Shown here in pieces: positions 1-64,000 of a stretch of 64,000 nucleotides of DNA. Position 1 is the first letter of the stretch. The number at the start of each line of letters is the position of its first letter. Source of the stretch: an uncultured Ruminococcus sp. (lineage in GTDB: Bacteria > Bacillota > Clostridia > Oscillospirales > CAG-272); assembly GCA_902778145.1 (NCBI GenBank), contig CACYWW010000001.1, positions 28,700 through 92,699 on the forward strand. Reading direction: 5' to 3'. The translations under genes and the position numbers were made by a program. The notes beneath the pieces were generated by a model. That model searched no databases. It saw only the letters and a list, made by a program, of their open reading frames with translations, and was not told the DNA's origin.

Positions 1-598
1 ATTCAAACAGATGGACCGCGTTGGTTTCTTTTGCCGGAGTGATACGGAAAGAATACCGCTTATCGCTGCCGTCGAGTTCTCGCTTAAAAGATGACACGGT
101 ACTTCGCACAGCACCGTATTTCGGCTCACCAGCCTCGTTTCTGCCGACGAAAATGCAATTGTGGTATTTTGCATCCTCATAGAGCATTCCTTGTCTGTGG
201 CAGAAGTCGATCAGTCTGCCGTCGATACCGCGATGAAAAAGATACCGCCTTACCCGAGAGATGTCCGGATTCAAAGGAGGAAGTTCGAATTCTTTCTTCT
301 CCACGGTAAAGCGCACCTCATTTGCGGGTTTGAGCGAAGCACAATCGTCCGTCAACACAGCCACAGCGTCGGGAAAAGAAAAGCCCTTGACTTTTATGAG
401 ATAGTCAAGAGCGTTTTTGCCTCCTATATTACGTGAAAACCAGTGCCATAAACCGTTGGATATTTTGAGTGAGTCGTGTTCCTTTGTGCAATAGGTCGCG
501 TTACCGAGTTTTAGCAGATTGTCTGGCTCATATTGCTGAAGATAACTTAGAAGGTCTGTCTGCTTCGCTCGTTCTATCTGTTCCTCCGTCACCCACAA
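1..598 (-). CDS. DUF3991/Toprim primase-like ICE protein (5' part; runs off the window)
   Basis: Manual translation from TTG at 598: MWVTEEQIERAKQTDLLSYLQQYEPDNL...EHDSLKISNGLWHWFSRNIGGKNALDYLIKV...RGID...LYED..YHNCIFVG...GSDKRYSF...VHLFE. Open to the window edge; not in the ORF track. Confidence 0.8.
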   Translation of the reverse strand, partial: MWVTEEQIERAKQTDLLSYLQQYEPDNLLKLGNATYCTKEHDSLKISNGLWHWFSRNIGGKNALDYLIKVKGFSFPDAVAVLTDDCASLKPANEVRFTVEKKEFELPPLNPDISRVRRYLFHRGIDGRLIDFCHRQGMLYEDAKYHNCIFVGRNEAGEPKYGAVRSTVSSFKRELDGSDKRYSFRITPAKETNAVHLFE

Positions 599-608
599 AA
601 CATAGCAC

Positions 609-950
609 CTACCTTCCGATCTCCGGCTGGTCGCACTTTCTTGTCATTATCAGATCATCCGCTTTCAACTCTATCGCCTGATGAATCATGCTCATATAGG
701 AGCAGTCCATATGCTCAAATTTCTGATAGATTGCTTCCAGCGGTTTATCAAGTTTCAGAAGCGCCGATGCCTGCTCAGCTGACAGATCGTTATACTCCAG
801 ATCATATACAATGTCCTCGCGGATCGTGTATTCATAAGCATGCGTCAGTATTTCTCCTGCCGGCATGGAAAGCAGTTTCTGTTTATATTCTGCCAGTTCG
901 CTTTCGAGTTTCCGAAACAGTTTTACGTTCAGCTCTTCGGCATTATCCAT
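609..950 (-). CDS. DUF3848-like protein
   Basis: LFRKLESELAEYKQKLLSMPAGEILTHAYEYTIREDI...ALLKLDKPLEAIY pattern; RBS GGAGG; coupled to neighbouring genes. Confidence 0.75.
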   Translation of the reverse strand: MDNAEELNVKLFRKLESELAEYKQKLLSMPAGEILTHAYEYTIREDIVYDLEYNDLSAEQASALLKLDKPLEAIYQKFEHMDCSYMSMIHQAIELKADDLIMTRKCDQPEIGR

Positions 951-1365
951 CCGTTCGTCCTCCTTCTCGATCGATTAATCTGTCGAACATTTCCTCCGGA
1001 GTAACGCCTATCGGAGTAATGAGATCGTAGATACGATAGCCGAGTTCCATGAGAAAGGTATAAACGTCTGCGTCGGTATCGCTGTCGCCAATATACTGCT
1101 CTCTTTGTGCCTCAATTTTCAGGAGTTTACTTTCAAGCGAATAAAGCCCGATAGAGCTTCGAAGCGGCAAGTCACGGTCAGACAGAAGCGACAGTATCCT
1201 TCGATGAAAATAGAGTTGTTCCGTCGCCTCGGGAATATCCTTCGGGTTCAATCGGTGCAGTCCTCTTACATAACAGTCGTATTCTTCTTTCATCTTATCA
1301 TAGAGCAGATCGTTGATTCTCATTTCTTTCGTGATCTGCTTCACTCTGTGAATATCCGTCCTCAA
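943..1365 (-). CDS. Hypothetical ICE protein, weakly DUF3848-like
   Basis: 140-aa ORF in operon position; LYDKMKEEYDCYVRGL resembles the downstream gene; start codon uncertain. Confidence 0.6.
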   Translation of the reverse strand: MRTDIHRVKQITKEMRINDLLYDKMKEEYDCYVRGLHRLNPKDIPEATEQLYFHRRILSLLSDRDLPLRSSIGLYSLESKLLKIEAQREQYIGDSDTDADVYTFLMELGYRIYDLITPIGVTPEEMFDRLIDREGGRTDG

Positions 1366-1385
1366 TATTCATCACCTCTTTCCTT

Positions 1386-4300
1386 TCAGCGGTCGTCCCG
1401 CTCTTCCCGTTTTCTGACGGGATCTTCGATTTCGTCTTCTCTATCATTGTCAACAATTTCGTTGTCCTTCTTGTTAAGGTCGAGCATCGCGTTCAGTTCC
1501 GCAAGCCGGGCGGATTTTGTTTTGAGTTCTTCCTCGTGAACAAAAGGTTTATCCAGTTCCGCCTTTGCGTTTTCAAGCTGTACCTTTTCGTTTTCGAGTT
1601 GGTTCTCACAAGCCGTCTGTTTTTCAGGGAACGAAGCGATCAAGTTGTCGAGACGCTGGTTATTACCGAAGATGTCCGTGCCGAGCGGAGTGGTATGCCG
1701 CAGTTCGTTCTTCAGCGTGATCTTGTATTCACGGCTGAAGGTATCAAAGAACAGTTCCATTTCTAACCCGCGATAACTGCCGATCTTGACCGGCTCCGGG
1801 TTCGTCATCGTTTTGCATGCAGCGAGGAGTTCCGTGCCTGCCGCCTTTTTGTCTGTAAATGTCTCGCCCTTGATGACCATAGGCGAGAAGCCGTCATCGT
1901 TCGGATGCGTATTTGCTCCTGCGTGAGCGATATCCGATTTGTATCCGGCAATACGCTGTTCTAAAGAAGCGATCTGCTGCGGGATTTCCTTTAAGATCTT
2001 ATCCTCCAGAGCGTAGTGCTGGGAAAGGTGGTTTGCTTTCAGCAGTTTCAAGCGGGCGACGTCGATATCCAGGTCCATTTTTTCCTTGATGTGCGGGTTG
2101 CCCGTACACAAGGCTTTGATCTCCGCATAAGAAAGCGCCTGTTCGTCCACGTCTTCCGCTGAACGAACGGGCGACTTGCTCGTCATGATCTGTCCGATGA
2201 ACTTTTGCTTCGATTCCACCAACTGATACAGATAACTGTCAAAGGTGTTTTCCGTGACGTAGGTGTAGATCTCGACTTCGGGGTTATCGTTGCCTTGACG
2301 AATGATACGACCTTCACGCTGCTGAAGATCCGCCGGCCTCCACGGACAATCGAGATGGTGCAAGGCTATGAGCTTCTTCTGCACGTTGGTGCCGGCACCC
2401 ATCTTCTGCGTTGAACCGATCAAAACTCTGATCTGTCCGCTTCGCACCTTGCCGAACAACTCTTTCTTCTTGGTCTCGGTTTCAGCCGAATGAACGAACG
2501 CGATCTCTGAGTCTGGAATACCTTTGGCGATGAGTTTGGCTTTCAGGTCATCGTACACGTTGAAAGAGCCGTCGCCTTTCGGAGTGGACAGGTCGCAGAA
2601 TACCAACTGAGTACAGCGGTCTGCTTCGGTGCGTTTCCAGATCTCGTACACGTTCTCCGCACAGGCAGATACTTTGCCGGTATCGCTGTCGGGGAGCATA
2701 TCGTTGAGCAGACGTTGGTCAAGCGCGAGTTTGCGTCCGTCATTGGTGATACAGAGCATGTTGTCCTCACTGGAATTGACCATACGGTTTCTCACTCTTT
2801 CGGCGCGTTCCGACAAGCCTTCGACCATTTCTTTTTGGTGGTCAGACGGTTTCAGAGCGATGTTGTGGTAATTCGCTTTCGGTACGGGAAGATGAAGCAT
2901 ATCAGCCGTCTGCACGTCCGCGACTTCCTTGAACATACTCATCAGTTCGGGGAGGTTGTAGAACTTGGCGAATCGCGTCTTCGCCCGGTATCCGTTGCCT
3001 TCAGGTGCGAGTTCTATTGCAGTCACGGTCTCGCCGAAAGTGGACGCCCAACTGTCAAAATGAACGAGGTCGTTTCGTGCAAGCGTACCGTACTGAAGGT
3101 ATTTCTGCATCGTGTACATCTCAACCATAGAGTTTGAGATAGGCGTACCTGTCGCAAAGACAACGCCGCGTCCTCCGGTCAATTCGTCAAGGTATCTGCA
3201 CTTCATATACAGGTCGGAGCTTTTCATCGCTTCGGTCTGGCTGATACCGCCGACGTTCCTCATTTTCGTGAACGCGGCAAGGTTCTTGTAGTAGTGCGCC
3301 TCATCGATGAACAGTCGATCAACGCCGAGTTCTTCAAAGGTCACGACGTCATCCTTCCGGGACTGATCGTTCAGCTTTTCGAGCTTCTGCTTTATCGACT
3401 TGCGAGCTTTTTCCATCGCCTTGATGGAGAAGTTTTCGCCTCTGTTGCGGCGCAGTTCTTCAATGCCTTGCAGTATCTCACGCTCCTGCTGTTCGAGCAT
3501 AGCGATCTGTCTTTCGACCGACATCGGGATCTTTTCAAATTGAGAGTGTCCTATGATGATCGCGTCATAATCTCCTGTGGCGATCCTGCCGCAGAACTTC
3601 TTACGGTTCTTGGTTTCAAAGTCCTTTTTGGTGGCGACAAGAATATTCGCACTTGGATAGAGCTGAAGATACTCGGATGCCCATTGTTCGGTCAGATGAT
3701 TTGGAACAACGAAGAGACTTTTACGGCATAATCCGAGCCGTTTCGACTCCTGCGCAGCGGCTACCATCTCGTAGGTCTTACCGGCACCAACGACGTGTGC
3801 AAGAAGTGTGTTGCCGCCGTAGAGAATGTGTGCGATAGCGTTGACCTGATGCGGACGGAGCGTGATCTCCGGGTTCATACCGACAAAGTTCAAGTGACTG
3901 CCGTCATACTCACGTGGTCTGGTACTGTTGAACTTCTCGTTGTAGAGTTTACAGAGCCTTGTGCGCCTGTCCGGGTCCTTCCAGATCCATTCGGCGAACG
4001 CCTCCTTGATCAACTGCTGTTTGCCTTGCGCGATAGCGGTCTCTTTCTTATTCAGCACCGGAGTTCGTTTGCCGTTCTCGTCTTCAATATAGTCGAAGAC
4101 GCGGACGTCGCGGAGGTTCAGCGTTTCCTCAAGGATCTTATAGCCGTTGACTCTGCCTGTGCCGTAGGTGTTATACACTTTAACATTGCCTCTGTCGTAG
4201 GATTTGCCGTCGATACTCCACTCGCCCGTATAGGAAGCGAAGTGTACGGAGATATTTCTTCGCTGCCACCACGGAGTGCCGAAAAGTTCCCACATAAAGT

Positions 4301-7300
4301 TGTTGACGTCATCGACCGGAATCCAGGTAGAACCGAGACGCACCGAGATCTCGCTTGCGGACAAATCTTTCGGCATCACCTGTTCAAGCGCCTGCACGTT
4401 TACGGTATAATCATCGGGATAGAGTTCTGCGCTTCGTTTTGCCCATTCGAGCTTTTCACGGATATTGCCGGAGAGATATTCATCGGCAGGCAGGTACTTC
4501 GGTTCGATATTGTCGCCATATCCGTACATCGGGTTCAGGAAGATAACGCCTTTTAACTCTTCCGCGATCTCTTCCTCCGTTTTGCCGGTGAGTTCGCACA
4601 TATACGGCATATCCACCTTCGTTTTCTCAGCCAGTGAAAGGGCAAGAGCTTCCGACGCTGTATCCACGCTCGTAACGATGACCTTCTGACGGATGGTGCG
4701 CTTTGAAAACATATCCGCTTTGCCGACAAAGTTGCCCTCGTCGTCAAGATTCTCAAGAGAAGTGAGCAGATAATACGCACTGTCCTGACTGAAAGCGGAG
4801 TTGTTGGCACGACTGTTGATAAGACCGTATTTCTTGCTGAAATCGTCATAAATGTCGTTCAGTTCTTTCTGCTTGGCGGCGATCATATCGTCCGGCCAGT
4901 CTTCGATCTGGTATTCTATCAACTGACGAACGCAGTCACGGAGCCGGATCATACCTTTAATGCGGTTTTCGGCGGTAACGGAGACATCAACGGGGTTCAT
5001 ACGGCTGTTGACTCGGTAATACACCTTGCCGTCAACGACTGAATAAGAGAAGTTGCGAACGCTCGGGTCGGCAGGGATGCTGTTGTCAACGCCCTCATCA
5101 ACAAGGTCATCGAACTCAACTTCGGTGAACTCAGCGTGTATATTCTGTATTGCCTCGTTCAGCCCGTCTGAAAGTGATTCATCTTCGTAGGCAATACAAG
5201 CCGGTGTATCTCCGTGAGGACCGCTGATCATCTGCATTTCACCGACGATCATATCCGGATTGTCAATGAAATATTGGTTCATCGTGATCCCGTTTTCATC
5301 GGTTCCGAGATGCACCCAATCGGGTTCGATATCAACGAGTCTGTCGCGCTTTTGAAGGAAAAGAATATCTGCCGTTACTTCCGTCCCAGCCGCGTCCTTA
5401 AAGGTATTGTTCGGCAAGCGGATAGCACCGAGAAGATCGGCTCTTTGGGCAATATACTTTCTCACAGACGGGTTTTCCTTATCCATCGTCCCGTGAGAGG
5501 TGATGAAAGCGATTACGCCGCCCGGTCTGACTTTATCCAAAGTTTTGGCGAAGAAATAGTCGTGGATCAGAAAATTGTTTTTGTCATACCGTTTATCCAA
5601 AACCTTAAAGTCGCCGAACGGGACATTGCCGATTGAAGCGTCAAAGAAGCTGTCGGGCAGTTCGGTTGTTTCAAATCCCTGAACCGCAATGTTGTTCTTC
5701 TGATACAACTGCTGTGCGATCCTGCCCGTGATACTGTCAAGCTCCACGCCGTAGATCTTCGATTCGCTCATACTGCCGGGAATAAGCCCCATAAAGTTGC
5801 CGATACCGCACGACGGTTCAAGGATATTCCCATTCTTGAAGCCCATATTCTCAAGCGTCTGATATATCGCTTTGATTACAACAGGCGGCGTATAGAACGC
5901 TGTCAGCGTCGACGCACGGGCAGAATCAAGTTCATCGTCCGAAAGAACCGCACGGAGTTCGTTATAGTGAGGATGATCCTCTTTGAAGAAGTCCGCAAGG
6001 CCGCCCCAACCGACATAATCCGACAGAATACGCTGTTCGTTTGTATCCGCAAGCCGGTGTTCGTCCTCCAGTTTGTGAAGGAGCTGGATCGCCATAATGT
6101 TATGATGAAACCGTTCAAGTGGAGTACCGACGCCGATATCGTCATTCTCGATCCTGAAGTTCGACCTATAGTCCGACTTGATTTCGGGATAGAGGATATG
6201 CGGTGCGAGGTCCCGTTTTACCTTCTGAGGCGGCGGGGCGAGAGGAGCTTCGGCCTTTTCGGGTTCAGCCTGTTTCCCTTGACTCTTGGCGACCTCTATC
6301 TGCTCATCGGTGTAATCGGTAAGCTCGTTGAAATCGAGATCTTCAAGGAAGTCGCACATTTCACGAAGGCTGTCAAAGAGCTGCCGTTCCACAAGAACGC
6401 CGGCAATATATTTGTCTATGCTCGGTTCTTTGAGATTAGCGGTGACTTGAATCTCGAGGTCTTCATCGGTGATAGTCGTATAGGCGAGCCCGACGCTGTG
6501 AATGTCGCCGAAGTAAGCGGCTTGTCCGAACTCTTTCTGACTATACTCGTTGATAAGCCTTTCGGCACGAACCAAATCGTCCTCCTGGTTTTGAAGAACA
6601 AAGGGAGAATCCACGAACTCATACGTGGGGTACGGCGGTTTCATCTCCTCTACAAAGTTTGTCGGGATCGTCCTTCCGTTATTGTCACGGTAAAGTACGA
6701 CGCGCATCTTTGTCCCACGCTCGTTTTCCTCAAAGACGTTGCGGAGAAATGCACTCTCGTCCGTGAAATCGGTGCTGATCTCAACCTCGCCGTTCTCGTC
6801 GAGCACGTCGATACGGGCGACCGGCATCGTGTCAATAGGATTGTCTTTATACGGACTATTGAGCCTTTCGCCCTTGCCGTCTTCAAAGAGAACTACGTCG
6901 TGGCCTCTGTCGTGCAGCATATCCACGTAGGCGTCGAGTTTGTGTGCAGGAAAGCCGCACATCGGGATACGCCTGTCGAGCAGATAACTGCGAGAACCGA
7001 GATGAAGCGAAAGCGATCCAGCGACCTTTTCTGCGTCGTCGCCCATGATCTCATAGAAGTCCCCAATACGGTAAAGAACGATTGCACCGGGTTCATCAAA
7101 CTTTGCCTGAAGGTATTCGCGCCAGGGCTTGTAATAGCGGTTGTCAACAACAAGGACGCCGTTGTGCGCCGCAAGCGCGGTGAAATCTGCGAGGAGTTTA
7201 TCGTCAATACCGGTGACTCTGCCTCCGTCTTCAAAGACGAAGCATTCATCAATCAGGAATCGAAAAAAATCTTTGCCTTTCCATTGGTAATCATCATCAA

Positions 7301-10250
7301 AGGCAATAATGTCGTCACCTTCAAAGTCCAGCCCTACGTCATCCATATTGAGCTTATGGAGAACGGTGTAGAGGATCTCCGTGGATCGGTCATATACGGG
7401 AAGTTTTTCATTCTCAGGGCGGCTCTCGAAGACCTTACCCGGCTGAGACGCGGAGACGTTCGGGTCTTCTTTTTCAGCGAAGTCGTATATCTTGACCTTG
7501 ACTTCCTCCGGCATTTTTTCATCGTAGATTGTTACCGTCCTGTCGGTGGCAATATGCGCGACAGTCTTGAAATCTCCGTTTTCGGTTTCAAGTCTGTTCC
7601 AGACCGTAATCCCGTTGCCGAGATGTCCGAATCCGAGATCGTAGCCGGAGGTATTCGGAACTTCGCTGAACACTCTCGTCCCGTCAGCTCCGAACTCTGC
7701 TTCGTGTTCATTGATTGCCCGTTCCGCTTCATGATCGGTTTCGTCGGGAACAGTCGGTTCCTCAACAATGACAAGGTGTTTATCGTTCAGCGGGTTTTCT
7801 GACGCTTTACGAAAAAACTCCTCTCTCGGCATATCTTGTGTGAGAATCGGAAACTCCGGGTCGAACAGAACAACGGGATCGTCAAGCCCGAGGATCTCAT
7901 ACTCTTTACTGCCGATATACACCTTATCTCCGAGAGAAAAGCGAAGCTCTTTCTTTGGTTCGGGAGGAGGATTTTTCTCGTCCTCAGTCAGTTCAAAGTC
8001 TTTCGCTATATCCGTTTCATCCAGTTCGTCAAGAAGTTCCTGCGCTCTGTCTGTCAGGTGTGTGTTTTCCGCTATGACACGTTCAAGAATCTCCCGAATG
8101 GCAGGAAGAACGAAAACATCGGGATTTCTTCCGTATCCACGGTTTACTCGCTCACCTTGCCCGAAAAGGCTTGCAAATTCGCGGGAGGTATAACGGTCGA
8201 TGATTACGATGTCGTTGTTTATCTGCGTTTCATAGTCGTTGAAGTCTTCAACGAGAGAGTTGAAACGACCCGCAAACTGATACCGTCTTTCGCGTTCCTC
8301 CTTTTCGGCAAGATATGCGGGGTAAGCCGCTTTCTCGGCTTTGTTCAGATACCTGTCGGCAGCGATGAGTTCACCGATGCGCTTTGCGACCTTGTTCCAG
8401 GGAAGAAGAACCTTCAAATCGCCTTTGCGAAGCTCGATACCTTTGCCGTCGTGCTGTTCCCAATATCCGCTTTCCGGGATCGGATCGGAATAGCCGCCGA
8501 TACCGTATTCGTTTTTCAAAAAGTTGACGTTTTTCTCGGCAGACTCCTGTTTCTGAAACTGCTCGTAGATCCGCATCTTTCCTTCACTGACGCCGCTTCC
8601 TCTTGTGAGAACATGGTCGATAGCAGCCTGCGGGATAGAAAGCTCGGTTTTCTTCTGCTCGGCTTGGCTGTCAATAAATCGAAGCTGTCCGTCTTCGGAA
8701 ATAATGTCTTTTTCTTCATTGGTAAGCCAAGTATCAAGAAGAATCTGTCCTTCGATAGCGTCGGCGACTCTCCACCAGTGCAGGAAGTCCTCTTTATCCC
8801 GAGAAAGATAACTGCCGTGCCAAATGGTAAGAAGGTCGTCATAAGCACGGTATCCGACGCGCTCACCGTTATCGAGAATATGCTCGACGTAGGTGTTGTC
8901 AAAGAAAGTCTTAATGAAATCGCCGCGCTCTCTTCGGTCCATGTGGACCTCAAAAAACGCGGCAATCTCTTTTCGGTGGTCTTTTAATGCAAGGCAGTTG
9001 CGAAGCAGTTCATTCTTTGCGTCCGGCGCGTAGTAATACGGTATCTCGCTCCGGGCGTTAAAGTCGTGACCGCTTAGTTGTAAACGAGTTGGTTCAGAAC
9101 GATCTCCTCCGCCGACGCTTTCAGCGAGTTCATCATCTGAACCCACTTCATCTGATCGGTCTTCTTCATCTTCTCGTCTACTCCCTGAGCCATCGCCATC
9201 TGTCTGGTCAGGCGTTCCACTTCCTCCGTCGCCTCCCGGTCTATCTGTTCGAGATGGTTGTTCAGGCTGCCGGACATCTGCATCCCGCTGAATATCGCTT
9301 TCTTTTGGTCTCGCAGATACCGGAACCGAAGCATCCCATATTTCCCGATCTTCGGGCTCTCCGGCGCTTCGAGGTTTGGAAGAAGGTAATCGCCCTCCGG
9401 TCTGTAGGTCAGTTCCATGTTCATCGCTCCTTTCGGTGTTTTTCTTTTCGCCTATATTATCCGTCGTTTTCTGTTTTTCTGCAAATGTGCGATTTTGTCT
9501 TTCGTCACGCACGGCTGATCTTACGGTCGCTTCGATCTCACGAAGCACCATTTCGGAAATATCGCTCGACGCGCCGCCGATGATATTCATCGTCTCCGGA
9601 GTGTTGAAGTCCGTGATATTCGAGAACTCGTCCGCTTCATACAGATCGAAAGCGTTGATACCGCATCTCGTCAGGACTTGAAAAGCAACGCTGTCTATGA
9701 GCAGGTCGCGAAACTCACGCTCAAGGTTGTCTCCGTCGAGATCTTCGAGCAGACTGCCATAGCGTACCTGTTCGAGCTGGGCGAAATAGTCGTAGTAGTT
9801 GTCCTGCACGATCATTTCCGCAAAACGGGTCAGCGTACCGACGAAATCCGTCTTTTCTTCGACGGAGCCGAAGCTGTTCTCAAGCGCGTCAAGCACCTGT
9901 TCGCCATACCGATCTTCGTATTTCCACAGCCGTACCTCATAGCCGTATCTGCTGTTGGTGTCGGCGATATCGAAAACGTGGCGGAGCTTATACGGAATAT
10001 CCCGGTCAACGAGCAGAGTGATACCTTTGGTTCCTTTGTTGACCCATCTTCCGAGCTTATTCCACGTTTCGATCTCCGCACAAGCAGTAGCGGAAGGCTT
10101 CTGCGCATAGATAAGGACCTGATCCGCGAAGCTGTATTTGTAGTTGTTCGCCGCCGTTCTGAGAAAATCCATATATGTCTTCGGCTCACTGGCGATCTCT
10201 TTTGCCGTGTAAGCCGATAATTCCAATGTCAGATTATACTTACTCGGCAT
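1386..10250 (-). CDS. DarB-like multidomain N6-adenine methyltransferase / SNF2 helicase with MutS-I domain
   Basis: 2954 aa; MutS-I (LYRIGDFYE...PMCGFP); MTase motifs ILEPSCGIGNF and NVPF; helicase motifs AHVVGAGKT, DEAH, TGTP, QREGRIIRQGN; RBS AAAGGAG. Confidence 0.92.
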   Translation of the reverse strand: MPSKYNLTLELSAYTAKEIASEPKTYMDFLRTAANNYKYSFADQVLIYAQKPSATACAEIETWNKLGRWVNKGTKGITLLVDRDIPYKLRHVFDIADTNSRYGYEVRLWKYEDRYGEQVLDALENSFGSVEEKTDFVGTLTRFAEMIVQDNYYDYFAQLEQVRYGSLLEDLDGDNLEREFRDLLIDSVAFQVLTRCGINAFDLYEADEFSNITDFNTPETMNIIGGASSDISEMVLREIEATVRSAVRDERQNRTFAEKQKTTDNIGEKKNTERSDEHGTDLQTGGRLPSSKPRSAGEPEDREIWDASVPVSARPKESDIQRDADVRQPEQPSRTDRPGGDGGSGTPDQTDGDGSGSRREDEEDRSDEVGSDDELAESVGGGDRSEPTRLQLSGHDFNARSEIPYYYAPDAKNELLRNCLALKDHRKEIAAFFEVHMDRRERGDFIKTFFDNTYVEHILDNGERVGYRAYDDLLTIWHGSYLSRDKEDFLHWWRVADAIEGQILLDTWLTNEEKDIISEDGQLRFIDSQAEQKKTELSIPQAAIDHVLTRGSGVSEGKMRIYEQFQKQESAEKNVNFLKNEYGIGGYSDPIPESGYWEQHDGKGIELRKGDLKVLLPWNKVAKRIGELIAADRYLNKAEKAAYPAYLAEKEERERRYQFAGRFNSLVEDFNDYETQINNDIVIIDRYTSREFASLFGQGERVNRGYGRNPDVFVLPAIREILERVIAENTHLTDRAQELLDELDETDIAKDFELTEDEKNPPPEPKKELRFSLGDKVYIGSKEYEILGLDDPVVLFDPEFPILTQDMPREEFFRKASENPLNDKHLVIVEEPTVPDETDHEAERAINEHEAEFGADGTRVFSEVPNTSGYDLGFGHLGNGITVWNRLETENGDFKTVAHIATDRTVTIYDEKMPEEVKVKIYDFAEKEDPNVSASQPGKVFESRPENEKLPVYDRSTEILYTVLHKLNMDDVGLDFEGDDIIAFDDDYQWKGKDFFRFLIDECFVFEDGGRVTGIDDKLLADFTALAAHNGVLVVDNRYYKPWREYLQAKFDEPGAIVLYRIGDFYEIMGDDAEKVAGSLSLHLGSRSYLLDRRIPMCGFPAHKLDAYVDMLHDRGHDVVLFEDGKGERLNSPYKDNPIDTMPVARIDVLDENGEVEISTDFTDESAFLRNVFEENERGTKMRVVLYRDNNGRTIPTNFVEEMKPPYPTYEFVDSPFVLQNQEDDLVRAERLINEYSQKEFGQAAYFGDIHSVGLAYTTITDEDLEIQVTANLKEPSIDKYIAGVLVERQLFDSLREMCDFLEDLDFNELTDYTDEQIEVAKSQGKQAEPEKAEAPLAPPPQKVKRDLAPHILYPEIKSDYRSNFRIENDDIGVGTPLERFHHNIMAIQLLHKLEDEHRLADTNEQRILSDYVGWGGLADFFKEDHPHYNELRAVLSDDELDSARASTLTAFYTPPVVIKAIYQTLENMGFKNGNILEPSCGIGNFMGLIPGSMSESKIYGVELDSITGRIAQQLYQKNNIAVQGFETTELPDSFFDASIGNVPFGDFKVLDKRYDKNNFLIHDYFFAKTLDKVRPGGVIAFITSHGTMDKENPSVRKYIAQRADLLGAIRLPNNTFKDAAGTEVTADILFLQKRDRLVDIEPDWVHLGTDENGITMNQYFIDNPDMIVGEMQMISGPHGDTPACIAYEDESLSDGLNEAIQNIHAEFTEVEFDDLVDEGVDNSIPADPSVRNFSYSVVDGKVYYRVNSRMNPVDVSVTAENRIKGMIRLRDCVRQLIEYQIEDWPDDMIAAKQKELNDIYDDFSKKYGLINSRANNSAFSQDSAYYLLTSLENLDDEGNFVGKADMFSKRTIRQKVIVTSVDTASEALALSLAEKTKVDMPYMCELTGKTEEEIAEELKGVIFLNPMYGYGDNIEPKYLPADEYLSGNIREKLEWAKRSAELYPDDYTVNVQALEQVMPKDLSASEISVRLGSTWIPVDDVNNFMWELFGTPWWQRRNISVHFASYTGEWSIDGKSYDRGNVKVYNTYGTGRVNGYKILEETLNLRDVRVFDYIEDENGKRTPVLNKKETAIAQGKQQLIKEAFAEWIWKDPDRRTRLCKLYNEKFNSTRPREYDGSHLNFVGMNPEITLRPHQVNAIAHILYGGNTLLAHVVGAGKTYEMVAAAQESKRLGLCRKSLFVVPNHLTEQWASEYLQLYPSANILVATKKDFETKNRKKFCGRIATGDYDAIIIGHSQFEKIPMSVERQIAMLEQQEREILQGIEELRRNRGENFSIKAMEKARKSIKQKLEKLNDQSRKDDVVTFEELGVDRLFIDEAHYYKNLAAFTKMRNVGGISQTEAMKSSDLYMKCRYLDELTGGRGVVFATGTPISNSMVEMYTMQKYLQYGTLARNDLVHFDSWASTFGETVTAIELAPEGNGYRAKTRFAKFYNLPELMSMFKEVADVQTADMLHLPVPKANYHNIALKPSDHQKEMVEGLSERAERVRNRMVNSSEDNMLCITNDGRKLALDQRLLNDMLPDSDTGKVSACAENVYEIWKRTEADRCTQLVFCDLSTPKGDGSFNVYDDLKAKLIAKGIPDSEIAFVHSAETETKKKELFGKVRSGQIRVLIGSTQKMGAGTNVQKKLIALHHLDCPWRPADLQQREGRIIRQGNDNPEVEIYTYVTENTFDSYLYQLVESKQKFIGQIMTSKSPVRSAEDVDEQALSYAEIKALCTGNPHIKEKMDLDIDVARLKLLKANHLSQHYALEDKILKEIPQQIASLEQRIAGYKSDIAHAGANTHPNDDGFSPMVIKGETFTDKKAAGTELLAACKTMTNPEPVKIGSYRGLEMELFFDTFSREYKITLKNELRHTTPLGTDIFGNNQRLDNLIASFPEKQTACENQLENEKVQLENAKAELDKPFVHEEELKTKSARLAELNAMLDLNKKDNEIVDNDREDEIEDPVRKREERDDR
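9074..9424 (-). CDS. tnpV: TnpV-family protein nested in the +1 frame of the helicase gene (likely start 9418)
   Basis: ELTYRPEGDYLLPNL..IGKYGMLRFRYL..GSLNNHLEQID..MKKTDQMKWVQMMN..AEEIVLNQLVY matches the TnpV pattern; AAAGGAG lies 8 nt before ATG 9418. Confidence 0.8.
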   Translation of the reverse strand: MNMELTYRPEGDYLLPNLEAPESPKIGKYGMLRFRYLRDQKKAIFSGMQMSGSLNNHLEQIDREATEEVERLTRQMAMAQGVDEKMKKTDQMKWVQMMNSLKASAEEIVLNQLVYN

Positions 10251-10263
10251 TGTATTTCTCCTT

Positions 10264-10581
10264 TCAGTTCAGTTTAATAGTAATTTCCATCGGTCGATTA
10301 GCACTTGCATATAGCAGCCCCGTCCGAGCATTTGACACAGCGGTCACCAGGCAGTTCAGCCTGCCGACCGTTTGATTGATTTCAGTCTGTGATTCTGCGA
10401 AATAGTAACCGTTCTCATCACTGCAGATGGGATACCCCTGTTGACGTAGTTTGGCTACGTTGCGCCTGATATTTCTTCCATCGAGGCGAAAAATGTGCTG
10501 AAGCTCGCGGCTGAGTACAGCGTTCTCCCTGCCTTTGTGAAACTCTCTGAGATATTCGCAGATTTCTTCTTTTTTGCTCAT
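10264..10581 (-). CDS. Winged-helix DNA-binding protein
   Basis: NAVLSRELQHIFRLDGRNIRRNVAKLRQQGYPICSDENGYY. Confidence 0.75.
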   Translation of the reverse strand: MSKKEEICEYLREFHKGRENAVLSRELQHIFRLDGRNIRRNVAKLRQQGYPICSDENGYYFAESQTEINQTVGRLNCLVTAVSNARTGLLYASANRPMEITIKLN

Positions 10582-10587
10582 ACTGTT

Positions 10588-11127
10588 TTACCTCACATAT
10601 TCTCTTTCTCTCTGCAGGAACTCCCAACCGTACACTTTTCCAATCTCGTCCCCGAGACGACGAGTAATACGAGTGATGTCCCTGCGCGTCGCCTGTCCGT
10701 GATAGATCTTCCATTTGAGGTTTTCGATCTGCTCTTGGCTGACGCCGTCCTTATACGTCCGATAAAGGTAATGATTTGTACCGTCGTGATGAATCGAGTC
10801 ACAGCGCAGGTCGCCGTTCTTATCCACGAACCATTTTGAATAGTCATTTTCGTCATATAAACAGTCTCGAATGTTTCCGCTTTTGATCTCCTTGTATCCC
10901 ATTCTTCGTCCGTTCCAGAGCCCCAAATCGGCAATTATGATGATAGGTCTTGACAGTTGAATATTCAGATTGATTCGCTCATCCGCTAGGTAATCGTTGT
11001 TGATCTCATACATAAGTTGAATACGTTCATCTTCTGAAAGATCCGGATGCTCTGCTTCGAGGTCGTCTTTCCAGTCGTCGTAGTTCAGGTCGTAGTTCGA
11101 CCATATCAAATGGTCTGTCTTTTCCAT
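10588..11127 (-). CDS. Conserved ICE hypothetical protein
   Basis: 179-aa ORF with RBS GGAG; ADLGLWNG and HHDGTN motifs. Confidence 0.8.
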   Translation of the reverse strand: MEKTDHLIWSNYDLNYDDWKDDLEAEHPDLSEDERIQLMYEINNDYLADERINLNIQLSRPIIIIADLGLWNGRRMGYKEIKSGNIRDCLYDENDYSKWFVDKNGDLRCDSIHHDGTNHYLYRTYKDGVSQEQIENLKWKIYHGQATRRDITRITRRLGDEIGKVYGWEFLQREREYVR

Positions 11128-11227
11128 CGTGCTCTCCCTCCTTATTCATATATTTAGCCTCGCAAATAGGGCAGACCATTCTGCCCTCAGGAACATATTC
11201 GCCGCAGCATACACAGGTATCGATCAT
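11027..11227 (-). CDS. Small zinc-finger protein (CxxC...CxxC)
   Basis: MIDTCVCCGEYVPEGRMVCPICE; ATGA-coupled to the upstream gene; 3' part overlaps the next gene by ~100 nt. Confidence 0.5.
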   Translation of the reverse strand: MIDTCVCCGEYVPEGRMVCPICEAKYMNKEGEHDGKDRPFDMVELRPELRRLERRPRSRASGSFRR

Positions 11228-12165
11228 CGTTCATACTCCCTTTCGTCCCTCACTCGCTTCAGCATATTCCCTTCTGTGTCGTAATGTCTCGGATCCGCCC
11301 CAGACGTGTTAAAGCCGTAAAGCGAGCCCCAGTACATAGCGGCTGCCTGAGCTTTTGTTACACCGAGTTTTTGATTGTATTCTTCAACGAACTCGCGGCT
11401 CTCTGCCGTGCCTTTCGTGGGAATATCCGTCTTGTAGAATCCGGTTTCGCCTTTTTTGACTATGATGATCTCTCCGGTTTCCGCATGGACCGCATAACAC
11501 TGTTCTGGCAGATCCGAACGAAGCGGTACTACTTTGTTCCCGTTCGCCTCCATGATTTCGGCAAATTCCGCCACATGATAAATGCTGCTTCCGGCTTCGA
11601 AATGGTAGTCATCCACGTATCGACAGGTGCGTTCCGCGCTTTCTCCGTCCGGGTAGGTAATACGAATCCATTCGCCGTCCGGAATGCGGAACAGTTCCTT
11701 ATAATGCGAATTGACAAAGCGAATACCGCGCTCTGCTTGCCTGATATGATCGTCGAGCCAGTCACGTCGATAGCAGTAGCAATACAGGTTGTACTCACCT
11801 TTATTCGGATTCAACCGCAGCAAATAGGCATATTTCTCGGTATCCACTCGGACGCCGTAGTACTCTTCTTCTGTCTGCATTTTGCTCTGCGGGTTGGAAT
11901 AGCAGTATTTGGATAGCGCGGAACGGTTATGGAGAATATCGCCTTCTTCACGTAGCGAATTGATCACTTCGTCAAATTCGTCTTTAAACTCCTGTGTTTT
12001 CAGGTCCTTTCGCCAGTCGTTCCAGGAACTGAAAAAACCGTTGCCGTCGGTATCCATATCGGCTCGCAGATAACCTATGAGGCCTGTTTGTGCACAGAGT
12101 TGGGAACTCTGCTGAAAGGTATATTTGTCTTCTACTTGCGTCATAGCTCTCTTCTCAAAATCCAT
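11224..12165 (-). CDS. Conserved ICE hypothetical protein (multi-module)
   Basis: 313-aa ORF in the operon; ends in an ER-rich tail like its neighbours. Confidence 0.8.
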   Translation of the reverse strand: MDFEKRAMTQVEDKYTFQQSSQLCAQTGLIGYLRADMDTDGNGFFSSWNDWRKDLKTQEFKDEFDEVINSLREEGDILHNRSALSKYCYSNPQSKMQTEEEYYGVRVDTEKYAYLLRLNPNKGEYNLYCYCYRRDWLDDHIRQAERGIRFVNSHYKELFRIPDGEWIRITYPDGESAERTCRYVDDYHFEAGSSIYHVAEFAEIMEANGNKVVPLRSDLPEQCYAVHAETGEIIIVKKGETGFYKTDIPTKGTAESREFVEEYNQKLGVTKAQAAAMYWGSLYGFNTSGADPRHYDTEGNMLKRVRDEREYER

Positions 12166-12168
12166 TGT

Positions 12169-12783
12169 TCATCTTGCCTCCCTTACTTCTTTTTCCGTTT
12201 CCGGATGCCTTTCTTTGTGTTTCTCATATCCGTCTTTTGCCCAGGCGGGAAGCTGCTCCTGCGGAATCGTTCCGAGAATATCCTGCCGGTAAAAGCTCGT
12301 TTGAACTCCGTCAAACAATCTTGTGCAATAGCAGGTACGTCCCCTCGACTTGGGAGATGCACCGAAGCCTCCCGTACATACGTAAAGCTGACGCGGAGAT
12401 CGCTGAAATTCCGGTCTCAGCACGTCAGCGCGGATCACGATGATTTGACCGTTCAGGTTGGAATCCTCTTTTATCGGGATGCAATCTCTTTTTGTCAGTG
12501 GGTCGTCGTTTCCGACGATCTTCTGCTCGTCCTCGATCATCTTTTGTGTTTCCTCCGCCTTCTCTGAAATGCGGTCTCCGTAAACCGAAAGAATGTCCGG
12601 ATAGCTGTCGCTCGCCATGCAATCAAAGCCGCGCTCGGTGAAGCCGTTGTTCTCCACATAAGCACATATATAACGCTCGCTCGCAGGCGCGTTTTTGTTC
12701 TCCGCAACGACGATTTCATGATCTCCGATCCACACACTTTGGAGCACTTCATAATCGCCGAGCATTCTCTTTTCTTTCTCCAT
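12169..12783 (-). CDS. ICE hypothetical protein (start corrected to MEKEKRM)
   Basis: RBS GGAGGA before ATG 12783; the longer ORF call overlaps the upstream gene and a hairpin. Confidence 0.75.
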   Translation of the reverse strand: MEKEKRMLGDYEVLQSVWIGDHEIVVAENKNAPASERYICAYVENNGFTERGFDCMASDSYPDILSVYGDRISEKAEETQKMIEDEQKIVGNDDPLTKRDCIPIKEDSNLNGQIIVIRADVLRPEFQRSPRQLYVCTGGFGASPKSRGRTCYCTRLFDGVQTSFYRQDILGTIPQEQLPAWAKDGYEKHKERHPETEKEVREAR

Positions 12784-12910
12784 TTCTTCCTCCATAGGTT
12801 CGGGCGGCGCTTTCGCACCGCCCGACGTCGTTATTTCTTCTTTTTTCTCGACCTCAGAAAAATGAAGCCGAAAATGATAAAGCCAATCAGTAATACCGTT
12901 AACGCGATCT

Positions 12911-15877
12911 TCACGGCTGAGTTCTCCCGGCATACCAATCGTCATAGGCGCTGCCTTCGATCTTGATTGCAGTCGGCACAATCATTTGTTTGATCATACC
13001 GGCAGGCGTCCAGCAGTCGGATTGAACGATCTTCACGACGTAGTTACCGTTCGGATACCATAGCGGCGTAAAATGAACGTTCCCGTAATCAAGATACGGT
13101 CTCAGTTCAAAATAGGAATAGGCTTCACCTGTCTTTTTGATTAGAGTTGAAGTCATCCCTGCTCCGAATGCATACCGATATTCCGGGTAAAGCACGTAGG
13201 CGTACTGGGGAAGTGTATACATAGTGTTATCAGCCATTGTATATCCCTCTTGTCCCGCTGTTCCGTGTACAAGATCCATGCTGATTCTCGACTTAACAGA
13301 AATGCCGTATCCGGATTTCATATACCAGTAGCCGCTCTTCTGATAACCCGTTTCACCGGTCGCCGGTGTGATAGTGTTCGGCGTTGTCTTTTGCAGTTTG
13401 ACTTCATAGGTTTTCAGAGTCAGTCCGCTTGATCCGTCGTATACATATTCGGTCCAGGTCGCGCCTCCATAATTTGTTGAAAGCGCACTCGGAATCGAAA
13501 AGCCGGTCGGACCGTTTTCTTCATATTGCGTATCCGGAGTTGTATAAATCGAATAGGGCGTTGTTTGACGAAGGTTCGATACGGTTTCAACGCTTTTCCC
13601 TCCATTATACAGTTCGGCAGTAACCCGAACATTGTCGCCATTAAGCCCTGTCGGGACAGTCCATTTGAAATAAACGATGTTTCTTCCGATTGCAGGAACT
13701 ACGACATTCTTGGACTCAACATGGAACGGCGTGGTCTCTCCGGGTTTATACACTCTTATCGTAACAGCCACATTATCGCCCGGAAGAATGTTTCTTTCGG
13801 CATAATTCCATACGCGAAACGTTGAAATGACCTGTGTGTTTTCGCGATAAGGCGCATTAGGTGCAACCGCGGTGATAGCCATTTTAGACTGTGTATGACA
13901 ACCGATCGTCAATTCGTTATTAGTACCGTCCGTCTCATAGTCGGTATTGCCTCTTTCAACCGTGCTGAGATATACCCCTCCCCAGATAGTATAATCGCTT
14001 TCATCCGGTACAACGTGCGTTCCGCCGGCCACTTCAATGGTATCGTTTGAGGGAATAGCATATACACCGGGAATTTGTGAATAACCGTCTTTGTATCCCT
14101 TTACAAATACTGTGCAATCGGTATTATTCCGGTAAACATACCGAATTGTATAACTCTGACCGACAGTAAGGTTATTGGGATCAGCGTAATATCCGTTCCC
14201 ATCAACAAGCTTTATCTCCACAAGGGCAACATCGGATTTGATAATTGGAAGATAGAAGGTGTCCGACTGCTCGGTTCGAGCCGTATCCTTTGACCAGGCG
14301 GTTTTGAGATCGAAACGCAGACGGAATGAATTCGTATCGTTTTTGGCGTTCAGCGGAATAACGTAAGATCCGATATTGCTGTTTTTCTTGTAAGATTTCG
14401 TCGAACTGAGCGCCACAGAATTAACGCTCACATCGTCGTTCGGATAGATTCCGCCCCAGTTCAGTCCGTCCCATCGATACGCTCTTCCCCTGACATTGTT
14501 GCTCGATTCCCATGTGGTTGTGGCTCCGTACAGATACTGGAACGTGATCCTTTGCCCGAAGTACAGTTTCCCGATTGGTAACGCTCCGGTGCTATATGCC
14601 TGAGCATTTCCGAGTTCATTGAAGGCTGTAACCTTTTCACGTGTGACGATTGGCTTTATGGGAATATAAAATGTCTTTTCTGTTCCGTATTTCTTGAGCG
14701 TTCCGTTTGATTCGATCCAGTCAACGCGGGCCTTGACCGTATAATATGATTTTGAAACCGGAACAGTCGGAACGCTCGCAGCCACGTCAAACCATTCAAG
14801 ATTATTGGAATAACCTATTCTCGTATCCACCTGCACTCCGTCGATCCAGACAGTCTGCTGAACAGCGATGTTCTGTGACTCCTTCGGAAAATATACAGAG
14901 AAAAAGACTTTATCGCCGTAGCAAGGATAGTTATTTACGGTTGTCCAATAGCTCCAGGCGTTGCCCGTGCTCGTTCCGTAGTGATAAGTCTTTGTCGGCT
15001 TTGTGCCTTTATACGCCCGGCATTCTTTTACATTAAGTGTCGGAGAAAAATCTTCTTTCTTCTCTGTATAGGCGATACCGACTCCGTATCCTTTATTGAT
15101 GATGTCTTTGAACTTGATTTTTGAGGAAGAGGCGGATACTCCTTCCCACAGTCCCTGACCGTCCGGTGTAAACAATGAGTTCGGGTAATGTTTGTTCACG
15201 AAGTTGGCTATGAATCCCCAGCTCTCAGACTGACTGCTTGCGCCGCCGTTGCTTTCCGCACCGAGAATATGCTTTCCATAAAGGGCGATCTCTGTTACGG
15301 TAACCGCATGATATACACTCTCAAGGCGCACATCAAAAATCGGCTCAACGAGGATCTTATCGCCGTTCTTCAAAGTCGTGATATTCCCCGCCCCGAGCAA
15401 CGAAAGCACCACATTCAGATTCGTTACGTTATTCTGCCATTCGCCCATTCCTGACGGATCGGGAAGCTTTGTCGCAAAACCGTAGTTCTGCTCTTTATAG
15501 CAGTTCGTATAGTGGTGCGAAGTACTGAAACCGCTGTTTTGCAATCCGATCAGTTGCTTTTTGTTATATGTCGTTGTAAAACGATCCGCCGCGTACAAAA
15601 TATGCCTCCCGAAATGGCTGTCCCGAATCACGTCAATGACTTTCGAAACCTTGTTAGCGCCGGTTTTATCAACGAGACTGAAGCGGTAGCCGACGCAGTT
15701 TGCCCATGAATCAGTCGCAATAGCGTATCCGTTAGGGCCGGCAGCAATAGTCGCACTTCCGCCTTCTGTCGAATCTCCATCCCACTCAAGAGCAGAAGCC
15801 GGGACAGAAACAGCCGTAAATGCTGTTATGATCATAAGAATTAAGGACAGCGTTTTTACTATCTTCTTCATTTTCAT
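12911..15877 (-). CDS. Large secreted beta-rich protein, candidate adhesin
   Basis: Signal peptide (ASA-LE); Tyr/Thr/Gly-rich Ig/CARDB-like stretches; C-terminal VHFTPLWYPNG..WTPAGM..GSAYDDWY. Confidence 0.8.
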   Translation of the reverse strand: MKMKKIVKTLSLILMIITAFTAVSVPASALEWDGDSTEGGSATIAAGPNGYAIATDSWANCVGYRFSLVDKTGANKVSKVIDVIRDSHFGRHILYAADRFTTTYNKKQLIGLQNSGFSTSHHYTNCYKEQNYGFATKLPDPSGMGEWQNNVTNLNVVLSLLGAGNITTLKNGDKILVEPIFDVRLESVYHAVTVTEIALYGKHILGAESNGGASSQSESWGFIANFVNKHYPNSLFTPDGQGLWEGVSASSSKIKFKDIINKGYGVGIAYTEKKEDFSPTLNVKECRAYKGTKPTKTYHYGTSTGNAWSYWTTVNNYPCYGDKVFFSVYFPKESQNIAVQQTVWIDGVQVDTRIGYSNNLEWFDVAASVPTVPVSKSYYTVKARVDWIESNGTLKKYGTEKTFYIPIKPIVTREKVTAFNELGNAQAYSTGALPIGKLYFGQRITFQYLYGATTTWESSNNVRGRAYRWDGLNWGGIYPNDDVSVNSVALSSTKSYKKNSNIGSYVIPLNAKNDTNSFRLRFDLKTAWSKDTARTEQSDTFYLPIIKSDVALVEIKLVDGNGYYADPNNLTVGQSYTIRYVYRNNTDCTVFVKGYKDGYSQIPGVYAIPSNDTIEVAGGTHVVPDESDYTIWGGVYLSTVERGNTDYETDGTNNELTIGCHTQSKMAITAVAPNAPYRENTQVISTFRVWNYAERNILPGDNVAVTIRVYKPGETTPFHVESKNVVVPAIGRNIVYFKWTVPTGLNGDNVRVTAELYNGGKSVETVSNLRQTTPYSIYTTPDTQYEENGPTGFSIPSALSTNYGGATWTEYVYDGSSGLTLKTYEVKLQKTTPNTITPATGETGYQKSGYWYMKSGYGISVKSRISMDLVHGTAGQEGYTMADNTMYTLPQYAYVLYPEYRYAFGAGMTSTLIKKTGEAYSYFELRPYLDYGNVHFTPLWYPNGNYVVKIVQSDCWTPAGMIKQMIVPTAIKIEGSAYDDWYAGRTQP

Positions 15878-15890
15878 CCTTTCCGGGCAT

Positions 15891-15921
15891 AAAGAAAGGC
15901 CCGACGGTTTATGTCGAGCCT
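15891..15921 (-). terminator. Intrinsic terminator inside the operon
   Basis: AGGCTCGAC-7nt-GTCGGGCCT followed by TTCTTT. Confidence 0.65.
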
Positions 15922-15941
15922 GTCTTTTGTCCTATTCTTTT

Positions 15942-16697
15942 TTAATCTTCACAGCAATGGCAAGTCCACGATTCGACCCATTTACCACAGTTCGGGCAAT
16001 GGCATGCAGTCACGAACTGGACACAGGTTCCGTGGCTTCCATCTCCGCATTTTTTCCCGCAGTTCTGACAGTAGTATACGGGATCGCTGTGAATATCATA
16101 CTGCGGACATTTACTCGGAGTGTAACAGGTGTTTCCCCATTCATCAGTCGCATAAAAGCTCGGGCAATCGCTTTTATGACAGTAAGGACAACCCTCGCGC
16201 TCCAAATTGAGAACGTATGCGTGAGTCTCGGGGCCGTCGCAGTGATGACCCGGAGTTCCGCAGTTATACGGCTCGCTCGTCTCCGGAATCTTTTCCGTAT
16301 TCACGGGATTGTCGTCCGGCACCTTAGGGGTTGTAATCGGCTCTACTGCAGGAGCCGCGGTTTCCCTTGGCGTCGTTATCGGAGCAGGCGGCAGCGGTTC
16401 GTCTTCGATTGTAATCGGCGATACCTCTTCCGTGGTTTCACCAGGATCATCACTTGTTTCTTTTCCGCTACTCTCCGGCGGAATCGGATCATCCACGGGT
16501 TCCGTTTCCGTTCCGCTGTTTACCGGATCATCAACTGTGATCGTCGATACCGTCACTTCCGGTGTCGTCCCTGATTCAGGCGGTATGCTATCGACTTTTC
16601 CGGTGCTCACACCAATTGCGATCAGTACGATTGAAAGAATCACTACGGCTAACGCGCCGCAAGTGATAAAGATGTGTGTTCTGTGCATTTTTCTCAT
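15942..16697 (-). CDS. Membrane-anchored protein with P/T/E-rich stalk and Cys/His-rich C-terminus
   Basis: N-terminal TM helix, low-complexity linker, 17 Cys in the last ~108 aa. Confidence 0.8.
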   Translation of the reverse strand: MRKMHRTHIFITCGALAVVILSIVLIAIGVSTGKVDSIPPESGTTPEVTVSTITVDDPVNSGTETEPVDDPIPPESSGKETSDDPGETTEEVSPITIEDEPLPPAPITTPRETAAPAVEPITTPKVPDDNPVNTEKIPETSEPYNCGTPGHHCDGPETHAYVLNLEREGCPYCHKSDCPSFYATDEWGNTCYTPSKCPQYDIHSDPVYYCQNCGKKCGDGSHGTCVQFVTACHCPNCGKWVESWTCHCCED

Positions 16698-16704
16698 TCC
16701 TCCT

Positions 16705-17187
16705 TTAGAACTTTCCTTCCAGATTAATTTTTACCGTTACCGGTACGATTGCCGTCGATACATGTATTCCGGCAAAGTACAGCGGGATATATGTGTTATA
16801 CTTCACAACCAGCCTCAGCTTATTTGCCTCTGAAAAATTGATCTCCGGCATCGTAATGAAATACTCGGTATCCCCGTCTGCATTATTATGATACAGGAAA
16901 CTGCCGACTTTGTGAAATGTGCAAAATGACGTCAAATCATCTTTGAATTCTTCTTTATCAATGGAGTCAGTGGCATTTGTCCCCTGTTTGATGGAATTAT
17001 AGATGCGTATCGAGTTTTTCGTTACATAGATTTCAAGCACGGTTTTCACATTCCGTTCGGTGACTCTGACCACGTTGACGCTGCAGGCAAAGGTGACGAA
17101 AACCGAAAGGATCATACAGATCGCGATTATCAGCACGCAAACCTGCACGTACCCTTCCCCCCTTTTATTCCTTATCATCACCTTCAC
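16705..17187 (-). CDS. TadE-like minor pilin
   Basis: Prepilin-like KRG|EGYVQ followed by a hydrophobic helix. Confidence 0.75.
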   Translation of the reverse strand: MKVMIRNKRGEGYVQVCVLIIAICMILSVFVTFACSVNVVRVTERNVKTVLEIYVTKNSIRIYNSIKQGTNATDSIDKEEFKDDLTSFCTFHKVGSFLYHNNADGDTEYFITMPEINFSEANKLRLVVKYNTYIPLYFAGIHVSTAIVPVTVKINLEGKF

Positions 17188-17598
17188 CTACTTCCAATAC
17201 TTCTGCGACAGACCGGACCGTGTAACTGTTACCGTGACAGGGATTTTGAAAACGCCGAGGCCTTTAATATAGGTATCGACGGATACCGTGACGTACATCG
17301 GATGTCCGAGTTGAACCCGTTTATAATAGCTGTTGAAGTATTCATCAGCACCGATATCAAGATCAAAATCGTAATACTGATCTAGCATCCGCTCGTAAGC
17401 GTCCTGTGAGTCTCCTCCGAAAGCGCCCGAATATGTGGACGCTTCAAGGATCTCGTCAGCGATCTGATCCAGTTCTATCCGCAGAGTGATGAAGCTGAAT
17501 ATATTGATAGCGATCACAAGGATCATGACGAAGACGATAACACCTACACACATATCGACGTATCCTTCTCCGCGTTTGCATTTCAATAGATTTCTCAT
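17188..17598 (-). CDS. TadE-like minor pilin (DUF4320-like; start MRNLLK)
   Basis: KRG|EGYVD followed by a hydrophobic helix; RBS GGAGGGAGG. Confidence 0.78.
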   Translation of the reverse strand: MRNLLKCKRGEGYVDMCVGVIVFVMILVIAINIFSFITLRIELDQIADEILEASTYSGAFGGDSQDAYERMLDQYYDFDLDIGADEYFNSYYKRVQLGHPMYVTVSVDTYIKGLGVFKIPVTVTVTRSGLSQKYWK

Positions 17599-17612
17599 CG
17601 CATTCCTCCCTC

Positions 17613-18482
17613 CTACATAAACAGTACGCCTATACTCGTCATTATTTGCTCTACAATGACGACAATGTAAATCAGCATAAAGCAGATAAGCAGGCACATC
17701 GAAAGGCGTTTGACCTTTCTCGGAACTTTCTGCGCTTTGAGCCGTAACTGCTGACGGGCGGTATCGTTGAACTTGAGAGACAGCGATGCCCAGTACATCC
17801 GGTTATCATCGCCGCGAAGGATTCCGATCAGTCCTCTGCACACGTCGCTCATCATGGAAGAACCGACACGGCTTTCAAGTCGGGTTATCGCTCCTTCGTA
17901 GTTACCGGATTTCATATCAGCCACAGTAATCTCCAGCTCGTGTTTCAGCTCCGGTCCGGCGTTCTGAGCATAGTTTTCAAGCATCGAAAGAACGTCCCGG
18001 TTGTGAACGAGCGTCTTTTCAATGTTCGACACCAGTCTCGGAAGCTCATATTCTATCCTCTCCCGTTTTGCCCGGATTCGCTTGGAAACGCTCCTGGTTT
18101 CCATATGATACAGGAAAATGGCAAGGAACAGAACGACGGGGACGAGCAGCGGGAAGATGAAAGCGACCGGAATGGCAAGAATACCGATAAGGCTCGCTTT
18201 TACTATGGCATTCGCCTTGAACATTTCGGGCGTAATATCCATCTGCGCCGTTTTCAGATCCGCTTCAAGCTGCGCTTTTTTGAACTCGTTGAGTTTCAGA
18301 TGCTTTGCAATCTTTTCGGCAATGCCCTCAAGCCAGAGATTCAGACCGGAGTTCTTGTCCTTCTGCTTTTTGGACAGACTCTCGACTGCACGGGAGGTTT
18401 TGAAATACGGAATACGGTAAGCATCCGCGAGAACGAAAAAAAGTCCGATCCCGCAGAGTATACCGATAATTGCTTGAATCAT
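17613..18482 (-). CDS. tadC: Tad platform protein TadC
   Basis: TM pattern and T2SSF-like domain (IEYELPRLV..ELEITVADM); follows tadB. Confidence 0.8.
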   Translation of the reverse strand: MIQAIIGILCGIGLFFVLADAYRIPYFKTSRAVESLSKKQKDKNSGLNLWLEGIAEKIAKHLKLNEFKKAQLEADLKTAQMDITPEMFKANAIVKASLIGILAIPVAFIFPLLVPVVLFLAIFLYHMETRSVSKRIRAKRERIEYELPRLVSNIEKTLVHNRDVLSMLENYAQNAGPELKHELEITVADMKSGNYEGAITRLESRVGSSMMSDVCRGLIGILRGDDNRMYWASLSLKFNDTARQQLRLKAQKVPRKVKRLSMCLLICFMLIYIVVIVEQIMTSIGVLFM

Positions 18483-18495
18483 TTTCTCTCCTCCT

Positions 18496-19419
18496 TTACC
18501 TCTTATACTCTATCGGTTTGGTAAACCGCTTCATGAAGATTGCCGTTACGAAAATCACGAGCGCACATACTCCGCAGACCGCTTTACCGGGTACGGTAAA
18601 TATAAGCGTGTGAAACCAATCCTTGTTGAGAAGATACAAAAGCGGCACATTGCCGACGACCAGCGCCACCATCATCCAGTATTCGTTACGAGCTGAGGCG
18701 AGCATCGTTGCAAGCTCGTTATTCACGATACGGATATCAGCCAGTTTCTGAACCACGGGATGAAGAGTATCCTTCAGCGTTCTGTCATCCTGGCAAAGGA
18801 TGAGCGTATCCACCCACTCGCGGAAAATGTCGTTATCGATTTTTTCTCTCAGTGCGTACAGCGCGTTCTTGATATTCGACGTAACCGCCGTCGCATCTCC
18901 CACAAAAGAAATGAACGTCTCCCGCAGAGGCGGTTTGATATACTGTGTGTTTTCCTTAACCGCCTGCACGATATCGTCGCAGCGTTCATACGAAGTCGTA
19001 ATGATGGATAACGCCGTTTCCAATTCCTCTTTAGTCTGCTTTTCATAATAAGCCAGCGTATTTGTGATATAGAGAAACGGGAGCAGAGCGAGCGTTACCG
19101 AAAGCACCGGCATGAGAAAGACATTATCGATCACGATTGATAGGATGACGCCTCCGCCGAAAAGCACAACGGAAGCACAGATCGCTATAGTAAACTGTCT
19201 GCTTTTACCTGTTGAGGCAAGCGCGCCCTTGATGTTGACGAGCAGCTTGTACAGTCTGTGCCTCTTTCTGTTTCCCCTGACGTTCTTCGCCTTGTCTTTC
19301 ATCGTATCGTTCGGCGTGATAACGCTCATCAAATCGTCGGTAATACGCTCCGGCGTAAGACCAAAGAAGATCGCTATGGCGATAATCAGAAGAACGGAAG
19401 CAATAACCTGTAGGATCAT
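18496..19419 (-). CDS. tadB: Tad platform protein TadB
   Basis: TM pattern; ELETALSIITTSY; position after the ATPase. Confidence 0.8.
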   Translation of the reverse strand: MILQVIASVLLIIAIAIFFGLTPERITDDLMSVITPNDTMKDKAKNVRGNRKRHRLYKLLVNIKGALASTGKSRQFTIAICASVVLFGGGVILSIVIDNVFLMPVLSVTLALLPFLYITNTLAYYEKQTKEELETALSIITTSYERCDDIVQAVKENTQYIKPPLRETFISFVGDATAVTSNIKNALYALREKIDNDIFREWVDTLILCQDDRTLKDTLHPVVQKLADIRIVNNELATMLASARNEYWMMVALVVGNVPLLYLLNKDWFHTLIFTVPGKAVCGVCALVIFVTAIFMKRFTKPIEYKR

Positions 19420-20759
19420 TTTTCTTTTACCTCCTCATCCTTCTTTTTCTTTATCGGAGCTTTCGGTTTCGTAAACTGAGAAATCAGATCTTCGGGAACA
19501 CCGAACTGAAGGAGTTTACCTTTCAGATGTTCGCTCATATATTCCGGCTGTTCAAAGTGCCCTTCGATCTTGTACTTGCCGTTTACAAGCTCGTTTTTCG
19601 TGATTTTGTAACGGAACAGTGTATGATACTCTCTGTCTCCGCTCGGCAGGATCACACACTCGGAAATGTCCATGATCTTGCGCGAATTATCTTCGAGCTT
19701 ATGTGCATATACGACAATCGGAAAGGCTTGTCCGGCCTGCATCAAGCTTGTCTGAAAATTGATCGGAAAGCGTTTCTGACACAAAAGCGCCAACCTCATG
19801 TGCGCGGCGTCTGCGGCAGAAGCGTGTATGGTCGAAACGACGGTATGGCCAGTCAAAGACGCCTCGACTGCGGAATACGCTTCTGTATCTCTCATCTCAC
19901 CGACCACAACGATATCCGGGTTGAAACGGAGGGACGCCACGACGAGATCTTCCTGGGTAATGTCATACGTCGGATTGTCGGACGGTCGTGAGAGCGTATG
20001 AACAACGTTGTTCACGACCTTGCCGTGCTTCATATTTACCAGCGAAAGCTCGCGGGAACCCGATTCGATCGTAAAGATACGTTTGTTGTTCGGAACCGAG
20101 GTGAGAAGTGCGTTCAGCAATGTGGTTTTCCCGCTTGAAGTCGCGCCGGCAATGACAAAAGAAACACCGTATCGCAGGCACATACACAGAAAATCGATCA
20201 TCTTCTGCGTAGAGTTGCCACCTGCAACAATCTGCTCTCTCGTCACTCTCGATGGGTGGAGCAGACGAATGGAGACCGAAATGCCTCTGTCCGCATCGAC
20301 GATAGGCTCCTTCAGCGCGGTCACACGGGTGTTCCCGGGCAGATGTCCCTGCGCCATAGGAGTGGCGTTGTCGATGATCATTCCGGAGTGATGAAGCAGG
20401 CGCTTTACGATATCCACGGCGTGCTGCGGGCTGTAGAAGTGCTCGGGAAGCTTCAGCATATAGCCGGAATTATAGGTGACACAGATATCGTCCCAGCCGT
20501 TGATATTGATCTCCTCGATACTGTCTTTCCCGAGATAAGGCGTGAGAATAGAATACTCCGCCATCTCGGAATAGAGCTTTTTTGACAGTTCGTCCGTCGT
20601 GTAACCGTCAACCGTGTATCCGGTGTCCGAAAGGTATTTGTCGATATACGAACGAAGCTGTCCGAGCTTTCTCCTGTCGGACAACGCTGCAGCATAGTTT
20701 TGGGAAATATATTCCTGAACCATCTGAAGAAGCGGCATAAATGATACGGATTTACCCAT
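19416..20759 (-). CDS. tadA: Tad assembly ATPase TadA/CpaF
   Basis: Walker A GATSSGKTT; LRFNPDIVVVGEMR; TGH..STIHA. Confidence 0.92.
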   Translation of the reverse strand: MGKSVSFMPLLQMVQEYISQNYAAALSDRRKLGQLRSYIDKYLSDTGYTVDGYTTDELSKKLYSEMAEYSILTPYLGKDSIEEININGWDDICVTYNSGYMLKLPEHFYSPQHAVDIVKRLLHHSGMIIDNATPMAQGHLPGNTRVTALKEPIVDADRGISVSIRLLHPSRVTREQIVAGGNSTQKMIDFLCMCLRYGVSFVIAGATSSGKTTLLNALLTSVPNNKRIFTIESGSRELSLVNMKHGKVVNNVVHTLSRPSDNPTYDITQEDLVVASLRFNPDIVVVGEMRDTEAYSAVEASLTGHTVVSTIHASAADAAHMRLALLCQKRFPINFQTSLMQAGQAFPIVVYAHKLEDNSRKIMDISECVILPSGDREYHTLFRYKITKNELVNGKYKIEGHFEQPEYMSEHLKGKLLQFGVPEDLISQFTKPKAPIKKKKDEEVKEK

Positions 20760-21482
20760 TTACACCACCGCCTTTGCCAGCCGTTCTATCTCTGCCCTGT
20801 ACTTGCAGTTTCCGATACGTTCCGAAAGAGTTCCCGTGATCATCTGCTGTTTGAGATTTCTCTCATACGGCAGTTTGAAGTCCATCCCCTTGAAGTGCGT
20901 TTCTGTTTCATGGATCGGCACGTAGATATCGTTATCCATTACGTTCAGGACCTTTAGCTTCTTGCCTTCGATCAGCAGGAACTGATTAACGCAGGATGCG
21001 TAATACGAAATGCACTTCATATCCGGAGAAAACATCTGCACTGCCACGTCACAGTCGCGTTTAGCGATGCTGGAAACAAGATCGTCCTGATCACAGGTAC
21101 AGTCGCAGATCACATAATCAACGCTGTCCTTCAGCACAGTAAAAAGCTGTGTAATCTTGTCCTCCGTGGGATGCGGATAGGAGTAGCTGTTCTCTCCGAG
21201 CTTAAAGCCTAAAAACCCGAAGTTCTGCATCTCCTTCACGATCACCGTCTGCTTCAACACATCTTCTTTATAGATGTCTGTCTTGTCCAGCGCGACACCG
21301 AGCGAATACAGTTCCGAATCCTTTCCGTTCGGAAACAGATACGCCATACTGGGAACGTTCAAATCGGGCGAAATGAACTGAACGGAGGTTTTTTTCAGGT
21401 TGTAGATTTCCTGGGCGAGCTTCAATGCGGCCGTCGTTTTGCCGCTGTTCGGTGAACCGCATACGGCGATCAGTTTTCCCAT
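20760..21482 (-). CDS. TadZ/CpaE-like ParA/MinD-family ATPase
   Basis: GSPNSGKTT; DYVICDC; lies between cpaB and tadA. Confidence 0.8.
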   Translation of the reverse strand: MGKLIAVCGSPNSGKTTAALKLAQEIYNLKKTSVQFISPDLNVPSMAYLFPNGKDSELYSLGVALDKTDIYKEDVLKQTVIVKEMQNFGFLGFKLGENSYSYPHPTEDKITQLFTVLKDSVDYVICDCTCDQDDLVSSIAKRDCDVAVQMFSPDMKCISYYASCVNQFLLIEGKKLKVLNVMDNDIYVPIHETETHFKGMDFKLPYERNLKQQMITGTLSERIGNCKYRAEIERLAKAVV

Positions 21483-22330
21483 TATTCCGCACCGTCCTCT
21501 CCGACGTGATAGTAGTCAACCTTGCCGTTGATGATATCGTTTGCTTCCTTTACGGGATCGTGTCCGCCGTTCCCGCCGTTTTCACCGGTCTCGGGTTCGC
21601 CGTCATCGTCTTCAGCAGTCCAGCCGTTTGCAAAATACTCATCCTGAGCATCAAGAAATTTCTTGGCGTTCTCATTGGTCCCGCGATAAACGAGCGCTAC
21701 GGTGAGCGTAGTTTCCGCGTTATATCTGGCAAGCAGCTTCGCCTGCTCGGTATTGGCAAGCAGTGTTACCGTGCTCGGGATCTCATAGCTTCCATCCTCG
21801 TTCTTCACGATGGAGTCTTGATCGATACCGCCCGACGTGGTAGTCGTAATGACCTTCATGTAGCGAAGGGCGGCGGGAATATACGCCTTTCCGAGTTCCT
21901 TATCCACGACGATCATAGAAATGATATCCCCATTTTCCAACTTGCCGGAAAGTCCCGCAGCAAAGGTGTCGATAGTCACACTGACCGCGACCTTTGACCC
22001 GTCGAGGGATGCAAACACGTCGCTTGCAGTATTTGCTTCTCCCGTCAGCTTCGCGGAAGTCAAATAGTCGCCGGCATAGAGCGCGGAAGTTGCATATTTG
22101 CCGATTACTTCCTTCGGATCATTCAGCGTTCCGACGGGAATCGAATCTGTCTTGACTCTTGCAACTTCAAGATGGTCTGCCGTAATCTGTACACCCTGTT
22201 TCACGTCAGAGGCAAGACGAATGACTTCGCTTGTGTCGGTCGAAAGTCTGTTGACAAGCGGCGCGATAAGGAAGGTAACAGCAACTGCCAATACCATACA
22301 GATCACGCCGATAACTGTTCGGTTTTTCAT
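21482..22330 (-). CDS. cpaB: Flp pilus assembly protein CpaB/RcpC
   Basis: TM plus SAF domain; AVSVTIDTFAAGLSGKLENGDII; VTLL..EQAKLL. Confidence 0.88.
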   Translation of the reverse strand: MKNRTVIGVICMVLAVAVTFLIAPLVNRLSTDTSEVIRLASDVKQGVQITADHLEVARVKTDSIPVGTLNDPKEVIGKYATSALYAGDYLTSAKLTGEANTASDVFASLDGSKVAVSVTIDTFAAGLSGKLENGDIISMIVVDKELGKAYIPAALRYMKVITTTTSGGIDQDSIVKNEDGSYEIPSTVTLLANTEQAKLLARYNAETTLTVALVYRGTNENAKKFLDAQDEYFANGWTAEDDDGEPETGENGGNGGHDPVKEANDIINGKVDYYHVGEDGAE

Positions 22331-22479
22331 GCTTCTGCAACCTCCTTTCTCGTCTTCATTTTTTCTATGATGCGCTTATACATCTTATTTTGTATCTTCT
22401 TGTACTTTCTTTCACGAATCGATGCCCTGATGTACCTCTTGGTGAGGTAAAATAATTCTGCTATGATTTTCATTTGCAT
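22327..22479 (-). CDS. 50-aa basic small protein (not in ORF track)
   Basis: AAGGAGG RBS; MQMKIIAELFYLTKRYIRASIRERKYKKIQNKMYKRIIEKMKTRKEVAEA; ATGA overlap with cpaB. Confidence 0.65.
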   Translation of the reverse strand: MQMKIIAELFYLTKRYIRASIRERKYKKIQNKMYKRIIEKMKTRKEVAEA

Positions 22480-22487
22480 TCTCCTCC

Positions 22488-23132
22488 TTAACCTTGCAAA
22501 AAATATGCCGCCGTAAAGCCGGCAGCCAGATACGGGATCATGGGAAATCCCTCTTTTCTGTTTTTTCTCAAAAGATTGACAAATACAGCAAGCAGCGTTC
22601 CTGTGAGCAGGCCGAAAATGCCACGGTCAAACCCCAACAGGAAAGCGCCGGCTGCCGCCATTTTGATATCCGCGCCGCCGATCTTTCCTTTTCCGATCAC
22701 TTTGGAAAGGATGATTACGCCTCCGGCGAAAAACCCGGCGAAGATCATTCCCGGAAGATCCCTCAAATTCGTTCCGATGAAAGCTGCAACCGCGATCATG
22801 ACGTGAAGGTGATCGTCACACTCCCGCGTTTTGATGTCCTCAAAGGAGGATAATGCGAGGATGGAAACGAATAAAATCCCCTTGACCGCGATTGCAGACG
22901 ATCCAAAAAAACAGATCATAGTAAGCGATACGCATACTGCAATGAGCGCAAAACAAACCGCGAGTTTCTTTCTGTTCATCTTATACCGTTCGGAAAAATA
23001 TCCCGAAAGGCTTATGGATGCAAGAACGGAAAGGCAGACGATCAGGATCGCGCTTATAATAAAACCCGCATCAAACGTAACGCCGGAATCAAAAACATAC
23101 GGAATAATCGGTCTGATCACCATCACAGTCAC
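22488..23132 (-). CDS. Prepilin peptidase (A24, TadV/CpaA-like)
   Basis: Catalytic Asp motifs EDIKTRE and IGGADIK; FPMIPYL. Confidence 0.9.
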   Translation of the reverse strand: MTVMVIRPIIPYVFDSGVTFDAGFIISAILIVCLSVLASISLSGYFSERYKMNRKKLAVCFALIAVCVSLTMICFFGSSAIAVKGILFVSILALSSFEDIKTRECDDHLHVMIAVAAFIGTNLRDLPGMIFAGFFAGGVIILSKVIGKGKIGGADIKMAAAGAFLLGFDRGIFGLLTGTLLAVFVNLLRKNRKEGFPMIPYLAAGFTAAYFLQG

Positions 23133-23135
23133 CTC

Positions 23136-23897
23136 TTACCTTCTCTTCTTAAGAATGATGAAGGCAACGACAGCACCTACGGCAAGAACGATGCCAATGA
23201 TAGCGGGAACGGGAGACGATACCTTGCACTCCGCGTACAGTTCGGTTTCCTTGCTTATATCCAAAAGATCAAACGAGATCTTTTTGCCGTCCACCTTGCC
23301 GTTTTTATATGCTGAGATCTTGGCAGGCATTACGACTGCGATATTCACTTTCAGAACGTCACTCATATCGAAGCCTTCAATCTCGCCGTCAACAGCGTTC
23401 GTTACGGCGTCGAATAAGTATTTTGAACCGTCCTTCTTGATCTTTACGCTCTTGAAAAACGGTTTAGGTTTCTCCGAAATGACAGGCTGAGAAACGGCTT
23501 CGCTGTCGATCCTCACGTTGTCACTCGGTTCGGCTGTATCGTTTGTCTCTTCATATTCCGGCTGAGTGCCAGCAGGAATTGTATAATCGTTTGAATCAAA
23601 CGTCAGCTCGGATAGTACCTTTTCCATTTCTTCAAAAGACTCATATTCCTTCGTTTCGGTAAATGTGATATACTTTTCGCCATCGTATTCCGTTTCAGTC
23701 GTTTCCTTGCCGGCAAACGGATCTGAACTTCCCATTTCGATAAGCTGTTTCAGGACGTCCTTCTTCATCCCGACGGTAGTTGAGATGCTTCCCGTACCGT
23801 CTTTGTTGAGCTTGACGCCGAGTTCCTCATACACACAGCCTGACAGACAGAGTGTGAGCGAAACGGCGACAAACAGTAATGCTATGATTCTCTTCAC
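23136..23897 (-). CDS. Lipoprotein with C-terminal TM (LppM-like); GTG start
   Basis: Lipobox LSGC; VKLNKDGTGSI; C-terminal hydrophobic helix plus KKRR; RBS AGGAGGG. Confidence 0.75.
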   Translation of the reverse strand: MKRIIALLFVAVSLTLCLSGCVYEELGVKLNKDGTGSISTTVGMKKDVLKQLIEMGSSDPFAGKETTETEYDGEKYITFTETKEYESFEEMEKVLSELTFDSNDYTIPAGTQPEYEETNDTAEPSDNVRIDSEAVSQPVISEKPKPFFKSVKIKKDGSKYLFDAVTNAVDGEIEGFDMSDVLKVNIAVVMPAKISAYKNGKVDGKKISFDLLDISKETELYAECKVSSPVPAIIGIVLAVGAVVAFIILKKRR

Positions 23898-23976
23898 TTT
23901 TTCCCTCCTTGTGATTGGTTTGAGGGGGCGATGCCCAAAGGCACCGCCCCCGTTGGATTTCTTTCGACTTACCGGA

Positions 23977-24210
23977 TCAATGCCCGTTGTAGTTGAAGAG
24001 TCCCTGGACCTTGCTCGTGACAGTCGGCATGATGGTGCTATTGAACAGCGCATACAGACCTGCGAGAAGCAGAGCACCGATAACGACGGCGATCAGGATC
24101 TTGACTCCGGAATCGACGTAGCCTTCGGCTTCTTTGTTTTCGACAGCGGTTCTGACGTTCAGCGCGAACGCCTCCGCCTTGTCTCTGAGCTTACGGAAAA
24201 ACTTCTTCAT
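23977..24210 (-). CDS. Flp-like major pilin, copy 2 (DUF6133-like)
   Basis: Basic leader plus EGYVDSGVKILIAVVIGALLLAGLYALF. Confidence 0.85.
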   Translation of the reverse strand: MKKFFRKLRDKAEAFALNVRTAVENKEAEGYVDSGVKILIAVVIGALLLAGLYALFNSTIMPTVTSKVQGLFNYNGH

Positions 24211-24249
24211 TTTTTTATTCCTCTCTTTCTTGTTTTTTTGTGGTGTGAC

Positions 24250-24480
24250 TTAGCCGTTATAGTTGAACAGACTGGTGATTTTCTGCGAGACTGTCGGCAT
24301 GATCGTGGTATTGAACAGCGCATACAGACCGGCGAGAAGCAGAGCACCGATAACGACGGCGATCAGGATCTTGACGCCGGAATCGACATAGCCTTCCGCC
24401 TCCTTGTTCTCGACAGCGGTTCTGACGTTCAGGACAAACGCACCTGCTTTTTCCTTGAGTTTACGGAAAAATTTCTTCAT
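24250..24480 (-). CDS. Flp-like major pilin, copy 1 (DUF6133-like)
   Basis: Tandem paralog with an identical hydrophobic core. Confidence 0.85.
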   Translation of the reverse strand: MKKFFRKLKEKAGAFVLNVRTAVENKEAEGYVDSGVKILIAVVIGALLLAGLYALFNTTIMPTVSQKITSLFNYNG

Positions 24481-24535
24481 TTGATTACCTCTTCTTTCTT
24501 TGTTTTTGGGTTTTAGTTGGGTGGTTGTGTAACGA

Positions 24536-24835
24536 TCAGTTGTTGTCAGATGCCTTCAGATTACCTTCAAGCACCGCTGCGCGATAGGCATCAAGCACAG
24601 CGTCTTCCATCTCCTTGCGAAGCGCAGAAGTGATGGGATGGCAGACATCACGGAACTTCTCGTTGCCGTCAGCGTCGGTGTAAGACTCCGAAGGCATGGC
24701 GATGAAGGTGTGCTTCTCGGTGGTGATGACCTTGACGCCATGGATGGTGAACTGATCGTCCATCGTGACAGAGCAGGTCGCCTTGAGAGGCTTACCGTTC
24801 TCGATGAGCTTGCGTACCTTAACATTGAACTTCAT
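24536..24835 (-). CDS. spoVG: SpoVG-family nucleic-acid-binding protein
   Basis: LKATCSVTMDDQFTIHGVKV..FIAMPS..FRDVCHPIT; RBS AAGGAGG before ATG 24835. Confidence 0.88.
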   Translation of the reverse strand: MKFNVKVRKLIENGKPLKATCSVTMDDQFTIHGVKVITTEKHTFIAMPSESYTDADGNEKFRDVCHPITSALRKEMEDAVLDAYRAAVLEGNLKASDNN

Positions 24836-24889
24836 GTCGGTTGAGTTCCTCCTTTCTTCGTTTTTGGTATATGAGTGCCGGGGCGGGAT

Positions 24890-24920
24890 AAAAAGAAGAC
24901 CGAAACACACTGTTTCAGCC
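24890..24920 (-). terminator. Intrinsic terminator after parB
   Basis: GGCTGAAAC-5nt-GTTTCGGTC followed by TTCTTTTT. Confidence 0.65.
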
Positions 24921-24936
24921 TGTGCGCACATTCCTT

Positions 24937-25887
24937 TTACCTCACCTGATCACGTTGTCTTTCCAAATACCTGTGATAATGCTCGACGGCTTTGATCACA
25001 AAGTCCTCGACCTTATCCTCAGTAAACCCTTTCGGGATATATGGCAGAATGCGATCAAACGATATCTTGATCTTGACCTTTTGGTTTGGCTTTTCCTCCG
25101 CCATGATCTTCATGACCTTTTCGTAGTTGATGTCGCCCTCCTCATACGCCTTGTGCAAACGTATGGCTTGTGCGTGAGACGGAAACGCCTCCGTTTCGTC
25201 GATGCGGTCAACAACATCGCGTTGCGATTCTTCATCGAGATAACTGAGTTCCACGGCAGGGCGCATCTTAATCTTGCCTTCATCAACAAAATCCTGGAGT
25301 TCCTGAATAAGATAGGTCAGGCGTATGTATCGGTGAATTTGTGTCCGACTTTCTCCCGTTTCTTCGCCAAGATTATCAAGCGACTGTGTCCCACGTAAAT
25401 TCATCCCCACTGGGGATTCATTTTCTTCTTTAGATGGTCTACCAGGCAATCTCTTGATGGCTTCAAGCTTCATCTTATATGCACGTCCCTTATCACACGG
25501 AGCGATCTCGGAACGCTGGCTGTTGCTGTCTACCATTAGGATGATCGCTTCGTCGCGGGTAACGTCCACGACCTCACAGCGCAGGGTTTCCAGTCCGAGC
25601 TTTTCACAGGCACGCTTACGCCGATGGCCGGAAATGATCTCATACCTACCGTTTTCTTTTTGACGGACCATCGCCGGAGTGATGACGCCGCGTTCGCTGA
25701 TACTGTCCATCAATGCCTGCATATCCTCATCGTCGAGGACTCTGTACGGATGATCCGGAAAATCATCGATCTCGGATAACGGAATGTCGTACAGCTTTTT
25801 GAGCTTCGCTTCCTGCCGTTCCTCCTCTGTTGAGAAAAGGTCATCGACTGAGGGAAGGTTCATTTTGAATGCGCTGCCTTTCGCCAA
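24937..25887 (-). CDS. parB: ParB/RepB/Spo0J family protein
   Basis: YEIISGHRRKRA; MVDSNSQR; HTH region RTQIHRYIRLT. Confidence 0.92.
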   Translation of the reverse strand: MAKGSAFKMNLPSVDDLFSTEEERQEAKLKKLYDIPLSEIDDFPDHPYRVLDDEDMQALMDSISERGVITPAMVRQKENGRYEIISGHRRKRACEKLGLETLRCEVVDVTRDEAIILMVDSNSQRSEIAPCDKGRAYKMKLEAIKRLPGRPSKEENESPVGMNLRGTQSLDNLGEETGESRTQIHRYIRLTYLIQELQDFVDEGKIKMRPAVELSYLDEESQRDVVDRIDETEAFPSHAQAIRLHKAYEEGDINYEKVMKIMAEEKPNQKVKIKISFDRILPYIPKGFTEDKVEDFVIKAVEHYHRYLERQRDQVR

Positions 25888-26668
25888 GCTCCATCACCTC
25901 CCTCGTAAAGTTTTCATAGGCTTTGGCAACCTTACTGCCTCCGTCGTAGGAGTAGATGCTCTTTCCGACTACGCTGATCTCGGCACACTTAATCGCCATA
26001 GGGATACGGGTGTCAAAGACCTTGATGCGGCTGCCGTAGTATTCGCGGATCGTCTGCTCCGTCGTTTTCGCAAGGTTTGTGTTCTCCGCGACGAGCGTTA
26101 GCAGAATCCCCTCGATCTTCAGCTTCGGGTTGAGCTGTCTTTGTACCTTGTTAATCGTTTTTGTGAGCTGCGTCATACCCTTCAAGGGCAGGTAGTGTGC
26201 CTGAACGGGAATGATGACCGAATCGGCGGCGGTAAAGGCGTTGACCGTGATCATACCGAGGCTCGGCATACAGTCGAGCAGGATGTAGTCGTATTTGTCC
26301 CTCATACCATCGAGATAGATGCTCATGATGCGCTCGCGGTTCATGGTCGAGACGAGCTGCAGGTCCATACTGGAAAGCTCTATGTTTGCAGGCAAAAGAT
26401 CCACGCCTTCCGGCTGATGAATGATTCCCTCGTCGGGCGAAAGCTCCTCGTCGGATATGATCTTCTCCATGACCGTCGAGACAGTCGTTTCAATACTGTC
26501 GTTATCCTGATAGCCGCAGCAGATTGTCAGATCTCCCTGCGGGTCGCAGTCGATGAGCAGTACCTTTTTGCCCCGGCGGGCAAGTCCCACGCCGAGGTTG
26601 AAGGTCGTTGTCGTCTTTCCGACGCCGCCCTTTTGATTTGCCACGGCGATCACTTTACATTTATTCAT
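25841..26668 (-). CDS. parA: ParA/Soj ATPase
   Basis: NQKGGVGKTT; LIDCDPQG; YDYILLDCMPSLG. Confidence 0.95.
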   Translation of the reverse strand: MNKCKVIAVANQKGGVGKTTTTFNLGVGLARRGKKVLLIDCDPQGDLTICCGYQDNDSIETTVSTVMEKIISDEELSPDEGIIHQPEGVDLLPANIELSSMDLQLVSTMNRERIMSIYLDGMRDKYDYILLDCMPSLGMITVNAFTAADSVIIPVQAHYLPLKGMTQLTKTINKVQRQLNPKLKIEGILLTLVAENTNLAKTTEQTIREYYGSRIKVFDTRIPMAIKCAEISVVGKSIYSYDGGSKVAKAYENFTREVMELGERQRIQNEPSLSR

Positions 26669-26699
26669 TTGTTTTGTTTTTCTCCTTCCTTATATATTT

Positions 26700-27130
26700 G
26701 AGCCTTTCAACTCACCCAAAAGCAGAAACAGCGTTCTGCTCTTGGGTCATTACATTTAATTCGACCCCGCCCCCAAATGTACAAAAGGAGTACATCAGAC
26801 GACCGGTAGCTTGCCGGTTCCATAGGAGTCTCACCTCTCCGCCTTCATTGTGGCCGAGCCGCGAATTACGGAAGTATCATTATTCCCTGTGCCTGTCATC
26901 GCCTCCGCGGGGAGCAGTCCCGTTTCATCTGTGTAGGTTTTATCGCTCGCTCCCGTATCGGAAGGTCATGGCGCACCCACAGCGTCGGCTCGAAGTTCCC
27001 TTCGGCACAAGTAACGTATCTGATGCCTGCATATTCAATTTTCAATGAGCTTTACCGAGAGGTCTCAACTTGTCCTCTCAAAAGGTAGCCGTCGAAAACG
27101 CGAAAATCCCAACCAAAATCCGAAAAAAGT
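26700..27130 (-). ncRNA. Candidate structured leader RNA upstream of parA
   Basis: ~430 nt with no credible ORF on the operon strand and several hairpins (26713-26748, 26802-26818, 27057-27079). Family not identified. Confidence 0.45.
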
Positions 27131-27132
27131 TT

Positions 27133-27597
27133 TTATACACTCCGGAATTTTTTCACTTTTTTTGAAATCGCCTGATTCGTCACGCCGAGTTCAACGGCTA
27201 TCTGAGCCTCGGTGACCCCCTCGGAAAGCATTTTCAAAATGCGGATATCGCGTGGGTTATTGAACTTTTTAACGATTGCGTTCAGTCTCTCGTCATCGAA
27301 ACCGATGACAAAGGGGTCGGAACCGTCAAAATAGCGATCCTCGCAGGATACGGAGAACTGATCGGCATAACGGTCAAGAAGCGCGTTGTCCGAATCATCG
27401 ACGCCCTCCTCAAAACTGCTCGCCTCGTATTCCTGGGTGTGCTCATAGTAATTTCTGTCGCTCCTGAATACATCGAGATCAAACTCATACATCGCCTGAA
27501 TCTGTTCTTCTGTCATTCCGGCTGCGCGGTATTCCTCCGCCTGCTTCTTCATCCTTGCCATAAACTTTTTTCTTTCATATCCGTTGTTCCAACTCAT
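27133..27597 (-). CDS. Sigma-70 region-4-like HTH regulator
   Basis: C-terminal TEAQIAVELGVTNQAISKK; N-terminus EYRAAGMTEEQIQAMYEFD typical of ICE sigma-like proteins. Confidence 0.8.
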   Translation of the reverse strand: MSWNNGYERKKFMARMKKQAEEYRAAGMTEEQIQAMYEFDLDVFRSDRNYYEHTQEYEASSFEEGVDDSDNALLDRYADQFSVSCEDRYFDGSDPFVIGFDDERLNAIVKKFNNPRDIRILKMLSEGVTEAQIAVELGVTNQAISKKVKKFRSV

Positions 27598-27602
27598 TTT
27601 TT

Positions 27603-27678
27603 GTGATCTCCTTTTGATTTTTTGATTTTTGATTTTTTGTTGTTTTGGATTTGCTGAAAATCAAAATTCGGAGATCAC
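27603..27678 (-). promoter_or_regulatory. RBS-sequestering inverted repeat
   Basis: GTGATCTCC..TTTTGATTTT pairs with AAAATCAAAA-GGAGATCAC, which contains the SD of the sigma-like gene. Confidence 0.6.
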
Positions 27679-27749
27679 GGGTACTTTGCGCTATATGCCG
27701 TCCACTGCTTTTTCATTGCCGGTCCTTTCCGGGCCGTCCGGCAGCGGGC

Positions 27750-27789
27750 AAAAAGATAAGGGACCGAGATGATGCTTCACCCCGATCCC
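27750..27789 (-). terminator. Intrinsic terminator-like hairpin
   Basis: GGGATCGGGGTGA-AGCA-TCATCTCGGTCCC followed by TTATCTTTTT. Confidence 0.55.
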
Positions 27790-27935
27790 CGAAAGACGCC
27801 GTGAGGGCGCACGAGATCAAGGGTATTCAGCATCGTTTTTTACAGTTTTCTTCTGCAAAAAGCTCGGTGTGAATATCCTTTGCCCGCACGCGTTCAGGCT
27901 CAAATATTGTTTTTGCTTTATTTCAATCAGCGGAG

Positions 27936-27993
27936 AAAAAAGAAAAGCGGGGTCAAAAGTCCGCAGCACTGCTGCAGTCGATCAACCCCGCTT
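27936..27993 (-). terminator. Intrinsic terminator-like hairpin
   Basis: AAGCGGGGT...ACCCCGCTT followed by TTCTTTTTT. Confidence 0.55.
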
Positions 27994-28043
27994 GGTTCTT
28001 CACTTACGCCGCTTCGTAAGTGGCTTGTATATTCGGTTGTGCC

Positions 28044-28235
28044 TCAGTCTAGAAATACCGATTCGGATTTCGTGACCGTCTGTACCTTGAGCTTGCCCTT
28101 GACCCGCTTGACTTCGGCGTCACAGCCCTTCGCCGTGATGGATTCTATCACCTTGAAAAGCCTCAGCGCTTCATCGATTCGGACTCGCTCTTCTTTTGAC
28201 TTCGGGACTTCGCCCAAAACAGTCTTCTTGTCCAT
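28044..28235 (-). CDS. Small hypothetical protein (63 aa)
   Basis: Strong RBS AAAGGAGG. Confidence 0.7.
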   Translation of the reverse strand: MDKKTVLGEVPKSKEERVRIDEALRLFKVIESITAKGCDAEVKRVKGKLKVQTVTKSESVFLD

Positions 28236-28250
28236 TTCGACCTCCTTTAG

Positions 28251-28303
28251 AAACAGAAACAGCCGGGAAAATACTCGTGTGATATCGAATACTCTCCCGG
28301 CTG
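28251..28303 (-). terminator. Terminator/attenuator-like hairpin upstream of the 63-aa gene
   Basis: CAGCCGGGA...TCCCGGCTG followed by TTTCTGTTT. Confidence 0.5.
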
Positions 28304-28384
28304 AACTCGCTTGGTTCAGCTCGAATTGAGTTGTATTATATTGTATCGTATCGTGTGGCTCCCTCGCTTGGGGTTCCTACACTT

Positions 28385-28591
28385 TTAATCTCGGAAATAA
28401 CTGTTTCTGTACGATTCCTGTTCGTATTCGTTTACCTTGTTTATGACAAGTGCCAAAAACTGGTCCAGCGTGATTGTTTCGTACAGATCCGACTTGTTCT
28501 TTTTGAACCGAAGATAGATCACCCGGTCTTCTGCAAACACACAGGCAATCGGGATATGCGCCTGCGGCGTATGCACAATGTTCTCTTGCAA
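28385..28591 (-). CDS. Small hypothetical protein (68 aa), probably co-transcribed with lexA
   Basis: TTG start with GGAG, 16 nt downstream of the lexA-like gene. Confidence 0.55.
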   Translation of the reverse strand: MQENIVHTPQAHIPIACVFAEDRVIYLRFKKNKSDLYETITLDQFLALVINKVNEYEQESYRNSYFRD

Positions 28592-28606
28592 TTCTCCATA
28601 TTCTCC

Positions 28607-29248
28607 TTAAAATTCATCAGAAACCGGCGCGTGGATCACATAGTCCACCACTCCGTATATTGACCATTCTCCCTTCGGGTGAACGTCGTACTTTCTTTTT
28701 CCGTTGACTTCTACGTCATTTGCGGCTCTCAAATAGGGGCCACTTCTGCCTTTTTCATATACCTTACAGGTCGCTTCACAGTTGTCGATCATGGCGATCA
28801 CCGTCTGACCGTATTCCGCGTACGGAGTTCTTCTGACAATGAGAAGGTCGCCGTCGAATATACCGCGGTTTATCATACTCGGCCCCTTTGCGTGGAGGAT
28901 TACGTGCTCTGCGTCACCGAAAATCTCATTTGGAAGAGCAACGCAGGCTTCGATACATTCAACCGCATCCGTCGGAGGACCGCAGTGAACGTCGCCAACC
29001 ACAAACGTATTATGCGTCTCGGAGGCGCGGAAGTATGAAGGCGTCCTTATCTGTTTCCAACCTCCCTGAGTTTCCGTTTCAATCAGTCCCCGCTTTTTCA
29101 GCTCGTTGACGTAGAGAGAAACCGATGAAAGGGATGCGATTCTGCACTCCTTCTGAATCTGCCGGTAGTTCGGCGCTTTGCCTGTCTCCTGGTGTTCGCG
29201 AATGCACCTCAGTACCTTATTCAATTTTTCTTCATCCATAACTCTCAT
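28607..29248 (-). CDS. lexA: LexA-like S24 repressor (start MRVMDEEK)
   Basis: wHTH (APNYRQIQ..SLSSVSLYVNELKKRGLI); cleavage region VGDVHCG; catalytic GPSM and ATCK. Confidence 0.88.
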   Translation of the reverse strand: MRVMDEEKLNKVLRCIREHQETGKAPNYRQIQKECRIASLSSVSLYVNELKKRGLIETETQGGWKQIRTPSYFRASETHNTFVVGDVHCGPPTDAVECIEACVALPNEIFGDAEHVILHAKGPSMINRGIFDGDLLIVRRTPYAEYGQTVIAMIDNCEATCKVYEKGRSGPYLRAANDVEVNGKRKYDVHPKGEWSIYGVVDYVIHAPVSDEF

Positions 29249-29285
29249 CTGAGTGCCTCCATATGTGAACTTAATGTTCGTGTAT

Positions 29286-29314
29286 ATGATACCAAAAAAA
29301 ACCGTCGCTGTCAA
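29286..29314 (-). promoter_or_regulatory. SigA promoter of lexA-like gene
   Basis: TTGACA-17-TATCAT with extended TG. Confidence 0.75.
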
Positions 29315-29441
29315 CGGGTTTAGTGAAATTAAGGTGTGGAACTTTTTACCCACCTCATAGGATTTGTTCATTTTTTAGTGAGATTTCGTCTAAAAAGGGG
29401 CGTTTTGACTCCGGAAAGTTGAAAAACTTAAGAATGCTGTC

Positions 29442-30416
29442 TCATAACGGTTTTCCAACAGCCTCAAAGAACTTCTGCGCCGTCTCCTTGAATCCGTCTT
29501 TCGCCACTTCAGGAGAAAAAATCTTCATAGAACCGGCTGAAGCAAACACCCATCCGTAAAAGGTCTTGCTCAATTCTACATCCACGGTTGCTTTGAAGTG
29601 ATCAATGTCCACGATCTCGGTTTTCACATCCTCACCGAACTTATCGATGATGCTACCCATCAGCTCATTGTTGCAGAGCAATTCGACGGTACATGTCTCC
29701 CCGGCCATCATAGAGAATTCCTTCTCAAAGAAGTCCGAAATATCGTATCCCTCCGGCATGGGATATCTGTCTGTATCTAAAAGTTCAAGATTGCTCATTC
29801 GATCAATCCGGTACTTCAGCACTGTGCCGTGTCTACCGCAGCCGACAACGTAATACATATCGTTGTTCCAGATCAGATCATACGGAGAGAAGTGATAGAC
29901 CTTGCCGTCCCTACGCAGCGTCTTTTGCTTGTCGGGCGTATAGTCGAAGTATTGAAAGATGACTTCCTTGTTGGTTGTAATGGCGGCTTGGATCTTCTCC
30001 ACGTATTCCGTTATTCTCTCATTATTTGTCTTTGCTCTGCTCCCGATGTACAAATGCCTTTTCAGAATGTCGCCCTTGTAGGATCCGACAAGAGTGGATA
30101 ATTTTTCAACGATCTCTCTGCTTTTTTCTTCTGAAACGAAACGGCTGGACTGAATGGCATCAACGAGCAGCTTCACCTCTGCGAGAGTAAACGGGCGGGT
30201 ACGCATATAGTAACGATTCTGCGTACTGCGTACACAGCAAATATCGTAACCGACTTCCTGAAGCTCGTTTATGCACTCTACGACGGTCTTGCGGTCTGCT
30301 TCGAGATAATGATTTGAAAGAAAGTCATTGATATCCTTGATTGAGGAGGTATGATCCTCATCGGTATTGTCATGGAGATATTTCAAAATCAGCAGGAGGC
30401 GATTGTAGTTCTTCAT
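29442..30416 (-). CDS. HTH-WYL-WCX transcriptional regulator
   Basis: N-terminal wHTH (ADRKTVVECINEL); FSPYDLIWNNDMYYVV..KYRIDRM; WCX-like C-terminus. Confidence 0.9.
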   Translation of the reverse strand: MKNYNRLLLILKYLHDNTDEDHTSSIKDINDFLSNHYLEADRKTVVECINELQEVGYDICCVRSTQNRYYMRTRPFTLAEVKLLVDAIQSSRFVSEEKSREIVEKLSTLVGSYKGDILKRHLYIGSRAKTNNERITEYVEKIQAAITTNKEVIFQYFDYTPDKQKTLRRDGKVYHFSPYDLIWNNDMYYVVGCGRHGTVLKYRIDRMSNLELLDTDRYPMPEGYDISDFFEKEFSMMAGETCTVELLCNNELMGSIIDKFGEDVKTEIVDIDHFKATVDVELSKTFYGWVFASAGSMKIFSPEVAKDGFKETAQKFFEAVGKPL

Positions 30417-30466
30417 ACTTCTAAACCTGTTTATCTTACGAAGTCCTTCCTTATATCTTTCTTTGT

Positions 30467-31141
30467 TTATTCATTCTTGTCTGCTGTAACTTCGGTAATC
30501 TCCGAAGGAGCAATCGTGTCGAGATCAAACCAATGCTTTCTGAAATTGATGACACGGGCAAGATCGTTTCCGAAATATTCCGTTTCGATACCTTCTTTAT
30601 TCAGATATTCGATCTTCTGCTCACGGGTAAGCGTAAATCGTCCGCCCATCGTTACGCGGCCGCCTTTTCCGACTACGCGCCAATACGGAATCTGCTCACC
30701 GGATTCGTTATATACCGGATGACAGACGTCAGAATACCGGAAAGTATCCGTCTTATACGCCTTTTTGAAGTAGTCATCTATATCTTCCTCACGGATGATC
30801 TTTCCGAAAGGGATTCGGTTTATGAGCTTGATTCGTTCCAAGTATGGTATCACAACTGCTTCCTTAGAAGGAATGAATACCATCTTCTGTTTCTGCTCAG
30901 CGTACGTTTCCGTTATACGGGCAATTTCATCAGTGACCCGTTCCCAGTCGTCCGTGCCAAGCGGATACGACGGGCTCTTTCGTCCGGCAACATTTCCGTC
31001 ATAAACCATCTGAACTTTTACCACCTGGACAAACGTTCCGCCCCATTCTTCGTCTCCGACAGAAATACGGTACATAGTGTTATCCGGATGCGGATAGCTT
31101 GCAGGGATATCCTTTATTACTCTCGGGTAATAGGTTTTCAT
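30467..31141 (-). CDS. Alkyltransferase-like (MGMT/ATL) domain fused to an unknown N-terminal domain
   Basis: RIPFGKI..IPYWRVVGKGG..EYLNKEGIE; the active-site Cys of PCHRV is absent. Confidence 0.7.
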   Translation of the reverse strand: MKTYYPRVIKDIPASYPHPDNTMYRISVGDEEWGGTFVQVVKVQMVYDGNVAGRKSPSYPLGTDDWERVTDEIARITETYAEQKQKMVFIPSKEAVVIPYLERIKLINRIPFGKIIREEDIDDYFKKAYKTDTFRYSDVCHPVYNESGEQIPYWRVVGKGGRVTMGGRFTLTREQKIEYLNKEGIETEYFGNDLARVINFRKHWFDLDTIAPSEITEVTADKNE

Positions 31142-31177
31142 CTTCTTGCTTTTACCCTTTCTTTAAACGTTCGAATT

Positions 31178-31206
31178 ATTATACCATATTCCTTTATGAT
31201 TGTCTA
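31178..31206 (-). promoter_or_regulatory. SigA promoter for the ATL-WYL pair
   Basis: TAGACA-17-TATAAT with extended TG. Confidence 0.7.
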
Positions 31207-31288
31207 TAGGATAATTGAAAAAACAACGAAACTGTTCTCCCCACTTTTGGGATTAGGGTAACTGTTTATACAAAGAAAAGTTACAGTG

Positions 31289-32497
31289 TCACACTTCAAA
31301 TCCTATAATTTCTTCAAGTGGCTCTTTTTCAGTGTCAATACCCATAACATCTTTGAGCCAGTCTGCTTTTTTATAACCGGTCCCGGTCAATTCAAAAATG
31401 GCACCTTTATTGCCTACTGGTTTGACCCATCCCCAACTTATAAGCATGTCAAGAGCCTCAACCCATCTAGCGGATTCTCTTTGAGAAAGATCTGCCATAA
31501 ATTGTTTTCCGGATGCAGAAACTTGTGTCGGAGAACTTAAAGTTTGGCTTTTTATGATTTGTCCGCCATCAGCTGCGGCATATACCAGAAGAAATGCCGG
31601 TTCTACCGGAATATTTCCCACATCATCTTTCCCTACAACCGGGTCTCGATTATCATCTATGTGATTCACTGGCTTTTCTTCGGCTTCATCTACCGTCACC
31701 TTCTCGGATACCGTTCTCTCTCCAAGATAACGCTTATATCTTTGTGAAAGCTTCTGGCTTTCCCTTGTAACAACACAGTGATCTGCGCTGGGGACATTTA
31801 GCCTTTTACGAATAATATCATAAATGGCAGCCACGTCGTTCTCATTGTCAAGTCTTCTGACCTTGTTATCTCCGTTGAAGAAACCCCACATATTGTTTTC
31901 ATCAATCTCTGGTAGGCAAATAGCGATGGAATCAACATCGTCCTCCAAATACCAGGCCACTCCTGCTTCGTTCATACAATAGGCCGACTCATAATAGTCT
32001 TTGGAGAGGATAAGTACATTGACGACGCATTCGTATAGCCGTTTCTTTACTTCGACACTAATACGAGTTTTCACGTCGTTTCCGGGCAATGACGAGCAAA
32101 ATATTTTATCATTGGGAATACCCGAAGATACAAGGAAATCTTTCAGCATATCTGCTACATCCTTGTCTGTTGAACGATGCGAAATAAATACCGATTCTCT
32201 CATTACCTGTTCTCCTGTATTCGAATCGATCTTTTCAAGTTCCGCTTGTAATCGGCTACGCAGTAACCTTGCGTCTTTAATAAAGTCAACCGGAGAAGAT
32301 GTATCCACAGTCTTTCCGCCAATCGTTCCAATAGAGAAAAATTGATAATTTGTCAATCCTGACCGTAAACTATCAAGATCTGGTCCAAACACAGATAGTA
32401 TTTCGTTCTGTAATTCTTCTGCAGCAGACACATTTTCAGAAAGAATTGCGCCATCAAGGAGCTTTATATAACGTCTTAGAGTTGTTACAGATGGCAT
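31289..32497 (-). CDS. TIR domain-containing protein
   Basis: VFISHRSTD..ILSKDYYESAYCMNEAGVAW (catalytic Glu position retained). Confidence 0.85.
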   Translation of the reverse strand: MPSVTTLRRYIKLLDGAILSENVSAAEELQNEILSVFGPDLDSLRSGLTNYQFFSIGTIGGKTVDTSSPVDFIKDARLLRSRLQAELEKIDSNTGEQVMRESVFISHRSTDKDVADMLKDFLVSSGIPNDKIFCSSLPGNDVKTRISVEVKKRLYECVVNVLILSKDYYESAYCMNEAGVAWYLEDDVDSIAICLPEIDENNMWGFFNGDNKVRRLDNENDVAAIYDIIRKRLNVPSADHCVVTRESQKLSQRYKRYLGERTVSEKVTVDEAEEKPVNHIDDNRDPVVGKDDVGNIPVEPAFLLVYAAADGGQIIKSQTLSSPTQVSASGKQFMADLSQRESARWVEALDMLISWGWVKPVGNKGAIFELTGTGYKKADWLKDVMGIDTEKEPLEEIIGFEV

Positions 32498-32583
32498 CTC
32501 CTTTCCCCTTTCACATTATTATTCATTGTAACGTATTACGGTATACTTTTAAACCCAACTATAACTCAAATGGCCATATCCGT

Positions 32584-33822
32584 TTAGTCTCTCTTAAATA
32601 AGTCTCTTGTGTAAACTTTTTCTTTTACGTTGTCAAGACAATCGTCATAGCGATTGGCAACTATGCACTGACTGAGTGTCTTAAACTTTTCAAGGTCATT
32701 TATCACCCTGCTTCCGAAGAATGTGCTCCCGTCTTCAAGTGTTGGCTCGTAGATGATGACGGTGGCTCCCTTAGCCTTTATACGCTTCATAACACCCTGG
32801 ATAGAAGATTGGCGGAAGTTATCACTATTGCTCTTCATCGTTAGGCGGTAAACGCCGATGATGATTTCTCGCTCTTTATCAGGATTATATGCTTCTGAAT
32901 TCTTATAAGCACCGGCGATTTCAAGCACACGGTCAGCAATAAAGTCCTTACGGGTACGGTTACTTTCGACGATTGCTGTCATCATATTCTGCGGGACATC
33001 GTTGTAGTTGGCAAGAAGCTGTTTTGTGTCTTTGGGTAAGCAGTAACCCCCGTAACCGAAGCTCGGATTATTGTAATGCCTACCTATACGTGGATCGAGA
33101 CCAACGCCTTCGATGATTGCTTTCGTGTCGAGTCCTTTGATCTCGGCGTAGGTGTCGAGTTCATTGAAGTAACTCACGCGGAGCGCGAGGTATGTATTTG
33201 CAAAAAGTTTGACAGCTTCAGCTTCGGTGAATCCCATGAAGAGCGTGTCAACATTTTCCTTTAGCGCGCCTTCCTGTAAAAGCCTTGCAAAAGTGTGCGC
33301 AACCGCTTTCGTTCCTTCGTCACAGCCAACTATGATTCTGCTCGGATAGAGGTTGTCGTATAGAGCCTTTGACTCACGTAAAAACTCCGGGCTGAAGATA
33401 ATCTTATCGCAGTTGTACTTCTCGCGCACAGACTTTGTGTAGCCGACAGGGATTGTTGACTTAATAACCATCGCTGCGTTTGGATTGACCTTCATGACAA
33501 GTTCAATCACCGCTTCGACCGCAGAACAATCAAAAAAGTTTTTCTGTGGATCGTAGTTTGTCGGAGCGGCAATGATGACAAATTCTGCGTCACTGTACGC
33601 AGCTTCGCCATCAAGCGTTGCGGTGAGATTCAACTTGCGAGTCCCAGCCTTGGCTTCAGCAAGATATTTTTCGATGTATTCGTCCTGAATGGGCGAGATG
33701 TAGTTGTTCAGCTTTTCAACCTTTTCAGGGATAATATCAACCGCCACAACATGATTGTGCTGAGCGAGAAGCACTGCCAGCGAAAGACCAACATAACCTG
33801 TTCCAGCTACTGCAATGTTCAT
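32584..33822 (-). CDS. ugd: UDP-glucose 6-dehydrogenase
   Basis: GTGYVG; FSPEFLRE; [10 protein letters not shown]. Confidence 0.95.
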
Positions 33823-33832
33823 GTACTATACC

Positions 33833-34930
33833 TCATACTTTGTAATATTCTTTGTACCATTCTGCAAACTTCCGCAAACCTTCTCTAATCCCGATTTTGG
33901 GAGTAAAACCGAAATCACACTCTAATGCAGAGGTGTCGGCATAGGTGGTAGGCACATCGCCGGGCTGCATAGGTACAAGTTTTTTGTGAGCATCAAAATC
34001 GAAATCAGCAGGCAAAACCTTCGCTCTCACAAGTTCTTCCTGTAAAGTATTCACGAAATCAAGTAAATTTTCCGGCTGGCCGCCTCCTATGTTATAGACT
34101 GCGTAAGGAGGTAACGGAAGACCATCCTCTCCATTCTCTCGCTTTGGCGCGCCCTGCATTACACGGATCACACCTTCAACAATGTCGTCAACATAGGTGA
34201 AATCGCGTTTGCAGTTTCCATAATTGAAGATCTGAATCGTCTCACCGCGGAGAAGCTTCTGCGTCGCAGAAAAGTAGAACATATCTGGGCGACCGGCAGG
34301 ACCGTAAACGGTAAAGAAACGCAAACCGGTCGATGGGATGTTATAAAGCTTGCTGTATGCGTGAGCAAGCAATTCGTTTGATTTCTTTGTCGCAGCATAC
34401 AGTGAGACAGGGTTGTCCACATGATCCTCTGTGCTAAATGGGACTTTCTTATTGCCGCCGTAAACAGAAGACGAGGACGCATAGACAAGATGCTCGACGC
34501 CCTTTGCACCATTATCATAAGAGTGGCGGCAAGCTTCGAGGATATTGTAGAATCCAATGATGTTCGATTCTATATACACATCTGGATGATCTATTGAGTA
34601 CCGAACACCTGCCTGCGCAGCAAGATTGACTACAATATCAAATTTGTAATTAGCAAACAAATCGTCGATTAGAGATTTGTCAGCAATAGTACCTTTATAA
34701 AACACAAACTCGCGTCCACTGTTCTTAGCACATTCATTGAGTTGCGCGAGACGATAGTCTTTCAGTGATGTATCGTAGTAGTCGTTAATATTATCCACGC
34801 CGACAATATGTGCTTTTGTATCGTCATTTAGCAGGCGATCAACCAGTTTTGCACCGATGAATCCTGCGGCACCGGTGATAAGGATTGTTTTGTTATTAAG
34901 TGAACACTTTTCTTTAGAAAACATTGTCAA
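33833..34930 (-). CDS. UDP-glucuronate 4-epimerase (CapI-like)
   Basis: TGAAGFIG; LAAQAGVRYS; YAATK; RFFTVYGPAGRPDM. Confidence 0.9.
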   Translation of the reverse strand: MTMFSKEKCSLNNKTILITGAAGFIGAKLVDRLLNDDTKAHIVGVDNINDYYDTSLKDYRLAQLNECAKNSGREFVFYKGTIADKSLIDDLFANYKFDIVVNLAAQAGVRYSIDHPDVYIESNIIGFYNILEACRHSYDNGAKGVEHLVYASSSSVYGGNKKVPFSTEDHVDNPVSLYAATKKSNELLAHAYSKLYNIPSTGLRFFTVYGPAGRPDMFYFSATQKLLRGETIQIFNYGNCKRDFTYVDDIVEGVIRVMQGAPKRENGEDGLPLPPYAVYNIGGGQPENLLDFVNTLQEELVRAKVLPADFDFDAHKKLVPMQPGDVPTTYADTSALECDFGFTPKIGIREGLRKFAEWYKEYYKV

Positions 34931-34942
34931 CCTCGAATACCA

Positions 34943-36064
34943 TTATTTGTTCGTAACCCAAGGTTCATATTTGCCGAACTCAAGGATATCCGCAATTCTC
35001 TTACACGCGTTTCCATCTCCATACGGATTGCAAGCATGTGACATTTTCTCATACGCTTCCTTGTCTTCAAGCAGTTCCTTGAAATTTCTATATATGACTT
35101 CCTCATCTGTCCCGACAAGACGCAAAGTCCCCGCTGCAACGCCCTCTGGTCTTTCTGTGGTGTCGCGCATGACAAGCACTGGTTTTCCATAGGATGGGCA
35201 CTCCTCCTGAATACCGCCGCTGTCGGTCAAGCAAAGATAGCATCTCGCCTCAAAGTTGTGACAATCGAATACTTCAATCGGCTCAATGATATGGATTTGC
35301 TTACAGTCGCCGAGTTCCTCGTCGGCTGTCTGCCGCACAACCGGGTTCATGTGAATCGGGTAGACCGCCTTACACTCAGGATGCTCATCAAGTACTCTAC
35401 GGATTGCGCGGAACATGTTGTGCATCGGCTGACCGAGGTTTTCACGGCGGTGCGCAGTGATAAAAATCAGTTTGCCATCACCAACCCAGTCAAGCTCTGG
35501 ATGCATGTAGTCCGTTCGTACAGTGTGCTGCATCGCATCTATGACGGTATTACCCGTGATGTAAATTGTAGACGAATCTTTGCCTTCGCGCAAAAGATTG
35601 TCCGCAGCAAGCTGCGTTGGGGCAAAGTTATATTTGCTAATAATGCCAACTGCTTGCCGATTGAACTCTTCGGGGTACGGACTACAAATGTTGTATGTGC
35701 GAAGTCCTGCCTCAACATGGCCCACAGGAATCTGAAGGTAAAAGCATGCGAGCGCCGTTACAAATGTTGTCGAGGTGTCGCCATGCACAAGCACAATGTC
35801 TGGATGTGCTTCCTCAATTACAGATTTAATGCGGTTTAGGATGTTCGTCGTAATGTCGAAAAGTGTCTGCTTGTCTTTCATGATGTTAAGATCATAGTCT
35901 GGGACTACATTAAATATTGATAGCACTTGATCCAACATCTGGCGATGCTGTGCAGTTACACATACGATAGTTTGTAACCCTTTTCTAGCCTTTAGTTCGT
36001 TAACCAAAGGGCACATTTTTATTGCTTCTGGTCGTGTGCCAAAAACAAGCATGATTTTTTTCAT
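34943..36064 (-). CDS. wecB: UDP-GlcNAc 2-epimerase (non-hydrolysing)
   Basis: FGTRPEAIKM; HGDT; HVEAGLR; TDSGGIQEE. Confidence 0.95.
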   Translation of the reverse strand: MKKIMLVFGTRPEAIKMCPLVNELKARKGLQTIVCVTAQHRQMLDQVLSIFNVVPDYDLNIMKDKQTLFDITTNILNRIKSVIEEAHPDIVLVHGDTSTTFVTALACFYLQIPVGHVEAGLRTYNICSPYPEEFNRQAVGIISKYNFAPTQLAADNLLREGKDSSTIYITGNTVIDAMQHTVRTDYMHPELDWVGDGKLIFITAHRRENLGQPMHNMFRAIRRVLDEHPECKAVYPIHMNPVVRQTADEELGDCKQIHIIEPIEVFDCHNFEARCYLCLTDSGGIQEECPSYGKPVLVMRDTTERPEGVAAGTLRLVGTDEEVIYRNFKELLEDKEAYEKMSHACNPYGDGNACKRIADILEFGKYEPWVTNK

Positions 36065-36133
36065 ATAAGCATCCTTTCAATCATCAAACAGAATTCTTAT
36101 GATAAGCAAACGTGGGATTTTGTGAATGGTGTT

Positions 36134-37345
36134 TTATTGATTAACTACCGTGTTTTTTCTTTTCTCGACGTAAACAAATGCAATAATAGTTCCTAATACA
36201 TACATTAACGCAGATGTATATATAATGATCTGCGTCCAGCAAACAAATAATAAAACTAGTAACATAAAAAAGACAAAAACAATTCTCGATTTATCTAACG
36301 TCTTTTTGGGAGTCTTTTTCCCCAACAATACTACATTTTTGAGGCTACTAAAAACTGGGGCAGCGAAAAGAAACGTTCCAGCCAGTCCTGTACATGCAAG
36401 CAGCTCTGTGTACGAACAATGTGAATAAGTGTTAAATGAACTATAATATCTAAAATTGTTAATACCGACTCCGAATATGGGGTTCTTACTGAAAACTGAC
36501 AACCCTTCGATTATAAGATCGTATCGCTTCTGTGTGCTTTTATCCTCAAGAATACTATCCATACGTGCTTGAGCGTACAGCAATCGATCACCATATTGTG
36601 TAGTGATATAATAAAATGCAATGAAAGCAATTAGAATCAAAGAAAGAGTAATCAGAAATGCATACAGAGGATTCGACTTATCAAAAACTCTTCGATAACA
36701 GAACAAGATGAAGACAATAATCAGTATTGCACTTGCAATCAAACACTTTTTTGACGCCGTAGATAATGCAGAAAAGAGTAGCAAAACAATAATTGCTCCG
36801 GAAAAGACCACCTTTTTTGTGCCTATTTTGTTTGACAAGAGAAGAAAGAGCACATACCCTATTGAAAACGCAAGAATTGTTCCAACAATATTAACATTAA
36901 CATCTTCACTAAAACTTATTCTATTTAAGCCGACGCCAAACATAAGCATCCAAATGGATATTATTACACCTAGTATCACAAATAACGAAGCAGAAAAATT
37001 AATAGATTCGTCAACAACCGAATACAATATAATCAAAAAAATTGCAACTACATATTCGATAATGAGTTGGGAATATGTAAAAGCTATTTTCGTATCGACT
37101 GCAAAAGCAGACATCGCTAAGGTAAGCAGTCCAAAAACAAATAATGTCATAACCTCCTTATAAATGGTAATTCTTTTTTTATAAATAAGAAATGACACTA
37201 ATGCCAAAACGATGAGGATCTGAGACATATGAGGTATAGACACAACAACATTTTTTAGAAACTGCGAATAAAGAAAATATATTGAAAAAAGTCCCTTACT
37301 AATATAATATAATGATTTCCCGTTTCTCATAAACATCCTTCTCAA
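36134..37345 (-). CDS. wzy: Wzy polymerase / O-antigen ligase family
   Basis: Polytopic membrane protein with NPIFGVG..SHCSYTELL; very AT-rich. Confidence 0.8.
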   Translation of the reverse strand: MRRMFMRNGKSLYYISKGLFSIYFLYSQFLKNVVVSIPHMSQILIVLALVSFLIYKKRITIYKEVMTLFVFGLLTLAMSAFAVDTKIAFTYSQLIIEYVVAIFLIILYSVVDESINFSASLFVILGVIISIWMLMFGVGLNRISFSEDVNVNIVGTILAFSIGYVLFLLLSNKIGTKKVVFSGAIIVLLLFSALSTASKKCLIASAILIIVFILFCYRRVFDKSNPLYAFLITLSLILIAFIAFYYITTQYGDRLLYAQARMDSILEDKSTQKRYDLIIEGLSVFSKNPIFGVGINNFRYYSSFNTYSHCSYTELLACTGLAGTFLFAAPVFSSLKNVVLLGKKTPKKTLDKSRIVFVFFMLLVLLFVCWTQIIIYTSALMYVLGTIIAFVYVEKRKNTVVNQ

Positions 37346-38448
37346 TTGCTAGCGCCAATAAACTCAGCAATCTTTCTTGCTCTATTATCCAGCGAATACT
37401 GTTCTCTACATGAGCGAATATATGTCTCCATTTCCTTGCGTTTATGCTCGTCGTTTACAAGTATCATTATGGCGTTTCGAATTCCTTCGATATCATCGTA
37501 GTCAACTCGAATCGAATTCCTTTCATTAAGGATGCAATCGTTGAACTCTCCATTAGAGGAAATAACTGGAATACCACAGCCTAAAGCTTCCACAATTGCA
37601 TTACAACACCCCTCTGCTTCGGTTGGAAGAACAAAAAAGTCTGCAGCACAAAGATACTTATTTAAAACATAATGATCGACTCTACCAATAAAAAGAATAT
37701 TATCATCTTCGGGTTTTTGTTCTCCTTCGCCAATATATATCATTTTTAAGTCTTTAATTCCATGTGCTGCTTCTTTAACCCTCATCGGTCCTTTTCGTTC
37801 TATGAAATGCCCTACAAAAACACCAATTACCTTATCAATCGGAAAACCAAGTTCTTTACGGCATTCGTTACGGTCAAGCAGTTTAAAGGAATCTATATCC
37901 AAAGCATTCGGTGCCTCCAAAACACAATCGTTCCATCTGTTTTCTCGGACTATCCTTGTGTTCTGAGATGATACGGTGATTATGCCATTCAATGCACGAA
38001 TATCACGATTCGTTTTCTCTGGATTTCTGTCCTTCATAAACCAAAGAGTACTCTCCCCAAAAGCGCAAAAAGAACGCACTCCGTGCTTTTTAGCAATTTT
38101 TGCTGCAACTATCCCTGCACACATAAAATGGGAATACAAGACGGTATTAGTATAGTCATGGATGTTTTTTTCCACAGCTTTTCTGAAGCAAATATCCTGT
38201 ATTCTATTCTGTAAAATGCGTAAGAAAGGGAAAATTTTTAAAAAAGCAAACCTGAAATATAGAGGAAATACTTCATCTTCTGATTTACACTTTCTGTTTT
38301 TAATCCAATCAGAGAATGTTAAAGGATTGATGACTTTAACATACAAGCCCTGTTTTCTCCAATTAGTCACCAATTCTTTTACGAACTGATATTTGGAGGG
38401 GTTCCCAACAATTGGATATCCGTATGTAATAACAATTATTTTTTTCAT
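37342..38448 (-). CDS. Glycosyltransferase family 4
   Basis: FVLPTEAEGCCNAIVEALGCGIPVI. Confidence 0.9.
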   Translation of the reverse strand: MKKIIVITYGYPIVGNPSKYQFVKELVTNWRKQGLYVKVINPLTFSDWIKNRKCKSEDEVFPLYFRFAFLKIFPFLRILQNRIQDICFRKAVEKNIHDYTNTVLYSHFMCAGIVAAKIAKKHGVRSFCAFGESTLWFMKDRNPEKTNRDIRALNGIITVSSQNTRIVRENRWNDCVLEAPNALDIDSFKLLDRNECRKELGFPIDKVIGVFVGHFIERKGPMRVKEAAHGIKDLKMIYIGEGEQKPEDDNILFIGRVDHYVLNKYLCAADFFVLPTEAEGCCNAIVEALGCGIPVISSNGEFNDCILNERNSIRVDYDDIEGIRNAIMILVNDEHKRKEMETYIRSCREQYSLDNRARKIAEFIGASN

Positions 38449-38484
38449 ACTGTAATCACCATTTAATCGGTCGTTAAAATGCTA

Positions 38485-40014
38485 TTATCCCTGCTTAATC
38501 TTTGCTCGTTTCAACAGGACATGTATCATTTTAATGGTATCCGCCCTTGCAAATACTAAATTGGATCCAAAAGTCACCACTGCACAAATAGCCAATGTGA
38601 CGCAACAATAACAACACCACATTCCGAAGTTGGGTGTTGAAATCCTAATTAGAATTCCTGATGTTACAAGTCCTGCATATGTAAGAAGTGAAATCGCATA
38701 CCTTTTAATTTGTAAAGCGATATTGATATATAGTACTTCTTTATTAAGAAATCTGACAAATGAAATCGTTCTGTAAACCATAGCAGCGAGTGTACCTATT
38801 GCCACACCAAGAAGACCAAGCCATCCAACAAATATTACCGAAACAACAATGTTAATACCGGCTTCGACTGCCGCTGAAATTTTGGTTTCTTTGAATTTTC
38901 CTGCTGCGTATATTACATTATTATAGGGAAGCCTAATACAATAAATATACTCAGCCGCAACAATAACGATACCAAATGAATACTGAATATAATTGGCATC
39001 AGTTATATTCTTAACGTAAACATCTATAAAATTGAAAATCGTAATGCTTGCCGTTGCAAATATTACCGTACAAAAAATGTGCATAAACGTATTGTACAAC
39101 TGAAAAGCAGACTGTAGATTCTTTTTTTCTCCAAGGGCAATAATATTTCCAAGCGCAGATGTTACTGCCCTTCCTATCGCTGTAACAAACGAAGAGAGAC
39201 CTACCAGCACCATACTGTAAACCGAATACACGGAAACCAAGCCCAAGGTAATCTTTTCAGTGAATCTTGAAAAGAGTGTTAAAACAAACACATCTGTCTT
39301 CGTATGAATAAAGTAGGCAATTGCTTGTGTAAACCCATCCCAACGCTGTTTAATCAGCGAGTTATCGATCTCATAATGCTTGCTGAGATTGTATTTCCTT
39401 TTAGAATACAGACTCAATAATAAAGGACGAAGAACAAAGAGCACCGCACTCCCCAATTTAACGATTTGAATAGAGCACCCAGCATGGATGAGAAAAACAG
39501 AAACAATTGTATTAATAATTACTGTGACAATTTGAACAATTGAATATACATAAGACCGCTGATCGGCCTCTAGTAGCATCTGGTGTGTAATGCCAAAGAA
39601 ATATTGGGCTGCAGTGCTAACACCGATGATTAATACAAGTGATGCCGTATAGAAAAAATCGCCAAACTGAGTTGCAATAATTGTCGGAAAAAACACCGCA
39701 AGAACGACTATATATACAACCGAAATAACGGCAATTCTGCGAAAAAAACTTTCAACTGTTTTGACTATTATACACAGTTTGTCATGATCCTTATCTGCTA
39801 AGGGCTTGTATAGCGCTGCTTTTGCTACAGTACCAACACCAGACTGAAGAAGCGTTATATATCCAATAAAGCTTGTTATCGATGAAATCAGACCATTTAC
39901 TTCTGACCCATAAATACGGATTATCAGTCTAGGTAAAATAAGGCCAGATATCATCGTTATAATCTCGAGCAATATGGAAAATGCAGAATTAATCAACGCT
40001 TTCTTTTTTCTCAT
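38485..40014 (-). CDS. wzx: Wzx flippase
   Basis: Multi-TM MOP-like protein within the polysaccharide locus. Confidence 0.85.
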   Translation of the reverse strand: MRKKKALINSAFSILLEIITMISGLILPRLIIRIYGSEVNGLISSITSFIGYITLLQSGVGTVAKAALYKPLADKDHDKLCIIVKTVESFFRRIAVISVVYIVVLAVFFPTIIATQFGDFFYTASLVLIIGVSTAAQYFFGITHQMLLEADQRSYVYSIVQIVTVIINTIVSVFLIHAGCSIQIVKLGSAVLFVLRPLLLSLYSKRKYNLSKHYEIDNSLIKQRWDGFTQAIAYFIHTKTDVFVLTLFSRFTEKITLGLVSVYSVYSMVLVGLSSFVTAIGRAVTSALGNIIALGEKKNLQSAFQLYNTFMHIFCTVIFATASITIFNFIDVYVKNITDANYIQYSFGIVIVAAEYIYCIRLPYNNVIYAAGKFKETKISAAVEAGINIVVSVIFVGWLGLLGVAIGTLAAMVYRTISFVRFLNKEVLYINIALQIKRYAISLLTYAGLVTSGILIRISTPNFGMWCCYCCVTLAICAVVTFGSNLVFARADTIKMIHVLLKRAKIKQG

Positions 40015-40046
40015 TTATTCTAATAATCCCCTCTTTATGAACAAAT

Positions 40047-41150
40047 TCAGTGAGGAAGGTATGCAAAGTTAATCCTTGCCCTATCGATCAGTTCTGCAGG
40101 AACAGTAATGCCTTTACCCTTATAACTTTCGAGCATAGAGTAAGCCTCTGCAGAACCGACTTCCGAAAGGGCCTTGCATCGCCCAGATTCTCCGATTTGC
40201 TTATAAAACCTGGTCGTCTTATTCGGGACAAACGGGAATGACAACACTGAACGGCCGAACAGAGAGCCTACAATGCCAGCGTGCAGTTTAGTAGTTACAA
40301 TTATATCCGCGCATTCTAGTTGCCTTGTAAACACCCAAGGGTCATCAAACTTCAGAATCTCTGGAAGATATCCCTCGAACATGTCGGCAAATTCGCCATA
40401 AACCTCGTTTGAACAAACACCATCAGCAGCGAGATAGAGTTGATAATCCGGATTATTATCTAGAAACCTCTTGACTGCTGGGATGATGATCTCTCTCATC
40501 TTTTCTTTAACGTCGTTCTGCGGATCTATGTGGAAGAGAAGCATCTTTCTTCCCAGGGGAATTACAAAGGGCTTGACATTGCTCTTTTCAGACTCCATGT
40601 ATTCCTTCAATAATAGCGCAGTATCAGCAGTAACTTCGATATCCCTTTTAATACCGTACTCCCTGCAGAAATGCTTTGATTCCTCGTTACGAACGGTCAA
40701 CACCTTTGCATATTCCAAAATCTTCTTGGATTTTCTGCTGAAAGCTGCTTTGGTAAAGGGCCCTGCGCCGACCCCGAGAATATAGATAGGCTTTCCTGCG
40801 TTCAAAAAATAATAGGCAGGAGCAAGATATCTCTGGATACGACGAAACTCTGCGAACGGCCTTTTCCTAAGCGGTTCAATAAAATATCCGCCAGAAATCA
40901 TAACAAGCGCATCGCATTTTTCCATAACCTTCTTATAATGCGTTCTGTCTGGAATATAATCAAGATATTTTGCAAAATAATCACTAACTCCGTACTTTGG
41001 ATGCGCATAATATTCCACTTCGGCTCCGAACTTTTTTATGGCGTTTCCGAACAGTTCAGCAAATAGATAATCTCCGTAGTTGCTCATATTGATTGCGCCA
41101 TGAAGCATTACTCTCATATTATCGTTTCTCCTATTTTGGGGGCAGTACAT
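40047..41150 (-). CDS. Polysaccharide pyruvyl transferase
   Basis: NYGDYL; GVGAGP; TVRNEES; TADTA; KLHAGI. Start may be MRVMLH. Confidence 0.88.
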   Translation of the reverse strand: MYCPQNRRNDNMRVMLHGAINMSNYGDYLFAELFGNAIKKFGAEVEYYAHPKYGVSDYFAKYLDYIPDRTHYKKVMEKCDALVMISGGYFIEPLRKRPFAEFRRIQRYLAPAYYFLNAGKPIYILGVGAGPFTKAAFSRKSKKILEYAKVLTVRNEESKHFCREYGIKRDIEVTADTALLLKEYMESEKSNVKPFVIPLGRKMLLFHIDPQNDVKEKMREIIIPAVKRFLDNNPDYQLYLAADGVCSNEVYGEFADMFEGYLPEILKFDDPWVFTRQLECADIIVTTKLHAGIVGSLFGRSVLSFPFVPNKTTRFYKQIGESGRCKALSEVGSAEAYSMLESYKGKGITVPAELIDRARINFAYLPH

Positions 41151-41171
41151 TCAAGCTTCCAACCGATAGCG

Positions 41172-42392
41172 TCAAATGTGATAAACTCCTGGTATCTTGC
41201 AGATATTATGGCAGTCAAGAATCACCTTTCCTACAAGTTTTCCCATGTTTTCTTTGATTTCGTTGTGCTTGACCATAATCACGACGAAATCGACATCGTT
41301 AAGGAACTTGTCCAAATCGTGATATTGATTCGACACGACTTCTTTTTCAATAAACGGATCGTAGACCTTTAACCCATTTGCAAGATGACGCTCCTGGCTC
41401 TCCAACAACTGCAGCGTAGGAGACTCTCGCATATCATCGACATTTTCTTTATAAGTAAGTCCGTACAGTCCGACACGCGTAATATCAGTCATGCCCTTTT
41501 CTTTCATAATCTCGTAGATACGGTTGAGCACGAAATCGGGCATGCCGTCATTGGTTTTCATCGACTCGTCAATAACCTTTGCAAGCGACGGATAATCACC
41601 GACAAGGAACCAAGGATCAACAGAAATACAGTGCCCGCCCACTCCGGGACCTGGCTGAAGGATATTTACACGTGGGTGCATATTGCAGATCTTGATGATC
41701 TCATACACATCCATATTATCGTGCCGGCAAATCTTAGCAAGTTCGTTAGCAAACGCGATATTCACAGCGCGGAAAGTGTTCTCAACAACCTTCGTCATCT
41801 CTGCGGTCTTGATGTCGGTAACAATGATCTCTCCCTGACAGAAGGAAGCATAGAGATTCTTCACTTTCTCTCCGATTTCCTTGTCATCGGCGCCAATCGT
41901 GCGATTGTTGTGCAGAAGTTCGTACACCATATTGCCTGGAATGATGCGCTCCGGTGCGTGAACAAGATTGATGTCCTCACCGATCTTGAAGCCGTTAGCT
42001 TCAATCACAGGGCGCACGAATTTCTCAATCGTACCGGGAGAAACGGTCGATTCAATAACAACAGTCGCACCTTTCGGGCATACTTTCATCACATCTTTGA
42101 CAGCAGCGACGACGTAGCAAGCGTCAACCTTTTTGCTGAACTTGTCATATGGCGTGGGTACGGAAACAATGTAGGTGTCCGTCACCTGATATTCGTCCGT
42201 GAACTTGATGCCAGCTTTAACAGCTTCTGTAAACAACTCGTCCAGACCTTTTTCTTTGAATGTGGTTTTGCCAGCGTTTAATGTAGCTACTAGTTCCCTA
42301 TTGTAGTCTGTTCCTATGACCTCCACTCCATGGGATGCCATCATAAGAGCAGTAGGCAAACCTATGTAACCCAGCCCAATAACGTTAATCAT
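41172..42392 (-). CDS. wecC: UDP-ManNAc dehydrogenase (WecC/CapO-like)
   Basis: GLGYIGLPT; PERIIPG; GVGGHCISVDP. Confidence 0.9.
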   Translation of the reverse strand: MINVIGLGYIGLPTALMMASHGVEVIGTDYNRELVATLNAGKTTFKEKGLDELFTEAVKAGIKFTDEYQVTDTYIVSVPTPYDKFSKKVDACYVVAAVKDVMKVCPKGATVVIESTVSPGTIEKFVRPVIEANGFKIGEDINLVHAPERIIPGNMVYELLHNNRTIGADDKEIGEKVKNLYASFCQGEIIVTDIKTAEMTKVVENTFRAVNIAFANELAKICRHDNMDVYEIIKICNMHPRVNILQPGPGVGGHCISVDPWFLVGDYPSLAKVIDESMKTNDGMPDFVLNRIYEIMKEKGMTDITRVGLYGLTYKENVDDMRESPTLQLLESQERHLANGLKVYDPFIEKEVVSNQYHDLDKFLNDVDFVVIMVKHNEIKENMGKLVGKVILDCHNICKIPGVYHI

Positions 42393-43482
42393 TCTTCAAA
42401 CCCTCCATATAATCAGTAAGCCGCTTCTGAAATAAAGCTTTGCTTTTTTCAATTTCATTATCGATAAAATTGGCGCAAATACTTTGTGCCCTCTCAAGAT
42501 TGTATTGTTGATACCATTCATATAGTTTTTCCAAGTCGTGTTTTATTCCTTCGCTCCCATGAATAGTATATCCTATTCCACATTGACAGGCGATATCGTC
42601 AGTGCAGGTTCCTGCATAGGTCAATATGGGTATTCCAAGGAAAATGGCATAATAAAGCTTAATAGAAAGAGCTGAGTCGAGATGAATATTTCCATAACCA
42701 TACAAATTGTATAGAATATCAGCCTCTTTTAAATATTCTGCCGTTTTCTCTTGTGGAAACTTACCGCGGACTCGTATATTGTTGTAATTTCTTTCTTTAG
42801 CATATTCTTCAACCTTTTCTGAACCTATTCCATAGAATAGCAATTCAAATCGTGAATCATTGCCCAATATATCAAGAAACTGAAATGTATTCTCTAACCA
42901 ACCGATTTGGCCAATATACTCTATTCTGATAGGGCGATTAATTGCCTTTGACTTTGGTTTTTCAAGCTGTGAAAGAATAGAATCATTCATGCTATGAAGG
43001 AAAATATACTCATGTTTCGGAAGATAATCAATAAATCTTTTCGAAGAAACTGTAGCAAACGCACATTTTTTAATAGTTTTTTTTAACTCTGAACGTACAA
43101 AAGGTTTATCAAGGTAAAAATAATCACGAATGTTAATTGTATATTTCCCAGAAAAGAAACGCCTTAGCATACCTCCATAAATAAAGGTTGTAACCTCATT
43201 CCAAACAACGATAAGATCATATTTGCCATTATCGAGAATAGAGCGTATCTTTTTTCGTTGCTTATAGAACAAGAATGATTTTTTTAAGCTACTTCCCTCA
43301 GAACCACATTCTATCCGAATAGGGATAAGATGTGAATCGTATGGAGGCTCATATTCGTGAAACTTATCATAAAAAATAATATCATAGTCAATTCCGTGTT
43401 TTCTGAAGTAATCAGTATAAGCAGATGTCATTGACAACCTCGAACGGTCTACAATCGTCAAAATACACGCTTTCATATTCAA
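42385..43482 (-). CDS. Putative glycosyltransferase
   Basis: GT-B-like C-terminus (ADILYNLYG..KLYYAIFLGIPIL); locus context. Confidence 0.7.
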   Translation of the reverse strand: MNMKACILTIVDRSRLSMTSAYTDYFRKHGIDYDIIFYDKFHEYEPPYDSHLIPIRIECGSEGSSLKKSFLFYKQRKKIRSILDNGKYDLIVVWNEVTTFIYGGMLRRFFSGKYTINIRDYFYLDKPFVRSELKKTIKKCAFATVSSKRFIDYLPKHEYIFLHSMNDSILSQLEKPKSKAINRPIRIEYIGQIGWLENTFQFLDILGNDSRFELLFYGIGSEKVEEYAKERNYNNIRVRGKFPQEKTAEYLKEADILYNLYGYGNIHLDSALSIKLYYAIFLGIPILTYAGTCTDDIACQCGIGYTIHGSEGIKHDLEKLYEWYQQYNLERAQSICANFIDNEIEKSKALFQKRLTDYMEGLKND

Positions 43483-43505
43483 ACTCCTATAAATCAGAAT
43501 TGAAA

Positions 43506-44360
43506 CTACAGTTTATAATGTGGATATAGACTCTTGTGTTCCATAATCCAATCTGATAATTCTGCAACCATTTTTTCATAATTGGGTATTTTGTAACTAA
43601 AATCCCATCTAGTTCGTTTTAATGACTTATCTGCAGCCATTCTATCAACTGGAATAATTGACACTTTTTCCCTTCTAATGTACCGATTGAATAATCCTAA
43701 CAAATCACACTTGGAAATACTGGAATCCGGCACCATATTAAACAGACCATGTGCCCTTTCTTTTGCAGCTGCTTCCATTGTTTTGGCAAGTTGGAGAGTT
43801 GTCTGCCCAGTCCACATTGCTCCAGTAAAACCATTTACTTCGCCGTGTTGCTGCAAGAACCAATTAAGAAGTCCAATTCCTTTGGGATTTATATCAGGTC
43901 CCACTATTGACTGTCGCAAAGTGAGATCCTTTTCATTGATTATTTCCCCCAAAGCCTTTGTACGATCATAGAATGTTGAGCCATCTTTAAAATCATCTTC
44001 AGTGTATTGGCCTTTTTTCCCGCTAAACACACAGTCAGTACTCATATGAATTATCTGAGTATGCGTGCCTTCTGTAAGTAGTGCTAACTGATGCGGAAAA
44101 AAAGAATTAAGATAAACAGCAGTTGATTTATGTTCCTCGCATGTCTGGTTTAGAAGTCCAATACAGTTGATTACTGAATCAAACTTATCAACCCCGATAA
44201 GTTCTTTCATAAATTCGGCATCCTGCGCATCACCGGCTACAGAATCAACAAGGTTTGATAGTTGTCTATCAAAGCCTATCACGTTATGACCTTGCTCTTT
44301 TAAGTAAAGGCTAATCATATGTCCGGCCATACCGTTGCAACCGAGAATTAAAAACTTCAT
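43506..44360 (-). CDS. RmlD-like NDP-sugar 4-reductase
   Basis: GCNGMAG; HMSTDCVFSG; YDRTK. Confidence 0.85.
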   Translation of the reverse strand: MKFLILGCNGMAGHMISLYLKEQGHNVIGFDRQLSNLVDSVAGDAQDAEFMKELIGVDKFDSVINCIGLLNQTCEEHKSTAVYLNSFFPHQLALLTEGTHTQIIHMSTDCVFSGKKGQYTEDDFKDGSTFYDRTKALGEIINEKDLTLRQSIVGPDINPKGIGLLNWFLQQHGEVNGFTGAMWTGQTTLQLAKTMEAAAKERAHGLFNMVPDSSISKCDLLGLFNRYIRREKVSIIPVDRMAADKSLKRTRWDFSYKIPNYEKMVAELSDWIMEHKSLYPHYKL

Positions 44361-45397
44361 TTCTCTTCCTTTCTCAACTCATCCTGAACATATCGAGTTG
44401 TCATAATTTTTTGAACCGTTCCATCCACATCCAGTTGATTGGTGTTGCTACTGGTGTATTCAAAATCGGCTTGCGATTTAACATTCCCATTAACGAGGAA
44501 CTTGTCATAATTTAAATCGCGGCTGTCAGCACTTATCCGATAGTACTGTCCCATATCCTCAGACCTGAGCATTTCTTCTCTGGTAACAAGAGTCTCATAA
44601 AGCTTTTCGCCATGGCGCGGACCAATAATACGGGTCTCGGTTTTTCCAAAAACCTTCTGAACAGCTTCAGCCAGAACGCCTATCGTGCTTGCATCCGCTT
44701 TCTGCACAAACAAATCGCCAGGGTTTGCATGCTGGAAAGCGAACATAACCAAGGCTACTGCTTCATCAAGGTTCATAAGGAAGCGGGTCATATTGGGATC
44801 AGTGATAGTAATTGGTCTTCCACTCTTTATCTGCTGAATGAAAAGAGGTATAACGGAGCCTCTACTACACATAACATTCCCATATCTCGTACAGGTCAGG
44901 GTAGTTCCATGATCTGCTGCATATTTAGCCTTCGAGTAAACCACTCTCTCAGCCATAGCCTTACTAATACCCATAGCGTTGATTGGATAAGCTGCCTTAT
45001 CTGTGGAAAGAAGGACTACAGACTTAACATGATTGTCTACTGCTGTCTGGACAACATTATCTGTACCAACCACGTTAGTTCTAACAGCCTCCATCGGGAA
45101 GAATTCGCAAGAAGGGACTTCTTTAAGAGCCGCTGCATGGAATACATAATCCACGCCTTGCATAGCGATATTGAGCGAATCACGATCCCGAACATTGCCG
45201 ATATAGAATTTTACCTTGTCATATGCTTCAGGATAATTGGCCTGAAGCTCATGGCGCATATCGTCCTGCTTCTTTTCGTCTCTTGAAAAGATACGGATTT
45301 CTGCAATATCCGAACTCAAAAAATGGTTTAACACAGTATTTCCGAAAGAGCCTGTACCACCAGTGATCATCAACACTTTATCTTTAAAAACGCTCAT
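44357..45397 (-). CDS. UDP-GlcNAc 4,6-dehydratase/5-epimerase (FnlA/CapE/WbjB)
   Basis: TGGTGSFG; FSRDEKKQDDMR; LSTDKAAYPINAMG; RYGNVMCSRGSV. Confidence 0.92.
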   Translation of the reverse strand: MSVFKDKVLMITGGTGSFGNTVLNHFLSSDIAEIRIFSRDEKKQDDMRHELQANYPEAYDKVKFYIGNVRDRDSLNIAMQGVDYVFHAAALKEVPSCEFFPMEAVRTNVVGTDNVVQTAVDNHVKSVVLLSTDKAAYPINAMGISKAMAERVVYSKAKYAADHGTTLTCTRYGNVMCSRGSVIPLFIQQIKSGRPITITDPNMTRFLMNLDEAVALVMFAFQHANPGDLFVQKADASTIGVLAEAVQKVFGKTETRIIGPRHGEKLYETLVTREEMLRSEDMGQYYRISADSRDLNYDKFLVNGNVKSQADFEYTSSNTNQLDVDGTVQKIMTTRYVQDELRKEEK

Positions 45398-46596
45398 CTT
45401 TTATAATTCCATCCCTTCTGGAGTTGTTCAAGCATGTCGAGCAGCCTGCTGTTGTTTTTTTCCTTTGAGTAAACTCTGTTCGTGAACTCAATCACATCTT
45501 TCTGATAATCCTTCAAGCAACTCTTATCTTTTGAGATCTCATTGATAATAGGAACTGCATCCAGGATTTCATCTTGAGAGAATGAATATCCGATATGATT
45601 ATCCTTGAAAAGCTGATAATATCCTGACTTCTCAACAATATTCATCACAGGCTTGCCAACTGCCATGGCAAGCGCCATCTTGCTCGGTACGTTGTTGCCA
45701 ATAACACCGTGATGCAGAGGAATAATCTCCATATCGCAGTAGCTGTACACTTCGCTCATGCGCTCCTGTGGCTGCCAGCCATAGAATTTGATGTTTGAGC
45801 CTTGTGTTCTTCTCTTCAGTTCTTCTATCTTGACTCCCTGACCGACAATGTGGAATTCAACATGCTTGTTGTCTTTCAGGGCATTAACAAGCTCTACAAA
45901 CTCATCAAGCCCAAATACTTGTCCGACATTCCCCGCGTATTGAATGATCAGCTTTGAAGTATCAATATCAAATTCCTTGACGAAAGTATTATCCTCTGGA
46001 GCTATATACCGGATACTATCCGAGTCATACCATGTGTTCACAATGAAGATCTTGTTCGGGTCTGTTTTCTCCCTAATTAAGACATCCCTCATGTCATCGG
46101 AAACAACCACAACACGATCTGCCAGCTTAAAACCAATTCGCTGTATGCGCTTTAGAATCTTGTCCAGGAATTTGTTCTTCACAATTCCAAGCTCAAAAGC
46201 AGAACCGGGGAATACATCGTGGATGTTGTAAACGATGGGCTTTCCAAGTCTTTTAAGTCTACGGATTGTAAAGGATACGGTCGGTACAGATTGAACGAAA
46301 AATAAGTCAACGTCCAAGTCCTTTGCAAGCTTCGTAGCTCCTCTAACAAAACTAAGTCCGTACAGATATCTACCTATGAAATTTGTTTTCTGGGTAGGTT
46401 TTAGTTCTACGGTATGGCACTTGAAATTCGGCTTTTCTAGTTGCGGGGGATAATCCGCATTATCCCGAACGGAGACAGCCTCAATCAAATCGACCGAATG
46501 CCCACGTTCCAGCATCTTCTCTATAGTCGCACATAGCAAATGGTTAGACCCATTATTACTTGCGAACCCATTTTCATAAACGAAACCTATCTTCAT
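45394..46596 (-). CDS. Glycosyltransferase family 4 (WbuB/CapL-like)
   Basis: NIHDVFP; YAGNVGQVFG; VPSKMALAMAVGKPV. Confidence 0.85.
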   Translation of the reverse strand: MKIGFVYENGFASNNGSNHLLCATIEKMLERGHSVDLIEAVSVRDNADYPPQLEKPNFKCHTVELKPTQKTNFIGRYLYGLSFVRGATKLAKDLDVDLFFVQSVPTVSFTIRRLKRLGKPIVYNIHDVFPGSAFELGIVKNKFLDKILKRIQRIGFKLADRVVVVSDDMRDVLIREKTDPNKIFIVNTWYDSDSIRYIAPEDNTFVKEFDIDTSKLIIQYAGNVGQVFGLDEFVELVNALKDNKHVEFHIVGQGVKIEELKRRTQGSNIKFYGWQPQERMSEVYSYCDMEIIPLHHGVIGNNVPSKMALAMAVGKPVMNIVEKSGYYQLFKDNHIGYSFSQDEILDAVPIINEISKDKSCLKDYQKDVIEFTNRVYSKEKNNSRLLDMLEQLQKGWNYKR

Positions 46597-47528
46597 TTAT
46601 TATTCCCCTTCGTGGACATATATTGTTTAACTTCTTCCACGATACCTTCTTTGAATGTCATTGGATTGTAACCAAATGCTTCAGCTGCCTCTTCATGTGT
46701 GAATACTCTCGGTTCGCAGAGACGCTGCACTTTTTCTCTATAGTCAACCTTTTTCAAACTCAGGAGATAAATCAGCCATGCGCCGCCATAAGCTATGGGG
46801 AATGGGCAACTAATGAACTTAACCTTCTTGCCAAGATTCTTTCCAATTTCGGTAAGCATGTCCCGAAGCAGGATAGGTTCTCCGCCAGAAAGGTTAAAAT
46901 CTCTGTTGGCGGTCGCATTCTCGTTCATAAGCACTGCAAAATATGCATCACCTAAATCCCTGTAGTGAACCGGCTGAAGCTCATATTTAGCGCCGTTGAC
47001 CACAGGCATGATAGGGAATTTATCAACCATCTTTACAAACTGAATAACATTGTTGTCGTAGATGTTTCCATAAATCATTGTTGGACGGCAGATGGTCAGG
47101 ACAATTCCGTTCTTTTTGCAAGTGTCATAAACAAAGGCATCAATCTGACGATACTCTTCGCCAGCTTCCTTGTACTTTGAGTAAATTCCTGTGGTATGAA
47201 TCAGAATGAGCCTCCGAACCTTGCAAAAGGCAGCCGCCTCAACGACTTCGTGCGACCAATGTATTCCCGCAAGGTGTAAAACCGTATCGGCATTCCTAAA
47301 GGCGTCTTTCAGAAAACTTACGTCAGTAAGCTCTCCTCTGCATATTTCAATTCCCGGAATATTTTTTTTTAAATAGGATGTATTAGATGTCTCCCTTGCA
47401 ATTGCTCTTATTCCATCTGGAAAGAGTTCTTTCACATCACTTATATGTTTTGCTATATTCTCAGCCAATACGCCACCGGACTTTTTGCCTGTCACACCTG
47501 TCAGCGCAAGGATTTTTCCCATTTTCAA
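46593..47528 (-). CDS. NAD-dependent epimerase/dehydratase
   Basis: Rossmann-like N-terminus; RPTMIYG; LQPVHYRDL. Confidence 0.8.
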   Translation of the reverse strand: MKMGKILALTGVTGKKSGGVLAENIAKHISDVKELFPDGIRAIARETSNTSYLKKNIPGIEICRGELTDVSFLKDAFRNADTVLHLAGIHWSHEVVEAAAFCKVRRLILIHTTGIYSKYKEAGEEYRQIDAFVYDTCKKNGIVLTICRPTMIYGNIYDNNVIQFVKMVDKFPIMPVVNGAKYELQPVHYRDLGDAYFAVLMNENATANRDFNLSGGEPILLRDMLTEIGKNLGKKVKFISCPFPIAYGGAWLIYLLSLKKVDYREKVQRLCEPRVFTHEEAAEAFGYNPMTFKEGIVEEVKQYMSTKGNNK

Positions 47529-47532
47529 TTCC

Positions 47533-48162
47533 TCATTTTTGTTGATAGTTGTGAGAGGACGCTATTTGCTCTTTATTCCCTGTTCCGCCTTCAACAACGC
47601 CATCATGTTTCAAAACACTCTTTATTGTTCCAAAGAAACACTTGCAGTCAAAGAGAAAACTCTGTTTCTCAACATACTCCCCGTCTAATTTGGCCTTAAT
47701 GGGAATCTCAAGTTCATCGCGCCCATTTATTTGAGCCCAGCCAGTGAGACCGGGTTTGATATCGTTTGCACCGTATTTATCGCGCTCAGCAACGAGGTCA
47801 TATTGGTTCCACAAAGCAGGGCGAGGCCCAATCACGCTCATCTGTCCGGCAGCGATATTAAACAGTTGGGGTAGCTCGTCCAGGCTTGCCCTACGTTCCA
47901 GCCTCTGCCATTTGGTAAGCATATCCTCCGCCTTAAACTGATGTGTCGGCGTGTCGTGCGGCACATTAACAGGCATTGATCGAAATTTGATAATCATGAA
48001 CTCTTTTTTATGTATGCCGATTCTGCGCTGTTTGAAAAACACCGGACCGGGAGAGTCGATCTTGATGATGATCGCAATGATCAGCATAGGAATTGCAAGG
48101 ACGATAATTCCTAAGATGGATAGCACAAGATCAAGCAGTCGTTTGATAAAATGCCTGTACAT
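47533..48162 (-). CDS. Priming phosphoglycosyl transferase (PglC/CapM-like), intact
   Basis: KRLLD..GPVFFKQ.R.G..KFRSM..SLDELPQLFN..GPRP..KPGLTGWAQING. Confidence 0.93.
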   Translation of the reverse strand: MYRHFIKRLLDLVLSILGIIVLAIPMLIIAIIIKIDSPGPVFFKQRRIGIHKKEFMIIKFRSMPVNVPHDTPTHQFKAEDMLTKWQRLERRASLDELPQLFNIAAGQMSVIGPRPALWNQYDLVAERDKYGANDIKPGLTGWAQINGRDELEIPIKAKLDGEYVEKQSFLFDCKCFFGTIKSVLKHDGVVEGGTGNKEQIASSHNYQQK

Positions 48163-48165
48163 TAA

Positions 48166-48786
48166 TTAGCCCTCAACATTCCCATCAGTAGTGATTTCAA
48201 TGCGTTCTCCCACAAATACTGTCTCGCCATTATGAGTTCCGAGTGTAAAACTATATCCATATTTTCGCACAACTTCGTTTGGCTCTGTCTTTGTGAATGA
48301 CGGAACCGCTGCGCTGGGCATTACAACCGTGCCGCATTGAATATTGCAATAATCTGCGACAAAAGAGTGGTGATCGATTACCGAATTTGCCATCACAAAG
48401 GTTCCTTCCCCAACGTGAGCACGAGGATTAACTGCTGCCAACGGAGCGACGACGACTCCTCTTCCTAACTGAGCCGTATTGCTGAGATATGCGCGCTTTG
48501 ATACGATTCCTGGAACGTTGTAGTTGACGTACATGAGTTTCTTAGTCCACTCCATACGCACATCCGGATCGCCTATTGCAACGATTGCATATTTGTAGTC
48601 CATTATAAACTTTTCATAGTCCTCAAGTTTACCGATAGACTGCTCGTGAAAATTGCCTTCAAATTCCCCGCTGCCAAACGTGTCATCAAGGAAATCGATC
48701 TTCCCGAACGCTCCCATTTCTTCTGCAATCTCTTTGACTACAGTGCCGAACATTCCGGCACCAAGGATCAGTAAGTTATTGTTCAT
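48166..48786 (-). CDS. PglD/NeuD-like sugar acetyltransferase
   Basis: LILGAG..FLDD..IVAIG; hexapeptide repeats; RBS AGGAG before MNNNLL. Confidence 0.8.
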   Translation of the reverse strand: MNNNLLILGAGMFGTVVKEIAEEMGAFGKIDFLDDTFGSGEFEGNFHEQSIGKLEDYEKFIMDYKYAIVAIGDPDVRMEWTKKLMYVNYNVPGIVSKRAYLSNTAQLGRGVVVAPLAAVNPRAHVGEGTFVMANSVIDHHSFVADYCNIQCGTVVMPSAAVPSFTKTEPNEVVRKYGYSFTLGTHNGETVFVGERIEITTDGNVEG

Positions 48787-48809
48787 TGCAAATCTCCTAT
48801 CTGTTGTTT

Positions 48810-49046
48810 TCAGAATAAGCTGACGGCTTCTTCGCCGATCCAAGATATGTCGTTAACTCTCTTGTTCTCTTCCAATTCGATAACAATGTGATCCGCCTTA
48901 GCTGTTATCTTTGAAATCAAATAATACTTATCGAACTCTGTGTTCGCCATTTCTGTTCCGTTTTCGAATTGAAGGTGTCGTCCTTCCAACAGCACTTCTA
49001 TCGGAGAACAAATGTTGCTGACTGATTGATCAATTCTGTACGCCAA
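48810..49046 (-). CDS. Small hypothetical protein (TTG start, ~78 aa)
   Basis: GGAGG precedes TTG at 49046; first gene of the cargo operon. Confidence 0.55.
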   Translation of the reverse strand: MAYRIDQSVSNICSPIEVLLEGRHLQFENGTEMANTEFDKYYLISKITAKADHIVIELEENKRVNDISWIGEEAVSLF

Positions 49047-49133
49047 TTTATATCCTCCATTCTCTTGCCTGAAGTGTTTTTTCTTTTGATTAAGACTCTT
49101 AAAAAATTTCACAAAGAATATTATAATTTTATA

Positions 49134-49162
49134 TTGACCATCTTCGTGTTATTTGGTATAAT
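49134..49162 (+). promoter_or_regulatory. Near-consensus SigA promoter facing the element end
   Basis: TTGACC-17-TATAAT with extended TG. Confidence 0.7.
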
Positions 49163-49167
49163 ATAGT

Positions 49168-49330
49168 ATGGTGGGCAGAATAGCGCCATATCATCCAGAA
49201 TGTTTTTTTATAAAATGTTGGCTTAAACCTTTTATGGCCTCAGCCAGCACTTTATTCTGCCGAAAGTTATTCATTGGAAGTTAGAATCCTTCTCTAAAAG
49301 CGATACCGGTTCACAGTCGGTATTCTTTTT
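49168..49330 (+). ncRNA. Candidate small RNA (or leaderless 38-aa ORF 49168-49284)
   Basis: Promoter upstream, nested stems, and terminator GATACCGG-7nt-TCGGTATT-CTTTTT at 49302-49330. Confidence 0.45.
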
Positions 49331-49364
49331 GAGGACTCTTATTCAGGCTTAAAAACATTTAAGC

Positions 49365-49727
49365 TCAAATAGCAGTTCTCAAAAATCCTTGTAAATACTG
49401 TGGTTTAAGTGTTGTCCCTATTATTACTCGCGCTAGGCTGGTTTTTCTCATTATCCTGCCGATCTTCGTGACTCGGGGATCGTTCGGTCCGTTATACGTG
49501 GATCCGTCCGCATTTCTGATATCGGGCGCGTTGACCTTCATGGAGCGGAATTTGTACATCTTGAACGTCTTGCCGTTTTTGCCGAGTCTCTGAGCGCTGT
49601 AAAAGACGGGGCCCCTGTCGGTCAGGTAAATGATCGGAGCAAGGACAATGAAAAACAAGCAAAAGAACGGCAGCCCGATCAGCCCAAAGACGATATCGAT
49701 CGACCTTTTAACAAATTTCCTGTACAT
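49365..49727 (-). pseudogene. Resident priming sugar transferase truncated by insertion
   Basis: 98 aa of PglC-like sequence ends at RKTSL. The expected DELPQ...GPRP...PG.TG half is replaced by 22 unrelated residues. Confidence 0.88.
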
Positions 49728-51052
49728 TATTTCCTGACCTCGCTCACAGTCTCTTTAAGTATCCTGCACACGTACTCCACGTCTTCATCGCTCAGTAATG
49801 TATGGAACGGCAGCGAGATCAGGTTATGATAGTAATCATAAGAGTTAGGATACGCACTGCAGTCCTTTCCGTAAGCCGTCATCATCGGCAGAGGTTTATA
49901 GTGAACATTCGTCGCCACACCGTGTTCTGCCATTTTCATGATGATATCATTGCGTTCTGATTCGCTGATGCCGGGCACGCGGATAAGGTACAGATGATTT
50001 GAGCTGTCCATGTACTCCGTATGATGCAGCATATGACCGATGCCAAGCCCGGCACACACGGCGTCATACTTTTTCATTATTTCAGCCCGGCGCTCAAGCA
50101 AGCCGCGGTACCGATCCAGCTGACGCAGACCTATGGCTGCCATGATATCCGTCATGTTGCATTTATACCAGGGGCCGATAACGTCATATTCCCAGGAGCC
50201 GATCTTTGTTTTTGTCAAAGCATCTTTATTCTGTCCGTGCAGCGACAGAAGCTGATACATCTTATAGATCTCCGCATCATCTATCCCCTTGAGCTGAAGC
50301 CAGGCGGACGCTCCGCCTTCGGCGGTGGTGAAATTTTTGACCGCGTGGAAGGAAAAAGACGTAAAATCAGCTATCGCGCCGCAGTATCTTCTCTTCCCGC
50401 GAAAATCACGCGACGCACCCAGACTGTGTGCGCAGTCGGCTACAACAGCCACACGGCCGACGGCGCGCTGCACACGGGCGGAAAGATCTCCCAGCGGGGT
50501 ACCGTCACTCTCAACGGGGGTGAACATAGACTTTTTACTCTCTGCGATCTCAAAGATCCGGTCGTAATTACAAACTATACCTCCAAGGTCAACGGCTATG
50601 ATCGCCTTGGTTTTGGGAGTGATCGCCGACGCCATTGCATCGTAGTCCATTTCCGGCATGTGCGTGACGGGATCTCCGTCTTTCCGGATATCTACGAATC
50701 TGACCGTCGCGCCGCAGTGGACAGCGGCGGAAGCGGAAGCGGTATATGTATAGGCCGGAACGATGACTTCGTCCCCCTCTCTGACCCCGAGGATCCTCAG
50801 ATTCAGTTCTTCCGCGGCAGTTGCCGAGTTGAGGCAGACCACGCGGTTGCTGTAATACTCTTTATTCTCTTCGGTATTTATATCAGTCCTGCCCGTTTCG
50901 ATATAAGCGGCAAGACGTCTTTCCAAAAGTTTTGTCCGAGGCCCGGTGGTTATCCACCCGGACTTCAACGTATCGCATACTTCAGCGATCTCGGCGTCCG
51001 AAATATCCGGAGGGCTGAAGCTTATAGTGCGCTTTTCCGTGCTTTTTTCCAT
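49727..51052 (-). CDS. DegT/DnrJ/EryC1/StrS aminotransferase
   Basis: SGWITTGP; ADCAHS; SFSFHAVKNFTTAEGG; KCNMTD. Confidence 0.93.
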   Translation of the reverse strand: MEKSTEKRTISFSPPDISDAEIAEVCDTLKSGWITTGPRTKLLERRLAAYIETGRTDINTEENKEYYSNRVVCLNSATAAEELNLRILGVREGDEVIVPAYTYTASASAAVHCGATVRFVDIRKDGDPVTHMPEMDYDAMASAITPKTKAIIAVDLGGIVCNYDRIFEIAESKKSMFTPVESDGTPLGDLSARVQRAVGRVAVVADCAHSLGASRDFRGKRRYCGAIADFTSFSFHAVKNFTTAEGGASAWLQLKGIDDAEIYKMYQLLSLHGQNKDALTKTKIGSWEYDVIGPWYKCNMTDIMAAIGLRQLDRYRGLLERRAEIMKKYDAVCAGLGIGHMLHHTEYMDSSNHLYLIRVPGISESERNDIIMKMAEHGVATNVHYKPLPMMTAYGKDCSAYPNSYDYYHNLISLPFHTLLSDEDVEYVCRILKETVSEVRK

Positions 51053-51217
51053 TCAATTCTCCGATACAAGCATTTACAACTCAGACCGTGCCGCTTTGTC
51101 AGGCGGCGTCCGGGAGATCCGTTTACGGCAGCAGAATTCAAATGCATATATTTTTACTTAGGATATCATATTAAAAGATGTTTTTCAAGCGCAATATGTT
51201 AATAAAGTATGCGAGAT

Positions 51218-51243
51218 AAAAAAAGTGCCCCCTTGAGGGGCGC
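51218..51243 (-). terminator. Intrinsic terminator
   Basis: GCGCCCC-TCAAG-GGGGCAC followed by T7. Confidence 0.7.
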
Positions 51244-51250
51244 TATTGAT

Positions 51251-51784
51251 TTATTTGCTTTTCATATAGCAGAAGCCGTCTCTTTTCGGTGCGGACGGGG
51301 CGCGCGCTTCCGTGAGTTTTGCGACGCGCTGCCATGTTTCCTCTGTGAACAGCTCCGTCTTCGCTTTGATCTTTTTGTCGTTCGCTCCGTAGAAAAGCTG
51401 GACGACCGGTGTGAAATCGATGAACTGTCCGCTCCGCTTTTCGCCGGGATCGATATCCGTCGCGGGATCTCCGTAGCCGAAGGGCGTATACGTGCACGCG
51501 GTCGTCAGGCGGTCGCCGCGTGACAGCTCATATTTATCCGTCAGCTCGTCCGGGAATTCCAGAAACAGCACAGCGTCAAGCTCGTCGGAATACGCCGAGA
51601 CGACGAGCGGCTTTGCCGAATAGACTATCGCCGGCTGTGTGTCTCCGAATTTCAGTATTTCCGCAAGCGAGCTCATCATCATATCGTAATGAAATCTCTG
51701 CGAAAACTCGGTACAGATAAGCTTCCTTACCCCGTAGAATTTCCTGTATGATACGCGCAGCTTGCTCTGATTCTCAGCACTCAT
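51251..51784 (-). CDS. Hypothetical protein
   Basis: 177 aa with GGAGG RBS, its own promoter and terminator. Confidence 0.75.
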   Translation of the reverse strand: MSAENQSKLRVSYRKFYGVRKLICTEFSQRFHYDMMMSSLAEILKFGDTQPAIVYSAKPLVVSAYSDELDAVLFLEFPDELTDKYELSRGDRLTTACTYTPFGYGDPATDIDPGEKRSGQFIDFTPVVQLFYGANDKKIKAKTELFTEETWQRVAKLTEARAPSAPKRDGFCYMKSK

Positions 51785-51810
51785 TGTCAGGTCCTCCGTT
51801 TTTTGTTGTC

Positions 51811-51839
51811 ATTATACCACGGTGCGCCGGGAAAGTCAA
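51811..51839 (-). promoter_or_regulatory. SigA promoter
   Basis: TTGACT-17-TATAAT with extended TG. Confidence 0.7.
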
Positions 51840-51859
51840 CGGGCGCGACCGTTTTTTTG

Positions 51860-54634
51860 CTAACCGTTCTGCTTTTTCCGTTTTATCAGCGTAGGCAGAG
51901 CTATTACGGCGAACAGGCAGCATCCGGCGACGGCGCCCGCCGCGATGATCGACGCTTTGAGCGCGGCGGAGTAACGCAGCACGACGTGCTTCACCGCAGT
52001 CCTGCCCGCGTTCCCGGCGTTGTCCTGGGCCGTCGTTCTGAGCGGCGTCATCTCGTCCTCCTCCGGCATGCGGTTCCCGTTTGCATCGAGCAGGATGTAT
52101 CCGGCAAGCTGTCCGTCAGCCTCTCCTTCGAAAACGTAAAGATACGCGAATCTCCCGTCAGGCGCCGCGTCTCCGAGGTCGTCGAACTCCATGATATTGC
52201 CCGAAAGCGTGGAATTGTCAGCCCATTTGAATCTGAGTGCGTTTGCCGTACCCTCGATACCGGCGACCTTTTTCGACAGCCGTATCACCATATCCCTGCC
52301 GTCGAGCGTATAAAGCGCTTTTCCGATCTGCTCGCCGTCCCAGCCGTTTCCAAGCGACTCAACTGAAACGTAGTGACCGTCACGCGCGCGGTTAAGGAGC
52401 AGATCAAATCCCTCCCAGCCTGTCGACGGGTCGTTGTCGATGTCTATGAACAGGTTCATCCAGTTCCTCCCGCCGTCCGTAACGATATTCCTTGCGGTCG
52501 ATACCGTAAAATACAGACAGTCCGCGTCCTGACTGACTTTTGCGCCCGTGATGTCGTTTCTTCCGGTGTTGTTGACGTAGTTGTGATCCGTGAAATAGCC
52601 CTCTTCGCTTCGCCACGCCGTATCTCCGACGTTGTCTCCGTATAAAGGTCCCACGCTCTCCCACGCGGTCTTGTCAGTGAGATCGATCGCAGCCTGACCG
52701 GTCGCCTTTGATACGGCGCCGGTGCCTTTATACGTACGCATGTATCCGGCTATCTGATAATAGTAGTTGTCGCCGAAGCCGACGCCGTCGCCCGTACGCA
52801 TACGCATCGGCTCCGCATCGCGAGAATACTCCGTATTGAACTGATCCACGAATTTGAAGCCGAGCGAGGGCGAGCCGGCGAACGTATCTCCCTCCGGTTC
52901 GTGTGAAAGACCCGCTGTCCATTCGTTCCAGCCTGTGATGAGTATCAGATCCGGATCGAAATACATGATCGCGTCGAACTGAGATGCAAGACCCGTCCCC
53001 GCGCCCGAATCGAGCGAAAACCCAAGATCGTCTCCGACCTTCGGGAATTTCGCGTTCGCGTACGAACGGCCCTTCGACGTTGTGGGATGATGACCGACGC
53101 AGAGCGCGAGCTCTTCAAAAACACCGTTTTCGTCCCGTCCTTTTCCGCCGTTGATCATCAAATATTTCGAGCCGCTCTTCCTGTACTCCTGAAGCCAGTT
53201 CCAGCCGCCGTCCTCATCGCGCCACGCCCAGCAGTCGCGGACGGTGAACTTTTCGCGGCACCATCTGCCGAGCTCGCTGTCGTCGTCTCCGACGCCTGCC
53301 ATAAGCAGTGGCTTCCCCTTATAGTTATAAAACAGCTCTCCGTATTTTTCAAAGCCCTCGTCCGAATACACGGATCCGCGCAGAGCTCCCATGACGGCAT
53401 CGTACTTGCCGGCGCAGAACACGCATATATACGGCGTCTCGCCGCCCTCGCGGCGGATCTGCAGCCACGTGTCGAGCAGCAGCTTCAGCGCGTCGGGATA
53501 ATAAGCTCCGTTCGTGAAATCGAGGAATATGAAATCTATCCCCGCCGCGTTGAGCTGATACGCGTGCTTCCGGATGACCCAGGCGTCGGCGCTTCTGTAA
53601 TATCCGAAATAAGGCTCCGCCCAGAAATATCCTCCGCCCCGCTTCGGATCCGAAAGATGCTCCTTCAGCCCGTCGAGCCCGTATTCGGTATAGATACGCG
53701 TATTGTCCTGAAGGAATTCGGTATCCTCTCCGCCGCGGCTGAGAAAATAGAACATTCCTGTCTGCTTGCCAGGGCGAAGCTCCACGCCGGTCGGCGTCGT
53801 CCTTCCGAGATCGTCGGTGGCGATCCAGGTGGTGTAGTCTATCGGATACCCCTGAACGGGCGGCGGCTCTGTCGTGACTTCCTTGTGTTCAAAACAAAAA
53901 TCGTCGACGTATCCGTCAAGCCCGTCCGCGTAAAGCGTACAAAATCCCGCCGCCCGGACGTCTGTCGCGTTTTTTTCCATGAGCGTTGCGCCGGACGCGT
54001 CCGCGACGCGCAGTGCGCCGGCGGCGCCCCCGTAAAACACCGTGCACACGGGCGCGCCGTCCGTATAAAGCTCTATCCTGTCCGCTTTGTCGGATACGGT
54101 GATCACGGCGTCGGATACAGCCGCGGCGACGCTCACCGAAAGCTTCGACTCCGGCTCCGTCACGGTGATCCCCGACGTATCGAACGTGAACCAGACGCCG
54201 CGGTGCTTGTTGTCCGCGGCTTTTTTCGACAGTCTCACGCCCGCCGACAGCGCGCCGCCCTTCAGGCTCATCCTGAACGACATATCGCCGCCGTAAAGTC
54301 CGTAATCGTCACCGAGAAAGCCGGACGAACCGAACGAAAACGTCTTGCCCGGGACGCACGACAGGGTCTGTCCGTCAAACGTCATACCGGTCCTCAGGCT
54401 CGCGGTGGAAAGCGCCGCGTCTGTCGAATAATTCTGTATATCCGTTTTTGAGAAATCGTACTTATATGTGACGGACGACACAGCCACGCCCTCGCGATCC
54501 CTTATGCCGTCATTTATCTGCGTATACGGCAGCGTTTTTTCGCCTTCGGCGGAAGCCGCGACCGGCACGAGCGATACTGTCATCGCGGCGAGCAGGACTG
54601 CCGCTGCCGCTCTCAATGCTCCGATTCTTCTCAT
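51860..54634 (-). CDS. Secreted, C-terminally anchored glycoside hydrolase-like protein (GH99/71-like barrel)
   Basis: Signal peptide; ATDDLGR..FWAEPYFGYY..AGIDFIFLD..ITGWNEW..EYSRDAEP; C-terminal TM plus KRKK. Confidence 0.7.
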   Translation of the reverse strand: MRRIGALRAAAAVLLAAMTVSLVPVAASAEGEKTLPYTQINDGIRDREGVAVSSVTYKYDFSKTDIQNYSTDAALSTASLRTGMTFDGQTLSCVPGKTFSFGSSGFLGDDYGLYGGDMSFRMSLKGGALSAGVRLSKKAADNKHRGVWFTFDTSGITVTEPESKLSVSVAAAVSDAVITVSDKADRIELYTDGAPVCTVFYGGAAGALRVADASGATLMEKNATDVRAAGFCTLYADGLDGYVDDFCFEHKEVTTEPPPVQGYPIDYTTWIATDDLGRTTPTGVELRPGKQTGMFYFLSRGGEDTEFLQDNTRIYTEYGLDGLKEHLSDPKRGGGYFWAEPYFGYYRSADAWVIRKHAYQLNAAGIDFIFLDFTNGAYYPDALKLLLDTWLQIRREGGETPYICVFCAGKYDAVMGALRGSVYSDEGFEKYGELFYNYKGKPLLMAGVGDDDSELGRWCREKFTVRDCWAWRDEDGGWNWLQEYRKSGSKYLMINGGKGRDENGVFEELALCVGHHPTTSKGRSYANAKFPKVGDDLGFSLDSGAGTGLASQFDAIMYFDPDLILITGWNEWTAGLSHEPEGDTFAGSPSLGFKFVDQFNTEYSRDAEPMRMRTGDGVGFGDNYYYQIAGYMRTYKGTGAVSKATGQAAIDLTDKTAWESVGPLYGDNVGDTAWRSEEGYFTDHNYVNNTGRNDITGAKVSQDADCLYFTVSTARNIVTDGGRNWMNLFIDIDNDPSTGWEGFDLLLNRARDGHYVSVESLGNGWDGEQIGKALYTLDGRDMVIRLSKKVAGIEGTANALRFKWADNSTLSGNIMEFDDLGDAAPDGRFAYLYVFEGEADGQLAGYILLDANGNRMPEEDEMTPLRTTAQDNAGNAGRTAVKHVVLRYSAALKASIIAAGAVAGCCLFAVIALPTLIKRKKQNG

Positions 54635-54641
54635 CGTCCGC

Positions 54642-55889
54642 TCACTTTCTGATCTTAACGGCGACTATGCCCGCCGCGGCGCCGATCATTGCGAGGATGG
54701 CGGCGATGATTATATAAACCGCGAGCGAATCGTCGACGGTTTTGTACACGGTCTCCTCCGCTTCTCCGGCGGTGCCGGTCGGGTCGGGCGCCGTCGCGCC
54801 GTCATCCGTTGGGGCGGTTTGCGCTTCGGTATACGGCTCGTCCGTTTCGGTAACTGCGTCCGTAACCGTCGTCTCGGGAACAAGCGGCGCGGCGGCGTTT
54901 TCCGCATCAATAAGCTTGTCGGCGTTTTCGACCAGCGCCCTGTCCTCATCCGACAGAGAATCGTACAGTTCTCTCGCCTCTTTTATCAGTCCGCAGACTT
55001 CCTCAACGTTCTTTTCCGTGATCTTCGACGGGATCTTATCTATCGTGAGGATCGTTTTATACGCGGCCGTCGTTTTCAGCACAATGTTGTCCACGGTCAT
55101 GTTCGCGACCCTTGTCGACCACGCGATGACCGACGCGTCGCTCTGCATCAGCGGATCCTTATACGCGCCGAGCTCGCCGCCCTTCGCGTCGTAAAGCACC
55201 GCAGTGCCGAAGCATTCCTCGGCGGAGGACTGATGATCCGGGTAGTGCTTCCCGGGATCCGAGAGCTTTATCCGGCAGATGAGCTCGCCGCCGCAGTAAA
55301 CGCTCACCGTCTCACAGTCGTCCCTGACACTGAGATCGTACGGATACGTGACGCCCGCGGGCAGCTCGAAATCGGTTATGTTGTTCTTCACGAAATTCGT
55401 CTTCTCAGAGCTTTCGTCGTACGTTTTTACGTTTATACCGATACTGTTCGCGTGCGGGTTTATGAAAAGTCCGGACAGCGCCGTAGACGTATCCTTGTCT
55501 CCGTCGCCCTCGTAATAAGCCGCGCCGGTCTTCGGCGCTCTCACGAGAAGGCCGCTCTGCACCTTGCCCTGAGCCTCGTGTACCGTCATCGAGAATTCGT
55601 ACTCCCCGACGATGGGCGTACCGATATAGATCTGCGTGAACACATGCGAATAAAGGCTCAGATTTCCGTTTTTATCTTCTTTTACGCAGATAACGCCGTC
55701 GCCTATCGAGTTGTAATCGCACACGAACAGCTCGGGCATCTTCGTCGAATTGACGTTCACGTCGTTCTCGTATTCCTCGAAATCCTCCTCGAACACGACG
55801 ACGAGTCTGTCGCCGCCGTCCGCCGCGGCGGTCGTCGCCGAAAACGCGGCAAAAAGCGCCGCCAGAAGTAAAGCCGTTATTCTTTTCAT
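54642..55889 (-). CDS. Secreted membrane-anchored protein (lectin-like domain plus Thr-rich stalk); start MKRITALL
   Basis: Signal peptide, beta-rich domain, helical repeat, C-terminal TM. Confidence 0.75.
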   Translation of the reverse strand: MKRITALLLAALFAAFSATTAAADGGDRLVVVFEEDFEEYENDVNVNSTKMPELFVCDYNSIGDGVICVKEDKNGNLSLYSHVFTQIYIGTPIVGEYEFSMTVHEAQGKVQSGLLVRAPKTGAAYYEGDGDKDTSTALSGLFINPHANSIGINVKTYDESSEKTNFVKNNITDFELPAGVTYPYDLSVRDDCETVSVYCGGELICRIKLSDPGKHYPDHQSSAEECFGTAVLYDAKGGELGAYKDPLMQSDASVIAWSTRVANMTVDNIVLKTTAAYKTILTIDKIPSKITEKNVEEVCGLIKEARELYDSLSDEDRALVENADKLIDAENAAAPLVPETTVTDAVTETDEPYTEAQTAPTDDGATAPDPTGTAGEAEETVYKTVDDSLAVYIIIAAILAMIGAAAGIVAVKIRK

Positions 55890-55900
55890 ATCGTTCTCCC

Positions 55901-56062
55901 GGATTGGTTGCTTTTTTTGTAAGAGGGTAACGCAGCAACCGTATGCATTACCGACTTGTTTCCCTCCGGCACGTATTTTACCGTCTGTTCTTTCATTTCC
56001 GGACTGCATTTCACTTTTCCCATTTCCGTGATATCCTCCTTCTCTCATCTAATGCATATGAT
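55901..56062. repeat. ~161-bp direct repeat, copy 1
   Basis: Matches 61511-61671 except for one extra T and one substitution. Confidence 0.95.
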
Positions 56063-56202
56063 CGTACCGGTCCATCAATTGCAGTACGTTGAATCATAAA
56101 AATCTCACCTCCTTCACTTCTGTTTCAGGCGCCTTCATTCATTAAGACGATAATGCTGACAACAAGTGCAGGCTTTTTTGAAAAATTTTCTATTTTTTTA
56201 CT

Positions 56203-57057
56203 TCAGTTTGCAAACACGCGGATATACTCGTCCTCAAGCGTCGGTGCTTCGGGCTTTGCGTTATCGGTAGGCTTTGTATAAGACAGCACGCGGAGATTCA
56301 CGTCCGCGCCGTCGCTTTGAATGTTTATGACCTTGTATCTGTTCTGATATGCCGTGACTTCGTCCGCGCCGCAGCGTATGCTCCATACGTCCCCCGCGGC
56401 TTTTTTCGCAAGCTCCGACGGCGCGCCGCAGTCGGTAATGACGCCTTTTTTCAAAAATATCGCCGTCTTTGCGATATATTCTATATCCGACACGACGTGC
56501 GTGGCGATTATGACGATCTTATTAAACGATATCCTTGATATATAGTTTCTTATCGCTATTCTTTGTTTCGGGTCGAGCCCCGCCGTAGGCTCGTCAAGGA
56601 GCAGTATTTTCGGGTCTCCGATCACGGCTTGCGCTAACGCGAGCCTCTGTTTCATACCGCCGGAGAAAGTGGACGTTTTCATACTTCGCACGTCGTCAAG
56701 CTCGACCTCTCGCAAAACCTCCGTTATCTGCTCCACCGGATCTTTCACTCCTTTTAACGCGGCGATATAGTACAGATACTCCTCCGCCGTGAACTGCAGG
56801 TAAATTCCCGGGTACTGCGGCATATATCCGAGTAAGGACAGATATTCCATACCCATTTTCGATATGTCTTTACCGTTGTACGTTATGACGCCGGAGTCCT
56901 TTTTCAGATTCCCGGTAATTATGTTCATCAGAGTCGATTTTCCTGATCCGTTAGGACCGAGCAGCGCGTAAACGCCCGGCGAAAACGACAGTGTAAAACC
57001 TGATAACGCCTTGTTTTGCTTATAGCTTTTGCTCACGTTATTTATCGAAAGTTCCAT
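56203..57057 (-). CDS. ABC transporter ATP-binding protein
   Basis: GPNGSGKS; FSGGMKQR; LLLDEPTAGLD. Confidence 0.93.
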   Translation of the reverse strand: MELSINNVSKSYKQNKALSGFTLSFSPGVYALLGPNGSGKSTLMNIITGNLKKDSGVITYNGKDISKMGMEYLSLLGYMPQYPGIYLQFTAEEYLYYIAALKGVKDPVEQITEVLREVELDDVRSMKTSTFSGGMKQRLALAQAVIGDPKILLLDEPTAGLDPKQRIAIRNYISRISFNKIVIIATHVVSDIEYIAKTAIFLKKGVITDCGAPSELAKKAAGDVWSIRCGADEVTAYQNRYKVINIQSDGADVNLRVLSYTKPTDNAKPEAPTLEDEYIRVFAN

Positions 57058-59123
57058 TTTATCACCTTCCTTATAAACGGTATGAATAAGATGCACGGAA
57101 TAACGACGCAGATCAGGATCGATACGGCGACCGCGCCGGGGGATGAGAACAGCTGCATGAACCCGCTTCCGTCAAGCAGAAGCGACGGCTCGACGCAGCG
57201 CGCCGCCTTGTTCTCCGCGTTTTTCAGTAAGAATATAGGTATAACGTAAATCCACGCCGTCGCCGCCATTGCGGTTATATGATTTTTGATAAGTGACGAT
57301 ATACCGCAGCAGAACAGGCAAAGCAGCACGACTCCGATAAATCTCAAAATGAACATGAGCGCGACGTACCGGCCGAGCGACATTCCGCCGCACGCTTCAA
57401 ATCCCGGCACGGCGTACGTGTCAGCGTAAGGCAGCGCCATTCCGAATTTGAAAAGTATCGGCAGAAACGTTATGAGAGTAAACGCGGCGTACAGCGCGCC
57501 GGAGACGGTCATAAGCGCGGCGAATTTTATCCACGGCAGTTTTCCGCGTCCTTTTTTCGTTGTGGTCATAACGCTTTCCGTGTTGTTCACGCGGTCGTAC
57601 GTTGCAAGATACGTGCAGAGGAACACGGCGGACAAGATCAGAAATATATCCGCGCCGGACTCAAAGAACCGTCTATACCCGCCTTCAAACAGTATTGGCG
57701 TGTCTTTGTCTTGCTCGTGCAGTTCAATGAGCCTTTCATATTTTTCGCGAAAAAGTCTGAAGCCCTCGTAATTCGCTATGTAATAGTCTGCCGCCTGAAC
57801 CGGATTGTCGATACCTTCGACCGGTCTGCCGTAACGCATTGCGGAATAAGCTTCAAAGCCGTCGTTTATCTTCTTTTGCTCCGCGTTGTATTCGTCCTCT
57901 ATTTCATAACAGTATCTGCCCTGCCAGCGCTCACAGTATTTTTTATATACCTGTTCCGGATACGGAAACGCTCTGACGGATATTACCGACACAATCGCGC
58001 CGGCGATAAGCGTTAAGGCGATAACGGCGACGCAAAGCTTGCTTTTGAATATCTTTCTGAATTCATACGCGAAAAGCCCGTGCGGCTTTGCCTGCTTGAT
58101 TTTCCGTTTGCGCTTGAATTTCAGTTTCGGCAGTTTTATCGTAACGGACGCGCGGTTAAGATGAAGCTCAAAGAACACGGCGCCGAAAAACACAATAAGC
58201 AAAAGCGGCAGAACGATATTTACGACGTAAGCTGGTATCGCAAAGCCGAACACGTTTATACACCGCAGCTCGCCGAATATATTTGACGGTCTTATCGAGG
58301 CAAACAGATTGCAGTTGCGCAAAAACGCGTTTTTGTTTATATACGATCTGTTATTCAACATATACGAGCCGTACATAAACACCGCCGAGACGGCAGCTGC
58401 CAGTGCTCCGCTGTTGAAAAGGTACGATACGCCGCCCGCAAAGAATGCGAGCGCGATACATACCGGTATCTTATACAGCACGGATACGAGCACTGCTGAT
58501 AATACGCTTATCTCGTTCGGCGCGTAGATAAACGCCTTCAGATCCTGAAGTCTCGCTCCGCCGCCCGTAAAATCGACGAACCCGCCGCGAACGAAAACGC
58601 CGGTGAATGAAGACAAACAGAACAGCAAAACAAGCACGGTCGTCGTTATCGCGCACGCGGTCAGCTTTACCGCCGCGTATCCGCGCCGCCCGTGTTTATA
58701 CGCGTACAGCGTCTGCATCTCGCCCGTTTCCTTTTCGCGCCGGAACGTGAATGCGGCGCAGAATGCGCAGCAGGACAAAAGGAACAGATCGACGTAGATA
58801 TACGACAGATACTGACCGTACCCCGTAACCGCCTCCGGCTCTTTGTCTGTCCGCAGCTTGGAGTATTTGTCCGCTATCATTTTGTAATATCGCGCCGTAA
58901 ACCCGTTCTTGCCTTCTTCCGCACCGTATCTGCTCTCCGCGTCTTTTATTACGGCGGCGACGCCCTGCGCGTAATACTCCGTCTTCGCGTCGTTTTCCAC
59001 ATCGCACAGCCTGTACGCCGCCACCATATTGGCAGTAAGCAGAACAACGGAAACGATGATTATCATCCTGTTCCGCAAGAGCTTTAAAAGCTCGAATTTA
59101 AGATTCCGACCAAAGTCTTGCAT
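57042..59123 (-). CDS. ABC transporter permease (two fused halves)
   Basis: Two repeats of FE.xK plus TM clusters; overlaps the ATPase start. Confidence 0.82.
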   Translation of the reverse strand: MQDFGRNLKFELLKLLRNRMIIIVSVVLLTANMVAAYRLCDVENDAKTEYYAQGVAAVIKDAESRYGAEEGKNGFTARYYKMIADKYSKLRTDKEPEAVTGYGQYLSYIYVDLFLLSCCAFCAAFTFRREKETGEMQTLYAYKHGRRGYAAVKLTACAITTTVLVLLFCLSSFTGVFVRGGFVDFTGGGARLQDLKAFIYAPNEISVLSAVLVSVLYKIPVCIALAFFAGGVSYLFNSGALAAAVSAVFMYGSYMLNNRSYINKNAFLRNCNLFASIRPSNIFGELRCINVFGFAIPAYVVNIVLPLLLIVFFGAVFFELHLNRASVTIKLPKLKFKRKRKIKQAKPHGLFAYEFRKIFKSKLCVAVIALTLIAGAIVSVISVRAFPYPEQVYKKYCERWQGRYCYEIEDEYNAEQKKINDGFEAYSAMRYGRPVEGIDNPVQAADYYIANYEGFRLFREKYERLIELHEQDKDTPILFEGGYRRFFESGADIFLILSAVFLCTYLATYDRVNNTESVMTTTKKGRGKLPWIKFAALMTVSGALYAAFTLITFLPILFKFGMALPYADTYAVPGFEACGGMSLGRYVALMFILRFIGVVLLCLFCCGISSLIKNHITAMAATAWIYVIPIFLLKNAENKAARCVEPSLLLDGSGFMQLFSSPGAVAVSILICVVIPCILFIPFIRKVIKWNFR

Positions 59124-60249
59124 ATCTCTCCTGCAAATTCTCCGTAACTATGAATTCTCCGGTTTTAATATTTACGATCATAAGCACAGCAACATTACCT
59201 TTTCCTTCCACCAGATGATTCACAAATATACCAATATAGTTCCTGCTTATTAACCCGTTTTGTGCATCCCCCATTTCCCATATCAATTCATCGCAGTGGA
59301 ATAGCAAACGGTTATCGGATCCATCCGGATTCATTATATATACGTCTCCGTTATACGGGTCTTTGAATTCTTTTCCGAGTTCGTCAATGATCGCAACCCG
59401 ACGTTCATCCTCCGGCACAACTTTTGTATAAACGATCTTATCTTCTGCATAAGTAACCTGACCTATATTCTCGGCTAACACTTTTTTTTCGGTCTCGCCC
59501 GCAAGTGTCACATAAAGTATGGAACTGATACTTCCTTCTCCCCTTTCAACGTATTCAACAGAGTAATGATTCCCATATTTATAATCTATATCGTATTCTT
59601 TTACTTCATTTCCTGCTAAATCCGTAAAAATATAATCTTGTGTAAGAATAGAATACCACATCATCCGGTCATTCATTATCCAGTTTAGTTTACAGCTGGT
59701 TTCAGTGTTTTTGCCTTTATACTCTTCCATTTCGCCGGTTGCCGTGTCATACCAAAAACATCTGCTTTCCGCTTTATAGCGGTCTCCAGTTATTTCTTTG
59801 ATGAAAAGCTTTTTATCATACGACCACACATCTCGTATTATACCTTCCGATTCGTATAACAGTTTTGTTTCTGCGGTATCTATGTCAAACGCATAAAGGG
59901 AATTGCTGCCGGTGCTTTGTTCGTCATTTGCGTAATACACCATATTTTCAATAAAATCAAAGCTATGCGACAGCATACCGACACCAGCGAACTGGCAGTC
60001 TTCTTCATGACGGCAGAATGGATCGGGGCAAAGAAACGACATTTCACCGTTATGTACGTTATATTTGATCAAAGTCCCGTCGTTCCCGTCGGAGATGACA
60101 ATATAATCCTTCCATATTTTTCCGTAATTGCATGTTTTCAGCCCGTCTGCCGTGGCGTCCGTTTCCGTATCCGTTCCGGTTGTGTTATTACACGAAAACA
60201 GGGCAAAAACTGTGATCGCTGCAAGAAAGACCGATATTATCTTTTTCAT
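59098..60249 (-). CDS. Lipoprotein, beta-propeller-like (paralog B)
   Basis: Lipobox LFSC; CPDPFCxH motif; INIKTGEF-type C-terminus. Confidence 0.82.
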   Translation of the reverse strand: MKKIISVFLAAITVFALFSCNNTTGTDTETDATADGLKTCNYGKIWKDYIVISDGNDGTLIKYNVHNGEMSFLCPDPFCRHEEDCQFAGVGMLSHSFDFIENMVYYANDEQSTGSNSLYAFDIDTAETKLLYESEGIIRDVWSYDKKLFIKEITGDRYKAESRCFWYDTATGEMEEYKGKNTETSCKLNWIMNDRMMWYSILTQDYIFTDLAGNEVKEYDIDYKYGNHYSVEYVERGEGSISSILYVTLAGETEKKVLAENIGQVTYAEDKIVYTKVVPEDERRVAIIDELGKEFKDPYNGDVYIMNPDGSDNRLLFHCDELIWEMGDAQNGLISRNYIGIFVNHLVEGKGNVAVLMIVNIKTGEFIVTENLQERYARLWSES

Positions 60250-60250
60250 C

Positions 60251-60376
60251 TTATTTATCCTCCCATACCGGTTTTGATAAAACGTACTCGCCGGTGTTTA
60301 TATCCACCGTCATGATACGGCCGGAATACTCTCCGCCGTCTTTGTCGAACCAGTAAAGCTCTATAGTATCATTCAT
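60251..60376 (-). pseudogene. C-terminal stub of a third lipoprotein paralog
   Basis: MNDTIELYWFDKDGGEYSGRIMTVDINTGEYVLSKPVWEDK resembles both neighbours' C-termini. Confidence 0.6.
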
Positions 60377-61493
60377 GTGTAACAACAAATTCACCCGTGT
60401 TTATGTTTGCTATAATCAGCCTGTCCTCAAACATCTCGTCACCCTCGAAACGTGCCGTCGGCAATCCGAAATAGTCTCCGCAGACAAGCGGATGATTCAT
60501 ATCAGACGTGTTTCCGGTTATAAACTCATCCGTATGATAAAGCAGATGCGCGTCGGAGCCATCCGGATTTGCGACGTATACGTTCCCGCCGGTAGGGTCT
60601 TTTGTTACGTATCCGTTTTCATCAACGTGAGCGGCTCTCTGCTCATCCCGCGGCTCGGTTATGAAATACACCAGCTTATTTTCATAATAGAAGCACGGAC
60701 CAATGTCTTTTAAAATGCACGTTCTTTCGCTCTCGCCCGCAAAAGTGGCGTAAAGCGAATACAGCCTGCGTCCGTCTTCAGCAAACTCATATTCCATTTT
60801 GTAATAATTTCCGTATCTGTAACCGAAATCATACTCTTTATAATCGTCTCCGTGCAGATCTGTGCTGTAATAATCCTGTTTGCCCGGCAATTTCCATATA
60901 ATGCGGTCGTCCCGGATCATATAAATAATAAAATCCAAAGGCACGTATGAGTCGTTCAATTTTTCCGAGGCGCCTGTTTTTGTATCGTACCAGAAATAAT
61001 AACTTTTTATCCCGCATGAAAGATTCTCTGCAACACGTATCAAAAGTCCGTATTCATACGCGTAAACGCTCGTCATGTATGAGTCGGCGTTATCGAAAAC
61101 CTTTTTTGTTTCCGCGGTTTTCGTATCAAACGAATACAGGGTGCTTTTTCCCGTTTCATCATGCTTTAAATAATAAACGATATTGCCTATAGATGTAAAC
61201 ATTTCGGATCTTATACCGTAAAACTGACATTTGCCGCTTTCGTGATCGCAGAAAGGATCGGGGCAGACAAATGACATTTTACCGTCGTGTACGTTATATT
61301 TTACAGGTCTGCCCTGTGAATCTCTCGCAAATATATAATCGCCTTCGACTGTGCCATATTTATATGACTTATATCTTGTTGAAATGTTTTCTGCCTCTGT
61401 ACTTTCGCCCACAGTTGTCTGCGTTGAGGTAATGTTTGAACACGCACTAAGGACAAAAAGCAAAACAATAACAATCAGAGTAAGATTTTTCAC
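60369..61493 (-). CDS. Lipoprotein, beta-propeller-like (paralog A); GTG start
   Basis: Lipobox LSAC; CPDPFCDH; RBS AAAGGAG. Confidence 0.82.
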   Translation of the reverse strand: MKNLTLIVIVLLFVLSACSNITSTQTTVGESTEAENISTRYKSYKYGTVEGDYIFARDSQGRPVKYNVHDGKMSFVCPDPFCDHESGKCQFYGIRSEMFTSIGNIVYYLKHDETGKSTLYSFDTKTAETKKVFDNADSYMTSVYAYEYGLLIRVAENLSCGIKSYYFWYDTKTGASEKLNDSYVPLDFIIYMIRDDRIIWKLPGKQDYYSTDLHGDDYKEYDFGYRYGNYYKMEYEFAEDGRRLYSLYATFAGESERTCILKDIGPCFYYENKLVYFITEPRDEQRAAHVDENGYVTKDPTGGNVYVANPDGSDAHLLYHTDEFITGNTSDMNHPLVCGDYFGLPTARFEGDEMFEDRLIIANINTGEFVVTHE

Positions 61494-61510
61494 GTTTTTC
61501 TCCTTTGTAT

Positions 61511-61671
61511 GGATTGGTTGCTTTTTTGTAAGAGGGTAACGCAGCAACCGTATGCATTACCGACTTGTTTCTCTCCGGCACGTATTTTACCGTCTGTTCT
61601 TTCATTTCCGGACTGCATTTCACTTTTCCCATTTCCGTGATATCCTCCTTCTCTCATCTAATGCATATGAT
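61511..61671. repeat. ~161-bp direct repeat, copy 2
   Basis: See copy 1. Confidence 0.95.
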
Positions 61672-63123
61672 GGTCTTGCCGGAGTTTCCTTTATTTCCCG
61701 GTTTTACTTTTTTTATATCCCTTTTTTTCAGGATCATAAACACCGCAAACGACGACGCCGCGCATACCGCTGCGCCAATACCGACGCCGAGGAGGATCCA
61801 CGGGAGGACGCTCCTCTTTTCCGTTTTGACGCTTACGGGCTCCGTTCCGGAGGTGTCCGCCGGTCTCTCTGTCGTTTGTGCGGCCGTGCCGGTGTCCGAC
61901 GTTTCGGCGGTGTCGGTATCCGCGGCGGTCGTTATATCCTCCGTTTCATCCGGCACGCCGGATGTAGTGTCCGTGCTTTCCGTCACGGCGGGATCGTCCC
62001 AGACCGCGCGCATCACGGTATCCCTGTCGATCACCCGTTCGTCTCCGGGAGCGCCTGCGGCGTACTGCTCGCCCGTTGATGAGTCAAGCAGGACCCAGCC
62101 GGAGAAAACGAGTCCGCCCGGCGCTTTGAAGGCGCATTCAGGCATCGTATAACTCTCGTCGTTATCGACTGTGACCGGCTCCATGAAGCCCTCTCCGCCG
62201 TTCCCGTCAAAGCTGACCGTGACCGATCTGTCCTCAGCCGCCCGGACGATTATATCAAAGTCAGAGTCCGGAACGGTGAACGACACGTCGTATTCGTTGT
62301 TTTCGTGCTTCGTGACGGTCACGCCGTCCTTTATATCCTCGCCGCCGCACCTGAGGAAAACGTCTGTCAGGGCGTATCCCTCCCGCGGGACAACGGTCGC
62401 GGAAGCGAAGCCGCCGCCGGCAAAGCCGCGCGGGCCGTCAAACGCGGTCCCCTCAAGCTCGAACGACGCGATCAGATCTCCGTCGGGACAGATCCATGCT
62501 CCCGCGGCAACGGTCTTTGCGGTTTTGATGACCACGGTCCAAACGGCGTCCGGCGCCGTGACGTCGCAGTGATACGAACCGTCGCCGGAACTGACCGGAT
62601 ATATCTCTTCATCCTCTCCGTTATACCTGAGAAAAGCCGACGCCACGGAAAAACCGTCGACTACGGTAAACGCGAGGCTGACGTCCGTACCCGCGTCGAC
62701 GAACGCGCCGCCTTTTCGCGGTATCTCCTCTCCGTTCACCGAAAGCGAGGTGATCCTTTCGTCGTCCTCCGCGTCAGACCATCCGCAAACGGCGCTTTTC
62801 GCCCCCTTGGCGTACGTTTTTCCGTTGAACGTGATCTCGAACGTAACGGTCGCGAGGTATGTGTTCCCTCCGTCCGTCGTTGAATCGATGCAGACGGTAT
62901 GGACTCCGGGCTCGAGCGCGCGGTCGGTTATGTTGTCTCCGATCTCCGCCGGGACGTACTGGCCGTCAACACCGAGCCAGTATTGTTCGTTTCCGGGATA
63001 TTCGTTCCAGAAAACCTCGCCGTTCGCGGTGATCGACGCACCCGTTATCTTGTCCGCCGCGGCGGCGTTCACGACCGTGCACAGAAGTGCTGCGGCGATG
63101 ATGAGACAGAGTATCCTCTTCAT
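61654..63123 (-). CDS. Surface protein with InlB B-repeat-like domain
   Basis: Signal peptide; VSFDGNGGEG..FSGW..AVW; Thr-rich stalk; C-terminal TM. Confidence 0.8.
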   Translation of the reverse strand: MKRILCLIIAAALLCTVVNAAAADKITGASITANGEVFWNEYPGNEQYWLGVDGQYVPAEIGDNITDRALEPGVHTVCIDSTTDGGNTYLATVTFEITFNGKTYAKGAKSAVCGWSDAEDDERITSLSVNGEEIPRKGGAFVDAGTDVSLAFTVVDGFSVASAFLRYNGEDEEIYPVSSGDGSYHCDVTAPDAVWTVVIKTAKTVAAGAWICPDGDLIASFELEGTAFDGPRGFAGGGFASATVVPREGYALTDVFLRCGGEDIKDGVTVTKHENNEYDVSFTVPDSDFDIIVRAAEDRSVTVSFDGNGGEGFMEPVTVDNDESYTMPECAFKAPGGLVFSGWVLLDSSTGEQYAAGAPGDERVIDRDTVMRAVWDDPAVTESTDTTSGVPDETEDITTAADTDTAETSDTGTAAQTTERPADTSGTEPVSVKTEKRSVLPWILLGVGIGAAVCAASSFAVFMILKKRDIKKVKPGNKGNSGKTIICIR

Positions 63124-63137
63124 ATAACCTCCTTTGA

Positions 63138-64000
63138 TCAAAGGTCTTCAAACATCCTTGTTCCGTATTTCAACAGACATTTGCGGCACACCGCGGTCCC
63201 CGCGGCGAGCAGCACCGAGACGATCGTGAGATACACGGCGCCGTTGATGTAGCGGGAAAGGAACAGATACGGCAGCGCCGTGATTACGGCGAGCCCCCAG
63301 CTCCCGAGCAGACAGATCGTCACGGAGCGTCCCTGTTTTATCGGGATCATCTCGTTCGTCCAGTTCAGCTCAGGCATCTTCAGCCCTATGAGAAGACCGC
63401 CGTAAGATGTGAAAAGATAGAACAGCACCGGCATGACGGCGACGAGCAGCTTCAGAAGAAAGTTCCCTTCAAGGACCGCCGCGACGCTGACGGAGCAGAA
63501 TACGAGCGGCAGCATATATACGGACAAACCGAGCATGAGCTTGGCTCCGAGCACCTTTTCGGGCTTTACGGGAAGCGACTTCACGATCCAGAGGTTTTTC
63601 CCTTCAAGTGAAACTGAGACGGCGGAGATGCCGCTTCCCATCGAAGCCGTCATGGCGATTATCGCGCAAGCGAACACGGCGACGAGCCCCGGGTCTATAT
63701 CGAGCGTTTCGCGGATCCCGGTGAATATCGCTCTGCCGCGCCAGATGACGAGTCCGCCCAAAACGAGCAGGAACAAAGCCGCTATGCCCCAGTTGAGCAT
63801 ATACATCGGGCTTGAAAGGAATTTGTCAAGCTCACGGCGGTACAAAGCCTTCCCCTGACCCGCCGCCTTTACGGTTTTTTCACGGTATGCGATCTTTTTT
63901 GCCTTCGACGTCGCCGTCGTTATGCCGTAAAACGTCTTTCTGAGCAGCAGGAAAACAAGGAAGAACAAGACGCAGGCAGCAGCCGCGTATACGAGCATCG
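63138..64000 (-). CDS. ABC-2 type permease (3' part)
   Basis: Polytopic; SLEGKNLWIVKSLPV; start lies beyond the window. Confidence 0.8.
   Translation of the reverse strand, partial: MLVYAAAACVLFFLVFLLLRKTFYGITTATSKAKKIAYREKTVKAAGQGKALYRRELDKFLSSPMYMLNWGIAALFLLVLGGLVIWRGRAIFTGIRETLDIDPGLVAVFACAIIAMTASMGSGISAVSVSLEGKNLWIVKSLPVKPEKVLGAKLMLGLSVYMLPLVFCSVSVAAVLEGNFLLKLLVAVMPVLFYLFTSYGGLLIGLKMPELNWTNEMIPIKQGRSVTICLLGSWGLAVITALPYLFLSRYINGAVYLTIVSVLLAAGTAVCRKCLLKYGTRMFEDL

Follow-up and report, generated by a model that had tools for sequence, protein, structure and literature searches.

A conjugative element inserted at the catalytic codons of a host phosphoglycosyl transferase gene carries an intact copy of that gene and a glycan locus

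Monotopic phosphoglycosyl transferases (PGTs) use an Asp-Glu pair (DE) as their catalytic dyad. The window analysed here is a stretch of 64,000 nucleotides from a metagenome-assembled genome (MAG) of an uncultured Ruminococcus sp. (88 % complete, 84 contigs). It contains a PglC-type PGT gene that breaks off just ahead of these codons, and an intact homolog lies nearby at the head of a polysaccharide locus. Such an arrangement raises the question of what split the gene and how the two copies are related. Our reading is that the region is the attL end of an integrative and conjugative element (ICE), so that insertion into the PGT gene, a terminal large serine recombinase (LSR) and a swap of glycan cassettes form one explanation, to which we assign a probability of roughly 0.8.

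The open reading frame at 49365-49727 (minus strand) reads ...GRIMRKTSL (AAA ACC AGC CTA G) and then switches to CGCGAGTAATAATAGGGACAACACTTAAACC..., adding 22 element-encoded codons before a stop at 49365. Pfam family Bac_transf matched this fragment at profile positions 1-88 of 179 (E 6e-26); PGT homology therefore breaks off just ahead of the DE dyad. The host 5' half proper (49437-49727, minus strand) consists of 98 codons ending in ..RKTSL, of which the Leu codon takes the core CT described below. The gene is cut after Ser-Leu and its 3' half was found 77.7 kb away, left of the window, at C1:75-398 of the same contig. It starts with LDETPQ, runs to a stop and displays Bac_transf positions 87-179 (C1:114-398). 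Both halves are open and jointly span the whole profile; each was aligned to the intact element PGT, and they meet at Leu|Asp with no codon lost. Only three Bac_transf matches occur in the genome, namely the two host halves and the element's intact copy. A preliminary description had reported a PGT frame that turns into unrelated sequence after ..RKTSL, which was borne out by the reread letters, by Pfam and by the alignment. Its breakpoint at ~49433 had to be moved to the core CT at 49435-49436, the break after RKTSL being retained. The missing 3' half and the recombinase that it placed at the far end both exist, the latter as a 791-aa LSR (C1:1324-3699).

The dinucleotide CT is common to attL and attR. 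In attL (49410-49436) the core, read on the minus strand, occupies 49435-49436 and is followed by a P' arm (49410-49434) with an 11-bp inverted repeat at 49410-49420; at the attR end the core lies at C1:394-395, and a P arm at C1:396-420 mirrors the P' arm. Exactly two exact copies of the 11-mer TAGGGACAACA were found in the 84 contigs, in inverted orientation; each junction holds one of them, at a distance of 14 nt from the CT. There was neither duplication nor loss of target sequence. The element, 77.74 kb between junctions (C1:396 to C1:78135), is integrated in the host PGT gene by conservative site-specific recombination at the Leu codon just before Asp-Glu, and both junctions are located on one contig of 102.5 kb.

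The recombinase gene is situated 1 kb inside the attR end. Its product displayed a Resolvase domain (PF00239, E 9.9e-26, residues 50-191) with the catalytic motif ..VYCRVSTDGISQ.. (RVS) and a Recombinase domain (PF07508, E 8e-16); the Zn ribbon PF13408, which Pfam detected in two other LSRs of the element, gave no match here, and the C-terminal part of 450 aa matched no family. Among PDB entries, the catalytic domain resembled 3g13, a 'putative conjugative transposon recombinase' (E 2e-23), and also TnpX (2mhc). Although five LSR genes are present in all, i.e. four besides this one, the terminal LSR is probably the integrating enzyme, as suggested by its adjacency to attR and by the way in which arm sequence and target change along with LSR clade. 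The last bases of the element form a hairpin (dG -23.9 kcal/mol, z -4.3) with a U7 run ahead of the P arm, and hairpin and P arm are kept downstream of all four close LSR relatives with a visible flank. The gene order LSR553..LSR586..LSR537..XRE..AAA_25-p271-p132-LSR791 was conserved in two of these relatives (L031 and L017), which argues for one element and not two. No directionality factor was identified in the element; p132 and p271, which always adjoin the LSR, are candidates only.

The conjugative backbone lies left of the glycan locus, and its genes in the window are on the minus strand. According to Pfam, an accessory and regulatory block (28607-32497) holds a TIR-domain protein (31289-32497), a 224-aa ORF (30467-31141), a WYL protein (29442-30416) and a LexA/S24-like repressor (28607-29371), the last two being backbone genes shared with a second genome, G061 (65 % and 59 % aa identity, respectively). 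A further Pfam-annotated block (16705-27597) contains KorA-like (27133-27597), ParA (25841-26668), ParB (24937-25887) and SpoVG (24536-24931) genes, together with a Flp/Tad-like pilus set composed of prepilin peptidase (22488-23132), CpaB/RcpC (21482-22330), T2SSE ATPase (19416-20759) and DUF4320 (17188-17697). The remainder of the backbone in the window (1-15877) encodes a 988-aa protein (12911-15877), a 2954-aa ArdC-N/MutS_I/methylase/SNF2 helicase protein (1386-10250), DUF3848 proteins (609-1365) and a DUF3991/Toprim protein (2-598) that runs off the window. The element goes on for 28.3 kb to the left (C1:396-28699), where relaxase, coupling protein (T4CP), VirB4-like ATPase, CHAP hydrolase, the four further LSR genes, AbiJ, an AAA_25 protein, p271, p132, the 791-aa LSR, a metallophosphoesterase, the terminator-like hairpin and the P arm were encountered. 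Pfam matches for conjugation were to relaxase PF03432 (E 3.5e-35), T4SS-DNA_transf (E 3e-61), TraG P-loop/AAA_10 and the CHAP hydrolase. The two att sites thus enclose a predicted relaxase, coupling protein, VirB4-type ATPase and integrase, which is the gene content of an ICE. Every ICE and cargo ORF examined was intact.

Inside attL, also on the minus strand, a leader (48810-49409; ~300 bp of non-coding DNA and a 100-aa ORF without family) precedes the cargo. Its head consists of a PglD-like acetyltransferase gene (48166-48843, PglD_N + hexapeptide by Pfam) and the intact PglC-type PGT gene (47533-48162), whose product of 209 aa displays SLDELPQ at residues 93-99. As the only full-length Bac_transf gene of the assembly, it covers PF02397 positions 1-179 (E 1e-56), and it aligned to PglC chain 8e37 (E 7e-35) with SLDELPQLF identical. 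The variable glycan cargo follows at 32584-47528. Pfam assigned an NAD-epimerase-like protein (46593-47528), GT4 (45394-46596), Polysacc_synt_2 dehydratase (44357-45397), RmlD-like reductase (43506-44360), a weakly matching GT1 (42385-43482, E 0.0027), UDP-sugar dehydrogenase (41172-42392), pyruvyl transferase (40047-41150), GT1 (37342-38448), Wzy (36134-37345, Wzy_C), UDP-GlcNAc 2-epimerase (34943-36064), epimerase/dehydratase (33833-34930) and a second UDP-sugar dehydrogenase (32584-33822). The product of 38485-40014 had no Pfam match; its Atlas structural model reached TM 0.88-0.95 to clusters with Polysacc_synt/MurJ, and these look-alikes make it a Wzx flippase candidate. A complete co-oriented Wzx/Wzy-type cluster (PGT, GT4, GT1, Wzy_C and Wzx-like) is present, the flippase being a structure-based candidate. 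Pfam found no Wzz, LCP (LytR_cpsA_psr) or DegT in the element's glycan locus. One Wzz and two LCP genes, the sole copies, are located on other host contigs (C24, C37 and C40), and the cassette thus looks dependent on host functions. Its GC content (0.34-0.47, against 0.54 for the genome) marks the locus as foreign by composition. None of 150 genomes from this family had the whole locus without the element; only single sugar-nucleotide genes gave matches (64-80 % identity).

The junction was not restricted to this genome. On a contig of G061 (C13), host genes for Wzz, a kinase-like protein, PglF-like and DegT were accompanied by a PGT fragment (positions 1-88) that broke off at the same codon, and beyond the junction came the acetyltransferase (69 % aa identity) and a PGT 89-90 % identical to that of the element. 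The cargo was a different 25-kb locus (NeuB, NeuC-like, CMP-transferase, LicD, a MurJ-like flippase and others), followed by the WYL and LexA-like genes. The cores in G061 were TT at attL and CT at attR, the latter on a separate contig, so the two ends may not belong to one insertion. In run X10, an unrelated metagenome of another study, a contig was 100 % identical over 49334-49436 and continued into another PGT 5' half (..KIGKLLRKTS-L); the element end showed no differences over 700 + 103 nt on this different host allele, which argues for recent movement. A contig from run X2 spanned 49407-49811, X2 belonging to the same study as the possible source. The preliminary description had proposed an ICE inserting at the catalytic codons and bringing a replacement locus headed by an intact SLDELPQ homolog, with co-oriented Wzx/Wzy genes and ICE genes behind it. 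This structure stands, because each of the outcomes that it named as contrary was tested and none occurred: the junction recurs at the same codon with different polysaccharide cargo in G061, X10 carries it on another allele, and no relative with the locus and without the ICE was present among the 150 genomes.

In clade A of the terminal LSR, glycan genes flanked attR in all five visible cases, this element included. PGT-like sequence past attR was limited to 13-15 codons in L017 and L033 and began at GPRP in L031, and in L032 attR adjoined a DegT gene and not a PGT gene. Accordingly, insertion does not in every case occur at the L|DE codon, and excision would often leave the gene unrestored; the remnant being incomplete in three of the four close relatives, reversibility is not general. 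A clade of Spirochaetes LSRs (55 % identical) splits DegT aminotransferase genes beside the PLP-lysine motif, and the glycan loci that its elements likewise bring include an intact DegT; here attP, attL and attR were all seen, with a common core TT. An intact homolog of the broken gene was situated 0.3-5 kb from attL and co-oriented in all five integrated copies examined (this element, G061:C13, G067:C19, G068:C87 and G069:C34), which represent two LSR clades.

Directly upstream of the split gene, the host DegT/DnrJ/EryC1 aminotransferase gene (49727-51052, minus strand; PF01041, E 1.5e-75) is intact and has the GC content of the genome (0.54). A simple pattern scan placed a candidate start of the host glycan operon just upstream of it (51160-51241, minus strand), with a terminator-like hairpin (51227-51241) and a consensus match to a sigma-70-like promoter (51160-51188). 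In the interval that separates the host PGT fragment from the cargo, the scan revealed no promoter-like or terminator-like site on the minus strand. In the proposed mechanism the terminal LSR would carry out recombination between a ~52-bp attP and the coding stretch ..SL|DE.., which is conserved. Integration would kill the host PGT and deprive the host's downstream serotype-specific genes of their promoter, and the hairpin and U-run at the last bases of the element would insulate them. The cassette would land right behind the promoter of the host operon and its precursor genes, namely DegT in this genome and Wzz, kinase, PglF-like and DegT in G061. The glycan produced by the cell would then be that of the element, with chain length and attachment left to host functions. 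Excision would rebuild the host PGT gene, because serine recombination adds or removes no bases and both halves are intact here.

Could the glycan genes be incidental to an ordinary ICE that uses a conserved coding motif as landing site, with neither promoter capture nor replacement? LSRs often target conserved intragenic sites, as described in PMC10083194; the element bears an unrelated load as well (TIR protein, AbiJ), and the insertion sites of close relatives include DegT and a different position in PGT. Yet the broken gene has its co-oriented homolog near attL in every examined copy of both clades, the acetyltransferase-PGT head is conserved while the remaining cargo differs, and every visible target is a glycan-pathway gene, which leaves incidental cargo improbable.

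Still less probable is an old, immobile insertion whose locus has become the host's own polysaccharide locus and whose PGT halves are decaying pseudogenes. It would fit the truncated PGT remnants beside L017, L033 and L031 and the rarity of the LSR (at E<=1e-100, no match among 400 further genomes from its order); furthermore, no empty site (attB) of the element's clade was found among the 60 relatives searched, which are without the host locus, and no circle (attP) in contig-level searches. Against such a relic speak the open, codon-complete host halves with their full profile, the intact ICE and cargo ORFs, and the identical element end on the other allele in X10. That the contig is a false join between an ICE and a host glycan locus is hardly credible: conserved motifs such as that of the PGT can seed chimeric joins in a metagenome bin of 84 contigs, but both junctions lie on one contig, their mirror-image arms are unique in the genome, and independent assemblies gave this join in G061, X10 and X2, the last from the study of the possible source.

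Returning to the integrated glycan-swapping ICE, the system as a whole is a new variation among LSR-driven integrative elements. The spsM gene of B. subtilis serves spore polysaccharide synthesis. It is the site of the SPbeta prophage, which uses serine integrase SprA and directionality factor SprB and whose precise excision rebuilds the frame (as outlined in PMC5499854); both are LSR elements inside a polysaccharide-synthesis gene. SPbeta is, however, a phage with developmental excision and with no substitute gene or alternative glycan locus, whereas the present element is conjugative, brings a whole Wzx/Wzy cassette together with an intact version of the gene that it breaks, and is predicted to excise. 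ICEs of gut Bacteroidetes likewise carry whole CPS loci as cargo, CPS enrichment in mobile elements being given for Bacteroidetes only and not for Firmicutes in the sections of PMC6907783 considered; those sections describe no integration into glycan genes, whereas the present element inserts into a conserved gene of the glycan pathway itself. The hosts also differ, being a Clostridia-type MAG and Spirochaetes.

Tn5397 and Tn4451 are clostridial conjugative or mobilisable transposons driven by the LSRs TndX and TnpX. They share serine-recombinase integration of a transferable element in Clostridia, but not the five LSR genes, the conserved p271-p132-LSR end module, the target or the cargo. Serotype-converting temperate phages are mobile elements that alter the host surface glycan upon integration, as would be the case here; they add enzymes modifying the resident O-antigen and are not known to disrupt the priming transferase or to supply a complete replacement pathway. 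Durrant et al. 2022 showed that diverse LSRs home to one conserved coding site; the targets named are a Mg-chelatase-like gene, a prolyl isomerase and competence genes, and 'Transferase' does not occur in the main text, supplementary target tables aside (PMC10083194). With respect to those named sites, PGT and DegT glycan genes differ.

Elements with the p271-p132-LSR end module and extra LSRs nearby might tentatively be grouped, at somewhat less than even odds, as cross-phylum 'glycan cassette exchangers'. These would home to catalytic-motif codons of early glycan genes (PGT at SL|DE; DegT beside the PLP-lysine motif or at HL|FG) and place at attL a promoter-less, co-oriented cassette headed by a copy of the broken gene, for a one-step serotype swap under the host promoter. 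Resident serotype genes would be unplugged and the new set run by host promoter, precursor genes and export machinery, and an element with several recombinases may be able to use whichever target gene its recipient offers.

Phage sensitivity, immune recognition and colonisation are determined by surface glycans, and many genomes vary most in the loci that encode them. Exchange of such loci is usually attributed to homologous recombination between conserved flanks within a species. The finding opens the idea to testing, since natural attL and attR are available from one clade and, together with attP, from a second. These serine integrases have natural landing sites in genes of very many bacteria and could aid DNA delivery into non-model anaerobes. 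If the proposed mechanism is true, it accounts for a cargo that starts with a copy of the gene that the element destroys, and whole serotypes would move between unrelated hosts in one conjugation event, by way of the most conserved codons of the pathway.

On the - strand of the window, the ORF at 49365-49727 encodes a PglC-type phosphoglycosyl transferase (PGT) as far as ..GRIMRKTSL, then passes into unrelated letters and reaches a stop 22 codons further on; it matches positions 1-88 only of the 179-position Bac_transf profile (Pfam). The preliminary description had considered this gene normal up to RKTSL and unrelated thereafter, which was confirmed here by both the ORF reading and the profile match. 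The abrupt switch that it placed at ~49433 also stood, with the exact breakpoint now set at the CT at 49435-49436. The missing 3' half, predicted to lie left of the window, was found on contig C1 of the same genome, of which the window covers 28700-92699 (C1:114-398, Bac_transf positions 87-179), on the same strand as the 5' half; it reads ..LDETPQILNVLKGDMSFVGPR.. and ends in a normal stop. An intact PGT (window 47533-48162, Bac_transf positions 1-179) carries SLDELPQ at residues 93-99 and aligns with the solved PglC chain 8e37 (E 7e-35), SLDELPQLF being identical in the alignment. Asp-Glu is the catalytic dyad of PglC-type PGTs. Compared with the intact gene, the 5' half ends with Ser-Leu (residues 93-94) and the 3' half begins with Leu-Asp-Glu, so that no codon is missing. 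Intact gene, 5' half and 3' half were the only three Bac_transf matches of the whole genome (family search, 84 contigs, 2.42 Mb). The intact PGT retains the 11-nt core AGCCTGGACGA of the inferred target, with different arms.

In gene orientation, attL reads ..ACCAGC CT AGCGCG.. and attR ..TTAGCA CT GGACGAA... The 11-mer TAGGGACAACA or its complement lies 14 nt from the CT on either element arm, and exact copies of it occur at these two junctions and nowhere else in the genome, inverted relative to each other. This layout is as expected for a serine-integrase attP of ~52 bp. A recombinase gene had been sought at the far end, and a 791-aa large serine recombinase (LSR) is indeed encoded 1 kb inside attR (C1:1324-3699), displaying Resolvase and Recombinase domains, the RVS catalytic motif and a PDB match to a conjugative-transposon recombinase. 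It is followed by a metallophosphoesterase gene and then by a strong hairpin with a U7 run (dG -23.9 kcal/mol, z -4.3) directly before the element side of attR (P arm). Two small proteins, p271 and p132, are encoded directly upstream of this terminal LSR (C1:3709-4885); among the 14 LSR loci from species genomes, p271 occupied this position in 13 and p132 in 11. p271 is weakly similar (~24 % over 149 aa) to a C-terminal stretch of LSRs from Spirochaetes, and both proteins are candidates for an accessory or directionality factor.

The distance between the two cores is 77,740 bp. From attL inwards, a ~600-bp leader precedes a PglD-like acetyltransferase, the intact PGT and 13 more glycan genes, a co-oriented set comprising sugar-nucleotide enzymes, glycosyltransferases, a pyruvyl transferase, a Wzy polymerase and a Wzx-like membrane protein (GC 0.34-0.47 vs 0.54 for the genome). 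The earlier reading of an intact SLDELPQ homolog heading a Wzx/Wzy locus with an integrative and conjugative element (ICE) alongside agrees with this arrangement, the conjugation genes lying to the left. There follow a TIR protein, WYL and LexA-like regulators, KorA-like, ParA, ParB and SpoVG proteins, a Flp/Tad-like pilus set, a 2954-aa ArdC/methylase/SNF2 protein, a Toprim protein, a NikA-like protein and a relaxase. Next come ArdC, a coupling protein, a VirB4-like ATPase, a CHAP hydrolase and four further serine-recombinase genes, one without a catalytic domain; AbiJ, an AAA_25 protein, p271, p132 and the terminal LSR close the element. A small element nested beside a separate ICE was considered and ruled out, since two related loci (L031 and L017) have the recombinase region, up to and including the terminal LSR, in the same gene order and the repeat occurs at the outer ends only; the whole is therefore one element.

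Several of its genes are of separate interest. Probable defence or regulatory cargo (window 28607-32497) includes a 402-aa TIR-domain protein, a 224-aa neighbour without family, the WYL protein and the LexA/S24-like repressor; an AbiJ N-terminal-domain protein lies near the recombinase end (C1:6755-7888). Flp/Tad-like pilus genes (window 17188-24077: prepilin peptidase A24, CpaB/RcpC, T2SSE ATPase, DUF4320) are present in this Firmicute-type ICE and adjoin a separate VirB4/T4CP/relaxase set. One 2954-aa ORF (window 1386-10250) joins ArdC-N, MutS domain I, an Eco57I-type methylase and a SNF2/ResIII helicase. The single ICE carries five serine-recombinase genes, at C1:8422-14721 (left of the window) and C1:1324-3699, of which a 488-aa product has the Recombinase domain and lacks the Resolvase catalytic domain.

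Searched with the LSR, species genomes yielded 14 loci, metagenomes 20 and viral contigs three. Ten loci were at least 70 % identical to the terminal LSR, and the contig is cut inside the LSR in six of those; as L017 and L034 are one contig, four distinct relatives have a visible flank, all of which keep the hairpin and the P arm. Beyond the arm, L031 (94 % LSR identity) continues with a PGT tail (GPRPALWNQ..), L032 (81 %) with a DegT aminotransferase at HL|FG, L033 (74 %) with MDEISQLL.. and a stop, and L017 (74 %) with LDELPELFNIFVG and then HisF-like sequence. Including the window element, all five visible attR flanks are glycan-pathway genes, and three of the flanks begin at the Asp-Glu codons; the target is not always a PGT, being DegT in one close relative (L032). 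The PGT tail of L031 (L031:13352-13620) begins at GPRP, 17 codons beyond the usual site, and is 85 % identical to the PGT of the window element itself, not to that of the host; members of the family may use one another's PGT genes as targets, or sequence may have been deleted after integration.

Recurrence at the same SL|DE junction with different polysaccharide cargo, as the preliminary description anticipated, was encountered in G061, the genome holding L017. Its host locus on contig C13 comprises Wzz, kinase-like, PglF-like dehydratase and DegT genes and PGT positions 1-88, the break falling at the codon that is split in the window (..STSL|AGAIIGT.., arm ..GATAATAGGGACAAG). Beyond it lie an acetyltransferase (69 % aa identity) and a PGT (90 %), followed by a different 25-kb glycan locus, an IS21-type insertion, and WYL and LexA-like genes with homology to window 28595-30416. 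This cargo (G061:C13:1846-27095) includes two GT4 genes, LicD, NeuB, a 2-epimerase, a cytidylyltransferase and a MurJ-like flippase, among others. The G061 cores, on separate contigs, differ (attL TT vs attR CT). Of 20 listed public runs (14 studies) for the junction stretch, four were examined as assembled contigs, in which stretches without coverage carry no weight as evidence. Contigs of X10, a biogas-fermenter metagenome from a different study, match 48595-49294 and 49334-49436 with no difference, and one of them continues past 49436 into a different PGT 5' half (..KIGKLLRKTS-L). The window, G061 and X10 junctions thus show the same element end joined, at an identical codon, to at least three distinct PGT alleles of the hosts. 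Two runs were left out of this count, X6 (a 1296-nt contig matching as far as 49435) and X5 (a contig running 195 unlike letters beyond 49442). In X2, a loose end at 49459 was tried as an empty site and rejected, as it represents a different PGT allele (..RLDE..).

A second clade, composed of ~55 %-identical LSRs accompanied by p271 and p132, was found in Spirochaete genomes and metagenomes, with 13 loci having a visible flank. Three of them (L021, L023, L036) pass from the P arm (..GACGCGGACGGTT) into DegT sequence, at F|NGNK or F|HAVKN. In the other ten the P arm runs straight into AGTCGTTTTGAAGAAT.., the element side of attL (P' arm), so that these loci carry attP itself, as circles or tandem copies. 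On three contigs (G067:C19, G068:C87, G069:C34) the 5' half of a host DegT gene (Pfam ~4-175) ends with ..ALS and is followed by the P' arm; these three integrated copies display both attL and attR, with core TT. The G067 element is ~58 kb long; three additional LSR genes lie ~14 kb away from its terminal LSR, and a search at E<=1e-5 for homologs of the conjugation genes of the window found none. The attL cargo of this element (G067:C19:45000-61286), co-oriented with the broken host gene, has phosphonate-synthesis genes (PEP mutase, TPP decarboxylase, Fe-ADH) ahead of an intact DegT, PGT, GT2, pyruvyl transferase, GT1 and Polysacc_synt flippase; in G068 the intact DegT begins ~290 bp inside attL. 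In both clades together, an intact homolog of the broken gene lies 0.3-5 kb inside attL in all five integrated copies examined (window, G061:C13, G067:C19, G068:C87 and G069:C34, the last counted by a PGT ~2.7 kb inside attL). Cargo chemistry varies widely, from nonulosonic-acid genes and LicD (G061) to phosphonate synthesis (G067). L019 retains the attP of its terminal LSR intact within a 501-kb chromosomal contig, as if the element had integrated via another site. L040, a 10,970-nt metagenome contig, carries LSR, attP, P' leader, ~6.6 kb of cargo and backbone sequence that lies near the LSR side in G067, the order that a small circle or a tandem repeat of the Spirochaete-clade element would give.

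Other searches were less productive. No match to the LSR was found at E<=1e-100 in 400 other genomes of the host's order, and the rarity of the element in reference genomes explains why these provided no further junctions. Of the three viral-contig LSR loci, one lies on the contig already counted as metagenome locus L042, and a junction is visible in none; ten P'-arm pattern matches in viral contigs were dismissed as chance, since all fall in unrelated coding sequence and none has a PGT in its vicinity. Clade C (48-52 % identity; L024-L028, L041, L049) displayed co-oriented genes after the LSR and no recognisable junction. L030, L052 and L053 (25-62 % identity, partial) were left aside.

The host genome is an incomplete MAG whose locus runs off the contig beyond C1:1. 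Empty-site strains, suggested earlier as a check, were looked for in 60 related genomes by DNA search with the host DegT and PGT 5' half; neither an attB allele nor a close copy of the locus was found there, the best match being 65 % identical over 915 nt. Right of the glycan operon (window 51860-64000, GC up to 0.60) lie large host ORFs without Pfam family (924, 468, 693, 383, 392 and 286 aa), one ABC ATPase and one protein with a weak Listeria-Bacteroides repeat match.

The insertions are site-specific and conservative and fall on conserved codons of catalytic motifs; a terminal LSR and its matching arms accompany a co-oriented glycan cassette of conserved head and variable body, and the arrangement recurs on different hosts. 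The terminal LSR is the probable integrase for these sites. The truncated host PGT is presumably dead, because the Asp-Glu motif is absent. The cassette would be transcribed from the host operon; a promoter-like site was found upstream of DegT by pattern match, and a pattern scan of the - strand detected no terminator-like or promoter-like site between PGT fragment and cargo. The terminal hairpin would shield the host 3' half and the downstream genes, which would have lost their promoter. The cassette probably depends on host Wzz and LCP functions, which it does not itself include, and may also use the aminotransferase that the host encodes immediately upstream, given that its own genes include a PglD-like acetyltransferase and no DegT. 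Excision would rebuild the host gene at the window site; such restoration is not general, as PGT remnants are incomplete in three of the four relatives. Neither circle (attP) nor empty site (attB) was seen for the window's clade among the contigs and genomes searched.

SPbeta, a serine-integrase element, likewise lies inside a gene, the polysaccharide gene spsM, which excision restores (PMC5499854). Diverse LSRs are described as using common conserved intragenic sites (PMC10083194), and enrichment of CPS loci on ICEs is reported only for Bacteroidetes mobile elements (PMC6907783). Intragenic serine-integrase elements, shared conserved LSR sites and CPS-carrying ICEs are thus known pieces. No paper in the literature searched describes elements that integrate into PGT or DegT genes and bring substitute glycan cargo, or an element family targeting the conserved genes of a glycan pathway with an intact copy of the gene it breaks heading a variable cassette. 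The structural interpretation, insertion at catalytic codons together with a replacement locus on an ICE, is supported, and it is plausible, judging from sequence, that such elements would swap and switch the glycan of their host.
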